UHGV virus genome: UHGV-0455966
Length of the DNA: 41,149 nucleotides
Source of the DNA: a virus
Strand: one strand, 5' to 3'
The translations under genes were made by a program, and so were the position numbers. The notes under the pieces were generated by a model, which was not told where the DNA came from, did not search any database, and was given only the letters and a program-made list of their open reading frames with translations. Within the stretch, counting starts at the first letter, position 1. Each line of letters starts with the position of its first letter. This document shows, in pieces, positions 1-41,149 of this stretch.

Positions 1-1057
1 GGTCTTCAAAGTCAGCGATACGCTTCGCCATAATCAGATCGTCGGTAGTCTTGTTGCCAGTCCACAGCACCTTACTGTGTAGCCCCTGCCGCAGGTATAT
101 CACCGCGTCATCAACGCCTGAATATGCCGGGTCAACACCGATTATCACCGGAGCATGCGCCACCTGCGCAGCGGTTACCACCCGTTTCATTGCCTCATCA
201 GTAAGACCGGTAGGGATAAACTGCAATTCAGATGCATCAGGGAATATGCCGCGCACACGGATTTTAACGAAGTCGCTGTCTTCCCCGTAGTCATCAACCC
301 ATTTCTGCAACTGCTGTTTGTTAGTGCCTTCCACCGTCCGGCTGTCAATCTGCGCAGTTTTCCAGCGGTGTTTATATTTGCGGAAACATTCGCGGAAACG
401 CCCGGTGTTACGTGTAGGGTTTCCGAATGCCACCCAGATAATCTCAGTGTCTTCGTCCGTCAGCGCACCCTCTGCTACCTCCCACACCAGATCGGCAATG
501 TTGGATGCTTCGTCGAATACCACGATGATGCGTTTGCGCTCGTTGTGTAGTCCGGCGAATGCCTCAGTGTTGTGCTCAGACCAGGGGATTGCGTCAGCTC
601 GCCACCGCTTGTCGTGCCCAGGGTCATTGCTGTACATCGCGGTAGCGGTACAGGTAAACCAGTCTTTCGTGATAGCAAGGTTCGACCACTTGATAATTTC
701 CGGCCAGGTCTTCGTTCGTAGCTGGTTGTCGGTGTTGGCGGTCACCACGACCTTACAATCCTCGCAAGTGGACATGCCCCAGTTGATCAGCATTGAGATG
801 AATGCGGATTTACCAATACCGTGACCCGAAGCGCGTGCCAGCATAAGCGGCTGATAGCGCGTCTCTGGATTCTGCAGGTGATCACGTATCTCTCGGAACG
901 CATCAGCCTGCCACTGACGTGGACCGGTGGCATGTGCTAATTCAGTCCCCTCTTCCCCCCACGGGAACGCATAGAGGGCATAGCCAAGCGGATCGTGAGT
1001 GAACCCTGCAATATCCTCGATCAACTGCTCTTCAGGAGATAACGCTGTATCTGTCAC
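1..1057 (-). CDS. terL: terminase large subunit, N-terminal 352 codons (continues at 40737..41149)
   Basis: GTG start at 1057 overlapping terS stop (GTGA), RBS AGGATGG upstream; Walker A ARASGHGIGKS and Walker B VVFDEAS in translation; frame runs off position 1 leaving 1 nt. Confidence 0.85.
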   Translation of the reverse strand, partial: MTDTALSPEEQLIEDIAGFTHDPLGYALYAFPWGEEGTELAHATGPRQWQADAFREIRDHLQNPETRYQPLMLARASGHGIGKSAFISMLINWGMSTCEDCKVVVTANTDNQLRTKTWPEIIKWSNLAITKDWFTCTATAMYSNDPGHDKRWRADAIPWSEHNTEAFAGLHNERKRIIVVFDEASNIADLVWEVAEGALTDEDTEIIWVAFGNPTRNTGRFRECFRKYKHRWKTAQIDSRTVEGTNKQQLQKWVDDYGEDSDFVKIRVRGIFPDASELQFIPTGLTDEAMKRVVTAAQVAHAPVIIGVDPAYSGVDDAVIYLRQGLHSKVLWTGNKTTDDLIMAKRIADFED

Positions 1058-1650
1058 TGATTACCATCCTGACGTTCTTTGAGTCGCTTCCTGGCTGCCG
1101 CTATGCGATCAGCAATTGTCACATTCACATTAACATCCAGGCGTTCTTTGAATGCGTTGACGTCGACGTGCTTACCAATCAGTTCGAGGTTCTTCACCTT
1201 GTCAGGCCATTTAATTTTTTTGAGGATTGTCTCTATCGAATCCTCGTTCATGTTCATGATGGTCGATGACAGATCAAAGCCACTAAGCGTAGTGCGCCAG
1301 ATTTTCGGCCACTCACGGATTGGTTTAAGGCTCCCATCGTCGTTGAGGATATCGATCACGTCCATCTGGTCGATCTCCACCAGGCGCATGAGAACGTAAT
1401 CAGCACTGACGCGCATTCGTTTGTTGCGCTCCTCCATCAACTCGGCAATCCGTTTTTGAATGCGTTCATCGCGCATCATGACACTGGCTTTAACTGCCGC
1501 TGTATTTGGGGAGAATCCTGCGTTAATCGCTGCCTGAGTCTGGTTTTCAGGCGTTTTGATGTATGACTGGCAATAAGCCTCCTGCATTGCTGTGAGCGGC
1601 TTAAATTGCGTTGATTTGCGTTTATAGGTTTTAGGTTCAGCAGGCATCAT
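1054..1650 (-). CDS. terS: terminase small subunit
   Basis: Translation from MMPAEPKTYKRK...TAMQEAYCQSYIKTPENQTQAAINAGFSPNTAAVKA resembles Terminase_2-type small subunits; immediately upstream of terL. Track ORF start (1728) is probably an over-extension through a terminator and repeat. Confidence 0.7.
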   Translation of the reverse strand: MMPAEPKTYKRKSTQFKPLTAMQEAYCQSYIKTPENQTQAAINAGFSPNTAAVKASVMMRDERIQKRIAELMEERNKRMRVSADYVLMRLVEIDQMDVIDILNDDGSLKPIREWPKIWRTTLSGFDLSSTIMNMNEDSIETILKKIKWPDKVKNLELIGKHVDVNAFKERLDVNVNVTIADRIAAARKRLKERQDGNQ

Positions 1651-1654
1651 AACC

Positions 1655-1690
1655 ACCGTGGTAATAGTTACCGTTGTGGTAATAGTACCA
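1655..1690. repeat. tandem direct repeat GTGGTAATAGT(T)ACC x2 directly upstream of terS start
   Basis: Two 15-nt copies spaced 18 bp at 1658-1672 and 1676-1690, each containing GGTAA-N3-(T)TACC; lies between a minus-strand terminator and the terS ATG. Confidence 0.6.
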
Positions 1691-1691
1691 T

Positions 1692-1719
1692 GCAAAATAA
1701 AGCCGCCATAGTTGGCGGC
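1692..1719 (-). terminator. intrinsic terminator separating early/nin-like genes from terS
   Basis: Hairpin GCCGCC-atagtt-GGCGGC (1702-1719); on the minus strand followed by UUUAUUUU. Confidence 0.55.
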
Positions 1720-1768
1720 AGTATTCAAAACCCATCAAATTCATCATGCATAATCTACTCGTAACATG

Positions 1769-2110
1769 TCACACTATTAATTTCGTTTCATGCCAGCCTT
1801 TAGTCACCCAGCATTGCGAGTCACCATTACACGGGCATGAATTAACTGGAACTCTCTCGCCGCACTTACCGCAACGTTTTCTGCTGATCGATTTTATACG
1901 CCCGTGCACGCGTGCATCATCCTGGCGGATCAATAACGCTATATACTCACCAAATTCGTAAGGCGCACGCCCGGGGCGACGCGTGGCACAGTTACGCTCC
2001 AGCATTTCAATTTCCTGAGCATCAAGCACAATTTCCAGCTTACGCACACCAGATGCAGCTTGTCTGGCTCTCTGAGCGGCTTTGCGCTCTGCTGCTGATT
2101 TAGCCATCAA
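1769..2110 (-). CDS. hypothetical zinc-ribbon protein, possible late-gene regulator
   Basis: C-terminal CGKCGERVPVNSCPCNGDSQC cysteine cluster; sits immediately upstream of the terminator/terS, where lambdoid late regulators usually lie. Confidence 0.45.
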   Translation of the reverse strand: MMAKSAAERKAAQRARQAASGVRKLEIVLDAQEIEMLERNCATRRPGRAPYEFGEYIALLIRQDDARVHGRIKSISRKRCGKCGERVPVNSCPCNGDSQCWVTKGWHETKLIV

Positions 2111-2384
2111 TATTTACCTTTATCGCGAACACATTTACCGGTTTATCGCCGAAGTGTGGATGTGTGATTGTTTTTATTTCATATCCGTTATACGGGACGT
2201 CAATTCTGCGACTGAAGTCTTTGCGCTTCGGATATCCCTTTGTGATAATCAGGCGGTAATACTTACGGTTAACGAGGCGCTTATTCCAGTAGTCATTACA
2301 CAGGCGATACTCTTCCGTTTTCTCCCCGCGAATCATGGCATCGAAGTATTCACCTTTAACGGCAAGTTGCAGGTTAGCCATCAC
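2100..2384 (-). CDS. hypothetical protein (nin-region-like)
   Basis: 94-aa ORF in operon context, overlapping neighbours. Confidence 0.5.
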   Translation of the reverse strand: MMANLQLAVKGEYFDAMIRGEKTEEYRLCNDYWNKRLVNRKYYRLIITKGYPKRKDFSRRIDVPYNGYEIKTITHPHFGDKPVNVFAIKVNIDG

Positions 2385-2608
2385 TCATCATCCTCATCCC
2401 AATCATCGTCGTTATCGCCAACCGACCATAACAGTGGGTTGGTAACTTTGCTTATCTGGCTTGCATATCCGCTACGTCCAAGGCTTCTCAGTACGTTGTA
2501 TATTTCAAACATCTCAGTGCGTTCATCGCCAATGTCTAGCTGGCAGGCCAGTGCGTGACACTCTGAAGCGAGCGAGTCTAACTTTTGGAGGAATTCTGAT
2601 TTACTCAC
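2381..2608 (-). CDS. hypothetical small acidic protein
   Basis: GTG start at 2608 with GGAGG RBS, overlaps upstream stop; acidic tail DNDDDWDEDDE. Confidence 0.45.
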   Translation of the reverse strand: MSKSEFLQKLDSLASECHALACQLDIGDERTEMFEIYNVLRSLGRSGYASQISKVTNPLLWSVGDNDDDWDEDDE

Positions 2609-3447
2609 GGATTCACCTCCTGCGGCGGTTCTGGTAGCGGCATCCAGAACAAGGCGTTCCCTAACCACGATAAAGTGCCGTCGCTCAACTCCACGTATTC
2701 CCCTTGTACCTGTCCTGCCATATACTCGCCGTGCTTTGAATAAATTAAAATCCAATCATCTTGAGGGGGCATTCGCTCACTACAGCTTATCCAACCATCC
2801 GGAGTTACCGGAGAGTTGCCTGCCAGTCTACGCAAAACAGCCTTAACAGCCTCAATACGGTCATCATCGTAACTTTCCGCCGTATCTATGCGGTCGAGCA
2901 TGATGATTGCGTTATCAATATCAGGATTGCCGGTCCACTCATTACCGCGATTGGATTCGGCAGCCTGGTTGCCGCGTACTGGTTGATTGTCGGCTTTACC
3001 CAGTCTGTCGTCGCTGCATGAATGCCCTTCCAGCCAGGCCAATGCTTGTCGCATGAAATACGCAATATGTTTGCCGTGGTAATCGTCTTCATCGATGTGA
3101 AAAGCGATACTACGAATGTATTCAATTGCGTTTTCAATGGCCTCTAACGCTATCGGCGCTGGCGGAGTGGTATATAGTTTTCGACATTTGTATATCCAAC
3201 CGGCATGGTCAGGCGTGTCTGTAAAACGCAAATCGTCTTCGTAGCACTCACGACTACGTTCTTTCCATTCCGTCCACGGAACACCGCTATTCCAGGTGGG
3301 GCGAGTGCAGGACTGATACAGAACAGGCTCTGCTTCCAGTGATGCCAGCGCAATTCGTGCCAGTTCCATTTGTTCGCCACGGGTAAGCCCGTTATCAAGC
3401 GGATTTTTAATGAATAATTCGATACGTTCTTTGGTAATAGTGGTCAT
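2605..3447 (-). CDS. hypothetical protein with DUF551-like C-terminal domain
   Basis: C-terminal ...LSWLGNALFWMPLPEPP matches the WMPLPxPP signature recalled for DUF551 prophage proteins. Confidence 0.55.
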   Translation of the reverse strand: MTTITKERIELFIKNPLDNGLTRGEQMELARIALASLEAEPVLYQSCTRPTWNSGVPWTEWKERSRECYEDDLRFTDTPDHAGWIYKCRKLYTTPPAPIALEAIENAIEYIRSIAFHIDEDDYHGKHIAYFMRQALAWLEGHSCSDDRLGKADNQPVRGNQAAESNRGNEWTGNPDIDNAIIMLDRIDTAESYDDDRIEAVKAVLRRLAGNSPVTPDGWISCSERMPPQDDWILIYSKHGEYMAGQVQGEYVELSDGTLSWLGNALFWMPLPEPPQEVNP

Positions 3448-3653
3448 TTGTTAATCCTCAAAACTTTATGCCCGGGCGCAAAAGCACGTGTTTTGTCTTT
3501 ACTTATTCGCCACCCGTCTTTACGGGCCTCTTTTGCACAACCAGACCATGACGTACCGATATACTCACCGAAGTCTGGCACTGGATATACACCTTCCGTA
3601 CACTGGCGGCAGTCACAATAGAGATGCATGGTGTAACTTGCAGCGATAGCCAT
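3444..3653 (-). CDS. hypothetical Cys-rich small protein
   Basis: ATG at 3653 with AGGAGA RBS; MAIAASYTMHLYCDCRQCTEG... Confidence 0.5.
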   Translation of the reverse strand: MAIAASYTMHLYCDCRQCTEGVYPVPDFGEYIGTSWSGCAKEARKDGWRISKDKTRAFAPGHKVLRINK

Positions 3654-3654
3654 A

Positions 3655-4287
3655 TCACTCTCCTTTGATGCGAATGCCAGGGGCGCGTGGCACATTAACT
3701 TCCACGATGCGCACAGTTGGTTTGTACATCTCAATCGCAGTCAGCCAGTCAGCGCCAGTCATGCGCTTTTCTGCATCGCCATTAGTCCACTTAACCGGTA
3801 CACCAATAGCCTTCATCGCGATTTCTATTTCCCCGGCAATGGCGCTTTTTCCGCAACCAGTAAAACCAGATACAACGACCAGAACTTCACCTTTGGCTGG
3901 TTTTATTTCCCGCTCCTCCAGTTCAGCAATGCGCTTACTCCCATCCGAGATAACACCTTCGTAATACTCACGCTGCTCGTTGAGTTTTGATTTTGTCTCC
4001 TCAAGCTCAACTCTCAGCTTCCCAACCGTAAGCGCAATATCCTCGTTCTCCTGGTCGCGGGATTTGATGTATTGCTGGTTCCTTTCCCGTTCATCCAGTA
4101 GTGCCAGCACGGTTTCTGGTCCGGCCAGAAATTTGAAGGCGTTGAGCGCATCAATATCCACACCGTAATCTTTAAGTTCCTGTTCACTTAACAAATCATC
4201 ATCAGCTGGCAACATTAACAGGCGTTCCATTGCTGGAATTGCACGTTCCGCCGCCTCACGCAGTGCCTGGTAATTAATTTCGCTCAC
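3655..4287 (-). CDS. hypothetical coiled-coil protein with C-terminal P-loop motif
   Basis: Walker-A-like GFTGCGKS near C-terminus; N-terminal charged helical region. Confidence 0.5.
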   Translation of the reverse strand: MSEINYQALREAAERAIPAMERLLMLPADDDLLSEQELKDYGVDIDALNAFKFLAGPETVLALLDERERNQQYIKSRDQENEDIALTVGKLRVELEETKSKLNEQREYYEGVISDGSKRIAELEEREIKPAKGEVLVVVSGFTGCGKSAIAGEIEIAMKAIGVPVKWTNGDAEKRMTGADWLTAIEMYKPTVRIVEVNVPRAPGIRIKGE

Positions 4288-5045
4288 TGGTTGCCTCCTT
4301 TGCGAAGCTGGGCAGCAAAGTCAACTAACCACTCAGTCATTTCAACCTTCCCTACCAGGTCTGAACCAGGGTGCATACAGCAATCACTCTGCGCCGCTTT
4401 GAAATCCTTATACTCATATTCTTGGGCCACCAGATTTTTTGCAGCTTCTATAGCAGCATCCACGCCCCGCGCCCGCACTTCAGCCAGGAAGACGTCAGTG
4501 GACGGAGTTTGCACCGTGATGCTGTCACGCAGGATGAAGTACGCGTTAAGCATTCCGGTTTCAGGCATCTCCTCTGCATTAAATGCATCGATTGCAGCAT
4601 CCATTACAGGGCCAAGTGGTTGAGGGTGTGCGCTACGGATAGCATCACATTCAGCTATGATAGATTTGATTTTATCTACCAGGTCAGATGGTGACACGTC
4701 GTCAGCTGACCGATTAAACCCAAGTGCCTCCCGAACTGCGCACGACTCCGACATTCTTTGGTCTGCTTGCCCTGCTGACATTGAGTAGCGAGCATTCTCA
4801 GCAGCCAGAGCCGAAAACTTCTCGTGTGCCAACTTAACAGCCGCATCAGCCTGCTTAATTGACTCAATCGCTCTCTGGTGGTCTTCGGCCAGCGCATTAG
4901 CACGCACCAGTTGCACTTCCAGTTGCGTTGCCAAATCGCTGAGCAGCTTTGCCACATTACGCATATCAACGGCACCACATTCTGCTTTCAGTTCCGAAGC
5001 CATCTCATGCCCGGCGGCAACGAACCCTTTGATATTACTTTCCAT
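4284..5045 (-). CDS. hypothetical protein
   Basis: 253-aa ORF, same strand and coupled to neighbours. Confidence 0.5.
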   Translation of the reverse strand: MESNIKGFVAAGHEMASELKAECGAVDMRNVAKLLSDLATQLEVQLVRANALAEDHQRAIESIKQADAAVKLAHEKFSALAAENARYSMSAGQADQRMSESCAVREALGFNRSADDVSPSDLVDKIKSIIAECDAIRSAHPQPLGPVMDAAIDAFNAEEMPETGMLNAYFILRDSITVQTPSTDVFLAEVRARGVDAAIEAAKNLVAQEYEYKDFKAAQSDCCMHPGSDLVGKVEMTEWLVDFAAQLRKGGNQ

Positions 5046-5106
5046 CTTTACCCTCGCTTATCCACATAACTTATTGATTACATTGATAACTAAAAAGATC
5101 GTCGAT

Positions 5107-5451
5107 TCAGAACTCTTCGATGTTCCAGCCACCACCTGCTTTCTTTGGTTTAACCGTTACCCCGATGATTCGGAACGGATACTGATCTGCGGCGACTTTG
5201 GTTTTCACTCTGGCGTCGTCGGTCCAGAAACCTTTCACTTCGTGCAGTTCCATCTCGCCGGTGGCGAGCATCACAGCAAAATCGGGCGTATAGAACGTGT
5301 TGTCAGCTAACCGCAGCTTGATACCCTCGAATCGATACCAGGCGATTTCCCCTGCACGTTTACGCTGCTCAAGGTGCTGGCAATACGCAGATTCTGTTTT
5401 GTTCATCTGGCCTGTTTTGAGTCGACCAAGAGCCTGTATCTGTTTTCTCAT
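5107..5451 (-). CDS. DUF1064-like phage protein
   Basis: MRKQIQALGRLKTGQMNKTE...FEGIKLRLADNTFYTPDF recalled as DUF1064 pattern. Confidence 0.5.
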   Translation of the reverse strand: MRKQIQALGRLKTGQMNKTESAYCQHLEQRKRAGEIAWYRFEGIKLRLADNTFYTPDFAVMLATGEMELHEVKGFWTDDARVKTKVAADQYPFRIIGVTVKPKKAGGGWNIEEF

Positions 5452-5568
5452 GATTTACCTCTAAGGTAATTAAAAACCACATAAGACACGAAATCAATAG
5501 AGTTTAGAATATTTTGTTACCTGATAGGTAATTATTGAGACGTAAAAAAATGCGCTATCGCGCTGGTA

Positions 5569-6369
5569 TTACTTGATAAATCCTGCCACCTTTCCCCGCC
5601 TGTATTCCTCCATCAGCCACTGCGCCGGTGTTATTCCCCCAAGGGTGGCGGCGTTAGGCATGCACCCGAAACTTCGCCCTGGTGGATGGTAAACGTCTCT
5701 CCCTGTGTCCGGAGGCGTACTCATGGGTTCTGGCTTTGCCTGTATGCTGATCACCGGATCGGGTATCTGCTGTCCGGAAGCCACCTTTTTCGCCCAATCA
5801 TCGAGCAGCCTGCGCGCGTGTTTCTCAACCTCAATCTCGCTAAGCTGGCGCTGATACATTGCACGGCGGGTATCACATACGACCCAGTACATAACCGGAT
5901 GTCGCCACGGGAATCTTTCGGGACCACCAGGATATAAACTTTTTTCCTTGCTGTACCGGTGAAACTCCGCCATCACATCGTCAATGGTGACGCCAAGAAC
6001 CATCTTGCTGTCTTTACACCACTTGATGAATTGCCCTGGCGACGGCCAGAACGGAGACTCACTGGCGCGGGCGTGGCGCATACCAGCAGAAACCTGTTCA
6101 CGGGTTCGGATCCCCCCTTCGGCAAACGCAGCAATCCACTGCTGTTTTGCAGCAACTTCCTGCTCTGGCGTCTTCAGGTTGGTTACCACTGCCGCCGGAA
6201 ACAGTTGTTTCAGCTGTTTAAAAAGGGCATCAACAAGCCTCTCTGCTGACATGTTCACCACATTGTCATTGTTGACGTACTGATGCTCATAACCTGACAT
6301 GCGAGAAAGGGCTTCTCCGTCACGGTTTTGTATCGCAGTAAAAACGTTGTTCACAAGAAATCCTCCCAT
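5569..6369 (-). CDS. replication protein P-like (helicase loader)
   Basis: ...AAFAEGGIRTREQVSAGMRHARASESPFWPSPGQFIKWCKD aligns by eye with lambda P ...NGITTMEQVNAGMRVARRQNRPFLPSPGQFVAWCRE; start may be a later Met since it overlaps the O-like gene end. Confidence 0.7.
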   Translation of the reverse strand: MGGFLVNNVFTAIQNRDGEALSRMSGYEHQYVNNDNVVNMSAERLVDALFKQLKQLFPAAVVTNLKTPEQEVAAKQQWIAAFAEGGIRTREQVSAGMRHARASESPFWPSPGQFIKWCKDSKMVLGVTIDDVMAEFHRYSKEKSLYPGGPERFPWRHPVMYWVVCDTRRAMYQRQLSEIEVEKHARRLLDDWAKKVASGQQIPDPVISIQAKPEPMSTPPDTGRDVYHPPGRSFGCMPNAATLGGITPAQWLMEEYRRGKVAGFIK

Positions 6370-7166
6370 GCTTCAGGGCTGTTCCAGTGCGGAACGTTGT
6401 TATCAGGTAATGTTGATTGCTTCTGTCTGCTAATCTGCAGCCGCCTTGCCAGCTTCTGCTCCCACTGTGCCTGATGGTATGCCTTACCCTCAGCCATCCA
6501 GTAAATTCTGAACTCTGCAAGTTCCTGTGCCGTTGGCAGACTGTCCAGGTAGATCCCCTGCAATGAGCTTTTCCGAAGAAAGTCATCTGATGGCTGCCAT
6601 TGTTCATGCATGACAAATTTGCCTAATTGCCCTGGCCCACCAGGAGGAACAAAGTTATTCATCACGGCGTTGTTTGCGCCGGGGTCATGAGGCACAGAAT
6701 CCCCGCTTTTTGTCCTGCTCTCCCTCTCTTGGTTAAATGACTGGTTATATGACTGGTTCTGGATCCCGTTTTTGGGATCATTCAACATCCCGTTTTTGGG
6801 ATCATTCAACATCCCGTTTTTGGGTATATTCCCGTTTTCGGTAACATTACCGTTTTCGGGTCCATTACCCCCTTCCCGGTTGCCTTTAATGTTCCCGTTT
6901 TTGGTTATATTAAGAGAGAAAACCCGCACTCTTTTCGTCGCTCCCTTTCTCTCTCCGGTATCTGAAATAAGCCCCATTTTCATGAGCGATATAAGCCCGG
7001 CCTGCACGGTTTTTTTATTCAGGCAAGTGTCTTTAACGAGGCGTTCTATGCTGGGGTAGCAGAGGTTATATTCATCGGCTCTGTCAGCCATCGAGAGCAG
7101 TATGAGCTTTAATGACGAGCTACCTGGATCTGTCTCCCAGGCCCAATCTGTTGCATGTCTGCTCAT
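6351..7166 (-). CDS. replication initiator, O-like, with internal origin iterons
   Basis: N-terminal HTH-like region, Asn/Gly-rich repeat KNGMLNDPKNGMLNDPKNG encoded by DNA iterons, directly upstream of P-like gene. Confidence 0.65.
   Translation of the reverse strand: MSRHATDWAWETDPGSSSLKLILLSMADRADEYNLCYPSIERLVKDTCLNKKTVQAGLISLMKMGLISDTGERKGATKRVRVFSLNITKNGNIKGNREGGNGPENGNVTENGNIPKNGMLNDPKNGMLNDPKNGIQNQSYNQSFNQERESRTKSGDSVPHDPGANNAVMNNFVPPGGPGQLGKFVMHEQWQPSDDFLRKSSLQGIYLDSLPTAQELAEFRIYWMAEGKAYHQAQWEQKLARRLQISRQKQSTLPDNNVPHWNSPEAWEDFL
6763..6914. repeat. putative replication origin iterons inside the O-like gene
   Basis: About 6 copies of TCCCGTTTT(T)GG at roughly 20-24 bp spacing (two perfect 24-mers ATCCCGTTTTTGGGATCATTCAAC at 6763 and 6787), followed by AT-rich stretch. 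Confidence 0.65.
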
Positions 7167-7181
7167 GATTAATCTCCGCTA

Positions 7182-7382
7182 TCAGCTTGAATGTTGTGGG
7201 GAGGAATTAATCATGATCTGCTTAATCTCTGCCCTGATACGACGGTTTGATTCCATGGTGCACTCAACACAGTGTCCGTTGTAAACCCAGCGTTCACTGT
7301 CATGTCCGTGCTTACATGGTTTTCCGGTGTAGTAGCGTTTAAGTCCGCGCTTTGCGGCATCAATACGTGTAATGATTTCCAT
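7182..7382 (-). CDS. hypothetical small Cys/His-containing protein (cII-position gene)
   Basis: MEIITRIDAAKRGLKRYYTGKPCKHGHDSERWVYNGHCVEC...; sits between Cro-like gene and O-like gene. Confidence 0.45.
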   Translation of the reverse strand: MEIITRIDAAKRGLKRYYTGKPCKHGHDSERWVYNGHCVECTMESNRRIRAEIKQIMINSSPQHSS

Positions 7383-7483
7383 GGTAAGCCCTGTTATTAG
7401 TATTGGGATTACGGTCATTTTGTGCTGACACAAAAAAAAGATCAACCAGATTTGGTTTTTTATTACCTTTGAGGTACGAATAG

Positions 7484-7511
7484 ATATGAAAAGACCGCCG
7501 GGTGGCGGTCT
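7484..7511 (-). terminator. intrinsic terminator downstream of Cro-like gene (tR1-like position)
   Basis: 8-bp stem AGACCGCC/GGCGGTCT with GGGT loop; minus strand followed by UUUUC. Confidence 0.5.
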
Positions 7512-7532
7512 ACAGAGGGTTGTAGCTGGATA

Positions 7533-7763
7533 TCATGAGTAGAAGAAGTATGCCAGTTCTGCTTTTGAGCGCAGCCATTGTCTTGTTTTACAGGCTTTAA
7601 AAAGCCCATTCATCAATACTTTACCTGGCATTTTGCGCTTACCTGTTAAGTGAGTCTGGATATAGTGACTCGTCGTTCCGGCTTCCTGTGCGAAGGCTTC
7701 ACGCTCATCCGGAGTAAGTGCAAGCCAGTGCTTTTTGAAATCGAAATGTCCGTTATCGCTCAT
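7533..7763 (-). CDS. Cro-like HTH regulator
   Basis: HTH-like DEREAFAQEAGTTSHYIQTHLTGKRK; divergent from repressor; first gene of the operon leading to O/P. Confidence 0.6.
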   Translation of the reverse strand: MSDNGHFDFKKHWLALTPDEREAFAQEAGTTSHYIQTHLTGKRKMPGKVLMNGLFKACKTRQWLRSKAELAYFFYS

Positions 7764-7917
7764 AGCTATTGCCTGATATTTATTTCAGATAATAAATATT
7801 CACCCATAAGGTAACAAAAATCAAGGATAGTTACCTATGAGGTGCATTTACCTGTTGGGTAATATTGCTTTAAATTGAATCATCTACTGATTCATATATG
7901 AGGCGATTTTCCAGAAA
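7764..7917. promoter_or_regulatory. divergent immunity control region with operator-like palindromes
   Basis: TTACC-tgttg-GGTAA at 7848-7862 (perfect), TTACC-tatga-GGTGC at 7831-7845, extra half-sites; AT-rich promoter-like hexamers on both strands. Confidence 0.6.
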
Positions 7918-8502
7918 ATGAAAAGTATCCAGGACGTCCGCAGGCAAAATCTCAACGACTTGATCGACCGTGAATTCAATGGTGTTCAGACGCGGATGGC
8001 AGAAAAACTTGGAACTCAGGCAAATCTGGTAAACCGCTGGGCTCTTGGCAAGAAGGTTATCGGCGACCAGGTTGCACGAAAAATTGAAGCTGCCGCCAAT
8101 AAACCCCGTAACTGGCTTGATATTGATCGCTCGCTTTCTCAGGAGGGTTTTCAGCCTGTCGGCCCGAGTGATATAGGTCAGCTGGCGGCTCACAACCTGG
8201 AACGCTGGATGAGCGAAAGCCGCGACCTTTCAACGCAGGGAAAACTACACCGCGCATCCGGCGTCGCCCAGGTGACAATCAGCCGCCTGTTAAACAATGA
8301 GGTCAGCGTTTCCATTTCCACCCTGGAGAATGTTGCATCCGCATTCGGGCGTCACGGCTATGAATTACTGATTCACCCGCACGACCCTGCGACCATCAAC
8401 TATGATCGCTCGCGCTACGCATTGTTACCCGAAACCGAGAAAGCAAAGATCGAAAGTTACATTGAATTTGTCATCAACCAGAACGAAAAAAACAAACAAT
8501 AA
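7918..8502 (+). CDS. prophage repressor with two HTH domains, no S24 peptidase motif
   Basis: HTH 1 QTRMAEKLGTQANLVNRWALGKK, HTH 2 LHRASGVAQVTISRLLNNEVSVSISTLENVASAFG; no GDSM/Ser-Lys dyad region; divergent from Cro-like gene. Confidence 0.7.
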   Translation: MKSIQDVRRQNLNDLIDREFNGVQTRMAEKLGTQANLVNRWALGKKVIGDQVARKIEAAANKPRNWLDIDRSLSQEGFQPVGPSDIGQLAAHNLERWMSESRDLSTQGKLHRASGVAQVTISRLLNNEVSVSISTLENVASAFGRHGYELLIHPHDPATINYDRSRYALLPETEKAKIESYIEFVINQNEKNKQ

Positions 8503-8522
8503 AATCATATTTTTCAGTAAGT

Positions 8523-8548
8523 AAGCCGCCTTCTGGCGGCTTTTTTAT
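8523..8548 (+). terminator. intrinsic terminator after repressor gene
   Basis: GCCGCC-ttct-GGCGGC followed by TTTTTT. Confidence 0.7.
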
Positions 8549-8559
8549 TGCCTATTCGA

Positions 8560-8636
8560 TTACCTAATGGGTAATTTTTTTAACTCATATCTATTGACAT
8601 CAAACCAGATACGCATAATTATTACCTCAACGGTAA
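8560..8636 (+). promoter_or_regulatory. pL-like early-left promoter flanked by two operator palindromes
   Basis: TTGACA at 8594-8599; palindromes TTACC-taatg-GGTAA (8560-8574) and TTACC-tcaac-GGTAA (8622-8636). Confidence 0.55.
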
Positions 8637-8655
8637 CAGACCGAGGTAACAAGTT

Positions 8656-16410: not shown

Positions 16411-18596
16411 GAAACTTCCCCATTGGTTGAAAATATGGCTCCTCCAACGCCAAGTGTATTTCGTGTTGTGCTCAACCTCAGAGGGCTGGAGTCAGAATTA
16501 GAATATCCTGTAGCAGAAATAAAAGATCCTCCACTAATAGTCAACTGCGGAACATCGGCTATATCTGAATAAGTTCTGTCAGCAACAGTATTATTTATAG
16601 CCACATATGATCCAAAAAAACTTCTTATTGTTTGGTTTTTAACTTTACTTCCTTCAATGGTTATCCTACTACCACAGTCGGCAATAAATCCTGAATCTGC
16701 ATCCAGCGTTGCATTCATAAAAGAAGCTTCAGATCTCTCTACATCAATCCATCTAATATCTTTTGTGGGATTTGCACCAAATACATGACAAATATTAGAG
16801 TTAAACCTTACACCATCTTGGAGGTGCATTAATTTTTTTATATCTGTACCCCATAGCCTTGGAAAATTAACAGATGCTCCTGCATGGCAATCAAATCCCA
16901 GCTCAGCCCCTGAGATATCTACAGCCTTTCCTGAAATAACAGCACCAGTGTCTGCATTAACGGCTGTTCCACAATTGCGCATATCATTACCAGCAACATC
17001 AACGCAACCCGCACCATCAATACGCACACCAAGTGCACATCCATAAAAACCTTTTTCAATATTTGGTTCAAGGACTTTACCACTTGTTTCTGCATCACTT
17101 TCTTCAACGTCATGTCGTCTTGCATCAACATATGCTGTATGAATGCAGGTTAATCCACGATATGAGCAATGTATAGTTTTATGGTCGCGTATATTAACAT
17201 TTGAACCATCTCTTACATTCCATCCTATATAACAATAGCTTGCACTTGACCCCTGAAAATCTGCTTTAACATTATAAATACAATTAACTGACGCAACCGT
17301 ACTCTCTGTGCACCGTTCAAACTTGCTTACAGGCATTGATGCCTTGACATTATTTACCAGTTGCAGGGAAGAGTATCTGCTATAAGAAAAATCACATACG
17401 TAATATCCTTCTGGCATATATGCAGCAACACTTTCCTCATCAGGAGCACATCCGGTATGATATGCACTAATTTTTGCACCAAAACTACCATGAATTCCAA
17501 CGTAGAACTTTCGAGCACCTGAATACGGATAGAAATTAAGTTCAGCTTTTTGAGTTACAATAAATGCACAAACATCGCTATCATCTCTATTTTCTTCGAT
17601 CTGAATAGCAAATACAGGACTTTTTGCTGCATCGCAAATGTAAAATAAATACTTGTATTCGTAATACGTTCTAACGATTTTAGTAAACAAACGAGTGTCA
17701 GAGAAAACCACTGAGTCTTCTGATGTTATTTTAATCCAAGACAAATCAACACCTGAACTGAATTCAATTTGATAGTTGATAATATGCCCGGTCTTAATTC
17801 TTATTTCGCAGAAAGCATTACCACCATCCCACATAGGTCTCATTGACTGGGCTGCAATGATTGCATCTTTGAGTGTAGGGTAATCACCCCATTCGCCAAC
17901 AGTAATAACAAAAGTATAATATGAGTTAAAAACAGCGGCATTTTTGCCTTTGGATATCAACTCCTTAATCATAAAAATATTATCTTCGTAATCACAAGGA
18001 GAAATTATATCCCTCATTTTGCTTTGAAATGTTCGTTGTCTTGCCCCGCTTCCTGACGGTATAAACCAACCAAAACCACCAACAACCCCGGCGATTGCAG
18101 CATCGACATAATTACGCATTGAGCGATTATTTACAGCGTCCTGCTCAAATGATGGATCTGCAAGGTTAGAAATTTTGTTTTGCTTTGCATCGTAATATTT
18201 TGCAAGCAAAGATGGTTTCATCAATGCACGTCTGAACCACCCAAAACATTGCTGGATCAGCATCGTCAGGTAGTCAAAGGCATCTTCATGCACTTCGGGG
18301 AAAAATTTTCCCTGATTGCGAAGGTCTGTCTCCTGCACTACATCAAGCACACGATCTATCGTAATTCGCCATCCAGTAGCAAGCGGAGACGGAAGAACCA
18401 CAGAACCGCCACTATAAGTGCCCGCCCCAGTTACCGTATAACCGGTATCCAGAACCAATTCTGTTACGTTTCCGTTCAGGTCAGACACCTGAACAACCAG
18501 GTCTGATTTTCTGAAAACTCGAAAAGTATACGGAAACGATGTCGTAACGCCGTTACCGGTGTATTCGTTGTGGTCAACTTCGGTTGAGACCGTCAT
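16407..18596 (-). CDS. tail fibre / tailspike with T7 gp17-like N-terminal adaptor domain
   Basis: N-terminal ~110 aa resemble T7 gp17 N-terminus by eye; long AT-rich C-terminal region typical of exchangeable receptor-binding or enzymatic domains. Confidence 0.7.
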   Translation of the reverse strand: MTVSTEVDHNEYTGNGVTTSFPYTFRVFRKSDLVVQVSDLNGNVTELVLDTGYTVTGAGTYSGGSVVLPSPLATGWRITIDRVLDVVQETDLRNQGKFFPEVHEDAFDYLTMLIQQCFGWFRRALMKPSLLAKYYDAKQNKISNLADPSFEQDAVNNRSMRNYVDAAIAGVVGGFGWFIPSGSGARQRTFQSKMRDIISPCDYEDNIFMIKELISKGKNAAVFNSYYTFVITVGEWGDYPTLKDAIIAAQSMRPMWDGGNAFCEIRIKTGHIINYQIEFSSGVDLSWIKITSEDSVVFSDTRLFTKIVRTYYEYKYLFYICDAAKSPVFAIQIEENRDDSDVCAFIVTQKAELNFYPYSGARKFYVGIHGSFGAKISAYHTGCAPDEESVAAYMPEGYYVCDFSYSRYSSLQLVNNVKASMPVSKFERCTESTVASVNCIYNVKADFQGSSASYCYIGWNVRDGSNVNIRDHKTIHCSYRGLTCIHTAYVDARRHDVEESDAETSGKVLEPNIEKGFYGCALGVRIDGAGCVDVAGNDMRNCGTAVNADTGAVISGKAVDISGAELGFDCHAGASVNFPRLWGTDIKKLMHLQDGVRFNSNICHVFGANPTKDIRWIDVERSEASFMNATLDADSGFIADCGSRITIEGSKVKNQTIRSFFGSYVAINNTVADRTYSDIADVPQLTISGGSFISATGYSNSDSSPLRLSTTRNTLGVGGAIFSTNGEVS

Positions 18597-18700
18597 GTTA
18601 AATCTCCAGATAGTCGCAGCACCCGTTGCGCCGCATATCTGGTTATTCTATTACCTGGAAAACCACATATGGATAGAAAGGCTGTAAATACGAATAGATA

Positions 18701-18715
18701 TTACCTTTCAGGTAA
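18701..18715. promoter_or_regulatory. palindrome TTACC-tttca-GGTAA
   Basis: Perfect 15-mer, identical to the site at 39249-39263; AACCACATA box ~32 bp upstream. Confidence 0.6.
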
Positions 18716-18752
18716 TTTGCAAAACGTGCTGGATAGCAAACAAATTATTTGC

Positions 18753-18772
18753 TACTGTATAAATATACAGTT
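18753..18772 (+). promoter_or_regulatory. LexA (SOS) box over the -10 region of the small antirepressor-like gene
   Basis: TACTGTATAAATATACAGTT = CTGT-N8-ACAG, matching the E. coli LexA consensus TACTGTATATATATACAGTA at 18 of 20 positions; 20 bp upstream of ATG 18792. Confidence 0.7.
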
Positions 18773-18791
18773 ATTGCATGGAGAAGATAAG

Positions 18792-19049
18792 ATGCAGCAG
18801 TATCACTATCCACTGGAAGACGGATTTACCGAAAGGATTCACACGCCGGGAGGCGTCAGGTCACTGGTGGAGGGATCGCACTTGATGAAATTACTCCGGG
18901 ATCTCGATAAGGATGGATTTAATGTCGATGGCCCACTTGCCGAACTGACTGCACTGATTAACTACGTCACCAGCTCACAGATGTCTATGCAGGATCTGCA
19001 AACACATCTCGACTATTGTGCCGAACAATTACGAAAACAAACCCGGTAA
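18792..19049 (+). CDS. small antirepressor-like protein (SOS-controlled candidate)
   Basis: GGAGAAG RBS; C-terminal LMKLLRDLDKDGFNVDGPLAELTALINYV...LQTHLDY matches the C-terminus of the BRO-N antirepressor at 20435-21130. Confidence 0.55.
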   Translation: MQQYHYPLEDGFTERIHTPGGVRSLVEGSHLMKLLRDLDKDGFNVDGPLAELTALINYVTSSQMSMQDLQTHLDYCAEQLRKQTR

Positions 19050-19073
19050 ATTTAAAGGCCGCAAGAGCGGCCA

Positions 19074-19580
19074 TTAACAGTCGTAAAATTCCGGGTCCCA
19101 CAAACTTGCATCGCGCGGCATGGATTCTAAATTTTTCAGCCGCAAAATTCTGTCACACTCGACAAGAAGTTTTTGTTTTTGTTCGTCAATTTCTACTTTT
19201 TTGTGTGCTGGCTCATCCCAGTAATCCAGAAGAAACGCATGTCGCTCAGACGTTACAAGATAAATCACATACACATCACTGGTTGGTATTTTTTTATGCT
19301 TGTTGGTGGTCTTGTCTTTCTTCCCGGATGCCCAGTTTTTCCAGCATTGTTCCGTACCGCTCTCACCAAACTTGTCAGTATAGTTTCCGATGTTTACGTG
19401 AACGTGGCGTATGTGATATTCCAGCATCTCTTTCGGTGGATCCCGAAACAGAGTGTCCTTTCCGAAATCCTTATGATGACCGTAGCGCCAGTGATCTATG
19501 AACGCGTTTTTGATAGGTATTAGCTCAGGGTCCTTCCCAAAAATTCCAGGGTGAACCAACCCCTGGAATTTATTCAGCAT
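19074..19580 (-). CDS. hypothetical basic protein, toxin-like candidate
   Basis: His-rich HIRHVHVN motif and Lys-rich centre; second gene of a two-gene cassette overlapping the upstream gene by 11 nt. Confidence 0.45.
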   Translation of the reverse strand: MLNKFQGLVHPGIFGKDPELIPIKNAFIDHWRYGHHKDFGKDTLFRDPPKEMLEYHIRHVHVNIGNYTDKFGESGTEQCWKNWASGKKDKTTNKHKKIPTSDVYVIYLVTSERHAFLLDYWDEPAHKKVEIDEQKQKLLVECDRILRLKNLESMPRDASLWDPEFYDC

Positions 19581-19989
19581 CGTCGTAGAGCTCCTGAGCC
19601 ATATCTTCGGCAGTGCGTGCAAACATCCTGCGCGAGATTGCATGAGATTTCTCGACGGACATCTTTGGGACCTCATGCATAACATTTTTGGGAGTTGTGT
19701 AATAGCCTATTACAATTTTCACACCTGACTTATGATTAATATCAGCATAATATACTTCTTGTTCAGACGTTTCACGACGAACATAATCTGCCAGTTTTCC
19801 ACATTTAAATTCCCCTCCCTGATGTTTTAAAATCTCCTCAACTGCACTATTTTCAGTGAAATACCGAATAAGAAATTTCTGTCCAGACTCTTCAGCATGA
19901 GGTATAACAGTATTATTGGAAGCCCGAACAATGGCCTTACTCAATATTTCATGGTCTTTATTTTTTTCTGATTTCCTCAAATGCTGCAT
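19570..19989 (-). CDS. hypothetical protein, first gene of the cassette (antitoxin-like candidate)
   Basis: ATG at 19989 with GAGAG RBS; acidic C-terminal tail AEDMAQELYDDAE. Confidence 0.4.
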   Translation of the reverse strand: MQHLRKSEKNKDHEILSKAIVRASNNTVIPHAEESGQKFLIRYFTENSAVEEILKHQGGEFKCGKLADYVRRETSEQEVYYADINHKSGVKIVIGYYTTPKNVMHEVPKMSVEKSHAISRRMFARTAEDMAQELYDDAE

Positions 19990-20150
19990 TACTGTAGCTC
20001 TCTTCGTGTTCACGGGCACCCCCAACTACCTCTAGGGTAAACATTCTATCGAAAGTATACGCATACTGGCAAAAAAATAGGCAGGTATTTTCTGAAATGG
20101 GATCAATCAAACCACATAGGGTTGAAATAACGTGAGTTATGCATTTATTA

Positions 20151-20165
20151 TTACCTTTGCGGTAA
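20151..20165. promoter_or_regulatory. palindrome TTACC-tttgc-GGTAA
   Basis: Perfect 15-mer; AACCACATA box at 20110-20118. Confidence 0.6.
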
Positions 20166-20169
20166 ATTT

Positions 20170-20277
20170 ACATCGCACTCCTCTTGTGCCATAGTAATCG
20201 GGCACTGGAAAAATCCAGTGCCGGGATTGGCGTCCCGGATTACTAAAAGGCGCATTCACCGCGCAAGCGGTTTTTTT
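20170..20277 (+). ncRNA. candidate small structured RNA / structured leader upstream of antirepressor
   Basis: Y-shaped fold: outer stem AGTAATC/GATTACT (20193-20244) enclosing hairpins GGCACTGG/CCAGTGCC and GGGA/TCCC; then CCGC-gcaa-GCGG + T7 terminator (20257-20277). Confidence 0.35.
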
Positions 20278-20434
20278 ATGCGTATAGCACGGCCACATTC
20301 GTATTATGGTGGGCTGTGTGGGGGCACCGAAAGGTGCGCCGGGTCCTTTTAGCCGGTTACGCCAACCCTGCACAGTTCACCACCAACCGATTGGCGTCGG
20401 TAGTGGTGATTAACCAGACTAAAAGGTAACCACT

Positions 20435-21130
20435 ATGACAGCTACAAAAAGCACGTCCATTTTTTCTTTCGAATCCCAAGCCGATATACGGGTAATCGTC
20501 ATTAATGGTGAGCCATGGTTTATCGCTTCAGATGTTTGTCGGGCTATAGGCATAGCAAATCATCGAGATGCTGTTCGAAAACTTGATGATGATGAGAAGG
20601 GCGTCGCTTCAACCGACACCCCTGGCGGTGAGCAAGAATCGATCATCATCTCCGAGTCAGGCCTCTACACACTGATCCTCCGCTGCCGCGACGCAGTGAC
20701 ACCAGGCACTATCCCCTACCGCTTTCGTAAATGGGTTACAGGTGAGGTTCTTCCTCAGATCCGCCGCACCGGAAGTTACATTAAAAACTCGCTCCCGCAG
20801 GAAGAACGCATAAAGATGGTTGCCGACCAGGTAGCCAACGCCACAGCATCAGCAGTGATGCAGGCAATGAAGATAGAGAACAAAACCTACAGTGCCCCAC
20901 TGAAGCCCGGCTACCGCAGCCTGATTCATTCGCCGTCTGGTGTTCTCGGCCTGACGGAGAACTCACTGCTGATGAATCTGCTGAACCAGTTACAGGAAGA
21001 CGGGCACGACGTATCGGGCGCGGCGGCGGAGCTGACCACCATGTTCTGCTACATCGTCGGTGTGAGCAAATGCCTGCGTGATATCCAGACCCACGCGGAG
21101 TACATCAACGACAAGGCAGGGTTCTTCTGA
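20435..21130 (+). CDS. BRO-N-domain antirepressor
   Basis: N-terminal FESQADIRVIVINGEPWFIASDVCRAIGIANHRDAVRKL typical of Bro-N/Ant proteins; C-terminal domain shared with 18792-19049. Confidence 0.7.
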   Translation: MTATKSTSIFSFESQADIRVIVINGEPWFIASDVCRAIGIANHRDAVRKLDDDEKGVASTDTPGGEQESIIISESGLYTLILRCRDAVTPGTIPYRFRKWVTGEVLPQIRRTGSYIKNSLPQEERIKMVADQVANATASAVMQAMKIENKTYSAPLKPGYRSLIHSPSGVLGLTENSLLMNLLNQLQEDGHDVSGAAAELTTMFCYIVGVSKCLRDIQTHAEYINDKAGFF

Positions 21131-21201
21131 CGGGCGGCGGCACAGGGATGTGCCTTTAAATAATTCTGTACGATTGCAGACTGGGGGTGAATAGCGTACT
21201 A

Positions 21202-21216
21202 TTACCTTAAAGGTAA
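21202..21216. promoter_or_regulatory. palindrome TTACC-ttaaa-GGTAA
   Basis: Perfect 15-mer about 27 bp upstream of ATG 21243. Confidence 0.6.
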
Positions 21217-21242
21217 ACCATGTGTTTACATGAGGAGGAGAT

Positions 21243-21452
21243 ATGGGATTTTGGTTCGCTCGTACAAAAACGAGGGATAATGCACCCAGCCCTCAGGCAA
21301 AAAATGCAGAAGTTCCGGCGTCAGCGCAGGTTAACAAGCGTGGTGGTGTGTATATCTCATCACAGCAAATTTCTGAGCTTCCTGAGGTTAAGGAGATGCG
21401 TCGTCTCGCTGCTGCAATCGTTAAACAGGATCTTGCCACTGTAAGGAAATAG
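21243..21452 (+). CDS. hypothetical small protein, first gene of accessory operon
   Basis: GAGGAGGAG RBS; normal GC; TAG stop overlaps GTG start of next gene. Confidence 0.5.
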   Translation: MGFWFARTKTRDNAPSPQAKNAEVPASAQVNKRGGVYISSQQISELPEVKEMRRLAAAIVKQDLATVRK

Positions 21453-22315
21453 TGTTGTTAGCTCTTCTAATTATCCCCATTCTGGTTAGTGGTTATATTA
21501 TGATAACCGCTAACCAGTATCATTATTTCCGTTTATACCGACATGAAGGCCAGCTTCTTTATATGAAAGTTGCTGCATTAGGTACATATTGCCTTGTTGC
21601 TTCGGTAATAATTGCCGCATTTATAAAATATAAATATCCTGATTTTCACCTAGTTCACGATATGGTGGAAACTTTTAATGTAACGTCAAAACCAGAAACA
21701 GATAGAATTTACATGTGGCTACTTCTTCTGTCAGTCACATCAATTTGCTTCTCTTTGTGTTATGTATCTTTTGTTTGGCTAAAAGATCTTCTTTTAGGTT
21801 GTTTTTATAAACGTGATATTTATGACAAAATATCAGAGGCAATGAAAGCTAGGGTATTGCGAAAAACGTACTCCCAGGGTTCTTTAGATTTGCTATTGCT
21901 TGATGCAATCGAATCAGATCCTAAGAAACCAATGTTAATTACTTTATCATCAAATAAAGTATACGTTGGAATAATAAATGGTTCTGGTGAGCCAACGGAA
22001 AATCAAGGGCCACACCAACACATATCTTTTGTTCCTTTAATGTCAGGGTACAGAAACAAAGAAAATTTATCTGTTACATTTACAAACGCTTACCCAGGTG
22101 AAATCCAAATTAAGCGCAGTGCTGCGATAAAAGGGATAAGCAAAAAGAAAGTTCAAGGTCTAGAAATTATGGTATCTATAGACGAAATAAGTCATATATC
22201 ATGGTTTGACTTTGAAGTATATAAGGCAACAAATAACAAAGTAGAAACAAAGGGTCATGTTGTTAATGTGACCAAAAATGGTCGCAACATATACTACAGA
22301 AGTGGCAGAAAATAA
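21452..22315 (+). CDS. AT-rich membrane protein (3 N-terminal TM helices + soluble C-domain), unknown function
   Basis: GTG start with AAGGA RBS; hydrophobic segments LLALLIIPILVSGYIMI, VAALGTYCLVASVIIAAFI, MWLLLLSVTSICFSLCYVSFVWL; sharp drop in GC at gene start. Confidence 0.6.
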   Translation: MLLALLIIPILVSGYIMITANQYHYFRLYRHEGQLLYMKVAALGTYCLVASVIIAAFIKYKYPDFHLVHDMVETFNVTSKPETDRIYMWLLLLSVTSICFSLCYVSFVWLKDLLLGCFYKRDIYDKISEAMKARVLRKTYSQGSLDLLLLDAIESDPKKPMLITLSSNKVYVGIINGSGEPTENQGPHQHISFVPLMSGYRNKENLSVTFTNAYPGEIQIKRSAAIKGISKKKVQGLEIMVSIDEISHISWFDFEVYKATNNKVETKGHVVNVTKNGRNIYYRSGRK

Positions 22316-22331
22316 ATTTTACGCAGTTTAG

Positions 22332-22844
22332 GTGGCTTATATGGATAATACTATCTTAGGCGCATTGATAGGTGCAGTTATTGCTATAGTTTCCACTTAT
22401 ATAAATGCAGGACAAGGATACAAAAACAGCATAAGATTAGAGCGACAAAAAATATTAAGGGATAAACGCGAGCAATTATTTATAAATTGTATACTTACTA
22501 AAAAAGTCATAGATTCAAGCACAATTACCATTCTCAATTTCGTAAAAAATGCCAGATACCACTCTGATAGTAAATTTGACGTATCAAGAGCGAATCCGTT
22601 GCAAACGATGGAAATGCTAATAAACATATACCTTCCTGAGTATAAAAAAGACTTACAAGAACTCAATAATGCGTATCAAGAATTTCACAAATACTACTCT
22701 CAATATACATGTGCACATACCTTCAAAAATATGCCTGATAATGAGAAGTCGAGGTTTATTGAGGAGGCTGATTTTTATGCAAAAAAGATATATGGCAAAC
22801 TTAATGATATTAAGGACAAGATATCATTAAACTCAATAGTATAA
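22332..22844 (+). CDS. AT-rich single-pass membrane protein, unknown function
   Basis: N-terminal TM ILGALIGAVIAIVSTYI then helical soluble domain; 16 bp after upstream gene. Confidence 0.6.
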   Translation: MAYMDNTILGALIGAVIAIVSTYINAGQGYKNSIRLERQKILRDKREQLFINCILTKKVIDSSTITILNFVKNARYHSDSKFDVSRANPLQTMEMLINIYLPEYKKDLQELNNAYQEFHKYYSQYTCAHTFKNMPDNEKSRFIEEADFYAKKIYGKLNDIKDKISLNSIV

Positions 22845-22925
22845 CAGCGATACTGCTGCTGACGGCTCCCGCTGCGGTGGGCGTTCTGCGGATTCCCGCC
22901 CAGGCGGCGGTGGCATTCGTTAAAA

Positions 22926-22952
22926 ACAAGGCCGCGAAAGCGGCCTGTTTGA
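22926..22952 (-). terminator. intrinsic terminator between convergent accessory genes
   Basis: GGCCGC-gaaa-GCGGCC; minus strand followed by UUGUUUUUAA. Confidence 0.55.
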
Positions 22953-23804
22953 TCACTGTGCAGTTTTCGCTGATCGATTTTCAGCTCTAAATTCAAGAAC
23001 CGTTTCAATATTTCTTTCCTTCAGCATATCAATAACATTTTTATTCATTTGACTATCACTGGTTAATAACTGGTAAACGTTGCTTCTCTCTTTATCAGAG
23101 TTTTCTTTAACAGCTGCTTTGCATGCCAAATGCTTATTGAAATTTTCTACATCGCTAGTACAGGAATTTACGGCTGCTGATGAAATATCAGACGCTGAAG
23201 AAACACCATCATCCAAACGTTTTATAGCATTTTCTATACATGAGTTAAGGGAATAAACGACAACTGAGCGATACCCTTCAGACGCACACCATTCTAAATT
23301 TCTTGAAGGATCGAGTGGTTTTACTTCGCTGGATTGAATTAACTTGTCAAAAACTGACTTATATTCAATCTGTTTTTTATCTATAGCCCATACTTCAGTA
23401 GCTGATTTATAATTCCCCGTATGCCTATTAACATCAAATCCATGTTTTATAAGCAAATCTGCCCATGAAAGATTTATTGATTCATTGTTATGAGGCCATT
23501 TTCCTGTCAGAACCGCCCCCATAGACCCCATATATCCGCCATATGATGGTATAGCACCATGGCTCAGTAACTTCTCAGCAACCACAGGGCAATTAATTAC
23601 ATAAGAGGCGTAAAGCCCATTCCATAAAGCCCCTCTATAGTAATCGCCACGATTAGGTTCTTTTAAGTCGATAGCCTTTGATAATTGTTCACACGTTTTG
23701 CATGCATCAAAGTTATCCTTATTGCATTGCAATGAACTGGCAGCTGTAGGATTTACAGAGACTATTGAAAGCACTATGCCAAAAAACAAATTTATTTTTT
23801 TCAT
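22953..23804 (-). CDS. AT-rich secreted Cys-containing protein, unknown function
   Basis: Signal-peptide-like MKKINLFFGIVLSIVSVNPTAASS; multiple Cys; start 1 nt after stop of upstream virion gene. Confidence 0.6.
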   Translation of the reverse strand: MKKINLFFGIVLSIVSVNPTAASSLQCNKDNFDACKTCEQLSKAIDLKEPNRGDYYRGALWNGLYASYVINCPVVAEKLLSHGAIPSYGGYMGSMGAVLTGKWPHNNESINLSWADLLIKHGFDVNRHTGNYKSATEVWAIDKKQIEYKSVFDKLIQSSEVKPLDPSRNLEWCASEGYRSVVVYSLNSCIENAIKRLDDGVSSASDISSAAVNSCTSDVENFNKHLACKAAVKENSDKERSNVYQLLTSDSQMNKNVIDMLKERNIETVLEFRAENRSAKTAQ

Positions 23805-23805
23805 C

Positions 23806-26800
23806 CTATTTCATCTGCTCTTCAACTTTATTTAGTAACGGTGATATTGCCCACAGGTTCTGAAAAGGTAGCATTTTACGGACCGCGTGGGTTTGCTGGC
23901 TGTCAAATTCTCCGTTAAGTACACCATTCGCAACCGTCGCGGCATCACCGCCAAGATCAAAGGTAGGACCAAGTAAAGCACCAATAGCATTACGACTCTG
24001 AAACCTTGATACCGGAGGCGCACCAAACATCGCGCCAAGACCAAACCTACCGCCGCTTATGTTCTCAACGGTATTCAGCGGCTCAGAGAGCCAGCCAAGC
24101 ATTCCGCCCCGGTCGATCCCCTCTTTCACAAGGTTATTCCAGCTGTAGTCAATATCGCGACCGCTTAACTTCTGTTTCATCATATAGACCATTGAGCCAA
24201 GCGCAATCGTGCCAAGCGCACCAAGATAGAATGCAGCATCGCCCTGCTGGATACCAGATACCAGCACCCTGTTATGCTGTGCGAAGATAAACGTTTTGAA
24301 CTGCGTGATCATCTTCCAGCCTTCTTTACTAAAAAACAGCGGTGTATCACCTACGCCAGGCGTTACAATCACTGAGTCTACATCTTTCAGCACTGCAGAC
24401 TGGAAAATCTCTCTAGCGAAACGGTCATCCCACAGATGACTATGCCCGGTTAACAGCCCGTCCATATCCTCTCCGTGCTTCCCGAATTGCTCCCCGATTC
24501 GGCGCAGAACATCTTCATTGATGCCGACCTGTGCCATCTTCCGCATTTCACTTTTGGAGAGCGTGCCACCAGCAGAAACTTGGCGAGCCGCGTCAAGTAT
24601 CCTCGACTGCACTATCATCCCGGACCATGATTTAAGTGCGCTGTTCCACTGATTCATCAGCGTCCAGTTACCGAATTTCTGCGTCATCCAGTTCAGGCCT
24701 CGCTCAGCGGCGCTTCTCCGGCTATATGGGTCAGTAAGATCCGCTATAGCCTTTGTACGCGTAGACAGGACATAATCAAGCCCAACGGCCATTTCTCGCA
24801 AATCCCTGGTTGCAATTTTCACTGAGTCCATATTTTTAAGCATGCTTACCATTGGTCCGAGAGATTTTCTCAGGCCATGCTGCATCATCGGTCGCATCAG
24901 ATCAGTTGCAGCGGAGACAGTCATTCCACCAAGCAAACGGAGGAAGTTAATATTCCTAGCAACTCGCCCGGCACGAACAAAGAAACTGCGTGGATCTTGA
25001 GGTGCACCGTAAGTACCAAGCAGTCGATCACGCATAGCCGTAATATCCCTAATATCAGCCTCCCGTTGCTTCTCAAGAACTGCACGTCGTTTAGGCGTTT
25101 TAGCCTCTTTTATTAGCCGGGTATATTCCTCACTAACCTGACGGATTTGCTCCCCCATATCTTTACGGCCAAACTGCGCAGTCAGCTCAATTTCTGGTGC
25201 CACCTGCCGGAGATAACTTTCCATGATGTAGTTAACATCTGATTCAAGAAAATCTTCTATACGCTCATCAGGAATAAGCAGCGTTCTGCTTTTAGTGAAA
25301 CCAGCCCGACCAACGAGTCTCTCTGGGATAATATCGGCTGGTACAAGCCCGGAAGGTGCACCTATTATTTTATTCACGATCTCGTCAGCAGCGTCCTCTG
25401 CTTCCTCTCGGGATAGAGGCTCCATCTGCTTCAGTGCTCGTTCGCGGCTTGCATTCAGCCTTGTGGTTGAATTTGCCCGTTTTTGCAGTCGGCGAAGCTC
25501 AGAACGATATTTCCGTGGATTATCCAGCAACTCCATATGGCGCTGATAGACAGGAAGCTCACTCTTTGCCTGCGCTATATCATCAAGGCGTGTTTTAAGG
25601 TCAGAGCTTTCTTTCATCATTCTTGCCTGAAGTTTTTCTGATGAAGTCTCGGCCAACTCTTTTTCTATTCTTGTAAGACGCGCCTGTGTGTCAGTCTCCT
25701 GAGATATAAGCTTATTTCGTTTATCCAGTTCTTCCATGAGTAGAATTTTTTTACCAGACCATTTCTCCGCTTCAGCGATTTCACTAGCGAGAGCATCAGC
25801 GCGCGGTGCCGATTCCTCTGCAGTTTTTAGCAATGAATTTATCCTTTCAATTCGCTGACCTGCCTTGTCAGCACCTTTGGCACTAATCCCTTGTATCCAG
25901 TTGGCAATTCGCCCTCTGAATTCAGTGCGGTCGGAAAGTATCTTATCGAACTTATAAATGCGGGGAAGATAACTTTTCGCCGTCACGACATCGATATCCT
26001 CAGGAAGGATCCCCAGTTCCTGCATACGGGCTTTTGTGGTCTCGAAAATGGGGCGGATTCTGGCAGCTGCTTGTGAAACCTCAGGAATATCACTCTGATC
26101 ACCACGGCGCATAGCCATGCCAACAGCTTCATTGAAATCAATAAAGTTCATCCTCTTCACGCCGCGGGCGCTAACAGATTTGCTGTACTGCTGGTAAGCA
26201 TCACGAGTGGCTTCCATCTGCTTATAAAGCATGGCGTCGTATTGCTTAATCTTAGTCTCGACTGCCGTAAACGTAGCCAACCCCTCATCATTTTTGGCGA
26301 AGAAATAGTTATTTTCGGCAAGCTGCTGGTTAATCTGACGGGAGACAAGAGATGGTGATTGCGCCAAGCGGCCAGCAGGAGTGACACTCAACGTTTTGTT
26401 AGCAAGTCCAAGTCCAGCGAGCTGTTCCTGATCGAGTGTGGTATTGAAAACCTGAGCTGCACCAATGCTTTGAGGAGAATCCATACCTCGCAAATGATTA
26501 CCTACTGAGTTAACCACTGCCTCGCGCGCGCCAGGTCCAGCAAGTAGCTGTGCACCAGCACCAAGGATCCCACCAACGAGAGCATCAACAACAACGTTCG
26601 ATACGCTCTCCATCGGTGAGCGAGCTTCCTGAGTGGCCTGTAATGCGGCCTCTGAAGCAACACTGCCAGCAGCATTCGCCAGGGCAAAACGCCCGGCTGT
26701 TTCTGCAATACGACCGCCACGAACGACAGCGCCGAACGGAATAAACATAGAAATCGCATTGAATGGATCTGCTAATCTCATTGCTACAGAAGAGACTGTA

Positions 26801-27195
26801 CCAGCAAATCCCAAGCCTGAATTGTATTCCATGTCAGCTCTCTGCTGATCGATTCGATGTTTAATTGCCATTGTTTCTTCAGGCGAACCGGAGTTGATAA
26901 ACGAATCTGCAAAATCTTCATAGCCTTTAATATCTGCTGCATCGTTATCAAATGGGTTATATCCTTCAACCCTGTCAAACTGACTGAAAGGAGCACTGGC
27001 AATAAAGCTACCCAGCGTGTTATCTATACGAAATGCTGCTTGTCTAGACCTTTGAACGCGTTGATCACTGGTAAATGGGTTCACAGCAGAAAGCAAAGAA
27101 GGTGTTTCCATATAGAAATTACTGTCATCAGGTGCTGCTATTTGCTGAATATCCTCGCCAAGCAACTCTTTAGGATCCTGTTCATATATCGGCAT
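23806..27195 (-). CDS. large internal virion / ejection protein (T7 gp16-like position)
   Basis: 1129 aa, long coiled-coil regions, C-terminal hydrophobic segment; last large gene of virion module. Confidence 0.6.
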   Translation of the reverse strand: MPIYEQDPKELLGEDIQQIAAPDDSNFYMETPSLLSAVNPFTSDQRVQRSRQAAFRIDNTLGSFIASAPFSQFDRVEGYNPFDNDAADIKGYEDFADSFINSGSPEETMAIKHRIDQQRADMEYNSGLGFAGTVSSVAMRLADPFNAISMFIPFGAVVRGGRIAETAGRFALANAAGSVASEAALQATQEARSPMESVSNVVVDALVGGILGAGAQLLAGPGAREAVVNSVGNHLRGMDSPQSIGAAQVFNTTLDQEQLAGLGLANKTLSVTPAGRLAQSPSLVSRQINQQLAENNYFFAKNDEGLATFTAVETKIKQYDAMLYKQMEATRDAYQQYSKSVSARGVKRMNFIDFNEAVGMAMRRGDQSDIPEVSQAAARIRPIFETTKARMQELGILPEDIDVVTAKSYLPRIYKFDKILSDRTEFRGRIANWIQGISAKGADKAGQRIERINSLLKTAEESAPRADALASEIAEAEKWSGKKILLMEELDKRNKLISQETDTQARLTRIEKELAETSSEKLQARMMKESSDLKTRLDDIAQAKSELPVYQRHMELLDNPRKYRSELRRLQKRANSTTRLNASRERALKQMEPLSREEAEDAADEIVNKIIGAPSGLVPADIIPERLVGRAGFTKSRTLLIPDERIEDFLESDVNYIMESYLRQVAPEIELTAQFGRKDMGEQIRQVSEEYTRLIKEAKTPKRRAVLEKQREADIRDITAMRDRLLGTYGAPQDPRSFFVRAGRVARNINFLRLLGGMTVSAATDLMRPMMQHGLRKSLGPMVSMLKNMDSVKIATRDLREMAVGLDYVLSTRTKAIADLTDPYSRRSAAERGLNWMTQKFGNWTLMNQWNSALKSWSGMIVQSRILDAARQVSAGGTLSKSEMRKMAQVGINEDVLRRIGEQFGKHGEDMDGLLTGHSHLWDDRFAREIFQSAVLKDVDSVIVTPGVGDTPLFFSKEGWKMITQFKTFIFAQHNRVLVSGIQQGDAAFYLGALGTIALGSMVYMMKQKLSGRDIDYSWNNLVKEGIDRGGMLGWLSEPLNTVENISGGRFGLGAMFGAPPVSRFQSRNAIGALLGPTFDLGGDAATVANGVLNGEFDSQQTHAVRKMLPFQNLWAISPLLNKVEEQMK

Positions 27196-29942
27196 TATTT
27201 GCCCCCTGCGTATATATTGCTCGGAAGGTAATTGGCTGAACCATAACCGAATGGTTTGGTCAGATCTGGAGGAGTATATCCATCTTTATTGCTGAACTGC
27301 GGCAGCGGATTGCCTTCTCTCCGCACTCTAGCCTCATCAACACGTTGTTGCTGGAACTGAATGGTTTGCCTGTACATTGGAGATGTCAGCTGATCCGGCT
27401 TGAAACGAACAGGGAGACCATTTTCTCCAATATAATTTCTCGGTTCTATCGCTCCGTTTGCGTCAGGCTGTAAAACCATAACAGCATAACTCCTATCCCT
27501 TGCCGTAAGGCCATCAGAAACAAGTATTAAGTCCGTATCACTGCGAGGACCGCCAAAGGATTTTGATTTAAGCTCGCGTTTTTCCTGCTCCCACTGCCCC
27601 TGTATCCAGTTACCAGCACCATTATTTACTCCGTACAATGCCTCAGGTGCATACTTCATAACCTCTGCTTTGCCATTAACTGTAGAAACTCCCCAGGTGG
27701 TTCTGATCATGGCATTGGTCATTTTCTCAGCCTGTTCTGCATCGCCACCTGTCTGTACAAAGTTAGCATCGTAAATTGTCTGGTAATCTCGCTGATAGGC
27801 CGCATTTGATTTTCCTGGATCGGTAATATCCGGAGACCACGAACCAAAGGAAGTCAGACTGCTGGCGTTATTTTGTGCAGCAGTTGCCCTCGCCGCGACA
27901 TATTTTTTGTCTCGCATGGCAGTGGAAAGCATCTGTTTCATTCGGTCATCCTGTTGGAACACCTGGCTGTAAGCCATATCAACAGCCTTATCCTCCGGCA
28001 CGCCAGCGCGGGAATAATCGTAAACCTTGCCGTAAAATGCCATCGTACTTTTATCAAGTGTTGCCGCTGCCGCCGGATTATTATCGAATAACTGACCGTA
28101 GAATTTTGCCATCGGGACAACCAGCGCAGGATCTCTTGATGTTGCTCCACTGTTAAGCATTGTTTTAACCTGAGTTGGTATCATGCCGCTTTTAGTTGTG
28201 ACGGTGACCAGTGTATTGATGCTCTGCGGATCAGATATGGAAAACGAAGGCGCGATATCCTGCGCGAAATAACGGTCTACCGCTGCCTGATTGTTTTTGT
28301 CGTTCGGGTCCAGCGGGAAGTTATTTTGCATTGAAGACACGAACCTGTTTCTTCCCTGCTGAATCTCCCACTCCCTATCCATCTCTTTAAATTTGGCCTG
28401 CATTTTCTCCCAGCGTTGCTGGTTAGCTGCAAATCCAGGAGCGTTTGGATCCTGTGGACGTAAACGTTCAAGAATGTCTTGTCGTCCTTCTGGAGTGAGG
28501 TCTTTAGCGGCACCAATGACACCTCCATATTGTATCTGCGCCTGCATATCCTTCCACTTCATAGCGCCAATGCGCGGACCATTGGCCCGGATAAAATCGT
28601 CCTCAGAAGGTAACTTCTCAGGTTTCAATCCTTCATCAAGGGCTGAATATGCATCTTTAACTACGGTGCTAAGCTGGTCCGCATACTGCTGGCGGTACTG
28701 ATTTCTCAGCTCATTAGCCTGCCTCAATGCCTGTATTTGCATTTGAGGGCTCATAGCATCAAATGCCGCATTGCCCGTATAACGCTTAGGTGAATCAAGG
28801 TTAGTTAGACCAAGGGCTGCCGAGATACCAGTTTCAAGCTGTTCGGTGCTATAAGGCATACTGCCATTTTCGTGTTTAATAATCCCAGCACATAAAGCAG
28901 CTAGTGTCTTTGGGTTAGAGATATCAAGCTGATCATTCTCCCCAACACCAAGCTCACCACACAATGCCCTAATATAAGCATCAGTATTATTACCATCACT
29001 AGCCGGAGCATAGCGATTAACAATCTCGCTAACGGTGTCATAGCCTTGACGCTGGTAAGACAACATATTTTTACCCAACGCGCGGATTCCATGCTCAGGG
29101 GTAGCAAACGTTGCAAAACGTCCATCGCTACCGATCTGACCTTCCCACGGGTTAGATTTGCTCGCTTCAATATTACCAGGGTTATTATTACGTAAACCAC
29201 GAGCATCCAATGAATTACCATGTGATATTGCACGACTCACACCATCAAGATCCCCTGGCTCTCCATTAACCTGAAGAAACTCGTTGTATTTTTGAGCGAT
29301 ATTTCCTATCCATGCTTGCTGCCCCATTTGTTCCTTGAGCTGAGTTTTCTGCTGAACACGCCACTCATCAGGAAGCCCATGCGCATCAGCGTATTGATCA
29401 ATAGATTCAAATCGCTGCTTGGCTAAATCGACAAATGCTTGGTTATCGCTATATAGCCCCGCAGACTGAGTGACAGCCAATGCATTTCCTGACAAATACG
29501 TTTGATCTTGGAATTGCTGAAACTGCCCAACTTCATATCGACGTGCCTGATTGTAATAAGACTGCATAGACTGCTGGAGTTGAAAGGATAATTTATTCCT
29601 TTCCTCACTTTCAGGAATTGAGCCTAATAATGCCTGAGCCCTTTCCTGCATATTTTTCATAACAGCGTCACTCTGACCAAGAGCGTTTTTACCCTGTTTA
29701 GAAATCAGCCCACTTTCAGGGTTGTTAATCTGGTCATCTGCAAATTGGTTAAATTGCAGTAACGCCTCCTGGGCCATAGCAACATTCGCTTTCTGCCTGG
29801 CTTCACCATATGCCACCGCATACTGATCTGCGACATTCGCCAGCACCTGACCTGCTTGAGGAACATCGAAGATCTGAAAACCACCGGTTTGCACACCACG
29901 ACTTTGCACCTGGCGTCCGGATGTAGTAGGAACAACAGGCAT
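27195..29942 (-). CDS. internal virion protein with putative peptidoglycan-hydrolase domain (T7 gp15/16-like position)
   Basis: 915 aa; segment RGLRNNNPGNIEASKSNPWEGQIGSDGRFATFATPEHGIRALGKNMLSY resembles virion-associated muralytic domains by eye. Confidence 0.55.
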   Translation of the reverse strand: MPVVPTTSGRQVQSRGVQTGGFQIFDVPQAGQVLANVADQYAVAYGEARQKANVAMAQEALLQFNQFADDQINNPESGLISKQGKNALGQSDAVMKNMQERAQALLGSIPESEERNKLSFQLQQSMQSYYNQARRYEVGQFQQFQDQTYLSGNALAVTQSAGLYSDNQAFVDLAKQRFESIDQYADAHGLPDEWRVQQKTQLKEQMGQQAWIGNIAQKYNEFLQVNGEPGDLDGVSRAISHGNSLDARGLRNNNPGNIEASKSNPWEGQIGSDGRFATFATPEHGIRALGKNMLSYQRQGYDTVSEIVNRYAPASDGNNTDAYIRALCGELGVGENDQLDISNPKTLAALCAGIIKHENGSMPYSTEQLETGISAALGLTNLDSPKRYTGNAAFDAMSPQMQIQALRQANELRNQYRQQYADQLSTVVKDAYSALDEGLKPEKLPSEDDFIRANGPRIGAMKWKDMQAQIQYGGVIGAAKDLTPEGRQDILERLRPQDPNAPGFAANQQRWEKMQAKFKEMDREWEIQQGRNRFVSSMQNNFPLDPNDKNNQAAVDRYFAQDIAPSFSISDPQSINTLVTVTTKSGMIPTQVKTMLNSGATSRDPALVVPMAKFYGQLFDNNPAAAATLDKSTMAFYGKVYDYSRAGVPEDKAVDMAYSQVFQQDDRMKQMLSTAMRDKKYVAARATAAQNNASSLTSFGSWSPDITDPGKSNAAYQRDYQTIYDANFVQTGGDAEQAEKMTNAMIRTTWGVSTVNGKAEVMKYAPEALYGVNNGAGNWIQGQWEQEKRELKSKSFGGPRSDTDLILVSDGLTARDRSYAVMVLQPDANGAIEPRNYIGENGLPVRFKPDQLTSPMYRQTIQFQQQRVDEARVRREGNPLPQFSNKDGYTPPDLTKPFGYGSANYLPSNIYAGGK

Positions 29943-30517
29943 CAGTAACCTCCTATTTTGAATCGGGAGTCAGAATTCATAAAACCTGAGTTAGATAACA
30001 TTGGCGTCCCACCACTAGATGTACTTCCTTTAGAGAACGGACTCCACGTCCCACCAAACATCTGGTACGCACCGTATGCCTTCAGAGGCGCAGTGAGTAA
30101 AGTTGTTGCTGCTCCCACATTCCCCTGTTTACGGGCTGAACTGGCTTCTGCTTTATAGTTGGCAGCCTGAACCTGATAACCGTAAGCCTCGCGTTGCGCG
30201 TTATTCACCGTCGTCAGAGAATCAAGAGCGCCAAACTGGGCAGTGTCGCCAAATATATCCAGCGCGTTACCTGTAGATAAATCAGCGCCGGTAGCCCCCA
30301 TTGTCGCCGCCTGTGTACCAAGCCGCTGTCGGGTCTCTCTGCGCCGTTGCTCAGCTTCAGCGTTACCTCTGTTTATTGCATCATTTGCCTGAGCTGTGGC
30401 TATATCTGCGTTCGCTTCTGCAACCTTCGAGGCATACTTTCCCTGTTGGTACTGGGTGTATGCCTGAATGCCACTCATGGCGAGCATTGCGCCACCAGCA
30501 ATAACCGGATCGCACAT
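29942..30517 (-). CDS. internal virion protein (T7 gp14-like position)
   Basis: 191 aa Ala/Gly/Gln-rich protein between the gp13-like gene and the large internal proteins. Confidence 0.5.
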   Translation of the reverse strand: MCDPVIAGGAMLAMSGIQAYTQYQQGKYASKVAEANADIATAQANDAINRGNAEAEQRRRETRQRLGTQAATMGATGADLSTGNALDIFGDTAQFGALDSLTTVNNAQREAYGYQVQAANYKAEASSARKQGNVGAATTLLTAPLKAYGAYQMFGGTWSPFSKGSTSSGGTPMLSNSGFMNSDSRFKIGGY

Positions 30518-30981
30518 TATTTTCTCTCCATGTGAAATCTGTGGAAATTAAGACCAAGAGCACCATAAGGCGCGGCTTCTTCAAGCCTGAATCCAAGCCA
30601 GTGCAGCCATGCTTTGGCAACATGGTTTCGCTCGTCGACGTAGTTTTCCAGGCGCGGATAAACTGCCAGCATCTGCTGCAATACAGGGCGGCAGTGGCGC
30701 AGAAATGTCTTCTGATATTTTTCAATACGGCTGGTTCCTACCAGCCAGGGCGTACCATTGCCACCGATCATTGACGCCGGAGATACGCCAAACATGGTTA
30801 CCAGTTCTCCGTTCGCAAATCCTGACCAGGCCATAGTCGCAGTGCGAAGACCAACACGCAGCGCATCTTCGGTAGTCATCAGCGATACCGCATACAGTTC
30901 GTCAATATCAGCCTGACGAACATCCGGCAAAATCATCTGAAGATGCTCTTCGGTGGCGGGAATAATTTGAACATCGATCAT
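30517..30981 (-). CDS. virion assembly/internal protein (T7 gp13-like position)
   Basis: 154 aa; ATGA-coupled to tail tubular B gene. Confidence 0.45.
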   Translation of the reverse strand: MIDVQIIPATEEHLQMILPDVRQADIDELYAVSLMTTEDALRVGLRTATMAWSGFANGELVTMFGVSPASMIGGNGTPWLVGTSRIEKYQKTFLRHCRPVLQQMLAVYPRLENYVDERNHVAKAWLHWLGFRLEEAAPYGALGLNFHRFHMERK

Positions 30982-33452
30982 CAGAATCCCCCAACAGTAA
31001 GACGAGGAATAACGGCAAGAACAGACAGCGGCAACGGGTCAAGCTGACGGATTCTTACACGTCCGTTTTTGCCCCAGTTACTGTCCAGTTTCACTTCTAC
31101 TTTTCCGGTAGCGTCATCAACAGGATCATCGTAGAACTCGAATTCACGCTGTGGATATTCGTACCATTTACCGCCGGGCGTAGTCGCCCAGATGCCGCGG
31201 CTGGCATTCACAACCAGAGTAACGGATGGGATCACCTGTTTTTTGTCCAGCAGCGTTTCCTGTCCGTTAATGTTGATATCCAGTGTTTCGAATTCAGCAG
31301 TTATTGGCAGGCCGATGTGCACTACAGCCCCCGGTGATTCCAGCGTGACGGCACCTCCGGAAACTACTTTCTGTGGTTCCACGTTCGCATCAGAGAGGAT
31401 GTTTACGGTCTGACCTTCAAGATGAGACAAGCCGCCAAATGCCCGGCGCGCCATCTGCCAGTTCGTGGTGGCCACATTCCTGAGGGATGGCGGGACGTTC
31501 CTGTTAGCACGAACCACTACAGCGGTGTTGCTGGTTACAGAAATAATGTCGCAACGTAATTCTTTTGACACTTCATCGCCAGTATCAGGATCAGTTCCGG
31601 TATAAGGGAACTGTAGTTGCGCACCGACATCACTACTGGTGAAGTACGCACCACCAGAAATACTGATTGTATATTCCGCGCGGTAATCCCATTCGCCAGA
31701 ACCACCAGTGATGGTCATCGTTCTGTCAGACGTATTTCTTCCATCATAGCTAAGGCCAGAATCAACAAAGAAAGCATCTTCATCGCTGGTAAATAAACGG
31801 CTGGACAGTCGCTCGATGTATCTCACTGTTTGCCCGTTAACGGTTCGGTTAACGACGAAATACACCGCATCTTCATTTCCTTCGCTGATACTGCATGTGC
31901 TTTCATATTTTCCGGTACTGGATTGTGGTGCCCATGCAAAAACCTGCTGATCACGCAAATAGGTCATCACCAGTAATTTACCGTCATCACGAATGCAGAA
32001 GGCGCTGGAGTAAGGGACAATAGAGAAGCACCAGTCAACAATGCTGTGCTTCTGAAAAAGATGATTGGCAAGGATGGTCAGGTCGTTCCCCTGATAGCCG
32101 TCAACATCGAATGAGTAGGCCAGATCACGGACAACACTGCCTTTCTCCTGGACGAACAGAGCAATATTCGCCACGGCAATTGGTGGGACATTGCTCGAAC
32201 CATTTGATCCCTGAGAGCTGAATGCAAATGATGATGGAGTTAATACTTTGTTCTGGTCGCCGGTGATGACGTACTCACCTCCGGAAGTCAGTGCCACCAG
32301 CGAACCGACATCAATCAGGTGGCGGATCTCATTAACCTGACGCCCGGCATAGGTGTAGATAATTCTGTCGTCATCCTGCGTAGGATTGCTTTTGCCAAAA
32401 TCCTTATAATCCCCAGTACGGCTGGCCCAGATAGTCTGAGGGAACGCTGTCGATGCGGCGAAGTAAAGACGTTGTTGATAATAAACAACCGTGCCAGGAT
32501 AACCGTTAACACTGTTCCAGGCATATTTAGCCCATTTATAGCTGGCATTATCCTCGCCAACGACCTGCGAAGGGATATAGGAAATCACCTCAGCAGTTGC
32601 AGTAGTGCCATTTACAGCAGTTATACGGGCAATGCCAAAACCACTGTGCAGATACTCCCACTCAATGCCAGTATCATCATCACCGGATCCGCCCCAGCCA
32701 TCCCATGATGTGCCTTCTGTATGCGAAGGGCGCAAAGTGCCTGTTTTGCCTGCTGTAACGGCGCGATAGTAGTTACTGTCTGCACGGCGAATATCGCCAA
32801 TCGACGTACTCTTACTGGTTTCCCATACCGGCACAGAATCCACTGCAGGCTGTTCCAGATAGAACAATTTGCCTACCTGCTCCGCGCCAAAAATAGAGGC
32901 GCTTGCCGTTAACGTAATTGTCCCGGTGCTGGCGCTGGCATAAACCGTCACTGACTCATCAATATTGATATCTTCAAATGGCCCGTTCTTCGTTACCACA
33001 TCAACCAGTTGCCAGTTGTCATGCGCATAGCGGCGCAGCTCTTTCGGCGGGTATGCCGGGTGAACCAGCGTAAGCACGTCGGCGCTTTGCGTGAATTTAA
33101 TTCGGAACAGATCGGCTTCAGTATATGGCGTGGCAATTTCATAAATAACATTGCTGCTGTTCAGCACCAACGCACCATCTTTGATAACGCGCATGTACTG
33201 GTGTCCGAACTCCAGAGCATAAGTCTGAACCGTCGAGAATTGGAACGGGATCAGGCGGCATTTCCGATTTGGGTATTTGGCGGCACCGACAAAACGCGTA
33301 CCAGGTCGATTCTCAACGCCGCCATACTGCCGCACGATAAAGTTATCGCACTTGCGCAATGCTACCTGGTACTTCGCCATGTCAATACGCCCGTACAACG
33401 ACGGTCCAATCTCACCACCGGCAAAGCTGGGCTGGATCCAACTGATAGCCAT
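30981..33452 (-). CDS. tail tubular protein B (T7 gp12-like)
   Basis: 823 aa, size and position after tubular A; N-terminal MAISWIQPSFAGGEIGPSL resembles T7 gp12 start MALISQSIKNLKGGISQQPD. Confidence 0.65.
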   Translation of the reverse strand: MAISWIQPSFAGGEIGPSLYGRIDMAKYQVALRKCDNFIVRQYGGVENRPGTRFVGAAKYPNRKCRLIPFQFSTVQTYALEFGHQYMRVIKDGALVLNSSNVIYEIATPYTEADLFRIKFTQSADVLTLVHPAYPPKELRRYAHDNWQLVDVVTKNGPFEDINIDESVTVYASASTGTITLTASASIFGAEQVGKLFYLEQPAVDSVPVWETSKSTSIGDIRRADSNYYRAVTAGKTGTLRPSHTEGTSWDGWGGSGDDDTGIEWEYLHSGFGIARITAVNGTTATAEVISYIPSQVVGEDNASYKWAKYAWNSVNGYPGTVVYYQQRLYFAASTAFPQTIWASRTGDYKDFGKSNPTQDDDRIIYTYAGRQVNEIRHLIDVGSLVALTSGGEYVITGDQNKVLTPSSFAFSSQGSNGSSNVPPIAVANIALFVQEKGSVVRDLAYSFDVDGYQGNDLTILANHLFQKHSIVDWCFSIVPYSSAFCIRDDGKLLVMTYLRDQQVFAWAPQSSTGKYESTCSISEGNEDAVYFVVNRTVNGQTVRYIERLSSRLFTSDEDAFFVDSGLSYDGRNTSDRTMTITGGSGEWDYRAEYTISISGGAYFTSSDVGAQLQFPYTGTDPDTGDEVSKELRCDIISVTSNTAVVVRANRNVPPSLRNVATTNWQMARRAFGGLSHLEGQTVNILSDANVEPQKVVSGGAVTLESPGAVVHIGLPITAEFETLDININGQETLLDKKQVIPSVTLVVNASRGIWATTPGGKWYEYPQREFEFYDDPVDDATGKVEVKLDSNWGKNGRVRIRQLDPLPLSVLAVIPRLTVGGF

Positions 33453-34060
33453 CAGGACAACCTCGCAATGGTAAACTCATCAACCGGTGGCTGTGGTTCC
33501 TGTGATTCATTCTGGCTATGCGAGCCAGCACTAAGAATCACGCGATTGTACATATTGAGGGCAAACGTACCGAGGTCTGCATTCCCAGTCAGCGCCATGT
33601 TAATAGCTGCCGCAAGACGCCAGGCCAACGCCTCCATAAAAATGGCATCAAACATGTTCACATCTGTAACGCGAGAGACATACTTGAGCCATGCCTGAGG
33701 CTGGTCTGTGTAGATCAACTTTCCTGTTCCGTTGGTGTCTGCACCAACTTCGTACTGAACGCGCATTGCTGCTGTTGGATTGCGTACACCAGGAAGCATA
33801 ATTTCAGTAATGCGCAGACAATCTGACGGGTACTGGTACGCATATTCCCAGTCAGGCGGTGGATTGCTCGTATCTGCAAGCGCCACGCGTTTGGTAGCAA
33901 AGTTCCAGTCAAAATCAGAAAGAACAGCATCACGGCAGGCCTCAAAGTGCAGCGAACATTCACCCGCTTCCTTGCTGGCTTCCGTCAGGCTGTTAATACT
34001 GCGGCTGTTGCCAATATTGGACAGCGCACGATTACAGATCTCTACTACAGAGGCCATCAC
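33452..34060 (-). CDS. tail tubular protein A (T7 gp11-like)
   Basis: 202 aa; N-terminal ...VVEICNRALSNIGNSRSINSL... resembles T7 gp11 ...LSAVNDILASIGEPPVSTL... Confidence 0.6.
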   Translation of the reverse strand: MMASVVEICNRALSNIGNSRSINSLTEASKEAGECSLHFEACRDAVLSDFDWNFATKRVALADTSNPPPDWEYAYQYPSDCLRITEIMLPGVRNPTAAMRVQYEVGADTNGTGKLIYTDQPQAWLKYVSRVTDVNMFDAIFMEALAWRLAAAINMALTGNADLGTFALNMYNRVILSAGSHSQNESQEPQPPVDEFTIARLS

Positions 34061-34386
34061 TCACCTCCGTTACCGTACAGAGTTTCAGCCGCTGATTTTT
34101 CTACATCCCTGGAAACAGGAGCGATCGCCATATCAGTGATCTGCAGATCGGCGCTGCGATTAACACCATCGTCAGTTTCTCTGGCAGACAGGCCTCGAAT
34201 AACAGCCTTTGCAGTTATCATCACTTCTGTTCCGACGCCCTGAGGTTGCGCCTTCAGCTTATTCAATGTGTCGTTATTAAGAGTGATGCACAGCCCCCAC
34301 GGGTATTCATCGCGAGTTCTGGTTTCTCCGCTCTCATCCTGGTAGCTGTCAGTGCCGGTTTTGAGGTTTACGAGTTCCATATACAC
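34057..34386 (-). CDS. hypothetical virion-module protein
   Basis: 109-aa ORF between capsid and tubular A genes. Confidence 0.45.
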   Translation of the reverse strand: MYMELVNLKTGTDSYQDESGETRTRDEYPWGLCITLNNDTLNKLKAQPQGVGTEVMITAKAVIRGLSARETDDGVNRSADLQITDMAIAPVSRDVEKSAAETLYGNGGE

Positions 34387-34430
34387 TCCTGCAATAAAGG
34401 GGCCGAAGCCCCTTGTCGGATTCGCGAGGC

Positions 34431-34775
34431 TTACACGCCCAGTTCTTTACGCTTATCTGCGATCTTCTCGCGGAGCGTTTCGGCTTTAGCGTTATGGTGT
34501 GGCTTCTCGTTAAAGAGCAATTCGTACTCTTCACGGAGCTTATCCAGTTCACCATCATCTGACACATCGTTGATGATTTTGGTGCTGGTTGCTGCCATAG
34601 ACACCTTTCCTGCTACCTTTGCTTTTGCCTGTCTGGCTGCATCGTTAACAGGTTCCAGTGCGCTACCAGGCTCACCTTCGTATTCGATTTCTGCCCCCTC
34701 CGGCCACAGTGTGTTATGGATATGAGAGAGGCGCAGAACGCGGTATCTTGGTTTCTCACCTGACATCGATATCAC
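34431..34775 (-). CDS. hypothetical virion-module protein
   Basis: 114-aa ORF, charged/helical. Confidence 0.45.
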   Translation of the reverse strand: MISMSGEKPRYRVLRLSHIHNTLWPEGAEIEYEGEPGSALEPVNDAARQAKAKVAGKVSMAATSTKIINDVSDDGELDKLREEYELLFNEKPHHNAKAETLREKIADKRKELGV

Positions 34776-34776
34776 C

Positions 34777-35214
34777 TTAACCAGTTACTTTTGAGCGGAT
34801 CGGGTACGGCGTATTGGCATCAACATCCAGACTGATACCCGCAGTGAATTTGCCGGCCGTTAGTGGGCCAGTTGCGACGGAGTAGTTAACACGCAGATAT
34901 CGCTGAACACCGGCTGGCACCTTTGCAGAAACAACTCGCTTACCTGCTGTCAGGGTGGCCTTTGCCAACGCACCACTATCATAAATAGTGGTCCAAGAGC
35001 TGTTATTCTCACTCGTCTGCAACTGGATGTTTACAGTTGCCTCACCACTTGCCGTGGCGGCTTCGTTAACCAGCCCCCAAAACTCAAGCGGGTAACCCAC
35101 ACCGATATCGCGACGGTTTCCATCAATTGGACCGAGATCGATTACGTCAGTAGAAGCCGCGGTATCAGTTACCGCCTGTGCTTCGGAGAACATCAACAGT
35201 TTGTCGGTGATCAT
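34777..35214 (-). CDS. hypothetical virion protein (decoration or adaptor candidate)
   Basis: 145-aa ORF immediately after capsid gene. Confidence 0.45.
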   Translation of the reverse strand: MITDKLLMFSEAQAVTDTAASTDVIDLGPIDGNRRDIGVGYPLEFWGLVNEAATASGEATVNIQLQTSENNSSWTTIYDSGALAKATLTAGKRVVSAKVPAGVQRYLRVNYSVATGPLTAGKFTAGISLDVDANTPYPIRSKVTG

Positions 35215-35265
35215 CTTCTTTCTCCATTAGTGGGTCTGTTACGACCCACAGGTTAATAACAGGCG

Positions 35266-36258
35266 TTACACCACGCGGGCTTCTGTTTCCAGAAGCGCAT
35301 CAGTTTCACGGATTGGTACACCACGGAATGACGTCCACCACTCGCCTTCAGTCTCTTTTACGCTAATCGCCAGAGATGTTTTCTCCAGAGACTGCAGATC
35401 AAGAGCCTGGCCTACAGTGCGGTTCATGTAGAACACCGGGCGACCCATGCCACGGTTTGGAATGCGATGCAGTGCTTTAACCATCAACTTCGCAATATTT
35501 GCGGCAGAGGAAGGTTCTGAAAGATTGCTGACATCGATGTTTGCAATGCGAACAACATAACGCCAGTCACGCAGAGCAAGTCCGTTATCCCATTTGTAAT
35601 GGGTGCGATAGCCTTCGTACTTGCCGCCATTAGCATCTTCCAGTGTCACCTGGCCTTTATCTTCCATCTGGATGCCAGCCTTCTGCCCTTTCGGGAAGAT
35701 GCCATGCACGGTGTTTTCGCCCCACACTACTAACCAGATTGAGGTGTTATCTGTACCCGTGCCACCAGCATCAATGATGTTCTGAGCATTACCCGCAGAC
35801 AGGCTGGAATAGCGGGAGGACAGTCCCATAAACTGCTGAGGGTTAACGCTGGAATCACCATAAAACAGTGTCTGCGCCATCTGCTGATTCATCGCTTCAA
35901 TAAATGCGCGGTCTTCAGACAGGCGGAATTCGGCGGTATTACCGTTCAGATCAGCCAGTGACTTATCGACTTCAGCATAGGTTTCCAGCATTCCAACGGA
36001 ATCGGTGACCTGCACTGTGGTTGATTTGCTTGGCTGTACGCCATAGTTCAGCAAACGCCAGGTGGCTGAAGGTAAACCAGAACGAATGGTGGTTCGGTGT
36101 CCGGTAGGAAGGTTCCCTTCGACAAAAGGCATATCCTGAAGGATCGGGTTAGTTTGACCGAGAAGCTCGATAATCTTATCGACTTTCCCGTTTGGATCGA
36201 CGCGCTTACCCCAGTCAGCCAGCGTTAGCGCAGTTAAGCCTTTAACAGCCATTGTCAT
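35266..36258 (-). CDS. major capsid protein
   Basis: 330 aa, follows scaffold gene, strong codon bias; T7 gp10-like size and position. Confidence 0.7.
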   Translation of the reverse strand: MTMAVKGLTALTLADWGKRVDPNGKVDKIIELLGQTNPILQDMPFVEGNLPTGHRTTIRSGLPSATWRLLNYGVQPSKSTTVQVTDSVGMLETYAEVDKSLADLNGNTAEFRLSEDRAFIEAMNQQMAQTLFYGDSSVNPQQFMGLSSRYSSLSAGNAQNIIDAGGTGTDNTSIWLVVWGENTVHGIFPKGQKAGIQMEDKGQVTLEDANGGKYEGYRTHYKWDNGLALRDWRYVVRIANIDVSNLSEPSSAANIAKLMVKALHRIPNRGMGRPVFYMNRTVGQALDLQSLEKTSLAISVKETEGEWWTSFRGVPIRETDALLETEARVV

Positions 36259-36266
36259 TTCCTCTC

Positions 36267-36968
36267 TTATTTGCCATAGAGCACTTCGGCCGCACTACGC
36301 TGGCCTTCATTACCACCGGTGACCATGCCATCTTCAGACATCGCCTTTCCGATTTTCACGAACGTTTTGACCAGATCAGGGTGATTACCCAGTCCGGTGG
36401 TGTTCAGATATTCTTTGAGTTCAGGTGTCCCGAACTGGTCAAGCGCACGCTGTGCGGCGCTAAGGTTAGAAATCAACTTGTCGCCACCGATTTCTTTGTC
36501 AGCTTTTACATCAGCAGCCCACTGCTCGGTTGTTTTCTGCCAGGCTTCTGCCTGGCGCTGCTGCACACCTGCCAGAATCTTCGGATAAGCATCAACCAGC
36601 TTTTGCGCTTGCTCGTTGGTCAGGTTAAGTTCTCGCGCCACCGGCTCGAACTCCTTCAACGCTTCTGTATCCAGCTCTACGCCTTCGGCAGCCTGAAACT
36701 CGTACTTCTCAGGCGCACCCTCTGGTTTATCGCCGTCCTTTTTTTCATCCTGCTTATCGTTTTCAGGCTTTTTGTCATCAGCAGGTTTATCGCCATCAGC
36801 AACAGGTTGTGGCTTATCACCTTCCTGTTGTGATGGATCACCAACTGGAGCAGGGTTATCACCTGCAGGCGCTAACGGTTCTGACGCAGCCGGAGCTGCT
36901 CCACCATCGACTGGTTGCTCATTGCAAAGACGGCGATACAGCAAACGCTCAAATAAATTCATGATCAC
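36267..36968 (-). CDS. capsid scaffolding protein
   Basis: Highly acidic, Pro/Asp/Lys-rich, helical protein between portal and capsid genes. Confidence 0.6.
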   Translation of the reverse strand: MIMNLFERLLYRRLCNEQPVDGGAAPAASEPLAPAGDNPAPVGDPSQQEGDKPQPVADGDKPADDKKPENDKQDEKKDGDKPEGAPEKYEFQAAEGVELDTEALKEFEPVARELNLTNEQAQKLVDAYPKILAGVQQRQAEAWQKTTEQWAADVKADKEIGGDKLISNLSAAQRALDQFGTPELKEYLNTTGLGNHPDLVKTFVKIGKAMSEDGMVTGGNEGQRSAAEVLYGK

Positions 36969-37261
36969 TCCTGTTCACTGGCCTCTTTGGCCATCTTCAA
37001 ATACTGTTCAGGGCAATGCGCCATAACGCGCTGAAACAGTTCCAGCGCCAGATTGCGTTGCCCCTCATTAAATGCCATTGCCATAGCGTCCATCGGTGAG
37101 ATAGCGGAAAACACCCGGCCTTTCTCCAGCACAGACCAGACAACGCGACGCCCCTGTTCACTGCTCATGACAAAGCGAATGTCATCAATTTCACGCTGTG
37201 CCATGTCACGTTGCTTACTGGCGTTTTCTTCTTTCAGTTGATCATCTTCGTAATCTGTCAT
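36965..37261 (-). CDS. hypothetical small protein
   Basis: 98-aa ORF coupled between portal and scaffold genes. Confidence 0.4.
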   Translation of the reverse strand: MTDYEDDQLKEENASKQRDMAQREIDDIRFVMSSEQGRRVVWSVLEKGRVFSAISPMDAMAMAFNEGQRNLALELFQRVMAHCPEQYLKMAKEASEQE

Positions 37262-38937
37262 TGTGATTGCCCACCCTGACCACTAACTGCATTCGCCATA
37301 GCTGACAAAACACTCGGATCCGAAGTTTTAGCTTCGCTTAGCGTCTTGGCACCCTGTGCCGCCGCCATCCCCATCGCCATCATTTGTTGCTGCTGTTGTT
37401 GCTGTGCCCGTTGCTGGCGAGCCTGCTCAACCTGTTCCTGCGGAACAATGACGGTTGGAGACACTCCGGACATATCAGCGAATGCATCGATCGCCTGATC
37501 AACGTTGAGTTTGTCGAGAGCTTCTGGTTTCGCTTGCGCAAGTTGACCAATGAAGTTAACCGTGGACGCCAGACTGGACAGGCCGATAGACTTCTGCGCC
37601 TGAGCCATGACAGAAATGTATTCGACCTTCAGGGGCATACCTTCCATCGCGTCAGGCGGTGGCGGCAGCATGTTTTTACGCACCATCATCGAGAAAGCGC
37701 GGTCAATGAGAGGATTAAGACATTCGTCGTTCAGACGCTCCAGAACCGGCCCCAACATCAGAAGTTTTTCTTCTTTCATTTCGATCACCGCTTCAACAGG
37801 CATCGAGCGGGTATTGATGTTCTGCAACATCATGAACAGATCGACAAAGTAGGCGCTGTTAATGATTTGGCGGGTGTCCTGAATGTCTGCTACCAGATCT
37901 GCTGTACTGGGGTTAACCAGATAAGCAGGCCTGAAACCATCCTGACCAGTAATCTGATCGATATACGTGATGTCGCCAGGAAGAAGGGAGGCGCGCTGAT
38001 TCTTGAGGGAAGTCGGAGCAACCATCGGCGGATTGGTGGCTTTATCAATCAACTGCGACTTGCGCTTCTGGAGAAGCTGCAATGCCTTAACAGGTCCAAG
38101 CGCCAGCATACCCGGGCATGATGATCCATAAACATCTTCGCCGTTAACTTCCCAGCGCGGAGCCATAATTGGAAACTCATCGAATCCGGACTCACGCAAC
38201 AACTTGTCGTTATCGCCACCAACCTCGTAATAAACCGATTTGAATGGCTTGTTCTTGCTATCCAGCTTCGATGTATCGCGGTCAATGTTCGGGTAAACCG
38301 AATGCATCACTTCAATCCACTTCTCGTAGGTGCCGCTTTCCCACATGCTTTTTACGGATTCGCTGACGTTATTTAGCCCGAACTCCCGAACAAGCTGACG
38401 AACAGTCATAGAGAACTTGCGAAAACAGGTGTCCACACTGCCACGAGGTGAGTTAGCCAGGTAGTAACTGCCTATCGGGAATGGCATTGTGCGAATGATG
38501 TCCTCGTCATCCTCCAGCACCGCCATTGCACCAGTGCTGTATGTGCCGAGGCTTCCGTATAACTGCGGAAGAGACTGGTAGAGATTCGACTTATTGAACA
38601 TATCGTTCATGCGGTTCTGCACCGCCTCAAGCCACAACTTAACAGGGCCATAATCCATCATTTCAGGATCTGGCGTAGCCAGGCGAAACCACGGACGCGC
38701 GGGGCTTGTGATGCCTGACATCATGCCGCTGGCGAGAGTGCGCGCCGCCATAGTCCCGGTCGAATCAATAATGCGTGTATTGCGTCGATCGTTACGGTTG
38801 ACCTCAGAAGTAAGAAAGCGGGAACCACGCGGGTTGATGTAATCACTCAACTCGCGCCAGTGCGGCTCGAACGACTGACGCTCGCTTTCAAGTTGTGCGA
38901 ACTGTTTGTTCAATCGCTCTTTAGTTGTTTCCGCCAT
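37258..38937 (-). CDS. portal protein (T7 gp8-like head-tail connector)
   Basis: 559 aa; Gln/Ala/Met-rich C-terminal tail QQRAQQQQQQQMMAMGMAAAQGAK like T7 gp8 C-terminus; first large gene after terL. Confidence 0.7.
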   Translation of the reverse strand: MAETTKERLNKQFAQLESERQSFEPHWRELSDYINPRGSRFLTSEVNRNDRRNTRIIDSTGTMAARTLASGMMSGITSPARPWFRLATPDPEMMDYGPVKLWLEAVQNRMNDMFNKSNLYQSLPQLYGSLGTYSTGAMAVLEDDEDIIRTMPFPIGSYYLANSPRGSVDTCFRKFSMTVRQLVREFGLNNVSESVKSMWESGTYEKWIEVMHSVYPNIDRDTSKLDSKNKPFKSVYYEVGGDNDKLLRESGFDEFPIMAPRWEVNGEDVYGSSCPGMLALGPVKALQLLQKRKSQLIDKATNPPMVAPTSLKNQRASLLPGDITYIDQITGQDGFRPAYLVNPSTADLVADIQDTRQIINSAYFVDLFMMLQNINTRSMPVEAVIEMKEEKLLMLGPVLERLNDECLNPLIDRAFSMMVRKNMLPPPPDAMEGMPLKVEYISVMAQAQKSIGLSSLASTVNFIGQLAQAKPEALDKLNVDQAIDAFADMSGVSPTVIVPQEQVEQARQQRAQQQQQQQMMAMGMAAAQGAKTLSEAKTSDPSVLSAMANAVSGQGGQSQ

Positions 38938-38951
38938 TTCAATGACTCCGG

Positions 38952-39158
38952 TTACTGACCAAGCAGCGTTTTACCGCTGGTCTTAGCGGTTGATGTGTCG
39001 CCCTGAGAACCGGTAAGCAGCGTAGAACTACGACCAGCAGCAGCGCGACGGCGACGAGTTTCTTCGTCGCGGGCATCAACAACGGCGGCATCCTGCTCCT
39101 GTGGTGCTGCCTGAACTTCTGGTGTTGCAGGCACTGATGGTGAGCTACCCATGCACAT
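38952..39158 (-). CDS. hypothetical small protein upstream of portal
   Basis: GGAG RBS; Ala/Arg-rich 68 aa; overlapping ORF 38939-39178 in another frame judged less likely. Confidence 0.4.
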   Translation of the reverse strand: MCMGSSPSVPATPEVQAAPQEQDAAVVDARDEETRRRRAAAGRSSTLLTGSQGDTSTAKTSGKTLLGQ

Positions 39159-39197
39159 ATCAATGACTCCGTACGCAATTAAATTATTACCAATTTA

Positions 39198-39263
39198 ACC
39201 ACATATGATTTATTTATCGTAGATAGTTGACATTTAACGCACAAATTATTACCTTTCAGGTAA
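39198..39263 (+). promoter_or_regulatory. promoter-like module: AACCACATA box, TTGACA, palindrome TTACC-tttca-GGTAA
   Basis: AACCACATA 39198-39206, TTGACA 39227-39232, palindrome 39249-39263; upstream of structured region and tRNA. Confidence 0.5.
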
Positions 39264-39585
39264 CCAAAGAGTTCATTCCGGTTACTAACCTGACTGGCTT
39301 GTCGTTAAATTGAACAGGTGGAGTGAGCTTTTATTTTGAGCAGTACGGCGTATGGCACATGCGCCGATAGCGGTCTGGATACGTTTAAGGGGCACCCTCC
39401 CTTGCTCGGGCAAACGAACCAGGTAGCCGGAATGTGCAAGTCGAGCGGTTTTATTCCGCGCACGGGGATTCACCATCCCGGCGATTCGGTGTGACGCCTC
39501 GGAAGAGACGAGGGTACAACGATGAGAGCATTTATGGAGCCGCGACAAAGTGTGGTGCCTTAACAGGCTAAGTGCTCTCAGCGTT

Positions 39586-39662
39586 GTGGCATTAGCTCAG
39601 TTGGACAGAGCAACCGCCTTCTAAGCGGTTGGTCGCAGGTTCGAATCCTGCATGCCGCGCCA
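39586..39662 (+). tRNA. tRNA-Arg (anticodon UCU)
   Basis: Hand-folded cloverleaf: acceptor GTGGCAT/ATGCCGC, D-stem GCTC/GAGC, anticodon stem ACCGC/GCGGT with loop CUUCUAA, T-arm GCAGG-TTCGAAT-CCTGC, discriminator G, encoded CCA. Confidence 0.85.
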
Positions 39663-39705
39663 GAATCACGCCTAAGGACCGTGATGCCAGAAGTTCCAGG
39701 GGCTT

Positions 39706-39748
39706 GGCGGTGATGGTTTCCCTTGAAGGACTATCACCGCCCTTTTTA
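39706..39748 (+). terminator. hairpin plus T-run downstream of tRNA
   Basis: GGCGGTGAT ... ATCACCGCC then CTTTTT. Confidence 0.5.
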
Positions 39749-39825
39749 CAGCAGGACGCCATTGCGATGACTTCATGCTGTAAACCCGTACAGCCACGGA
39801 AGGCATAACTCATTGCTTCCAGTTC

Positions 39826-39849
39826 GCCCGGTTCGCCGGGCATTTTTTT
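39826..39849 (+). terminator. strong intrinsic terminator (UUCG tetraloop)
   Basis: GCCCGG-ttcg-CCGGGC followed by ATTTTTTT. Confidence 0.7.
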
Positions 39850-39865
39850 GCCTGATGACCACAAA

Positions 39866-39883
39866 TTACCTTAAAGGTATAAT
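39866..39883 (+). promoter_or_regulatory. imperfect palindrome TTACC-ttaaa-GGTAT overlapping a perfect TATAAT
   Basis: TATAAT at 39878-39883 ends 1 nt before ATG 39885. Confidence 0.45.
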
Positions 39884-39884
39884 C

Positions 39885-40733
39885 ATGAAAAACTTTAAGG
39901 TAATTAGTATGTTCGAATCGTTCAAAGAGCTGTTTTTATCTACTGCCAATACTGCCGTGCATCGAGCTAAAAACCCTGTGCTAGGTGCTTTTGTTATGTC
40001 CTGGTGCGCCTTCAACTGGAAATCACTTCTTTATCTATTTTTTAGCAAATCAAATATAATAGATAAAATTTCATACATCTCAGATAACAGCACATGGAAA
40101 ACTGTTATGTTTTATCCATGCTTATCTGTAATTACTATCTGCTGCCTATTACCATGGGTAAACAATATCATTAACGTATGGCAAGCAAAGCCTCTTGATA
40201 ATAATGACTCAATCGAAAATCACCGGAAGGCAAGAAAAATACAACGTGAAACACGGCTACAGAGATTGCTGGCTAAAAAAGACATTACTTACGAAAAAGT
40301 AAAAACAGGCGCTGAAAAAAACATTCAAGACATGAAAGAGGAAATAATTCTTTCAAAAGACAGAATGGGACAACTCACATCTGAATTGAAAGAGAGGGAG
40401 ACAGAACTGCGCGCAGCACAAGCTCGTATTTTAGAATTATCTAAGGTTATTCATGAAACAACATCTAAACTAGAAAATCTAGAAAAAGCCCACAAAAATT
40501 TAAAAAACGAATATGAGTCCTATAAGAAAAACATTCCTTTGGCAACAAATAATACAATTGCTAATGGGTTTGTAGGTCTAAAATCATTACAAGACCTTAA
40601 TGAGTCCGTAAAGAAACTTGGCGTTACTGGAATTAACAATCCAGAAATCAGTACATTATTGAATAATCCTCTAGTAAATATAAATGGTGGTTTAAATTCC
40701 ACCCATCAAAGAAAATCAAAAACACAAAAGTAA
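39885..40733 (+). CDS. AT-rich accessory protein: two N-terminal TM helices + long coiled coil, unknown function
   Basis: ATG 39885 with AAGG RBS (track start 39813 lies inside a terminator); opposite strand to flanking late genes; low GC. Confidence 0.6.
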   Translation: MKNFKVISMFESFKELFLSTANTAVHRAKNPVLGAFVMSWCAFNWKSLLYLFFSKSNIIDKISYISDNSTWKTVMFYPCLSVITICCLLPWVNNIINVWQAKPLDNNDSIENHRKARKIQRETRLQRLLAKKDITYEKVKTGAEKNIQDMKEEIILSKDRMGQLTSELKERETELRAAQARILELSKVIHETTSKLENLEKAHKNLKNEYESYKKNIPLATNNTIANGFVGLKSLQDLNESVKKLGVTGINNPEISTLLNNPLVNINGGLNSTHQRKSKTQK

Positions 40734-40736
40734 AAA

Positions 40737-41149
40737 TCATTCAAATGGGTCATAGTCTGTTATAGCCCTGCCCTGCTGCTGCCGTGGGTCATTAGTTTTC
40801 TTGGCTACCGGGAACGCAAACGTCAGCAGTAGCGCATCGCCTTTACCCGGCGAACGCCCAAGCCGCTCCTTGATATCTTCCTTCGGTTCGATAACGATTT
40901 TACCGTCCACTCGAACTTTGTACTCTGCCGCCGACAGGTCGTCTGCTGTTTCCTGGTCATCCAGCATGCCGCCCAGCCTCAGCCATGTCTTGCATGAATT
41001 GAACATCTCCCCACGCTTGTTGAGCATCTGCGGGTCAGTAGACGCGCCACCGAACGGAACAAGTTGCCATGTACGACCCCATCCGTCACCGATTGACTTC
41101 AGACCGGTTCCGTAACCGAAGTCGATGAACACCGCGTCAGCCTGATACT
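40737..41149 (-). CDS. terL: terminase large subunit, C-terminal part (continues from window start)
   Basis: Frame continuous with 1-1057: position 1 (C) plus 41149-41148 (AG) form codon CAG joining ...RIADFED to YQADAVFIDFGYGTG... Confidence 0.8.
   Translation of the reverse strand, partial: YQADAVFIDFGYGTGLKSIGDGWGRTWQLVPFGGASTDPQMLNKRGEMFNSCKTWLRLGGMLDDQETADDLSAAEYKVRVDGKIVIEPKEDIKERLGRSPGKGDALLLTFAFPVAKKTNDPRQQQGRAITDYDPFE

What the first reader, a model, noticed from the sequence alone, without database searches (positions are those of the whole stretch)
20166..20434. GC-rich, hairpin-dense non-coding region upstream of the antirepressor: candidate regulatory RNA
About 270 bp without a credible ORF, in sharp compositional contrast to neighbours. 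It contains a Y-shaped fold (20193-20244), a terminator with a T7 run (20257-20277), a GAAA-tetraloop hairpin and a nested hairpin (CACCAC...GTGGTG) immediately before the ant RBS. This resembles antisense or attenuator control of antirepressors in other phages (P22 sar, P1 c4), but sequence homology to those was not seen.
Basis: seen in the sequence. Interest (0 to 1): 0.5.

Follow-up and report, generated by a model that had tools for sequence, protein, structure and literature searches.

The report
Known IsrK–C4 antirepressor RNA switch
The GC-rich gap in front of the phage's antirepressor-like gene holds two already described phage regulatory RNAs (IsrK/c4-a1b1 and the C4 antisense RNA of phage P1-type immunity), laid out so that C4 can pair with the gene's ribosome-binding site; it is real and well conserved, but ordinary.

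Summary
In detail: 20166-20434 is non-coding, strongly structured (z = -5.97) and sits directly upstream of a Bro-N "antirepressor" gene. It is not new. Rfam places two curated families here, in tandem on the + strand: isrK (20202-20277, 76.7 bits, threshold 50; it also matches c4-a1b1) and C4 antisense RNA (20302-20387, 77.7 bits, threshold 45). The layout is that of the phage P1 immI operon. A promoter is followed by an a1/b1 leader with a leaky terminator, then C4 with its a'/b' sites, then a2/b2, with b2 (CUAAAAGG) lying on the ant Shine-Dalgarno sequence. The C4 loop b' (CCUUUUAG) and junction a' (ACGCCAA) are perfectly complementary to both target sets. In 13 reference loci and 82 of 109 unique viral loci, a'/a1/a2 and b'/b1/b2 change together. 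The C4 fold shows 13 compensatory pairs. The Gifsy-1 isrK-orf45-anrP locus has the same build, and its published compensatory mutations map onto a1:a'. Differences from the models are minor: there is no icd or overlapping orf45, and b2 lies on ant's own RBS. An identical copy occurs in E. coli IHE3034, APEC O18 and others. Verdict: already known, low interest.

The parts
20167..20195 (+). Sigma-70 promoter of the module: -35 TTTACA (20167-20172), 17-nt spacer with TG, -10 CATAGT (20190-20195). The inferred start is about G20202.
   Evidence: Found by the promoter scan. It aligns column for column with the annotated P1 promoter P1c4/P51b (-35 TTGACC, -10 TATAGT) and with the promoter of the experimentally mapped Gifsy-1 IsrK. 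The start site is inferred by homology, not measured.
20202..20278 (+). IsrK / c4-a1b1 leader RNA (about 77 nt). It consists of hairpin 1 (20202-20221), hairpin 2 (20222-20237), a single-stranded linker, and a terminator hairpin 20258-20271 followed by a U7 run.
   Evidence: Rfam isrK RF01394, 76.7 bits (threshold 50), full length 1-77. It also matches c4-a1b1 RF03163 at 41.7 bits (threshold 46.7), 20189-20241. Hairpin 1 covaries. The terminator was found by the scan.
20227..20233 (+). a1 site, UUGGCGU, in the loop of IsrK hairpin 2. It is complementary to C4 a'.
   Evidence: Exact 7-nt complement. It occupies the same position as the a1 site annotated in P1. It has the same sequence as Gifsy-1 a1, where the pairs G28-C162 and G31-C159 were proven by compensatory mutation (PMC4825925, mapped).
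20243..20250 (+). b1 site, CUAAAAGG, in the IsrK linker. It is complementary to C4 b'.
   Evidence: Exact 8-nt complement. This 8-mer occurs only here and at b2 in the whole 41-kb window.
20302..20387 (+). C4 antisense RNA (Rfam hit). The predicted mature form is 20308-20384 (77 nt, 5'-GGU..., with a tRNA-like ACC(A) 3' tail). It has a 17-bp closing stem (20307-20323 with 20366-20382), hairpin 1 (20324-20337, GAAA loop) and hairpin 2 (20338-20357).
   Evidence: Rfam C4 RF01695, 77.7 bits (threshold 45), model positions 1-87. On 13 homologues 98.9% of cells are paired, 13 pairs have changes on both sides, and 0 of 500 shuffles reach this. The mature ends are inferred from the P1 annotation (c4 3344-3420 within Rfam hit 3338-3423) and from the GGW RNase P site described in PMC5320573.
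20345..20352 (+). b' recognition sequence, CCUUUUAG, in the loop of C4 hairpin 2.
   Evidence: The loop sequence differs in almost every homologue, and b1 and b2 change with it.
20359..20365 (+). a' recognition sequence, ACGCCAA, in the single-stranded junction of C4.
   Evidence: There are 7 different a' sequences among 13 loci, each matched by its own a1 and a2.
20391..20397 (+). a2 target, UUGGCGU, a few nt 3' of C4. It is presented in a small hairpin, cGAU-UGGC-GUCg.
   Evidence: Exact complement of a'. The placement relative to C4 is as in P1 (c4 ends at 3420, a2 is 3424-3430). The small hairpin has one covarying pair (CG:4, UA:4) in 10 leaders.
20419..20426 (+). b2 target, CUAAAAGG. It overlaps the ant Shine-Dalgarno sequence (AAAGG), 8 nt before the AUG at 20435.
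   Evidence: Exact complement of b'. In all 13 loci b2 lies on or next to the SD or start codon of the next gene.
20392..20444 (+). Structured ant leader. The conserved GUGGUG box (20403-20408) pairs with CCACUAU (the AU of the start codon), and b2/SD lies in the apical loop.
   Evidence: MFE -16.9 kcal/mol. The helix is kept in 10 related leaders with only G-C/G-U changes and no compensatory pair. Support is weak; this part is predicted only.
20306..20413 (+). 35-aa ORF starting at the conserved C4 AUG. It is the positional counterpart of Gifsy-1 orf45 and is probably not a conserved protein.
   Evidence: In homologues the ORF from this AUG is 14-15 aa (P1, APSE-3, Klebsiella phage), 33-45 aa, or fused in frame to the next gene. 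Here it stops 22 nt before the ant AUG, so there is no stop/start overlap as in Gifsy-1.
20435..21130 (+). ant: the regulated gene, 231 aa, with an N-terminal Bro-N domain. It is annotated 'putative anti-repressor protein' in phage TL-2011b.
   Evidence: Pfam Bro-N, 2.3e-21. TL-2011b annotation. It has no similarity to Gifsy-1 AnrP. Antirepressor activity itself has not been tested.

Best explanation
This is an immI-type immunity module of the phage P1/P7 kind, in the form found in Gifsy-1 and many lambdoid and P22-like prophages.

Proposed mechanism:
1. A constitutive sigma-70 promoter (20167-20195) starts transcription at about 20202.
2. Most transcripts stop at the weak 5-bp terminator (20258-20278). 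They give the roughly 77-nt IsrK/c4-a1b1 RNA, which displays the sites a1 and b1.
3. Some transcripts read through into C4 and ant.
4. C4 (about 20308-20384) is cut out of the read-through transcript. RNase P makes the 5' cut at the tRNA-like closing stem, and the 3' end is ...ACC(A).
5. C4 accumulates as a stable RNA. Its hairpin-2 loop b' (CCUUUUAG) and junction a' (ACGCCAA) pair in trans with a2 (20391-20397) and b2 (20419-20426) of ant leaders.
6. Because b2 is the Shine-Dalgarno sequence, the ribosome cannot load and no Ant is made. The prophage's primary repressor is therefore not antagonised. An incoming phage with the same a/b code is also silenced.
7. IsrK carries an identical a1/b1 pair, so it competes for C4. 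When IsrK is in excess it relieves the block, as shown for Gifsy-1.

Status of each step. Shown here: family membership, fold, complementarities, their co-variation, and the position of b2 on the RBS. Inferred from homologues: start site, terminator read-through, RNase P processing, direction of regulation, and the antirepressor activity of the Bro-N protein.
For: - Full-length Rfam hits well above the curated thresholds: isrK 76.7 bits (threshold 50) and C4 77.7 bits (threshold 45), plus c4-a1b1 at 41.7 bits.
- Perfect complementarities b':b1, b':b2 (8 nt) and a':a1, a':a2 (7 nt), in the same order and spacing as the sites annotated in P1.
- CTAAAAGG occurs in the 41-kb window only at b1 and b2, and its complement only at b'.
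- Three-way co-variation. 12 distinct b' and 7 distinct a' sequences in 13 loci are each matched by their own flanks. For b' against the downstream flank, the mean longest match is 8.3 nt within a locus and 4.3 nt between loci. 82 of 109 unique IMG/VR loci show both three-way matches, with more than 20 b' and more than 10 a' variants.
- C4 fold: 98.9% of cells paired and 13 compensatory pairs.
- The promoter, both hairpins and the terminator align with P1 P51b and with Gifsy-1 IsrK.
- The Gifsy-1 type locus has the same isrK-C4-gene order. Its experimentally validated pairs G28-C162 and G31-C159 are a1:a' pairs, with the same sequence as here (PMC4825925).
- P1 c4 is processed by RNase P at a GGW site to 77 +/- 1 nt, and its b' site occludes the RBS (summarised in PMC5320573 and PMC12197685). 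The window has GGU at the homologous position and ACCA after the stem.
- The APSE phage records annotate the same isrK + C4 + Bro-N arrangement (PMC7313666).
Against: - Nothing here shows that any of these RNAs is made or processed in this phage.
- ViennaRNA cofold gives no net gain for C4 with either partner (ddG about 0). It cannot model loop-loop contacts, so it neither supports nor refutes the pairing.
- In P1 the direct target is icd, with ant coupled to it. In Gifsy-1, translation of orf45 is needed. Neither coupling device is present here in the same form, so the quantitative logic may differ.
- The regulated protein is called an antirepressor only by annotation and by its Bro-N domain. 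It is unrelated to Gifsy-1 AnrP.
- The Gifsy-1 study explains activation by a cis structure switch rather than by titration of free C4 (PMC4825925).
Confidence: 0.85

Rival explanations
1. Gifsy-1-type logic dominates. The read-through transcript is translationally silent because of a cis fold (a1:a' helix, 'structure A'). Short IsrK acts in trans as an activator that refolds the mRNA. Translation of the small ORF that starts at the C4 AUG is needed to open the ant RBS. C4 is then mainly an mRNA structural element, not a free antisense repressor.
For: The window has the same isrK-C4-gene order as Gifsy-1 and the same a1/a' sequences. In Gifsy-1, IsrK in trans raised anrP translation more than 100-fold, and the cis pairs G28-C162 and G31-C159 were proven by compensatory mutation (PMC4825925). 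A 35-aa ORF starts at the homologous AUG. The IsrK x C4-segment duplex is predicted to be stronger than C4 x ant leader (-26.1 against -21.7 kcal/mol).
Against: Here the ORF ends 22 nt before the ant AUG instead of overlapping it. In P1, APSE-3 and the Klebsiella phage the ORF is cut to 14-15 aa by stops inside the b' loop, so coupling is not a conserved feature. The MFE fold of the whole window transcript keeps IsrK, C4 and the leader as separate domains, with no long a1:a' helix. The strict conservation of a2/b2 on the RBS in all loci is not explained by this model alone. A stable processed species from this region (STnc1160) exists in Salmonella (PMC4825925). This model is not exclusive of the best explanation.
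Confidence: 0.35
2. P4-type logic. The C4-like RNA (the counterpart of P4 CI) pairs with the upstream and downstream sites (the counterparts of seqA/seqC) on the nascent transcript and causes premature transcription termination. Control is then transcriptional rather than translational.
For: Published work treats the Rfam C4 and isrK profiles as detectors of P4 CI and seqA relatives (PMC10111431). The Gifsy-1 authors raise the same possibility for STnc1160 and the IsrK terminator (PMC4825925). The a1/b1 sites lie immediately 5' of an intrinsic terminator.
Against: b2 lies exactly on the Shine-Dalgarno sequence in the window and in every homologue, which is what a translational block predicts. 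No terminator-like site lies between C4 and ant. In Gifsy-1, constitutive STnc1160 did not reduce the IsrK effect (PMC4825925). From general knowledge, in P1 loss of icd translation leads secondarily to Rho-dependent polarity, so both effects could coexist.
Confidence: 0.12
3. The region is a decayed or mis-called coding sequence (for example the 78-aa minus-strand ORF 20137-20373 or the 35-37-aa plus-strand ORFs), and the hairpins are incidental.
For: Several public records draw CDSs or 'similar to hypothetical protein' features across it. Long stop-free runs exist on both strands in all homologues.
Against: Covariance-model matches to two RNA families. Compensatory base-pair changes. Three-way co-variation of short sites that makes no sense for a protein. 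The reading frame from the conserved AUG ends at very different places. Stop-free runs are expected in GC-rich sequence and are not informative.
Confidence: 0.02
4. P22 sar-type cis-antisense control: a small RNA transcribed from the opposite strand across the ant RBS.
For: The genomic position next to the tailspike gene resembles P22 immI (a comparison from general knowledge; tailspike ORF).
Against: No Rfam match other than isrK, C4, c4-a1b1 and one chance-level hit in 20050-20550 at E <= 1. No minus-strand promoter-like site lies near the ant RBS; the only minus-strand sites are at 20072-20043 and 19775-19747. All conserved structure is on the + strand.
Confidence: 0.01

Closest known systems
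immI operon of phages P1 and P7 (P51b promoter, a1/b1, c4 antisense RNA, a2/b2, icd, ant1/2)
   Same: Same Rfam family (P1 c4 scores 68.8 bits, the window 77.7). Same order promoter-a1-b1-C4(b',a')-a2-b2-gene on one strand. Similar spacings: start to start, a1 to b1 is 14 nt in P1 and 16 nt here; a2 to b2 is 29 nt and 28 nt. In both, a2 begins within a few nt of the C4 3' end and b2 lies on an RBS. The predicted mature RNA is 77 nt and begins GGU.
   Different: There is no icd gene: b2 covers the RBS of ant itself. The a'/b' sequences differ, giving a different immunity specificity. The leader has a stronger terminator and scores as isrK, whereas P1's leader scores only as c4-a1b1. The regulated protein is a Bro-N protein, not P1 Ant. 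No C1 operator was identified.
Gifsy-1 isrK-orf45(STnc1160)-anrP-isrJ locus of Salmonella (Hershko-Shalev et al. 2016, PMC4825925)
   Same: isrK is followed directly by a C4-family element and then by an antirepressor-like gene. The a1/a' sequences are identical. There is a terminator with expected read-through, and an AUG at the 5' end of C4 opens a short ORF.
   Different: Gifsy-1 orf45 (45 aa) overlaps the anrP start (AUGA) and couples translation. Here the ORF is 35 aa and ends 22 nt upstream. The b' sequence differs (CGGUGAU there, CCUUUUAG here). AnrP is an ORF6N protein with no similarity to the window's Bro-N protein. There is no isrJ downstream, and no antQ next to it in the window.
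APSE phages of Hamiltonella defensa (isrK + C4 upstream of a BRO-N gene; PMC7313666, record LR794150)
   Same: Same three-part arrangement with a Bro-N cargo gene. The record already annotates the a' and b' regions. Three-way complementarity was confirmed here.
   Different: Different a/b code (AUGCGAA / CCUGUUUAG) and a different host clade. About 70% nucleotide identity.
Phage P4 immunity (CI RNA with seqA and seqC)
   Same: A processed small RNA pairs with repeated sites upstream and downstream of itself in the same transcript. The literature regards the C4 and isrK profiles as detecting CI and seqA relatives (PMC10111431).
   Different: From the literature, P4 acts through transcription termination. 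Here the downstream site lies on an RBS, and no terminator follows C4.
P22 immI sar RNA
   Same: It controls an antirepressor gene located beside the tailspike gene.
   Different: sar is a cis-encoded antisense RNA from the opposite strand. There is no sequence or structure match here.

Membership tests
C4 antisense RNA (Rfam RF01695; P1/P7 c4) | Covariance-model score at or above the curated gathering threshold, full length | tested here: met
   77.7 bits against 45, model positions 1-87 of 87, E = 1.1e-13
C4 antisense RNA (Rfam RF01695; P1/P7 c4) | Long closing stem enclosing two hairpins and a single-stranded junction, maintained by compensatory changes | tested here: met
   27 pairs, 98.9% of cells paired in 13 sequences, 13 pairs changed on both sides, 0 of 500 shuffles reach this; slid controls give 35-50% paired
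C4 antisense RNA (Rfam RF01695; P1/P7 c4) | Two recognition sequences (b' in the hairpin-2 loop, a' in the junction) complementary to a2/b2 downstream in the same transcript, with b2 on the RBS of the next gene | tested here: met
   b' 20345-20352 pairs with b2 20419-20426 (the SD, 8 nt before the AUG). a' 20359-20365 pairs with a2 20391-20397. They co-vary across loci.
C4 antisense RNA (Rfam RF01695; P1/P7 c4) | A second copy of the targets (a1/b1) upstream of C4 | tested here: met
   a1 is 20227-20233 and b1 is 20243-20250. The positions are homologous to those annotated in P1.
C4 antisense RNA (Rfam RF01695; P1/P7 c4) | Processed from a longer transcript to about 77 nt by RNase P at a GGW site | not testable with these tools
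   The sequence is compatible: GGU at 20308, a tRNA-like stem followed by ACCA (20382-20385), and a predicted 77-nt product. The processing itself cannot be shown. The P1 facts are taken from PMC5320573.
C4 antisense RNA (Rfam RF01695; P1/P7 c4) | Represses antirepressor synthesis and confers immunity specificity | not testable with these tools
   Inferred only.
isrK / c4-a1b1 leader RNA (Rfam RF01394, RF03163) | Covariance-model score at or above the threshold | tested here: met
   isrK 76.7 bits against 50, full length. c4-a1b1 41.7 bits against 46.7, which is below the threshold, with E = 3e-9 in the local search.
isrK / c4-a1b1 leader RNA (Rfam RF01394, RF03163) | Own sigma-70 promoter, two 5' hairpins with a1 in the second loop, and an intrinsic terminator giving a ~77-nt RNA | tested here: met
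   Promoter and terminator scans. Alignment with P1 P51b and with Gifsy-1. Hairpin 1 has 6 covarying pairs and hairpin 2 is 95% paired. Transcript ends are inferred.
isrK / c4-a1b1 leader RNA (Rfam RF01394, RF03163) | Immediately followed by a C4-family RNA and an antirepressor-type gene on the same strand | tested here: met
   Window, 10 phage loci and Gifsy-1.
isrK / c4-a1b1 leader RNA (Rfam RF01394, RF03163) | Hfq binding and trans-activation of the read-through mRNA | not testable with these tools
   Known only for Salmonella Gifsy-1 (PMC4825925).
Gifsy-1 isrK-orf45-anrP mechanism | Small ORF from the C4 AUG whose stop overlaps the start of the antirepressor gene (translational coupling) | tested here: not met
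   The ORF 20306-20413 ends 22 nt before AUG 20435. In Gifsy-1 the stop overlaps the start (AUGA). ORF length is not conserved across loci.
P22 sar antisense RNA | Small RNA encoded on the strand opposite the ant RBS; match to the sar family | tested here: not met
   No such match at E <= 1 in 20050-20550. No minus-strand promoter-like site near the ant RBS.
Antirepressor (functional class of the regulated gene) | Protein that inactivates the prophage's primary repressor | not testable with these tools
   Bro-N domain only and a 'putative anti-repressor' label in TL-2011b. A cI-like HTH protein is encoded at 7918-8502, but no interaction can be tested.

The most novel reading that the evidence does not exclude
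IsrK may be a dedicated decoy (anti-antisense RNA) for C4. The fraction of transcripts that stop at the IsrK terminator would then set the ratio of decoy to repressor and make the module a self-contained RNA-only switch. Here it works without the icd/orf45 coupling ORF. The a' x b' combinations would form a combinatorial address code that decides which co-resident or incoming prophages cross-silence each other's antirepressors. Related elements occur in 935 of 5,426 complete E. coli genomes, with up to 3 places per genome. One viral contig carries three tandem modules with near-identical cargo proteins but three different codes.
Probability: 0.3. Interest if true: 0.4.

Novelty: already known. 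Interest (0 to 1): 0.12.

Why it matters
For annotation, this fills a blank or mis-annotated stretch. RefSeq shows nothing there in E. coli IHE3034. Several phage records draw protein-coding genes across it.

For biology, it marks the Bro-N gene as the tightly silenced induction or anti-immunity gene of this epsilon15-like prophage. It also gives the prophage's immunity 'address' (a' ACGCCAA, b' CCUUUUAG).

The comparative result is a useful consolidation of scattered literature rather than a discovery. The same RNA cassette sits in front of unrelated Bro-N, ORF6N, pRha and Icd genes. Gifsy-1 'orf45' lies on top of a C4-family RNA. The experimentally proven IsrK pairs are the a1:a' contact of the P1 scheme.

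Tried and rejected
1. Coding explanation. I translated from the conserved C4 AUG in 13 loci; the ORF lengths are inconsistent. Counting stop-free runs on both strands was uninformative, because GC-rich sequence gives long runs everywhere.
2. RNA cofolding of C4 with IsrK or with the ant leader gave ddG of about 0. I rejected this as a test because cofold cannot represent loop-loop contacts between folded RNAs. Only segment-level duplex energies are quoted.
3. The Y-shaped outer stem (20193-20200 with 20237-20244) was rejected as part of the RNA. It overlaps the -10 element and is kept only in the nearest relative.
5. Covariation in the ant leader hairpin: RNAalifold on 10 leaders found the helix conserved but with no compensatory pair. 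It is reported only as a prediction.
6. Pfam, NCBIfam and PADLOC scans of the flanking ORFs gave no hits apart from Bro-N.
7. Similarity of Ant to Gifsy-1 AnrP: none.
8. Hartmann et al. 1995 (RNase P processing of c4) could not be read. The facts are taken from a later paper that summarises it.
9. The large protein-database, structure-prediction and metagenome tools were not used, because the question was settled by RNA-family and comparative evidence.
Full report
WHAT IS THERE.
The stretch 20166-20434 lies between a divergently oriented pair of minus-strand ORFs and a plus-strand gene (20435-21130) that encodes a 231-aa protein with a Bro-N domain. Phage TL-2011b, which is 99.7% identical over this region, annotates that gene as 'putative anti-repressor protein'. 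GC content rises from 0.35-0.40 upstream to 0.57 in the region, but the ant gene is equally GC-rich. Transcribed from 20202, the region folds far better than shuffled sequence (-105.2 against -78.0 +/- 4.6 kcal/mol, z = -5.97).

IDENTITY.
A scan of the whole window against Rfam at curated thresholds gives three hits:
- isrK (RF01394) at 20202-20277, 76.7 bits (threshold 50);
- C4 antisense RNA (RF01695) at 20302-20387, 77.7 bits (threshold 45);
- a tRNA-Arg far away.
A permissive local scan adds c4-a1b1 (RF03163, 'a1, b1 targets of C4 antisense RNA') at 20189-20241. It scores 41.7 bits, just under its threshold of 46.7, and overlaps isrK. Nothing resembling P22 sar appears.

ANATOMY.
- Promoter. 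A sigma-70 promoter (TTTACA-17-CATAGT with an upstream TG, 20167-20195) aligns with the annotated P1 promoter P1c4/P51b and with the Gifsy-1 isrK promoter. This puts the start at about G20202, the first position of the isrK model.
- IsrK. It has two hairpins (20202-20221 and 20222-20237), a linker, and a 5-bp terminator with a U7 run (20258-20278).
- C4. It has a 17-bp closing stem, a GAAA-loop hairpin, a second hairpin, and an 8-nt single-stranded junction.
- Complementarities. The hairpin-2 loop CCTTTTAG (b', 20345-20352) is the exact complement of CTAAAAGG at 20243-20250 (b1, in the IsrK linker) and at 20419-20426 (b2). The b2 site is the ant Shine-Dalgarno region, 8 nt before the ATG. The junction ACGCCAA (a', 20359-20365) is the exact complement of TTGGCGT at 20227-20233 (a1, in the loop of IsrK hairpin 2) and at 20391-20397 (a2).
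- Chance. CTAAAAGG occurs nowhere else in the 41-kb window, and its complement occurs only at b'.
- Comparison with P1. This is the a1-b1 / c4 / a2-b2 scheme annotated in the P1 genome record, with nearly the same spacings. My script recovers the annotated P1 sites exactly.

COMPARATIVE TESTS.
Ten further phage loci (APSE-3, a Klebsiella phage, VT2-Sakai, Ayreon, 2H10, phiP27, PhiR49_2, IdasGreatGrand and two Stx phages), together with P1 and Gifsy-1, all carry the leader RNA directly followed by C4 and then a gene. One of the Stx loci has its leader interrupted by IS629.
- C4 fold. On 13 sequences, 98.9% of cells are paired and 13 of 27 pairs change on both sides. No shuffle of 500 reaches this, and slid controls give 35-50% paired.
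- IsrK. Hairpin 1 has six compensatory pairs.
- Recognition sequences. These vary: 12 different b' and 7 different a' sequences in 13 loci. In each locus the upstream and downstream targets vary with them. For b' against the downstream flank, the mean longest complement is 8.3 nt within a locus and 4.3 nt between loci. For a' against the downstream flank it is exactly 7 nt in every locus.
- Wider sample. A pattern scan of IMG/VR gave 109 unique loci. In 82 of them both sites show perfect three-way matches of at least 6 nt, with more than 20 b' and more than 10 a' variants in many combinations.
This three-way co-variation is strong evidence that the pairings are functional. It also shows that the sites act as specificity determinants, as is known for P1/P7 heteroimmunity (PMC12197685, PMC5320573).

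LINK TO GIFSY-1.
In Gifsy-1, Rfam places C4 between isrK and anrP. The ORF that starts at the conserved C4 AUG is exactly 45 aa, and its stop overlaps the anrP start. 'orf45' and the stable species STnc1160 of Hershko-Shalev et al. therefore lie on a C4-family RNA. The compensatory pairs they proved (G28-C162, G31-C159; PMC4825925) map to a1:a'. The window has these same two sequences. That study showed three things: read-through of the IsrK terminator yields a translationally silent mRNA; IsrK in trans activates anrP translation more than 100-fold; and the locus drives prophage induction.

MOST LIKELY MECHANISM.
See Best explanation for the full steps. C4, processed from read-through transcripts, blocks ribosome loading on ant by pairing a'/b' with a2/b2. 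IsrK carries the duplicate a1/b1 pair and competes for C4. The mature C4 ends (20308-20384; 77 nt; 5' GGU; stem followed by ACCA) are inferred from the P1 annotation and from the RNase P/GGW description in PMC5320573.

In a simple duplex model the b'-a' segment binds IsrK slightly better than it binds the ant leader (-26.1 against -21.7 kcal/mol). This fits a decoy role but does not prove it.

The ant leader itself is predicted to form a hairpin (20392-20444, -16.9 kcal/mol). A conserved GUGGUG box pairs with the start codon region, and b2/SD lies in the apical loop. The helix is conserved in 10 relatives but has no compensatory change.

DIFFERENCES FROM THE MODELS.
- There is no icd gene (P1) and no overlapping orf45 (Gifsy-1). 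The 35-aa ORF from the C4 AUG stops 22 nt before ant. In relatives it ranges from 14 aa to an in-frame fusion with the next gene.
- The cargo gene differs between loci: Bro-N here and in APSE-3, ORF6N in Gifsy-1 and VT2-Sakai, pRha in phiP27-like phages, and Icd in P1. The window's protein has no similarity to AnrP. The RNA cassette is therefore a portable control unit for the 'Bro network' of phage regulators (compare PMC10111431).

HOW COMMON.
The 281-nt module is 100% identical in E. coli IHE3034, APEC O18 and others. Related sequences occur in 935 of 5,426 complete E. coli genomes. RefSeq annotates no RNA there. The APSE-3 record does annotate isrK, C4, a' and b' (PMC7313666).

VERDICT.
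The element is a textbook member of known families and is already detectable by standard Rfam annotation. It is already known and of low interest. Its value lies in annotation and in tying the P1, P4 and Gifsy-1 descriptions to one architecture.

Noticed in passing
window 18669-19049 (+): A small ORF (probably the 85-aa form starting at an internal Met) is 42% identical over 74 aa to the C-terminal domain of Ant (residues 150-223; E = 6e-19). It is a stand-alone paralogue of the Ant C-domain. It sits between the tailspike gene and the toxin-like pair, and the same position holds an 85-aa 'hypothetical protein' in TL-2011b and IHE3034. Its function is unknown; it could modulate Ant.
   Followed up: partly
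window 19074-19580 (-) and 19570-20013 (-): Two overlapping minus-strand ORFs are transcribed divergently from the isrK promoter. In the 99.8%-identical IHE3034 locus, RefSeq names the distal one 'type II toxin-antitoxin system YafO family toxin'. My Pfam, NCBIfam and PADLOC scans found nothing. Low GC (0.35-0.40) suggests a moron cassette.
   Followed up: partly
window 21165-22843 (+): Relative to IHE3034 this segment is replaced. It holds two low-GC (0.32-0.35) ORFs (21452-22315, 287 aa; 22332-22844, 170 aa) with no family hits in Pfam, NCBIfam or PADLOC. It is possibly an accessory or defence cargo downstream of ant.
   Followed up: partly
L037 9289-11266 (-) (IMGVR_UViG_2671181028_000005); also L081: Three tandem 656-bp repeats, each a complete isrK-C4-pRha-like gene module. 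The three cargo proteins are nearly identical, but the a/b recognition sequences differ in all three copies. This looks like diversification of the RNA address code. L081 has two copies.
   Followed up: partly
L005 1125-1961, L008 1416-1961, L004 1561-1734, L003 1663-1860 (-), L002 3165-4253 (-): Public phage records draw protein-coding or 'similar to hypothetical protein' features straight across the isrK/C4 RNAs. Examples are the Ayreon 'immunity region' CDS, the N-terminally extended 2H10 'putative antirepressor', and VT2-Sakai orf34. These are likely mis-annotations.
   Followed up: partly
window 20122-20151 (+): A second promoter-like site (TTGAAA-18-TATTAT, 10 of 12 matches) lies 44 nt upstream of the isrK -10. 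This recalls the tandem P2c4/P1c4 promoters of P1, which are 40 nt apart and of which the upstream one is repressor-controlled. Homology to TL-2011b begins at about 20145, so a mosaic junction runs through this site.
   Followed up: no
window 7918-8502, 12554-13804, 35266-36258, 37258-38937, 39586-39662: General context: an epsilon15-like temperate phage genome. It has a GP7-type major capsid protein, a portal, a tyrosine integrase, a cI-like HTH_3 protein that is the candidate target of Ant, and a tRNA-Arg(TCT).
   Followed up: partly

What the first reader, a model, noticed from the sequence alone, without database searches (positions are those of the whole stretch)
21243..22844. AT-rich accessory operon of two membrane proteins with no recognisable family
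A small normal-GC gene (21243-21452) is followed, with a TAG/GTG 1-nt overlap, by two strongly AT-rich genes: a 287-aa protein with three N-terminal TM helices and a ~170-aa soluble domain, and a 170-aa single-pass membrane protein. They sit in the accessory hotspot between the virion genes and the antirepressor, with their own palindrome-bearing promoter region and a terminator. Composition and position suggest horizontally acquired cargo; a membrane pair is the architecture of many superinfection-exclusion and abortive-infection systems. I could not match either protein to any family I know, so this is the best candidate here for an undescribed system.
Basis: partly seen in the sequence, partly recalled or inferred. 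Interest (0 to 1): 0.65.

Follow-up and report, generated by a model that had tools for sequence, protein, structure and literature searches.

The report
Membrane Sm-fold protein with small partner
The AT-rich genes are real prophage cargo, but the conserved unit is a small soluble protein plus a three-helix membrane protein with an Sm (Hfq-like) domain, a very large unnamed two-gene family found in phage anti-phage hotspots and never tested.

Summary
The three ORFs exist as described, in a phiV10-like E. coli prophage, and orfB and orfC are AT-rich. The 170-aa protein (orfC; more likely 167 aa from ATG 22341) is a rare add-on cassette: 13 of 159 loci fetched and 8 of 5,426 E. coli genomes.

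The "small normal-GC gene" orfA (21243-21452) is the constant partner of the 287-aa protein orfB. A homologous 45-95-aa ORF lies directly upstream of orfB relatives in essentially every locus examined, from Proteobacteria to Acidobacteria and Bacteroidota.

The pair rides on several kinds of mobile element:
- four different slots in temperate phages, including the P2 gpA-gpQ antiviral hotspot, where Rousset et al. 2022 list it as unnamed systems #57 and #43; I found no sign that it was tested;
- integrase islands with Dnd, RnlAB, Abi or CBASS genes;
- IncC plasmids.

Some copies are stably chromosomal.

Best reading: an uncharacterised, toxin-antitoxin-like membrane module for phage exclusion. 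Function is inferred, not shown.

The parts
21139..21154 (+). Hairpin GGCACA-GGGA-TGTGCC followed by TTTAAATAATT, just after the antirepressor stop codon. It probably marks the upstream boundary of the cargo transcription unit. It is weak and the scan did not flag it.
   Evidence: Sequence read. The hairpin is conserved in E. coli relatives that have different upstream antirepressor genes.
21174..21202 (+). Candidate promoter TTGCAG-17 nt-TACTAT. It is weak (3/6 and 4/6 matches to consensus).
   Evidence: Identified by eye. The consensus scan did not report it. The TTGC and TAC(T/G)AT elements are conserved down to Symbiopectobacterium, whose orfB is 80% identical at the protein level.
21202..21216 (.). 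Operator-like palindrome TTACC-N5-GGTAA, abutting the -10 element.
   Evidence: Seven-base arms; shuffle p about 0.03. The half-sites are conserved while the central 5 nt vary (TTAAA, CTAAA, CCAGA) in relatives. Upstream palindromes are not a general feature of the family.
21243..21452 (+). orfA: a 69-aa soluble basic protein (pI 10.4) and the constant partner of orfB. Its conserved core, NKRGGVYISSQQISELPEVKEMRRLAAAIV, looks like a beta-hairpin around an invariant Gly34 followed by an amphipathic helix (read from the alignment pattern; no structure was predicted).
   Evidence: Homologues lie directly upstream of orfB relatives. It matches PHROG 5739, of unknown function.
21445..21530 (+). RNA structure spanning the orfA/orfB junction. 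An outer stem pairs the orfB Shine-Dalgarno and start region (GGAAAUAGUG, 21445-21454) with 21521-21530. An inner 15-bp hairpin lies at 21482-21517, within orfB codons 11-22.
   Evidence: MFE -32.6 kcal/mol, z = -6.0. A hairpin at the same position occurs in Providencia, Citrobacter, Yersinia, Enterobacter, Arsenophonus and a distant siphophage copy. In the alignment test, 75% of cells pair, against 20-55% in slid controls; covariation is reached by 3 of 500 shuffles. The feature is clade-specific: 7-9 of 27 loci.
21452..22315 (+). orfB: a 287-aa inner-membrane protein. It has three TM helices (aa 1-116, nt 21452-21799), a helical linker, and a cytoplasmic Sm/LSm-like beta-barrel (aa about 144-252, nt 21881-22207). 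Invariant residues are G44, K169, Y171, S198, G199, R201 and Y214.
22341..22844 (+). orfC: a 167-aa protein (170 aa if the GTG at 22332 is used) with one N-terminal TM helix and an all-helical remainder. It is a sporadic add-on cassette, co-transcribed with orfA-orfB in this window.
22849..22923 (+). 3' remnant of the 53-aa "transmembrane anchored protein" gene that follows orfB in variants lacking orfC. It marks the right edge of the orfC insertion.
   Evidence: RefSeq annotates it as a pseudogene. The alignment with strain CE0007a shows homology resuming at about 22846.
22929..22946 (.). GC-rich hairpin AGGCCGCGAAAGCGGCCT, shared by the convergent plus-strand cargo genes and the minus-strand 283-aa gene. 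The T-run is good only on the minus strand.

Best explanation
orfA and orfB form a conserved, mobile two-gene module, and orfC is an optional passenger.

**What is shown**
- OrfB is an inner-membrane protein. Its N-terminus is predicted to face out and its C-terminal Sm-like barrel to sit in the cytoplasm.
- OrfA is a small soluble protein encoded immediately upstream, with little or no gap before orfB.

**What is inferred**
- The Sm-like domain probably oligomerises and binds a nucleotide or nucleic-acid ligand. Its invariant residues are Lys, Arg and Tyr.
- It is coupled to the TM helices through the conserved cytoplasmic loop RxxGQxLY.
- OrfA holds orfB in check, like an antitoxin, or acts as the sensing partner.
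- On infection by another phage, orfB is released or activated. It then compromises the membrane (abortive infection) or blocks the infection at the membrane. This protects the lysogen population and the resident prophage.
- In this clade, a hairpin that sequesters the orfB ribosome-binding site would tie orfB synthesis to orfA translation and keep orfA in excess.
For: **Conserved pairing**
- Of 147 loci with an orfB-family gene and enough upstream DNA, 123 have a hit to the orfA-family HMM directly upstream on the same strand.
- Of the 24 misses, three are frameshifted copies where the coordinate test failed; tblastn finds an orfA-like ORF upstream in all three. All 13 other misses that I inspected show the same small ORF pattern; the remaining misses look like near-duplicates of these by their scores and coordinates but were not read.
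- The pair is found in Gamma-, Beta- and Alphaproteobacteria, Acidobacteria and Bacteroidota.
- Gaps between the two genes run from an overlap to about 30 nt.

**Architecture**
- OrfB has three TM segments.
- Charge distribution over 56 family members fits the positive-inside rule: loop 1 net +1.6, loop 2 net -1.3, the segment after TM3 net +1.2.
- The AlphaFold2 model has mean pLDDT 70, and 75-86 in the barrel.
- K169, Y171, S198, G199, R201 and Y214 are invariant in the barrel. R30, G33 and Y37 in loop 1 are almost invariant.

**Mobility and defence context**
- In phiV10-like prophages the pair sits between the tailspike and the injection genes.
- In lambdoid prophages of Citrobacter and Enterobacter it sits at the extreme end beyond int, at two different chromosomal sites.
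- In a siphophage it sits in the tail-gene slot next to Bro-N and Arc/Ant genes.
- In P2-like phages SEN5 and ST15-OXA48phi14.1 it sits in the gpA-gpQ hotspot, in the latter two genes from a bSEFIR gene.
- Rousset et al. 2022 (PMC9122126) defined that locus as an antiviral hotspot. Their Table S5B lists the pair as system #57 (75 occurrences) and a relative as system #43 (93 occurrences).
- The pair also occurs in integrase islands with Dnd and RnlAB (Xanthomonas), with Abi_C and NYN (Stenotrophomonas) and with DndB (Shewanella).
- Neighbours in GTDB genomes include CBASS cyclases, mad3, DpdE and ZorD.
- Seventy-six IMG/VR viral contigs carry an orfB relative, as do IncC plasmids.
- This variant is rare and patchy: 28 of 5,426 complete E. 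coli genomes.

**Expression logic**
- The orfB ribosome-binding site is sequestered in an RNA structure (z = -6.0), and the inner hairpin is partly conserved with covariation.
- Four decaying endosymbiont copies have a disrupted orfB, and tblastn finds an orfA-like ORF upstream in each (full-length match in three, partial in L014). This is the pattern expected if orfB is the harmful partner.
Against: - No experiment exists. Neither toxicity nor phage resistance has been shown for any family member, and the Rousset study appears not to have tested it.
- No PADLOC model matches orfA, orfB or the P2-hotspot copies.
- Not all copies are mobile. In the Pseudomonas oryzihabitans and luteola group the pair sits beside an MFS transporter, with a 90%-identical neighbour shared by two of the loci.
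- In Cyclobacterium it lies among housekeeping genes.
- Of 24 GTDB loci, only 3 have an integrase within about 4 kb, and most neighbours are ordinary genes.
- Oligomerisation, ligand binding and contact between orfA and orfB are inferred from fold and conservation only.
- The upstream palindrome is not a general family feature, so autoregulation is unsupported outside this clade.
- The hairpin is present in only about a third of non-redundant loci.
Confidence: 0.45

Rival explanations
1. The pair is a plain addiction or stabilisation module. It works as a toxin-antitoxin pair with a membrane toxin, and its only role is to keep the prophage, island or plasmid in the cell. It has no role against other phages.
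For: - A small gene is tightly coupled upstream of a larger membrane protein.
- The pair occurs on conjugative IncC plasmids, prophages and islands.
- Disrupted orfB copies in endosymbionts still have an orfA-like ORF upstream.
- The architecture recalls SpoIISA and SpoIISB, a three-TM toxin with a 56-aa protein antitoxin (from memory).
Against: - Only 30 of 72,556 plasmid records carry it, and 26 of those are related Salmonella plasmids. This is low for a classical plasmid addiction module.
- It sits in slots that phages typically use for exclusion genes, such as the P2 old/tin locus.
- Many toxin-antitoxin systems also defend against phages, so the two readings are not exclusive.
Confidence: 0.15
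2. The pair is a non-abortive superinfection-exclusion device. OrfB, with orfA, sits in the inner membrane and blocks DNA entry of incoming phages, as P22 SieA, T4 Imm or HK97 gp15 do, without killing the cell.
For: - OrfB is an inner-membrane protein carried as a moron in temperate phages of at least four architectures, often beside immunity or antirepressor genes.
- Its position next to the injection-protein genes in phiV10-like phages fits this role.
Against: - The conserved cytoplasmic Sm-like domain, with its invariant basic and aromatic residues, and the constant cytoplasmic partner suggest intracellular sensing rather than a passive block.
- Stable chromosomal copies in non-phage contexts are hard to explain by phage-specific entry blocking.
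Confidence: 0.15
3. The pair has an ordinary membrane function that mobile elements merely carry along. Examples would be a ring-shaped channel or stress sensor built like MscS (three TM helices plus an Sm-like beta domain), or a membrane tether for RNA.
For: - The architecture parallels MscS, which has three TM helices followed by an Sm-like beta domain in a heptamer (from memory).
- The copy in the Pseudomonas oryzihabitans and luteola group is chromosomal and syntenic, and the Cyclobacterium copy lies in a housekeeping context.
- Most neighbours in GTDB genomes are ordinary genes.
Against: - Pfam MS_channel, LSM and Hfq models do not match orfB or 56 family members, even at E <= 1.
- The variant is rare and patchy: 0.5% of E. 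coli genomes.
- The pair is repeatedly placed in phage accessory hotspots.
Confidence: 0.15
4. The 287-aa and 170-aa membrane proteins work together as a two-component membrane defence system, and orfA is a separate gene.
For: - In this window orfC follows orfB after 25 nt with no terminator between them.
- Wherever the upstream flank of orfC is available and the copy is at least 85% identical, orfC lies downstream of orfA-orfB.
Against: - OrfC is in 13 of 159 loci, whereas orfB relatives are in 152.
- Twenty of the 28 E. coli genomes that carry orfB lack orfC.
- OrfC is an insertion that truncates another small gene.
- A 59%-identical orfC follows an unrelated ORF.
- OrfA, not orfC, co-varies with orfB across phyla.
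Confidence: 0.05

Closest known systems
Unnamed "system #57" and "system #43" of the E. coli P2-like gpA-gpQ hotspot (Rousset et al. 2022, Table S5B, PMC9122126)
   Same: - They belong to the same protein families.
- Protein 1 of #57 is 36% identical to orfB (BLASTP E 8e-56).
- Protein 2 of #57 is an orfA-family member (hhalign probability 91.6%).
- The #43 protein matches the orfB profile (probability 99.9%).
- Both are prophage cargo in a hotspot for anti-phage genes.
   Different: - They sit in a different phage type (P2-like rather than phiV10-like) and a different slot, and the sequences are divergent.
- The table gives only sequences, occurrence counts and "2 TM".
- There is no name, no fold and no test. 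The family's sequence motifs are absent from the tables of tested systems.
SpoIISA-SpoIISB toxin-antitoxin system of Bacillus (from memory)
   Same: - It pairs a protein of about 250 aa, with three N-terminal TM helices and a cytoplasmic domain, with a very small hydrophilic protein encoded next to it.
- It is the closest functional analogy for a membrane toxin neutralised by a small protein.
   Different: - No sequence match was found to any Pfam family.
- The cytoplasmic domain of SpoIISA is GAF-like, not Sm-like.
- The gene order is reversed: the toxin gene comes first in spoIIS.
- SpoIIS is found in Firmicutes only.
Ligand-gated membrane effectors of signalling defence systems, such as CBASS Cap15 (TM helices plus a small beta-barrel), and WYL-domain sensors (BrxR, CapW, DriD)
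   Same: - A small beta-barrel with SH3/Sm-like topology acts as the cytoplasmic sensing domain. In Cap15 it is attached to TM helices that disrupt the membrane.
   Different: - No cyclase or other signal generator is linked to the pair. A CBASS cyclase is a neighbour in only 2 of 24 loci.
- No PADLOC effector model matches.
- The constant partner is a protein of 45-95 aa, not an enzyme.
Sm/LSm/Hfq proteins
   Different: - No sequence-level match to the LSM or Hfq families was found.
- The domain is fused to three TM helices.
- There is a long insertion of low model confidence between strands 4 and 5 (residues 216-238).
- Ring formation and RNA binding are untested.
MscS mechanosensitive channel (from memory)
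   Same: The size is about 286 aa, with three N-terminal TM helices followed by a cytoplasmic Sm-like beta domain. MscS assembles as a heptamer.
   Different: - There is no Pfam MS_channel match.
- Two extra helices separate TM3 from the barrel.
- The C-terminal alpha/beta domain of MscS is missing.

Membership tests
orfA-orfB two-gene family (unnamed; equals Rousset 2022 P2-hotspot system #57) | An orfB-type protein with three TM helices, the motifs KVYVG and P-x-x-SGYR, and a C-terminal SxFD motif. | tested here: met
   The window protein seeded the family alignment. It is 36% identical to #57 protein 1, E 8e-56.
orfA-orfB two-gene family (unnamed; equals Rousset 2022 P2-hotspot system #57) | A small orfA-type gene lies immediately upstream on the same strand. 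| tested here: met
   The window has a 1-nt overlap between the two genes. In 123 of 147 loci the HMM finds the upstream gene; the misses that were inspected also have it.
Sm/LSm/Hfq superfamily | The Sm fold: an N-terminal helix followed by a five-stranded, strongly bent antiparallel sheet. | tested here: met
Sm/LSm/Hfq superfamily | A sequence match to the LSM or Hfq family profiles (Sm1 and Sm2 motifs). | tested here: not met
   Neither orfB nor any of 56 family members gives a Pfam LSM or Hfq hit at E <= 1. The family profile has no PDB sequence hit.
Sm/LSm/Hfq superfamily | A hexameric or heptameric ring, and RNA or nucleotide binding. | not testable with these tools
   Only single-chain prediction was available.
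MscS-type mechanosensitive channels | A match to the MS_channel profile (TM3 plus the beta domain). | tested here: not met
Known or candidate anti-phage systems (PADLOC-DB 2.0) | A match of any component to a defence-system HMM. | tested here: not met
   OrfA, orfB and orfC give no hits at E <= 1. The P2-hotspot copies give no hits at E <= 0.01.
Type II-like toxin-antitoxin module | Two adjacent co-directional genes, with the small one upstream and tightly or translationally coupled to the other. | tested here: met
   The window has a TAG/GTG overlap and a sequestered orfB ribosome-binding site. Gaps across the family run from an overlap to about 30 nt.
Type II-like toxin-antitoxin module | An autoregulatory operator at the promoter. 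| tested here: inconclusive
   The conserved TTACC-N5-GGTAA palindrome abuts the -10 element in this clade. Upstream palindromes are not significant in most other loci.
Type II-like toxin-antitoxin module | The toxin arrests growth, and the small partner neutralises it by direct binding. | not testable with these tools
   This needs expression experiments. No orfA-orfB fusion proteins were found among 223 family proteins.
Prophage moron (lysogenic-conversion cassette) | An independent transcription unit, flanked by a promoter and a terminator, with deviant composition, inserted between conserved phage genes and variably present among related phages. | tested here: met
   - The composition deviates from the flanks.
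- Hairpins flank the unit.
- Related phages phiV10, TL-2011b and EC.W1-9 share the flanks but not the cargo.
- This variant is present in 28 of 5,426 E. coli genomes.
- The promoter is only a weak match to consensus.
Pfam DUF6338 | A match to PF19865 above the gathering threshold. | tested here: inconclusive
   Two of 56 family members hit at E = 0.035, below threshold. The window protein gives no hit. Nothing functional is known for DUF6338.

The most novel reading that the evidence does not exclude
The orfA-orfB pair would be a new class of immune effector. In this reading, a membrane-embedded ring of Sm-fold domains detects a phage nucleic acid or nucleotide at the inner face of the membrane and gates its own 18-21 TM helices. 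The small partner acts as a lid or trigger. This would be the first use of the Sm/Hfq fold as a membrane-coupled sensor, in a family of more than 1,600 sequence clusters that spans several phyla.
Probability: 0.2. Interest if true: 0.85.

Novelty: new variant of a known kind. Interest (0 to 1): 0.6.

Why it matters
If the pair is a defence or exclusion system, it adds a large family to the known repertoire. The family has at least 1,620 clusters at 50% identity, spans several phyla, and is completely unannotated.

Its domain logic, an Sm-fold barrel fused to three TM helices with a constant mini-protein partner, matched no PADLOC model and no paper in my literature searches.

It is also immediately testable, because it is a 1.1-kb cassette with its own promoter. 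Natural variants already sit in the well-studied P2 old/tin hotspot of E. coli.

The practical lesson for annotation is that the small upstream gene, not the second membrane protein, defines the unit.

Tried and rejected
2. **Upstream palindromes as a family-wide operator.** Only the window, two or three other loci and this clade show one; most loci have p > 0.2.
3. **The 5' hairpin as a universal feature.** It is the most stable 60-nt window of the gene in 7 of 27 loci and is absent from the Pseudomonas, alpha- and beta-proteobacterial clades.
4. **OrfC structure.** The AlphaFold2 model with 8 sequences has pLDDT 50 and is all-helical, so it was not usable for a fold search.
5. **Foldseek against AFDB50.** The library was not available. 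The BFVD viral search gave only weak hits to small, uncharacterised cyanophage proteins, one named Sm-like.
6. **PDB sequence searches.** Profiles of both families found nothing.
7. **Pfam scans of 30 orfA-family and 56 orfB-family members at E <= 1.** These gave noise plus a weak DUF6338 signal.
8. **Fusion proteins of orfA and orfB.** None among 223 proteins.
9. **Literature searches.** I searched accession numbers, PHROG ids, Sm-like or LSm with anti-phage or membrane terms, phiV10 superinfection, and DUF6338. Nothing functional turned up.
10. **My early reading that about 400 E. coli genomes carry orfA-orfB was wrong.** Those matches were to flanking sequence only. The correct figure is 28 genomes.
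11. **The TIR gene beside the pair in the Klebsiella P2-like phage.** I asked whether it makes the pair part of the validated "2TM+1TM+TIR" system. The TIR protein matches the single-gene bSEFIR model, and the pair occurs without any TIR gene in nearly all other loci.
Full report
**1. The observation**

The three ORFs are present as described: 21243-21452 (69 aa, orfA), 21452-22315 (287 aa, GTG start, orfB) and 22332-22844 (170 aa, orfC).

The sequence reads ...AGG AAA TAG TG..., so the TAG stop of orfA and the GTG start of orfB share one base.

The window is 100% identical to a prophage of E. coli GPEC1186, where RefSeq calls the same three genes "hypothetical protein". The window corresponds to one genome unit of a phiV10/epsilon15-like podovirus.

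GC content is 0.343 for orfB and 0.313 for orfC, against 0.476 for the window and 0.529 for the upstream Bro-N antirepressor gene. OrfA is 0.481 overall, but its third-position GC is 0.40 against 0.60 for the antirepressor gene. It is therefore shifted the same way as the cargo.

Hydropathy gives three TM segments in orfB (residues 1-22, 35-60, 85-116) and one in orfC (6-27). OrfA is soluble and basic, with pI 10.4.

Alignment with homologues and the RefSeq call put the orfC start at ATG 22341 (167 aa).

The palindrome is real: TTACCTTAAAGGTAA at 21202-21216, shuffle p about 0.03. No consensus promoter is detected. A weak TTGCAG-17-TACTAT abuts the palindrome. Both the hexamers and the TTACC/GGTAA half-sites are conserved in relatives, down to 80% protein identity, while the central 5 nt vary.

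The hairpin at 22929-22946 scores as a terminator on the minus strand.

**2. What the unit is**

Curated libraries give nothing for the three proteins: Pfam, PADLOC-DB 2.0 and NCBIfam have no significant match, and PHROGs 5739, 3630 and 36918 are all of unknown function.

A word-indexed homology search found 32 orfB clusters, all in Enterobacterales, and 12 orfC clusters, none named to any organism but E. coli.

A profile built from the orfB hits was searched exhaustively against 1.84 billion representatives. It found 2,782 proteins at E <= 1e-3, 1,620 at E <= 1e-10 and 173 at E <= 1e-30. None of the members tested has a Pfam domain. OrfB therefore belongs to a very large, unannotated family.

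Genomic context shows that the partner of orfB is orfA, not orfC.
- In Providencia (a phiV10-like prophage) and Citrobacter (a lambdoid prophage), a 90-aa or 66-aa ORF that is 39-40% identical to orfA precedes the orfB homologue.
- I collected 47 loci from GTDB species genomes, 76 from IMG/VR and others from assemblies.
- Over all 159 loci fetched, 152 hold an orfB-family gene.
- Of the 147 with at least 250 nt upstream, 123 have a hit to the orfA-family HMM immediately upstream on the same strand.
- Of the 24 misses, three are frameshifted copies where the coordinate test failed, and tblastn finds an orfA-like ORF upstream of each. I inspected 13 of the others and every one has a small upstream ORF with the same pattern: a hydrophobic strand, an invariant Gly, a second strand, an acidic or Asn cap, then an amphipathic helix. 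The remaining misses look like near-duplicates of these by score and coordinates but were not read.
- The pair is present in Gamma-, Beta- and Alphaproteobacteria, Acidobacteria and Bacteroidota.

OrfC is found in only 13 loci.
- In complete E. coli genomes, orfB of this type occurs in 28 of 5,426 genomes and orfC in 8.
- Alignment with an orfC-less variant shows that the orfC cassette replaces the intergenic region and the 5' part of a 53-aa gene. The 3' remnant of that gene survives at 22849-22923.
- An 85%-identical orfC is again downstream of orfA-orfB.
- A 59%-identical orfC follows an ORF whose C-terminus is not orfB-like.
- OrfC is therefore an optional passenger. Its AlphaFold2 model is all-helical but unreliable (pLDDT 50).

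**3. Anatomy of orfB and orfA**

The AlphaFold2 model of orfB used 23 sequences and has mean pLDDT 70. It shows three long TM helices, two short helices (127-139 and 144-154), and a beta domain (strands 161-165, 169-178, 190-201, 208-213, 239-242, 246-251).

Over 56 divergent members, G44, K169, Y171, S198, G199, R201 and Y214 are invariant. R30, G33, Y37, G173, P181, P195, Y200 and F252 are nearly so.

Net charge is +1.6 in loop 1, -1.3 in loop 2 and +1.2 after TM3. This predicts the N-terminus outside and the Sm-like domain in the cytoplasm.

The concentration of invariant Lys, Arg and Tyr residues in the barrel is what one would expect of a nucleotide or nucleic-acid pocket in this fold. 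This is an inference.

Neither family has a relative of solved structure by sequence. No orfA-orfB fusion was found.

**4. Expression signals**

The RNA around the gene junction folds far better than shuffled controls (-32.6 kcal/mol, z = -6.0).
- An outer stem pairs the orfB Shine-Dalgarno and start region with 21521-21530.
- An inner 15-bp hairpin (21482-21517) lies in codons 11-22.
- The consensus scan also flags the inner hairpin as terminator-like.

A hairpin at the same codons occurs in Providencia, Citrobacter, Symbiopectobacterium, Yersinia, Enterobacter and Arsenophonus, and in a 23%-identical siphophage copy. There are some compensatory changes.
- It is the most stable 60-nt window of the gene in 7 of 27 non-redundant loci.
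- On an 11-sequence alignment, 75% of cells pair, against 20-55% with slid partners. The covariation score is reached by 3 of 500 shuffles.

I read this as clade-specific coupling or attenuation that keeps orfB expression dependent on, and lower than, orfA expression. The structure is moderately supported. Its function is inferred.

**5. Where the pair lives**

In phages it occupies at least four slots:
- between the tailspike and the injection genes of phiV10-like prophages, beside antirepressor genes;
- at the very end of lambdoid prophages beyond int, at two different chromosomal sites in Enterobacter;
- in the tail-gene slot of a siphophage, next to Bro-N and Arc/Ant genes;
- in the gpA-gpQ region of P2-like phages, namely Salmonella SEN4 and SEN5, and Klebsiella ST15-OXA48phi14.1, where it lies two genes from a bSEFIR defence gene.

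Of the 76 IMG/VR loci, about 24 carry markers of the phiV10-type slot, 14 have an integrase within 4 kb, 6 have P2 gpA or gpQ, and 2 have a tape-measure gene nearby.

Rousset et al. 2022 defined the gpA-gpQ locus as a hotspot of anti-phage systems.
- Their Table S5B contains the pair as unnamed system #57 (75 occurrences). Its protein 1 is 36% identical to orfB (E 8e-56), and its protein 2 is an orfA-family member.
- It also contains a relative as system #43 (93 occurrences).
- The family's motifs do not occur in their tables of tested systems. I therefore conclude that it was catalogued but not assayed.

Outside phages, the pair sits in several other contexts:
- next to integrases in islands with Dnd and RnlAB (Xanthomonas), with Abi_C and NYN (Stenotrophomonas) and with DndB (Shewanella), and near an integrase and a transposase;
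- on IncC conjugative plasmids of Salmonella;
- in 24 GTDB loci whose neighbours include CBASS cyclases (2 loci), mad3 (2), a type II methyltransferase (2), DpdE, ZorD and PDC-S08.

In those same 24 GTDB loci, most neighbours are ordinary genes and only 3 loci have an integrase nearby. In the Pseudomonas oryzihabitans and luteola group the pair is chromosomal beside an MFS transporter, and two of the loci share a 90%-identical neighbour. In Cyclobacterium it lies among housekeeping genes.

**6. Interpretation**

The following is shown:
- a conserved bicistronic module;
- a membrane protein with an Sm-like domain predicted to be cytoplasmic;
- a constant small partner;
- wide mobility across phages, islands and plasmids;
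- repeated placement in accessory or antiviral hotspots.

The following is inferred:
- orfB is a membrane effector;
- its Sm-like domain senses a ligand;
- orfA restrains or triggers it;
- the outcome is exclusion of other phages.

The closest functional analogies are SpoIISA-SpoIISB (a three-TM toxin with a mini-protein antitoxin) and TM-plus-beta-barrel effectors such as Cap15. The closest structural analogies are Hfq/LSm and, by architecture only, MscS. Membership in each of these families fails at the sequence level.

The rival readings remain open. They are pure addiction, a non-abortive entry block, and an ordinary membrane function. Only experiments can separate them.

**7. Verdict**

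The finding is a good lead, but it is mis-framed. It is a new variant of a known kind: mobile, toxin-antitoxin-like membrane cargo that is likely anti-phage. It has an unreported domain architecture and a very large family. It was previously only listed, without a name, in a supplementary table.

Noticed in passing
window 21445-21530 (inner hairpin 21482-21517): A very stable RNA structure (z = -6.0) sequesters the orfB ribosome-binding site and start codon. It includes a 15-bp hairpin inside codons 11-22. The hairpin recurs at the same codons in several Enterobacterales copies and one distant siphophage copy, with some compensatory changes.
   Followed up: partly
window 19074-20025, minus strand: The same accessory slot holds a YafO-family toxin gene (RefSeq name; PHROG 1651) overlapping an upstream 147-151-aa partner gene (PHROG 9503). 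It is probably a separate toxin-antitoxin or defence cassette, divergent from the antirepressor gene.
   Followed up: no
window 22953-23804, minus strand: An AT-rich (GC 0.367) 283-aa protein starts with a signal-peptide-like N-terminus (MKKINLFFGIVLSIVSVNPTAASS). It lies directly downstream of the 1,129-aa DUF919 injection protein gene. It has no Pfam, PADLOC or NCBIfam match and falls in PHROG 6118, of unknown function. It is shared with phage EC.W1-9.
   Followed up: no
window 22845-22923: This is the remnant of a 53-aa "transmembrane anchored protein" gene, truncated by the orfC cassette. The intact gene follows orfB in the variants that are about 87% identical and lack orfC.
   Followed up: yes
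window 1-457 and 40737-41149 (L156): The same protein, WP_000132532.1, is cut at both ends of the window. The source chromosome shows two matching places. The prophage is therefore either tandemly duplicated or assembled as a permuted or concatemeric unit in GPEC1186.
   Followed up: no
window 39586-39662, plus strand: A phage-borne tRNA-Arg with anticodon TCT (reads AGA) was found by ARAGORN and is annotated in RefSeq.
   Followed up: no
L025 and L038 (Pseudomonas rhizoryzae and asuensis), 5770-9120: In this Pseudomonas group the orfA-orfB pair has host-like GC content and sits beside an MFS transporter gene that is 90% identical between the two species. This looks like a stable chromosomal copy rather than mobile cargo.
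   Followed up: partly
L159 (Salmonella IncC plasmid pSTY1-2010K-1587), 5791-6789: A copy of the pair that is 30% identical (68 aa plus 262 aa) lies on conjugative IncC plasmids, between a 547-aa AAA ATPase gene and a methyltransferase gene, next to a mer operon. It is found in 26 Salmonella plasmid records.
   Followed up: no
L014, L020, L023, L042 (Sodalis and Arsenophonus endosymbionts): OrfB is frameshifted or interrupted by a stop codon in these copies, while tblastn still finds an orfA-like ORF upstream (full-length match in three, partial in L014). This is the decay pattern expected if orfB is the harmful partner.
   Followed up: partly

What the first reader, a model, noticed from the sequence alone, without database searches (positions are those of the whole stretch)
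23806..38937. T7-like podovirus virion module inside a temperate, lambdoid-regulated genome
Gene order portal, scaffold, capsid, tail tubular A and B, internal virion proteins, tail fibre, with by-eye resemblance of the portal C-terminus, gp11/gp12 N-termini and gp17 N-terminus to T7. This is combined with integrase, repressor, O/P-type replication and no phage RNA polymerase gene. Three extra small genes lie between capsid and tubular A (34057-35214).
Basis: partly seen in the sequence, partly recalled or inferred. Interest (0 to 1): 0.45.

Follow-up and report, generated by a model that had tools for sequence, protein, structure and literature searches.

The report
Epsilon15/phiV10-type temperate podovirus virion genes
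This is the ordinary virion gene block of a well-known group of temperate E. coli/Salmonella phages (epsilon15/phiV10 type), whose portal, short tail and DNA-ejection proteins are distant, already documented relatives of phage T7's, joined to a different (BPP-1-type) capsid.

Summary
The window is one complete, circularly permuted genome of an epsilon15/phiV10-like (Uetakevirus-type) temperate podovirus. The flagged block is 98% identical to Escherichia phage EC.W1-9, and the 22953-30036 stretch I searched is 100% identical to the E. coli GPEC1186 chromosome. The gene order is real: portal, Bbp19-like, scaffold-like, capsid, three small genes, adaptor (tubular A), nozzle (tubular B), four internal virion proteins.

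T7 kinship is real but deep. Direct BLASTP against T7 finds nothing. Profile and fold methods link seven parts: portal-gp8, adaptor-gp11 (fold only), nozzle-gp12, gp13, gp14, gp16 and the fibre N-terminal domain.

Capsid, cement and scaffold-like genes are not of the T7 family; they are BPP-1/epsilon15 type. The terminase large subunit fits no T7 terminase family either. The last ORF in the range is a gp16-like ejection protein, not a fibre. The true tailspike lies at 16407-18596, outside the range.

Integrase, repressor, lambda-P and absence of an RNA polymerase gene are confirmed. The initiator is DnaT/HTH type, not lambda O. All of this is published (Hardies 2016; Carin-1, LME-1 and PhiXacm4-11 cryo-EM).

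One unplanned lead: the scaffold-like protein and the so-called capsid staple protein share a co-varying C-terminal peptide.

The parts
37258..38937 (-). Portal protein (559 aa), T7 gp8 family
   Evidence: Pfam PF12236, 622.6 bits. Reciprocal PHROG cross-hits with T7 gp8. hhalign against T7 gp8: 98% probability, E=1.2e-14 over residues 11-508. PDB 8CK0 Carin-1 portal, E=3.7e-177.
36965..37261 (-). Bbp19-family small protein (98 aa); function unknown; no T7 counterpart
   Evidence: Pfam PF25181, 62.8 bits. Conserved after the portal gene in epsilon15, BPP-1-like, Carin-1 and other relatives.
36267..36968 (-). Scaffold-like protein (233 aa), annotated 'protease/peptidase' in databases. It has an acidic, Pro-rich N-terminal half, a helical-looking C-terminal half and a conserved C-terminal ..AAEVLYGK tail.
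   Evidence: phrog_458 'protease', but no Pfam or NCBIfam protease family. In 85 family members there is no conserved Ser/Cys nucleophile and no HExxH; Tyr231 is conserved in 92%. No similarity to T7 gp9. Scaffold function is inferred from position, composition and the full-length mature capsid protein in PDB 3J40/3J4U.
35266..36258 (-). Major capsid protein (330 aa), epsilon15 gp7 / BPP-1 Bbp17 family (HK97 fold, BPP topology)
   Evidence: Pfam PF20911, 497 bits. PDB 3J4U BPP-1 MCP E=7e-127, 8CJZ E=2.3e-86, 3J40 epsilon15 gp7 E=5e-84. No link to T7 gp10.
34777..35214 (-). Bbp16-family capsid cement protein (145 aa); first of the three 'extra' genes
   Evidence: Pfam PF21190, 160.8 bits. PDB 3J4U_H BPP-1 cementing protein E=2e-26; 8CJZ_B capsid decoration protein E=2.3e-21. 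PGAP name 'Bbp16 family capsid cement protein'.
34431..34775 (-). Small conserved ORF (114 aa; epsilon15 gp9 homologue); function unknown
   Evidence: phrog_590 only. No Pfam or NCBIfam hit. Homologues in 26 of 80 related prophage loci.
34057..34386 (-). Epsilon15 gp10-family protein (109 aa; PGAP 'capsid staple protein'). The name is doubtful. It ends in ..SAAETLYGNGGE, which mirrors the scaffold-like tail.
   Evidence: Pfam PF21628, 174 bits. PDB 3J40_N by sequence, E=2.5e-20. The AF2 model (pLDDT 80.6) matches no solved fold. PMC9207676 reports the epsilon15 staple density fits the 130-aa protein, not gp10.
33452..34060 (-). Head-to-tail adaptor (202 aa) = tail tubular protein A; T7 gp11 fold
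   Evidence: PDB 8CK1_E Carin-1 connector: E=4.9e-25 by sequence, 1.2e-39 by profile. AF2 model pLDDT 88.7. Foldseek: 8CK1_E E=3e-16, TM 0.84; T7 gp11 (7BOX, 7EY7, 6R21) E=5e-6 to 9e-5, TM 0.52-0.59; P22 gp4 only E=0.48, TM 0.32. No sequence-level link to gp11.
30981..33452 (-). Tail nozzle (823 aa) = tail tubular protein B; T7 gp12 homologue
   Evidence: PDB 8CK1_A Carin-1 tail nozzle, E=5.6e-217. hhalign against T7 gp12: 80% probability, E=1.4e-5, residues 321-439 against 350-466. This lies inside the central domain that Hardies et al. aligned (PMC4819975).
30517..30981 (-). Internal virion protein A (154 aa); T7 gp13 homologue
   Evidence: Same PHROG (phrog_308) as T7 gp13. hhalign: 97% probability, E=9.7e-11.
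29942..30517 (-). Internal virion protein B (191 aa); T7 gp14 family core/ejection protein
   Evidence: Pfam PF24072 T7_gp14, 33.7 bits against a cut-off of 27. hhalign against gp14: 46% probability, E=2e-4. PGAP name 'virion core protein, T7 gp14 family'.
27195..29942 (-). Large internal virion protein (915 aa) in the gp15 (IVP-C) position, carrying a muralytic domain at about residues 247-399
   Evidence: phrog_1044, full length. PDB 9VVP_L Gp29 N-terminal domain E=2.9e-34 and endolysin 7Q47 E=1.1e-14. 44% identical to phiV10 p18 and epsilon15 gp15 over the first ~500 aa only. No detectable similarity to T7 gp15.
23806..27195 (-). Internal virion protein D (1129 aa); T7 gp16 family without the N-terminal transglycosylase domain. 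It is NOT a tail fibre.
   Evidence: phrog_342, 778.9 bits, residues 21-1129 on profile positions 192-1227. T7 gp16 hits the same profile at 1354.7 bits on positions 4-1227. Epsilon15 gp17 and phiV10 p20 are in a different PHROG, phrog_684. hhalign against gp17: 0%.
22953..23804 (-). Last gene of the late operon: low-GC ORF (283 aa) with a signal-peptide-like N-terminus; function unknown
   Evidence: phrog_6118 only. No Pfam, NCBIfam or PDB match. GC 0.37-0.39. A terminator-like hairpin follows immediately at 22946-22929 on the minus strand. It travels with the two-gene IVP cassette in 13-14 IMG/VR relatives.
16407..18596 (-). N-terminal ~1-200 is the particle-binding domain of the T7 gp17-N type; the C-terminal part is an exchangeable receptor-binding module.
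   Evidence: phrog_5662, full length. The N-terminus shares phrog_1640/27277/2710/8460 with the T7 gp17 N-terminus. hhalign against gp17: 66% probability, E=5.4e-5, residues 12-161 against 11-155. PDB Carin-1 Dpo31/tail fibre in 8CK1, E=3.2e-32 for residues 1-202. 99.3% identical to phage HEMP4; residues 185-729 are 89% identical to phages JEP4 and HZ41.

Best explanation
The block 23806-38937 is the late (virion) operon of an epsilon15/phiV10-type temperate podovirus. Two further genes belong to the same system: the 283-aa ORF that ends the operon, and the separately placed tailspike gene at 16407-18596.

How it is inferred to work:
- A dodecameric gp8-type portal nucleates a T=7 shell of BPP-1/epsilon15-type HK97-fold capsid protein. 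Assembly uses a non-T7 scaffold-like protein.
- The shell is clamped on the outside by Bbp16-family cement dimers.
- After DNA packaging by a Terminase_2 small subunit plus a large terminase, a gp11-fold adaptor ring and a gp12-type hexameric nozzle close the portal.
- Six trimeric tailspikes dock at the adaptor-nozzle junction through a gp17-N-type domain.
- The gp14-like protein, the 915-aa muralytic protein and the gp16-like protein are stored as an internal core. On infection they are ejected to digest peptidoglycan and build a trans-envelope channel.
- The gp13-like protein acts as an assembly factor.
- Transcription depends on the host RNA polymerase under phage regulators. Lysogeny uses a tyrosine integrase and a CI-type repressor.

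Shown here: gene content, order, family assignments and folds. Inferred from solved relatives (Carin-1, BPP-1, T7, LME-1): stoichiometries, the assembly pathway and the ejection mechanism.
For: Identity of the element:
- 98% coverage at 98.2% identity to phage EC.W1-9. phiV10 matches only the 30036-38937 part of the block, at 98.5% identity.
- 100% identity of the 22953-30036 stretch to the E. coli GPEC1186 chromosome, with matching PGAP gene names.
- The window ends meet inside the terminase large-subunit gene.
- Synteny with epsilon15 gp4-gp17, Carin-1, BPP-1-like phages and pelagiphage Skadi.

Family assignments:
- Pfam, PHROG and PDB results.

T7 links:
- A clean diagonal in an all-against-all hhalign matrix: portal-gp8 E=1.2e-14, nozzle-gp12 E=1.4e-5, IVP-A-gp13 E=9.7e-11, IVP-B-gp14 E=2e-4, spike-gp17 E=5.4e-5. 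Off-diagonal probabilities were mostly 0, and at most 4%.
- PHROGs shared with T7 gp13 and gp16.
- The adaptor AF2 model matches T7 gp11 structures at TM 0.52-0.59.

Temperate context and lysis genes.

No RNA polymerase.

Literature: PMC4819975, PMC12407071, the PhiXacm4-11 preprint, PMC3863775.
Against: - No virion protein of this exact phage has been examined; all mechanistic steps are by homology.
- The adaptor-gp11 link rests on a predicted structure only.
- The nozzle-gp12 and gp14 links are modest (80% and 46% hhalign probability).
- The gp15 equivalence is positional only.
- The scaffold role of the 233-aa protein is inferred, and public annotation calls it a peptidase.
- The roles of the 98-, 114-, 109- and 283-aa products are unknown.
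- One-way identity-weighted similarity to phiV10 is 61%. If that stands in for ICTV's 70% genus line (recalled from memory, not tested here), formal genus placement is not settled.
Confidence: 0.9

Rival explanations
1. One reading: a virion module of T7-family (Autographiviridae) origin was recently captured by a lambdoid temperate phage, giving an unusual chimera.
For: The gene order matches T7 genes 8-17. The portal hits the T7 gp8 Pfam family and the 191-aa protein hits T7_gp14. The 1129-aa protein is in T7 gp16's PHROG, whereas epsilon15 and phiV10 use another PHROG.
Against: - There is no nucleotide similarity to T7 (0%) and no significant pairwise protein match.
- Six of nine T7 structural Pfam families, plus the T7 terminase family, are not met.
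- Capsid, cement and scaffold-like genes are of another lineage.
- The same complete arrangement is conserved across epsilon15, BPP-1, Carin-1, pelagiphages and prophage loci in 280 genomes of a one-genome-per-species collection. The association with temperate genomes is therefore old and common, not a recent capture.
Confidence: 0.04
2. The module is P22-like (a Lederbergvirus-type short tail with gp4/gp10/gp26 and gp7/gp20/gp16 ejection proteins). This is the refutation the reader proposed.
For: The phage is a temperate enterobacterial podovirus with a tailspike. Hardies et al. place P22 in the same very broad tail homology group.
Against: No P22-family Pfam or PHROG hit for any virion protein. 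The adaptor model matches T7 gp11-type adaptors at E~1e-5 and TM 0.52-0.59, but P22 gp4 only at E=0.48 and TM 0.32. The portal is PF12236, the T7 gp8 type.
Confidence: 0.01
3. The block is a decayed prophage remnant or a domesticated particle-making cluster (GTA- or tailocin-like), not a working phage module.
For: Near-identical copies lie in many E. coli chromosomes: 119 of 5426 complete genomes carry the IVP cassette.
Against: All ORFs are intact and tightly packed. The window is a complete genome with terminase, lysis, integrase, repressor and replication genes. Relatives EC.W1-9, HEMP4, phiV10 and ZX5 are deposited as phage genome records, EC.W1-9 with sewage water as its source.
Confidence: 0.03

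Closest known systems
Escherichia phages EC.W1-9, phiV10, HEMP4, vB_EcoP_ZX5 and Salmonella phage epsilon15 (genus Uetakevirus and unclassified relatives)
   Same: Same genome plan, gene by gene. EC.W1-9 is 98.2% identical over 98% of the block. phiV10 is 98.5% identical from the portal to IVP-B. The tailspike is 99.3% identical to HEMP4. One-way identity-weighted similarity of the window (sum of aligned identity over window length): EC.W1-9 79%, phiV10 61%, epsilon15 32%.
   Different: - Against phiV10 and epsilon15, the IVP-C/D region is a two-gene cassette (915 + 1129 aa; phrog_1044 + phrog_342) instead of three genes (phrog_992 + 1145 + 684).
- Against epsilon15, the capsid/cement/gp9/gp10 genes are only 36-44% identical, while portal, adaptor and nozzle are 81-88% identical.
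- The tailspike receptor-binding part and the accessory genes differ from EC.W1-9 and phiV10.
Cobetia phage Carin-1 (PDB 8CJZ/8CK0/8CK1), Bordetella phage BPP-1 (3J4U), Legionella element LME-1 (9EFK), Xanthomonas phage PhiXacm4-11
   Same: These are solved structures of homologues.
- Carin-1: portal E=3.7e-177, nozzle E=5.6e-217, connector E=4.9e-25, tailspike N-domain E=3.2e-32, capsid and cement.
- BPP-1: capsid E=7e-127, cement E=2e-26.
- LME-1: nozzle and adaptor.
 The gene order is the same. LME-1 and PhiXacm4-11 are described by their authors as T7-like in tail architecture.
   Different: Protein identity is 33-63%. The Carin-1 and PhiXacm4-11 records carry extra head-spike or split-nozzle features. 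Hosts and accessory genes differ.
Escherichia phage T7 (Autographiviridae), genes 8-17
   Same: Same order of functions. Homology is detectable for gp8, gp12, gp13, gp14, gp16 and the gp17 N-terminal domain, and the gp11 fold is shared.
   Different: - No RNA polymerase and no T7-type replication genes.
- Temperate lifestyle.
- Capsid of another sequence family with cement proteins; an unrelated scaffold-like protein; a terminase large subunit that fits no T7 terminase family.
- The muralytic domain sits in the gp15-position protein rather than at the N-terminus of gp16.
- A tailspike rather than a fibre.
- Extra small genes.
- No pairwise sequence similarity.

Membership tests
Epsilon15/phiV10 group (genus Uetakevirus) | Collinear gene order matching epsilon15 gp1-gp20 (terminase, portal, gp5, gp6, MCP, gp8-10, gp11, gp12, gp13, gp14, large core proteins, tailspike, lysis, integrase) | tested here: met
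   ORF map against the annotated phiV10 and epsilon15 records.
Epsilon15/phiV10 group (genus Uetakevirus) | At least 70% nucleotide similarity over the whole genome to a member species (ICTV genus guideline, recalled from my own knowledge) | tested here: inconclusive
   One-way identity-weighted similarity is 61% to phiV10 and 32% to epsilon15, but 79% to unclassified EC.W1-9. The 32% value is window against epsilon15; I did not compare the type species with each other.
Epsilon15/phiV10 group (genus Uetakevirus) | Temperate: tyrosine integrase plus CI-type repressor | tested here: met
   PF00589, PF13356 and PF22022 on 12554-13804; HTH_3 on 7918-8502.
Autographiviridae (T7-like phages proper) | Phage-encoded single-subunit RNA polymerase | tested here: not met
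   No unassigned ORF longer than 500 aa. T7 gp1 tblastn against the window: best E=0.67.
Autographiviridae (T7-like phages proper) | T7-family capsid, scaffold, tubular A/B, gp13 and fibre N-domain recognisable at Pfam curated thresholds (PF21703, PF05396, PF17212, PF25675, PF11090, PF03906) | tested here: not met
   None of these families is hit at E<=0.01 by window proteins. All are hit by T7 itself. Only PF12236 (portal) and PF24072 (gp14) are met.
Autographiviridae (T7-like phages proper) | T7-type terminase large subunit (PF22530) | tested here: not met
   The window TerL, reconstructed across the window ends, has no Pfam hit and no PDB sequence hit.
T7-type podoviral tail/ejectosome homology group (Hardies et al. 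2016 'transient tail' group) | gp8-type portal | tested here: met
   PF12236, 622.6 bits; hhalign E=1.2e-14.
T7-type podoviral tail/ejectosome homology group (Hardies et al. 2016 'transient tail' group) | gp11-type adaptor (tubular A) | tested here: met
   Fold level only. The AF2 model matches 7BOX, 7EY7 and 6R21 at E=5e-6 to 9e-5 and TM 0.52-0.59. Sequence profiles do not reach gp11.
T7-type podoviral tail/ejectosome homology group (Hardies et al. 2016 'transient tail' group) | gp12-type nozzle (tubular B) | tested here: met
   hhalign 80% probability, E=1.4e-5, in the central domain. The close homologue 8CK1_A is the solved Carin-1 nozzle. The fold of the window protein itself was not modelled.
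T7-type podoviral tail/ejectosome homology group (Hardies et al. 2016 'transient tail' group) | Internal virion proteins A, B and D (gp13, gp14, gp16) in syntenic order after the nozzle | tested here: met
   phrog_308 is shared with gp13. PF24072 T7_gp14 scores 33.7 bits. phrog_342 is shared with gp16.
T7-type podoviral tail/ejectosome homology group (Hardies et al. 2016 'transient tail' group) | Internal virion protein C (gp15) homologue | tested here: inconclusive
   The 915-aa protein is in the right position and of the right size, but shows no detectable similarity to gp15. Hardies et al. also failed to confirm IVP-C in this group.
T7-type podoviral tail/ejectosome homology group (Hardies et al. 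2016 'transient tail' group) | Fibre or spike with a gp17-type N-terminal tail-attachment domain | tested here: met
   Met by ORF 16407-18596, outside the stated range: shared PHROGs, hhalign E=5.4e-5, 8CK1 tail fibre E=3.2e-32.
P22-like podoviruses | P22-type portal, gp4 adaptor, gp10 and gp26 tail proteins | tested here: not met
   No such family hits. P22 gp4 matches the adaptor model only at E=0.48, TM 0.32.
BPP-1/epsilon15-type capsid (HK97 fold in BPP topology plus Bbp16 cement) | Capsid protein of family PF20911 followed by a Bbp16-family cement gene | tested here: met
   PF20911, 497 bits; PF21190, 160.8 bits; 3J4U chains A and H at E=7e-127 and 2e-26.
Lambdoid replication module | Lambda O-family initiator plus lambda P-family helicase loader | tested here: inconclusive
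   The P family is met (PF06992, 191 bits). The initiator carries DnaT and HTH_36 domains and does not hit a lambda-O family.

The most novel reading that the evidence does not exclude
The scaffold-like protein (36267-36968) and the epsilon15-gp10-family protein (34057-34386) carry the same short C-terminal peptide, ..[SA]-A-[AD/E]-x-[LM]-[YF]-[GP].., and it co-varies from phage to phage.

The epsilon15 outer 'staple' density now appears to belong to the Bbp16-like protein rather than to gp10 (PMC9207676). The least conventional reading not excluded is therefore this: the tail is a docking peptide for one site on the capsid protein (or portal), and gp10-family proteins are recruited into procapsids through the scaffold-binding site. 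They would then act either as an internal cargo-like virion protein or as a competitor that helps release the scaffold.

That would be a targeting mechanism I did not find described for this widespread phage lineage, and it would make the database name 'capsid staple protein' wrong.
Probability: 0.25. Interest if true: 0.45.

Novelty: already known. Interest (0 to 1): 0.15.

Why it matters
For the finding as given, very little is new. It re-identifies a well-sequenced group of serotype-specific temperate coliphages, and a T7 relationship that is already published.

Its practical value is in correcting annotations:
- The last ORF of the block is a gp16-type ejection protein, not a fibre.
- The 'peptidase' label on the scaffold-like gene has no support.
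- The 'capsid staple' label on the gp10-family gene conflicts with the published 2022 re-assignment of the epsilon15 density and with its predicted fold.

The shared C-terminal peptide offers a cheap, testable handle on how scaffold and gp10-family proteins engage the BPP-1/epsilon15-type capsid. Relatives of this capsid gene occur in prophage loci of 280 genomes of a one-genome-per-species collection.

Tried and rejected
- Direct BLASTP/tblastn of every virion ORF against the T7 proteome. No significant cognate hit, so the 'by-eye' resemblance cannot be confirmed this way.
- Pfam scan for T7 families. Only two of nine are met.
- Profile search of PDB sequences with a 58-sequence adaptor alignment. 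It reached Carin-1 and LME-1 but not T7 gp11, so fold comparison was needed.
- First hhalign run timed out and was rerun in pieces.
- The search for related loci with the nozzle in IMG/VR returned only relatives of at least 99% identity. These were useless for profile diversity but useful for cassette counts.
- The search for related loci with the gp10-family alignment failed because no conserved stretch was available. It was replaced by a capsid-alignment scan.
- The terminase large subunit and the 283-aa ORF had no informative PDB or family match.
- NCBIfam scan of ten virion proteins gave no family.
- The Carin-1 paper (PMC10134823) and the epsilon15 PNAS paper (PMC3725109) are not held in the library.

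Rejected readings: a P22-like module, a recent T7 capture, and a defective remnant (see the rival explanations).

Full report
**What the window is**

A megablast of 23806-38937 against annotated phage records finds Escherichia phage EC.W1-9 at 98% coverage and 98.2% identity. phiV10, O157 typing phages 9 and 10, PAS61, ZX5 and HEMP4 match at 98-98.5% identity over the portal-to-IVP-B part. Enterobacter phage Tyrion, Salmonella PAT1 and epsilon15 match at 75-82%.

Local BLAST shows that window positions 1-1768 and 40807-41149 abut in phiV10 (positions 1768/1769). The two window ends therefore meet inside the terminase large-subunit gene. That gene reads through as a single 489-aa frame when the ends are joined.

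The window is thus one complete, circularly permuted genome of the epsilon15/phiV10 type, read in the reverse orientation of the reference records. One-way identity-weighted similarity of the window is 79% to EC.W1-9, 61% to phiV10, 32% to epsilon15 and 0% to T7.

The sub-region 22953-30036 occurs at 80% coverage or more in 119 of 5426 complete E. coli genomes. It is 100% identical in strain GPEC1186, whose chromosome carries the same gene order over the 29 kb I fetched around it.

**Checking the observation**

Their assignments are:

| ORF | Assignment and evidence |
|---|---|
| Portal, 37258-38937 | PF12236, 622.6 bits |
| 98 aa | Bbp19 family |
| 233 aa | phrog_458 'protease', no Pfam family |
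| Capsid | PF20911, 497 bits |
| 145 aa | PF21190 Bbp16 |
| 114 aa | phrog_590, unknown |
| 109 aa | PF21628, epsilon15 gp10-like |
| 202 aa | phrog_394 tail protein |
| 823 aa | phrog_376 tail protein |
| 154 aa | phrog_308 internal virion protein |
| 191 aa | PF24072 T7_gp14, 33.7 bits against a cut-off of 27 |
| 915 aa | phrog_1044, with a muralytic domain |
| 1129 aa | phrog_342 'internal virion protein with endolysin domain' |

Solved structures of relatives exist:
- Carin-1 portal 8CK0, E=3.7e-177
- Carin-1 nozzle 8CK1_A, E=5.6e-217
- Carin-1 connector 8CK1_E, E=4.9e-25
- BPP-1 capsid 3J4U, E=7e-127, and BPP-1 cement, E=2e-26
- epsilon15 gp7 (3J40), E=5e-84

A holin/endolysin/Rz cassette is also there. 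The replication initiator (6351-7166) carries DnaT and HTH_36 domains, not a lambda-O domain.

No RNA polymerase is present. Every ORF above 500 aa is assigned, and T7 gp1 finds nothing by tblastn (best E=0.67).

There is no fibre gene in the stated range. The terminal 1129-aa ORF scores 778.9 bits on phrog_342, covering profile positions 192-1227. T7 gp16 scores 1354.7 bits on the same profile, covering positions 4-1227. The window protein is therefore a gp16-family ejection protein that lacks gp16's N-terminal transglycosylase domain (SLT).

The muralytic domain sits instead in the 915-aa protein at about residues 247-399. It matches 9VVP Gp29 at E=2.9e-34 and endolysin 7Q47 at E=1.1e-14.

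The real tailspike is the 729-aa ORF at 16407-18596. A roughly 4.4-kb low-GC accessory region separates it from the late operon. Evidence for the tailspike:
- Its N-terminal ~160-200 residues share PHROGs with the T7 gp17 N-terminus (phrog_1640, 27277, 2710, 8460).
- It aligns to gp17 residues 11-155 by hhalign (E=5.4e-5).
- It matches the Carin-1 spike seen in the 8CK1 tail complex (E=3.2e-32).

**How T7-like is it?**

Pairwise BLASTP of all fourteen virion proteins against the T7 proteome gives no significant cognate hit.

I built family alignments from epsilon15, phiV10, eight diverse phages (Carin-1, a BPP-1-like phage, pelagiphage Skadi-1, and Pseudomonas, Xanthomonas, Vibrio, Caulobacter and Acinetobacter phages) and 80 prophage loci from different bacterial species. 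I compared these with alignments of T7 relatives in an all-against-all hhalign matrix.

The matrix is clean. Only cognate pairs score, and off-diagonal probabilities were mostly 0 and at most 4%:

| Pair | Probability | E-value | Region |
|---|---|---|---|
| portal-gp8 | 98% | 1.2e-14 | |
| nozzle-gp12 | 80% | 1.4e-5 | 321-439 against 350-466 |
| 154 aa-gp13 | 97% | 9.7e-11 | |
| 191 aa-gp14 | 46% | 2e-4 | |
| spike-gp17 | 66% | 5.4e-5 | |

The nozzle-gp12 region lies inside the central domain reported by Hardies et al.

The adaptor shows nothing at sequence level, even with a 58-sequence profile against PDB. Its AlphaFold2 model (pLDDT 88.7) does match T7 gp11 in 7BOX, 7EY7 and 6R21 at E=5e-6 to 9e-5 and TM 0.52-0.59. 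It also matches other gp11-type adaptors (KP32, P-SCSP1u, PhiM1, Kp7). P22 gp4 reaches only E=0.48 and TM 0.32.

No link was found for the scaffold-like protein against gp9, the capsid against gp10, or the 915-aa protein against gp15.

At Pfam's curated thresholds, only the gp8 and gp14 families are met. Tube, Phage_nozzle, Gp10A-like, Phage_T7_Capsid, Phage_T7_Gp13, Phage_T7_tail and the T7 terminase domain are not met, although T7 itself hits all of them.

The conclusion is that portal, tail and ejectosome share deep ancestry and order with T7. The head shell, cement and scaffold do not belong to T7's sequence families, and neither does the terminase large subunit. The phage is not a member of the T7 family.

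**This is already known**

- Hardies et al. 2016 (PMC4819975) defined exactly this homology for the epsilon15 group: tubular tail A and B, and IVP-A, -B and -D (epsilon15 gp17). They could not confirm IVP-C. They also noted that epsilon15's terminase and capsid trace to other lineages.
- The epsilon15 RefSeq record carries HHpred notes to T7 tubular protein A and to BPP-1 Bbp16.
- The authors of the LME-1 (PMC12407071) and PhiXacm4-11 cryo-EM studies call these tails T7-like. The LME-1 paper also calls Carin-1 'another T7-like virus'.
- PGAP already names most of the genes in E. coli chromosomes.

The lineage is very common. There are 485 nozzle loci in IMG/VR, the best 80 at 99% identity or more. 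The nozzle family occurs in 221 phage records. Capsid relatives occur in 280 loci of a collection holding one genome per species.

**The three 'extra' small genes**

They are conserved lineage genes (epsilon15 gp8, gp9 and gp10; phiV10 p11-p13).

- The 145-aa product is the Bbp16-family cement protein, solved on BPP-1 and Carin-1 capsids.
- The 114-aa ORF has no assignable function.
- The 109-aa product belongs to the epsilon15 gp10 family, which PGAP calls 'capsid staple protein'.

**The 233-aa 'protease'**

No protease family in Pfam or NCBIfam matches it. In an 85-member alignment (23-83% identity) there is no conserved Ser or Cys nucleophile and no HExxH motif. The N-terminal 90 residues are Pro/Asp/Ala/Glu/Lys-rich.

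The capsid protein's solved relatives are modelled essentially full length, so there is no sign of a cleaved pro-domain. The protein is not, however, homologous to T7 gp9.

**An unplanned observation**

The scaffold-like and gp10-family proteins end in the same short peptide, and it co-varies:

| Phage or locus | Scaffold-like tail | gp10-family tail |
|---|---|---|
| Window | RSAAEVLYGK | KSAAETLYGNGGE |
| epsilon15 | ..ISAFYPKK | ..KDAFYPDGEDD |
| BPP-1-like | ..ARRLYAASNMNP | ..AQRLYGASSMSA |
| Proteus/Providencia prophages | ..SAADVLFG | ..[ST][TA]ADVLFDGGE |
| A Thiobacillus MAG | DARSLYPNSNLK | DARSLYPNSTLL |

Over 30 genomes, the mean BLOSUM62 local score of the two tails is 29.6 within a genome and 22.9 between genomes. 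Tails of four control proteins score about 10-12. None of 20000 permutations reached the observed value. Relatedness among genomes inflates this test, so it is not a true probability.

A loose motif, [LMIF][YF][GPADK] in the last 14 residues, is present in 69 of 76 scaffold-like proteins and 25 of 25 gp10-like proteins, against 77 of 2742 other ORFs. In the gp10 family, A98, L101, Y102 and G103 are at least 90% conserved. Where a gp10-family gene exists, it is the best tail match to the scaffold in its locus. Scaffold-like proteins keep the motif even in genomes without a gp10-family gene.

The simplest reading is a shared docking peptide for one partner site. Which partner, and on which face of the shell, is unknown. 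I found no mention of this in the papers searched, but the search was limited.

**Mosaicism**

- Within the operon, capsid, cement, gp9 and gp10 are 43, 36, 39 and 44% identical to epsilon15, while portal, scaffold-like, adaptor and nozzle are 81, 75, 85 and 88% identical. The capsid is 63% identical to a BPP-1-like phage.
- The IVP-C/D region (about 23806-30036) is a two-gene cassette, against three genes in phiV10 and epsilon15. Its IVP-D is in T7 gp16's PHROG, whereas theirs is in phrog_684.
- Among 61 IMG/VR relatives with enough flanking DNA, 14 carry the two-gene cassette, 36 the three-gene cassette and 11 neither.
- The 283-aa low-GC ORF travels with the two-gene cassette. A terminator-like hairpin follows it at 22946-22929.

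**Verdict**

The object is a known kind of phage with near-identical sequenced relatives. Interest is low for the finding itself. The C-terminal peptide is a modest lead worth a bench test.

Noticed in passing
window 36267-36300 (C-terminus of the 233-aa ORF) and 34057-34101 (C-terminus of the 109-aa ORF), minus strand; also L004, L105, L108, L110 and 25 GTDB loci (L112-L159 range): The scaffold-like protein and the epsilon15-gp10-family protein end in the same short peptide (..SAAE[VT]LYG..), and it co-varies between phages. Mean tail score is 29.6 within a genome, 22.9 between genomes and about 10-12 for control proteins. The motif occurs in 69/76 and 25/25 family members against 77/2742 other ORFs. 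This suggests a shared docking site. I found no description of it in the literature searched.
   Followed up: partly
window 34057-34386 (-): The database name 'capsid staple protein' for this family is doubtful. Its AF2 model (pLDDT 80.6) matches no PDB fold, not even epsilon15 3J40. PMC9207676 reports that the epsilon15 staple density fits the 130-aa protein instead; its 130-aa length equals that of epsilon15 gp8, the Bbp16 homologue, and this identification is my inference. In BPP-1-like genomes the homologue sits next to the portal gene, not after the capsid genes.
   Followed up: partly
window 36267-36968 (-): The 'protease/endoprotease/peptidase' annotation carried by this gene family in GenBank, PHROGs and PGAP has no support. 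There is no protease family hit, and 85 homologues show no conserved Ser/Cys nucleophile or metal motif.
   Followed up: yes
window 34057-36258 compared with 30981-34060 and 36267-38937: A capsid-cassette mosaic lies inside the epsilon15/phiV10 group. Capsid, cement, gp9 and gp10 are only 36-44% identical to epsilon15, while the flanking portal, scaffold-like, adaptor and nozzle genes are 75-88% identical. The capsid is closer (63%) to a BPP-1-like Bordetella phage.
   Followed up: partly
window 23806-30036 (-): The ejection-protein cassette has been swapped. The window has two genes (915 + 1129 aa; phrog_1044 + phrog_342, the latter being T7 gp16's PHROG). phiV10 and epsilon15 have three genes (phrog_992/1145/684). 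The window's version is about 82% identical at DNA level to Klebsiella phage records. It is present in 14 of 61 IMG/VR relatives and in 119 of 5426 complete E. coli genomes, including IHE3034 and APEC O18.
   Followed up: partly
window 22953-23804 (-), terminator-like hairpin 22929-22946 (-): A 283-aa, low-GC (about 0.37-0.39) ORF with a signal-peptide-like N-terminus is the last gene before a strong terminator-like hairpin at the end of the late operon. It has no family or structure match beyond phrog_6118. It is a possible moron or lysogenic-conversion gene.
   Followed up: partly
window 16407-18596 (-): The tailspike is modular. Residues 1-203 are about 94-96% identical to other phiV10-like phages. 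Residues 185-729 are 89% identical to the spikes of Escherichia phages JEP4 and HZ41 (about 39 kb) and of the 130-kb phage 92CQ. The full length is 99.3% identical to phage HEMP4. None of 80 near-identical IMG/VR relatives carries this spike within the stretch fetched (up to 10 kb either side of the nozzle).
   Followed up: partly
window 39586-39662 (+), hairpin 39706-39741 (+): A tRNA-Arg (anticodon TCT) gene, followed by a strong terminator-like hairpin, lies between the portal and terminase genes on the opposite strand. PGAP annotates it in the GPEC1186 copy too.
   Followed up: no
window 18600-22950: A low-GC accessory island sits between the tailspike and the late operon. It holds a Bro-N protein (20435-21130 +), three unassigned plus-strand ORFs, and a minus-strand pair that PGAP annotates as a YafO-family type II toxin (19074-19580) plus a partner (19570-20013). 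Pfam gave no hit for the pair.
   Followed up: no
window 40737-41149 joined to 1-1057 (-): The terminase large-subunit gene is split by the window ends, so the window is a circular permutation of a whole genome. The 489-aa product has no Pfam family and no PDB sequence match.
   Followed up: yes
L192 (E. coli GPEC1186 chromosome), locus 602-2644: In this chromosome the integrase and Rz genes are adjacent, as in the free phage map, and the query matched two places in the record. This could mean a tandem double lysogen, or an attachment site elsewhere than between int and Rz.
   Followed up: no
L176 14051-14944 (+): In one Rhodospirillales genome, a 297-aa ORF 7.7 kb downstream of the scaffold-like gene ends in nearly the same tail (RRARRFYDRTYRR against RARRLYDNTYKD, score 46). 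A third protein family may use the same C-terminal peptide there.
   Followed up: no

What the first reader, a model, noticed from the sequence alone, without database searches (positions are those of the whole stretch)
39198..40733. Plus-strand insert between terL and portal: tRNA-Arg(UCU) and an AT-rich membrane/coiled-coil gene
Within the minus-strand late operon, a plus-strand unit carries a promoter-like module, about 320 bp of GC-rich structured non-coding sequence, a canonical tRNA-Arg (UCU, rare AGA codon), two terminators, and a 283-aa AT-rich protein with two TM helices and a long coiled coil. A perfect TATAAT ends 1 nt before its ATG and overlaps a palindrome half-site, so promoter and RBS assignment is ambiguous (possibly leaderless). 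This is a moron-like cargo gene of unknown function, possibly exclusion or defence, and an unusual interruption of the terL-to-portal link.
Basis: partly seen in the sequence, partly recalled or inferred. Interest (0 to 1): 0.5.

Follow-up and report, generated by a model that had tools for sequence, protein, structure and literature searches.

The report
Unannotated phage leader RNA with tRNA-Arg
The plus-strand unit is not a one-off insert but a repressor-controlled early RNA unit shared by epsilon15/phiV10-like phages. Its "structured spacer" is a strongly covarying, pseudoknotted RNA with no Rfam match that is also found in P1, in Stx phages and other lambdoid prophages, and in about a third of complete E. 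coli genomes. The tRNA-Arg and the membrane/coiled-coil gene are ordinary passengers of that unit.

Summary
The features are real: tRNA-Arg(UCU) at 39586-39662, two intrinsic terminators, a GC-rich non-coding stretch and an AT-rich ORF. Three points need correcting.

1. The unit is conserved across the genus Uetakevirus (99% identical in phiV10 over 39150-39849). Only the gene after terminator T2 is swapped between phages.
2. The ORF starts at ATG 39909 (274 aa, SD AAGG). The TATAAT is its -10 box and overlaps a phage operator, TACCTNNNAGGTA (14 sites in the window against 0.6 expected). The gene is not leaderless and is probably repressed in the lysogen.
3. The "spacer" holds a ~175-nt RNA (39343-39516). 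It has 79 distinct sequences, 97% of cells paired, and 13 pairs with compensatory changes (0 of 500 shuffles reach this). It has two candidate pseudoknots, one supported by covariation, and no Rfam match.

The same RNA begins the early-left (PL) transcript of lambdoid prophages in which I found no N gene. It lies next to tRNA-Ile in P1. It occurs in 1840 of 5426 complete E. coli genomes and was unannotated in every hit I inspected.

My best guess is that it is a cis-acting leader that carries RNA polymerase through T1/T2, functionally like HK022 put, although put itself shows no detectable homology. This is unproven: phage LLS has the terminators but not the core. The cargo protein (phrog_4780) remains of unknown function.

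The parts
39227..39264 (+). Promoter/operator of the RNA unit: -35 TTGACA (39227-39232), weak -10 TACCTT (39250-39255), operator palindrome TACCTTTCAGGTA (39250-39262).
   Evidence: Sequence. The palindrome has 14 matches in the window against 0.59 expected. The homologous site in epsilon15 (TTGACA ... TTACCTTTTAGGTAA) is annotated 'repressor; lysogeny'. The consensus scan does not call this promoter.
39343..39516 (+). Core structured RNA of a family without an Rfam match. P1 39346-52/39360-66. P2 39374-78/39419-23 with a variable distal stem. P3 about 39445-48/39456-59 (read in this sequence only). P4 39465-68/39476-79. P5 39497-501/39509-13. Candidate pseudoknots: GCACA 39355-59 with UGUGC 39433-37, and CACC 39471-74 with GGUG 39488-91.
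   Evidence: CM R1 hit of 144.8 bits. Covariation on A2 and A5. No Rfam match at E<=1. Homologues in 86 phage records, 1840 E. coli genomes, 24 species genomes and at least 120 IMG/VR contigs.
39517..39586 (+). Long-stem module CAACGAUGAGAGCA ... UGCUCUCAGCGUUG enclosing a variable insert. It recurs, sometimes in tandem, in related leaders.
   Evidence: Alignments and downstream sequences. Compensatory variants are visible by eye (GAGAGCA/UGCUCUC versus AAGAGCA/UGCUCUU versus GAUGA/UCAUC). No formal count was made.
39586..39662 (+). tRNA-Arg (anticodon UCU), CCA encoded. It occupies the slot where relatives have a variable, partly tRNA-like domain closed by GUUGUGGUGA...UCACCACAAC.
   Evidence: A tRNA-Arg(TCT) follows the core in 29 of 51 Uetakevirus-like loci.
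39665..39747 (+). Conserved hairpin AUCACGCCUAAGGACCGUGAU (39665-39685), then terminator T1 (39706-39741 plus U tract). The layout resembles an sRNA 3' module.
   Evidence: terminator. (conserved in Uetakevirus and lambdoid leaders, with T1 stems of differing sequence). In the Stenotrophomonas phage the homologous module gives a sub-threshold RprA match. The window itself gives none.
39748..39849 (+). Conserved hairpin ACAGCAGGACGCC...CAUGCUGU (39748-39781), then terminator T2 (39826-39841 plus U7).
39855..39901 (+). The cargo gene's own promoter: -35 ATGACC (39855-60), operator TACCTTAAAGGTA (39867-79), -10 TATAAT (39878-83), SD AAGG (39897-39900).
   Evidence: and the sequence. A similar operator-plus-promoter cassette precedes the cargo gene in EC.W1-9 and in Kluyvera locus L024.
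39909..40733 (+). Cargo gene of 274 aa, family phrog_4780. The N-terminal ~160 aa are conserved and hold one strong and one weaker hydrophobic helix. A long coiled coil follows, and the C-terminus is hypervariable.
   Evidence: The same slot is used in E. coli Uetakevirus prophages, and the gene also occurs in a different Klebsiella prophage.
38952..39158 (-). gp3-like 68-aa gene upstream of portal (37258-38937), forming the left border of the unit. The terL 3' end at 40737 forms the right border.

Best explanation
SHOWN. Bases 39227-39849 form a genus-wide transcription unit preceded by a phage operator (early expression is inferred). It makes mostly RNA, not protein.
- It opens with a ~175-nt RNA that has five helices (four of them with covariation support) and two candidate pseudoknots. 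This RNA belongs to a large family with no Rfam match.
- The same RNA starts 25-90 nt after the PL-type promoter in lambdoid prophages where no N gene was found. In P1-like phages it sits 9-15 nt after tRNA-Ile.
- Next come a long-stem module, tRNA-Arg(UCU), a hairpin with terminator T1, and a hairpin with terminator T2.
- Then comes a slot for interchangeable accessory genes. Here the slot holds a phrog_4780 gene (274 aa from ATG 39909) with its own operator-overlapped promoter.

INFERRED MECHANISM.
- After prophage induction or infection, the repressor leaves the operator and the leader RNA is transcribed.
- The leader folds and acts in cis on the transcribing polymerase. This is processive antitermination, functionally like HK022 put.
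- Modified polymerase carries transcription through T1 and T2 into the accessory gene(s).
- RNase P and other tRNA-processing enzymes cut out tRNA-Arg, which supplies the AGA/AGG decoding that the phage uses heavily.
- The cargo protein is probably an early, inner-membrane-anchored accessory factor with a cytoplasmic coiled coil. It may act in exclusion, or for or against host defence. Its function is not established.
For: It is a structured RNA read from the + strand:
- 79 distinct sequences, 97.2% of cells paired, 13 pairs and 216 cells with changes on both sides, 0 of 500 shuffles as good. Slid controls give 1-7 pairs. The hand alignment gives the same picture.
- Many conserved G-U pairs (for example 9:19 in 77 of 79 sequences and 32:88 in 78 of 79). 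These would be A-C mismatches on the other strand.

Its position is that of a leader:
- In mEp460 the order is cI stop, cI terminator, OL/PL, then the core about 40 nt after the predicted start, then two large hairpin-plus-U structures, then the first ORF.
- Of 156 loci, 78 have the repressor-upstream / yfdP-downstream layout, 51 the Uetakevirus layout and 15-20 the P1 layout. Several of the loci left unclassified also show a repressor-like ORF, a promoter and then the core.

Read-through is needed:
- In phiV10, SPN1S, a Klebsiella phage and loci L022, L026 and L027 the accessory ORF starts 10-20 nt after T2, with an SD and no room for a promoter.
- In the lambdoids the whole early-left operon lies beyond the terminators.
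- The first ORFs there are YfdP/YfdQ/YfdR-like, not N. Casjens and colleagues report no N homologue in the related phage LLS and suggest an RNA mechanism (PMC12315714).

Operator control: 14 palindromes against 0.59 expected, sitting at the repressor/replication, Bro-N and other promoter regions. The site is annotated as a repressor site in epsilon15.

tRNA. Codon use. Start codon.
Against: - Phage LLS has the same repressor - gap - yfdP layout, the long-stem module and T1/T2, but no core. The core cannot be the only route to read-through.
- epsilon15 has lost most of the core and the tRNA, yet keeps a cargo gene directly after T2.
- In P1 the core is about 2.3 kb from the ban promoter, and I saw no strong terminator before ban.
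- HK022 put gives no nhmmer or covariance-model match. The put analogy therefore rests on position only.
- My own terminator count downstream of the core was no higher than on the antisense strand. That statistic does not help.
- No transcript data were available.
- The first pseudoknot is invariant, so covariation cannot test it.
Confidence: 0.42

Rival explanations
1. The core is a stand-alone, trans-acting stable RNA. It might be a decoy or regulator of a conserved host machine, or an anti-defence RNA. Neighbouring tRNA or tRNA-like domains would release it from the primary transcript ("tRNA punctuation"). T1 and T2 would simply end this RNA gene, and downstream genes would be expressed by leakage or from their own promoters.
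For: - The core abuts a tRNA in two independent settings. tRNA-Arg starts at the last base of the long stem in Uetakeviruses. tRNA-Ile ends 9-15 nt before the core in all P1-like loci.
- Relatives carry a tRNA-like domain in the same slot.
- The core is modular. It occurs alone in P1, and it is absent from LLS, which keeps the other modules.
- Long invariant single-stranded blocks are kept from Enterobacteriaceae to a Stenotrophomonas phage, which suggests a conserved binding partner.
- T1 varies in sequence between leaders while keeping a stem (read by eye).
- In the window the cargo gene has its own promoter.
Against: - Most cargo genes in the genus have no promoter of their own and directly follow T2.
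- In lambdoids the early-left genes lie behind the same terminators, so some read-through mechanism must exist.
- There is no evidence for a trans target.
Confidence: 0.3
2. The core is a riboswitch-like sensor of a metabolite, ion or tRNA. It would decide whether transcription stops at T1/T2.
For: Invariant junctions set between covarying stems, and a pseudoknotted fold, are typical of aptamers. The RNA sits in a 5' leader with terminators downstream.
Against: - The terminators lie 190-310 nt after the core, and in this window a whole tRNA lies between. No alternative pairing links the core to T1.
- In P1 no terminator follows.
- No Rfam riboswitch matches.
Confidence: 0.08
3. The first reader's view, combined with the epsilon15 annotation. 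The unit would be a moron insert (tRNA plus an exclusion or defence gene). The structured stretch would be only a spacer, or an RNase III processing site of the late (minus-strand) mRNA.
For: - The epsilon15 record annotates an 'RNaseIII; mRNA processing' site on the late strand in this intergenic region.
- The minus strand also folds better than shuffled sequence (z = -2.23).
- The cargo gene is AT-rich and variable.
Against: - The same RNA occurs, always co-oriented with local transcription, in lambdoid and P1 settings that have no late operon on the opposite strand.
- Conserved G-U pairs fit only the + strand.
- The unit is genus-wide, and both promoters carry the repressor operator.
Confidence: 0.07
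4. The conserved element acts as DNA, for example as a single-strand initiation signal, a packaging site or a recombination site.
For: Long invariant blocks could be protein-binding DNA. In P1 the element lies next to the helicase gene ban.
Against: Compensatory changes with G-U pairs and pseudoknot covariation point to folded RNA. The element is consistently co-oriented with promoters and terminators.
Confidence: 0.03

Closest known systems
HK022 put RNAs (putL/putR), protein-independent processive antiterminators
   Same: Lies just downstream of the PL-type promoter of a lambdoid phage in which I found no N gene. It is a folded nascent RNA with terminators downstream. P1 has the same stem bases as put stem I (CGGCG...CGUCG), a resemblance seen by eye only.
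   Different: - put is about 70 nt with two stem-loops. This core is about 175 nt with five helices (four with covariation support) and two candidate pseudoknots.
- No nhmmer or covariance-model similarity was found.
- I saw no second copy right after cro in mEp460.
- Activity on RNA polymerase has not been tested.
Lambda nutL / N leader
   Same: First element of the early-left transcript. The long-stem module contains a boxA-like UGCUCUUUC, and many relatives have a short hairpin (GCGCAGGCUGAUGCGC) a few bases later.
   Different: No N-like ORF follows. The boxA-like bases covary as one strand of a stem. In the window the tRNA replaces the boxB-like hairpin.
GOLLD and ROOL, large ornate phage-associated RNAs often found next to tRNA genes (from my own knowledge and Rfam)
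   Same: Carried by prophages, close to tRNA genes, highly structured, function unknown.
   Different: Neither family appeared in the Rfam scans of the core regions. This RNA is several times smaller. It occurs in Enterobacteriaceae and Xanthomonadales phages rather than Firmicutes and similar hosts.
Phage-borne tRNA-Arg(UCU), for example argN/argO of Stx phages (from my own knowledge)
   Same: A rare-codon tRNA carried by a temperate coliphage whose genes are rich in AGA/AGG.
   Different: Here the tRNA is embedded in a conserved leader RNA, in a slot that holds a tRNA-like domain in relatives.
RprA sRNA (Rfam RF00034)
   Same: In related leaders the hairpin-plus-T1 module matches the RprA 3' part, including AAUUGCUGUGUGUAGUCUU (50.2 bits).
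   Different: The match is below Rfam's gathering score of 70. The window lineage has a different sequence at that stretch and gives no RprA match. L021 and L035 also give none.
Phage accessory ('moron') and anti-defence slots, for example Tad2
   Same: One position carries unrelated small genes in different phages, among them a Tad2-like protein in a Klebsiella phage.
   Different: The promoter carries the repressor operator, so the gene is probably not expressed from the prophage. phrog_4780 has no known function.

Membership tests
tRNA-Arg (UCU) | Cloverleaf that scores as a tRNA, with anticodon UCU | tested here: met
   ARAGORN. Rfam RF00005 at 69.4 bits against a gathering score of 29.
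tRNA-Arg (UCU) | Intact acceptor stem and ArgRS identity elements (A20, C35) | tested here: met
   Read from the sequence. Seven acceptor pairs, one of them U2-G71 (U-A in phiV10). The D-loop AGUUGGACA contains A20. CCA is encoded. Charging was not tested.
HK022 put antiterminator RNA | Sequence and structure similarity to putL/putR | tested here: not met
   nhmmer with all filters off finds only a chance 16-mer inside nun. CM R1 gives no hit in the HK022 loci at E<=10.
HK022 put antiterminator RNA | Located just downstream of an early promoter and upstream of terminators | tested here: met
   mEp460, the window, L064 and the Stenotrophomonas-type loci. This is not the case in P1.
HK022 put antiterminator RNA | Makes RNA polymerase terminator-resistant without protein factors, and depends on the beta' zinc-binding domain | not testable with these tools
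   Needs in vitro transcription or reporter assays, and rpoC mutants.
Any Rfam 15 family | Covariance-model match to the core | tested here: not met
   E-value scans of the window 38900-40000 and of six other loci give no match over the core.
Riboswitch | Aptamer coupled to an overlapping expression platform | tested here: not met
   T1 lies about 190 nt after the core, with a tRNA in between. I found no competing pairing.
Riboswitch | Ligand binding | not testable with these tools
   Needs biochemistry.
phrog_4780 (cargo protein) | Full-length profile match | tested here: met
   E 7.5e-122, residues 9-281 against profile positions 1-268 of 275. 187 homologues, all named hypothetical.
Known anti-phage defence proteins (PADLOC) | Significant match outside the coiled-coil segment | tested here: not met
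   Only weak hits (E >= 7.6e-5) to the coiled-coil parts of LmuB, JetC and DruC.
Moron (prophage-expressed cargo) | Own promoter and terminator, foreign base composition, variable presence | tested here: met
   Own promoter. 34% GC. Variable slot content. There is no terminator after the ORF; the terL stop codon lies 3 nt away.
Moron (prophage-expressed cargo) | Expressed in the lysogen | tested here: inconclusive
   The repressor-type operator overlaps the -10 box, which argues against it. No expression data were available.
   Pfam, PHROGs and the homologue search show none. The tape-measure hits are to coiled-coil segments only.

The most novel reading that the evidence does not exclude
The 175-nt core would be a new class of autonomous phage RNA that binds a conserved host machine, most plausibly RNA polymerase. 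It would be a second family of protein-independent antiterminator RNAs, structurally unrelated to put. That could explain how lambdoid prophages without N, some Stx2-converting phages among them, express their early-left operons. The whole unit would be a polycistronic non-coding RNA operon (core RNA, tRNA or tRNA-like domain, sRNA-like T1 module).
Probability: 0.3. Interest if true: 0.85.

Novelty: new variant of a known kind. Interest (0 to 1): 0.68.

Why it matters
- A strongly covarying RNA has gone unannotated in every hit I inspected. It is present in about a third of complete E. coli genomes, in P1, in Stx2a- and Stx2c-converting phages, and in Salmonella, Klebsiella, Enterobacter and Stenotrophomonas phages.
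- It sits at the very start of the early-left transcript of lambdoid phages that lack an identifiable N protein. How early antitermination works in those phages is open: Casjens and colleagues only guess at a put-like RNA (PMC12315714).
- If the leader controls read-through, it governs early gene expression, including int/xis and accessory or anti-defence genes, in medically relevant prophages. It would also give a second structural solution for RNA-mediated control of RNA polymerase.
- If it acts in trans instead, it is a new abundant phage non-coding RNA.
- Either way the question is directly testable with simple reporters.
- The tRNA-Arg and the cargo gene are routine by comparison.

Tried and rejected
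- Rfam scans at permissive E-values over the window and six other loci gave nothing over the core.
- Full-text search for the invariant blocks, as DNA and as RNA, found 0 papers. Topic searches found no description of this RNA. The P1 genome paper could not be read.
- put homology was rejected by nhmmer and by the covariance model.
- N-dependent nut site: the first downstream ORFs are YfdP/YfdQ/YfdR-like, with no N-like protein.
- I expected phage LLS to carry the core. It does not, which weakened the simple antiterminator story.
- My terminator-enrichment statistic did not discriminate (sense 1.95 against antisense 2.15 per locus), so I dropped it.
- The RprA-like reading of the T1 module holds only below threshold, and only for the Stenotrophomonas-type leader. 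It does not hold for L021, L035 or the window.
- Cargo protein: the Pfam and PADLOC hits are coiled-coil noise. The AlphaFold model has pTM 0.27, so I ran no fold search.
- "Leaderless" start at 39885: rejected.
- A minus-strand coding reading of the spacer (87-aa ORF at 39285-39548; mEp460_037 is annotated over the element): rejected, because the substitutions follow base pairing and the blocks are kept across contexts.
Full report
**What the window is.** Megablast of 39150-40800 shows that the first 700 bases (39150-39849) are 98-99% identical in phiV10, TL-2011b, the O157 typing phages 9 and 10, ZX5, HEMP4 and others. All of these are Uetakeviruses (the epsilon15 group). In their annotation the region lies between a 68-aa gene plus portal on one side and terL on the other, on the opposite strand. 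The "insert" is therefore a fixed feature of the genus. Only the gene after the second terminator differs:
- a 123-aa Phage_gp49_66 protein in phiV10 and typing phage 9;
- a Tad2-like protein in a Klebsiella phage;
- a DUF551 protein in Tyrion;
- a phrog_4780 protein in EC.W1-9 and in this window.

**Checking the listed features.**
- The tRNA is real. ARAGORN finds tRNA-Arg(TCT) at 39586-39662, and Rfam scores it at 69.4 bits.
- Both terminators are found by the scan (39706-39741 and 39826-39841).
- In 40 window ORFs, AGA is used at 8.2 and AGG at 5.6 per 1000 codons. That is several times the E. coli averages I recall, so the tRNA makes sense for the phage.
TACCTNNNAGGTA, allowing one mismatch, occurs 14 times against 0.59 expected.
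- These sites lie in front of the repressor/replication genes, a Bro-N gene, the integrase region and others. The homologous site in epsilon15 is annotated as the lysogeny-repressor site.
- One operator overlaps the weak -10 box of the promoter that starts the RNA unit (TTGACA at 39227). A second overlaps the TATAAT in front of the ORF.

**The ORF.**
- The PHROG profile starts at residue 9 of the long form.
- The homologues begin M[LF]ES.KE, apart from the closest relative P0003. The EC.W1-9 copy begins MFEQFKE.
- AAGG lies 8 nt before ATG 39909.
- With the -10 box at 39878-83, ATG 39885 lies at or before the likely transcription start, so the mRNA is not leaderless. The protein has 274 aa.
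- Its first ~160 residues are conserved, with one strongly and one weakly hydrophobic helix. A long helix follows, and the C-terminus is hypervariable.
- All 187 homologues are unnamed. Most sit in this same slot, and some sit in an unrelated Klebsiella prophage.
- The defence and Pfam hits are coiled-coil noise. The function remains unknown.
- The operator suggests early-lytic expression rather than expression from the prophage.

**The non-coding stretch is the real finding.** A sensitive blastn with 39280-39590 found it well beyond Uetakeviruses:
- lambdoid phages: cdtI, mEp460, 2H10, Ayreon, and Stx2c- and Stx2a-converting phages;
- P1, P7, D6, SJ46 and RCS47;
- Klebsiella, Enterobacter and Salmonella phages;
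- a Stenotrophomonas phage.

It is present in 1840 of 5426 complete E. coli genomes, and none of the 40 listed hits carried an RNA annotation. An invariant 19-mer found it in 24 species genomes. A different pattern found it in at least 120 IMG/VR contigs.

Alignments show long invariant blocks separated by stems that change in a compensatory way. I counted a hand-drawn structure of five helices (P3 left out of the counts) and two pseudoknots.
- On 26 hand-chosen sequences: 95.6% of cells paired, and 12 pairs with changes on both sides against 6.9 +/- 1.2 in shuffles.
- On 79 distinct sequences aligned to a covariance model: 97.2% paired, 13 pairs and 216 cells with changes on both sides, 0 of 500 shuffles as good, and slid controls of 1-7 pairs. 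This alignment was fitted to the model, so it leans towards the structure. The hand alignment agrees.
- Conserved G-U pairs fix the strand as +.
- The second pseudoknot (CACC/GGUG) covaries (C-G in 59 sequences, A-U in 17). The first (GCACA/UGUGC) is invariant and therefore untested.
- Nothing in Rfam 15 matches the core, here or in six other loci. Text searches for its invariant blocks found no paper.

**Context.** Of 156 loci, 78 have a cI-type repressor upstream on the same strand and/or yfdP-like genes downstream. A further 51 have the Uetakevirus layout and 15-20 the P1 layout. The remaining loci include further repressor - promoter - core cases.

In mEp460 the order is cI stop, cI terminator, OL/PL, then the core about 40 nt after the predicted transcription start. 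Next come more RNA modules, two large hairpin-plus-U structures, and only then the first ORF. RefSeq leaves a 700-bp unannotated gap at this place in an O104:H4 prophage.

The modules after the core are shared between lambdoid leaders and this window:
- a long stem;
- a domain closed by GUUGUGGUGA...UCACCACAAC, which in the window, phiV10, SPN1S and Klebsiella phages is replaced by tRNA-Arg (the tRNA starts at the conserved GUGG);
- a hairpin AAUCACG...CGUGAU;
- T1;
- another hairpin;
- T2.

The Uetakevirus unit is thus homologous to the early-left leader of lambdoid phages in which I found no N gene. In P1-like phages the core stands alone, 9-15 nt after tRNA-Ile and before ban.

**Mechanism.** Some read-through of T1/T2 must occur.
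- In most Uetakeviruses the accessory ORF begins 10-20 nt after T2, with an SD and no room for a promoter.
- In the lambdoids the whole early-left operon lies behind the same structures.
- No N-like gene follows. Casjens and colleagues note that the related phage LLS has no N homologue and may use an RNA mechanism like put.

I therefore favour a cis-acting leader that makes RNA polymerase terminator-resistant. This is an inference from position, and there are real objections.
- put shows no sequence or structure similarity.
- LLS has the long stem and T1/T2 but not the core.
- epsilon15 has deleted most of the core.
- In P1 the core lies far from the promoter.
- My terminator-enrichment statistic was uninformative.

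The main rival is that the core is a free, trans-acting RNA cut out by the flanking tRNA or tRNA-like domains. The tight tRNA adjacency in two independent settings, and the modular presence and absence of the core, fit that view. A riboswitch, a late-mRNA RNase III site (the epsilon15 annotation) and a DNA-level element are less likely, for the reasons given under the rival explanations.

**Comparison and novelty.**
- The tRNA and the cargo slot are known kinds of feature.
- The core RNA is a family with no match in Rfam and no description that I could find.
- By position it works most like put or nut leaders, but it fails the membership test for put.
- It also recalls GOLLD and ROOL, which are phage-borne, lie next to tRNA genes and are of unknown function. 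Neither family appeared in the Rfam scans.

I score the original observation as ordinary, and the RNA family it contains as of high interest.

Noticed in passing
window 5456, 5518, 7464, 7832, 7849, 8561, 8623, 13848, 18702, 20027, 20152, 21203, 39250, 39867 (13-bp sites): Operator palindrome (T)TACCTNNNAGGTA(A): 14 sites against 0.59 expected. The sites cluster around the repressor gene (7918-8502) and its divergent replication genes. Others lie before a Bro-N gene and next to the integrase gene. This amounts to a genome-wide repressor regulon.
   Followed up: partly
L006 (epsilon15 NC_004775) 2548-2640: epsilon15 itself carries a deletion. P1 and the start of P2 of the core are fused to the 3' half of T1, so most of the core and the tRNA are missing. 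The cargo gene directly after T2 remains.
   Followed up: partly
L015 (Stenotrophomonas phage BUCT708) 1631-1750; also LLS, L016, L035, L021, L033: The hairpin-plus-T1 module gives a sub-threshold RprA match (50.2 bits against a gathering score of 70). The match includes AAUUGCUGUGUGUAGUCUU, identical to the RprA consensus. This may be a phage RprA mimic. The window lineage has a different sequence there.
   Followed up: partly
L015, L078, L112, L134, L155, downstream of T1: Four to six repeats of a hairpin CC.GG-GAAAGAC-CC.GG (similar to P5 of the core) and of CCUGACCAGC. They look like repeated binding sites for an unknown factor.
   Followed up: no
L169 (phage LLS PQ299149) 31731-32358, minus strand: Same repressor - gap - yfdP layout, with the long-stem module, T1 and the long T2 hairpin, but no core RNA. 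A different 5' module (CCACCGCGCCUGAUGUGGUUAAAAGC) and an extra terminator-like hairpin take its place.
   Followed up: partly
L026 (Klebsiella pneumoniae ATCC 13883) and L009/L011 inserts: The variable domains of related leaders contain T-arm-like hairpins (for example CUGGUUCGACUCCAG) and acceptor-like closing stems, but ARAGORN calls no tRNA. They look like decayed or tRNA-like domains in the slot where the window has tRNA-Arg.
   Followed up: no
L064 (IMG/VR contig), hits 4804-4960 and 3997-4155: Two copies of the core about 650 nt apart on one strand of a single contig. An AT-rich opposite-strand gene cassette lies directly after a core copy in this contig, and the same sequence follows the core in L037.
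   Followed up: no
L001 3717-4088, L010 2511-3032: The cargo slot in phiV10 and typing phage 9 holds a Phage_gp49_66 protein. In a Klebsiella phage it holds a Tad2-like (anti-Thoeris) protein. The two share phrog_9467, which suggests the slot often carries anti-defence genes.
   Followed up: partly
L007 (Tyrion) 3208-3272; L003 (mEp460) 206-394: Rfam matches above the gathering score to int-alpA RNA in the Tyrion cargo region, and to C4 antisense RNA and isrK within the mEp460 Rha/antirepressor region.
   Followed up: no
window 39587 / 39657: The window's tRNA-Arg has a U2-G71 wobble in the acceptor stem, where phiV10 has U2-A71.
   Followed up: no
window 40733-40737: The cargo ORF and terL converge with only 3 nt between their stop codons and no terminator between them. 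Plus-strand transcripts would run antisense into terL.
   Followed up: no
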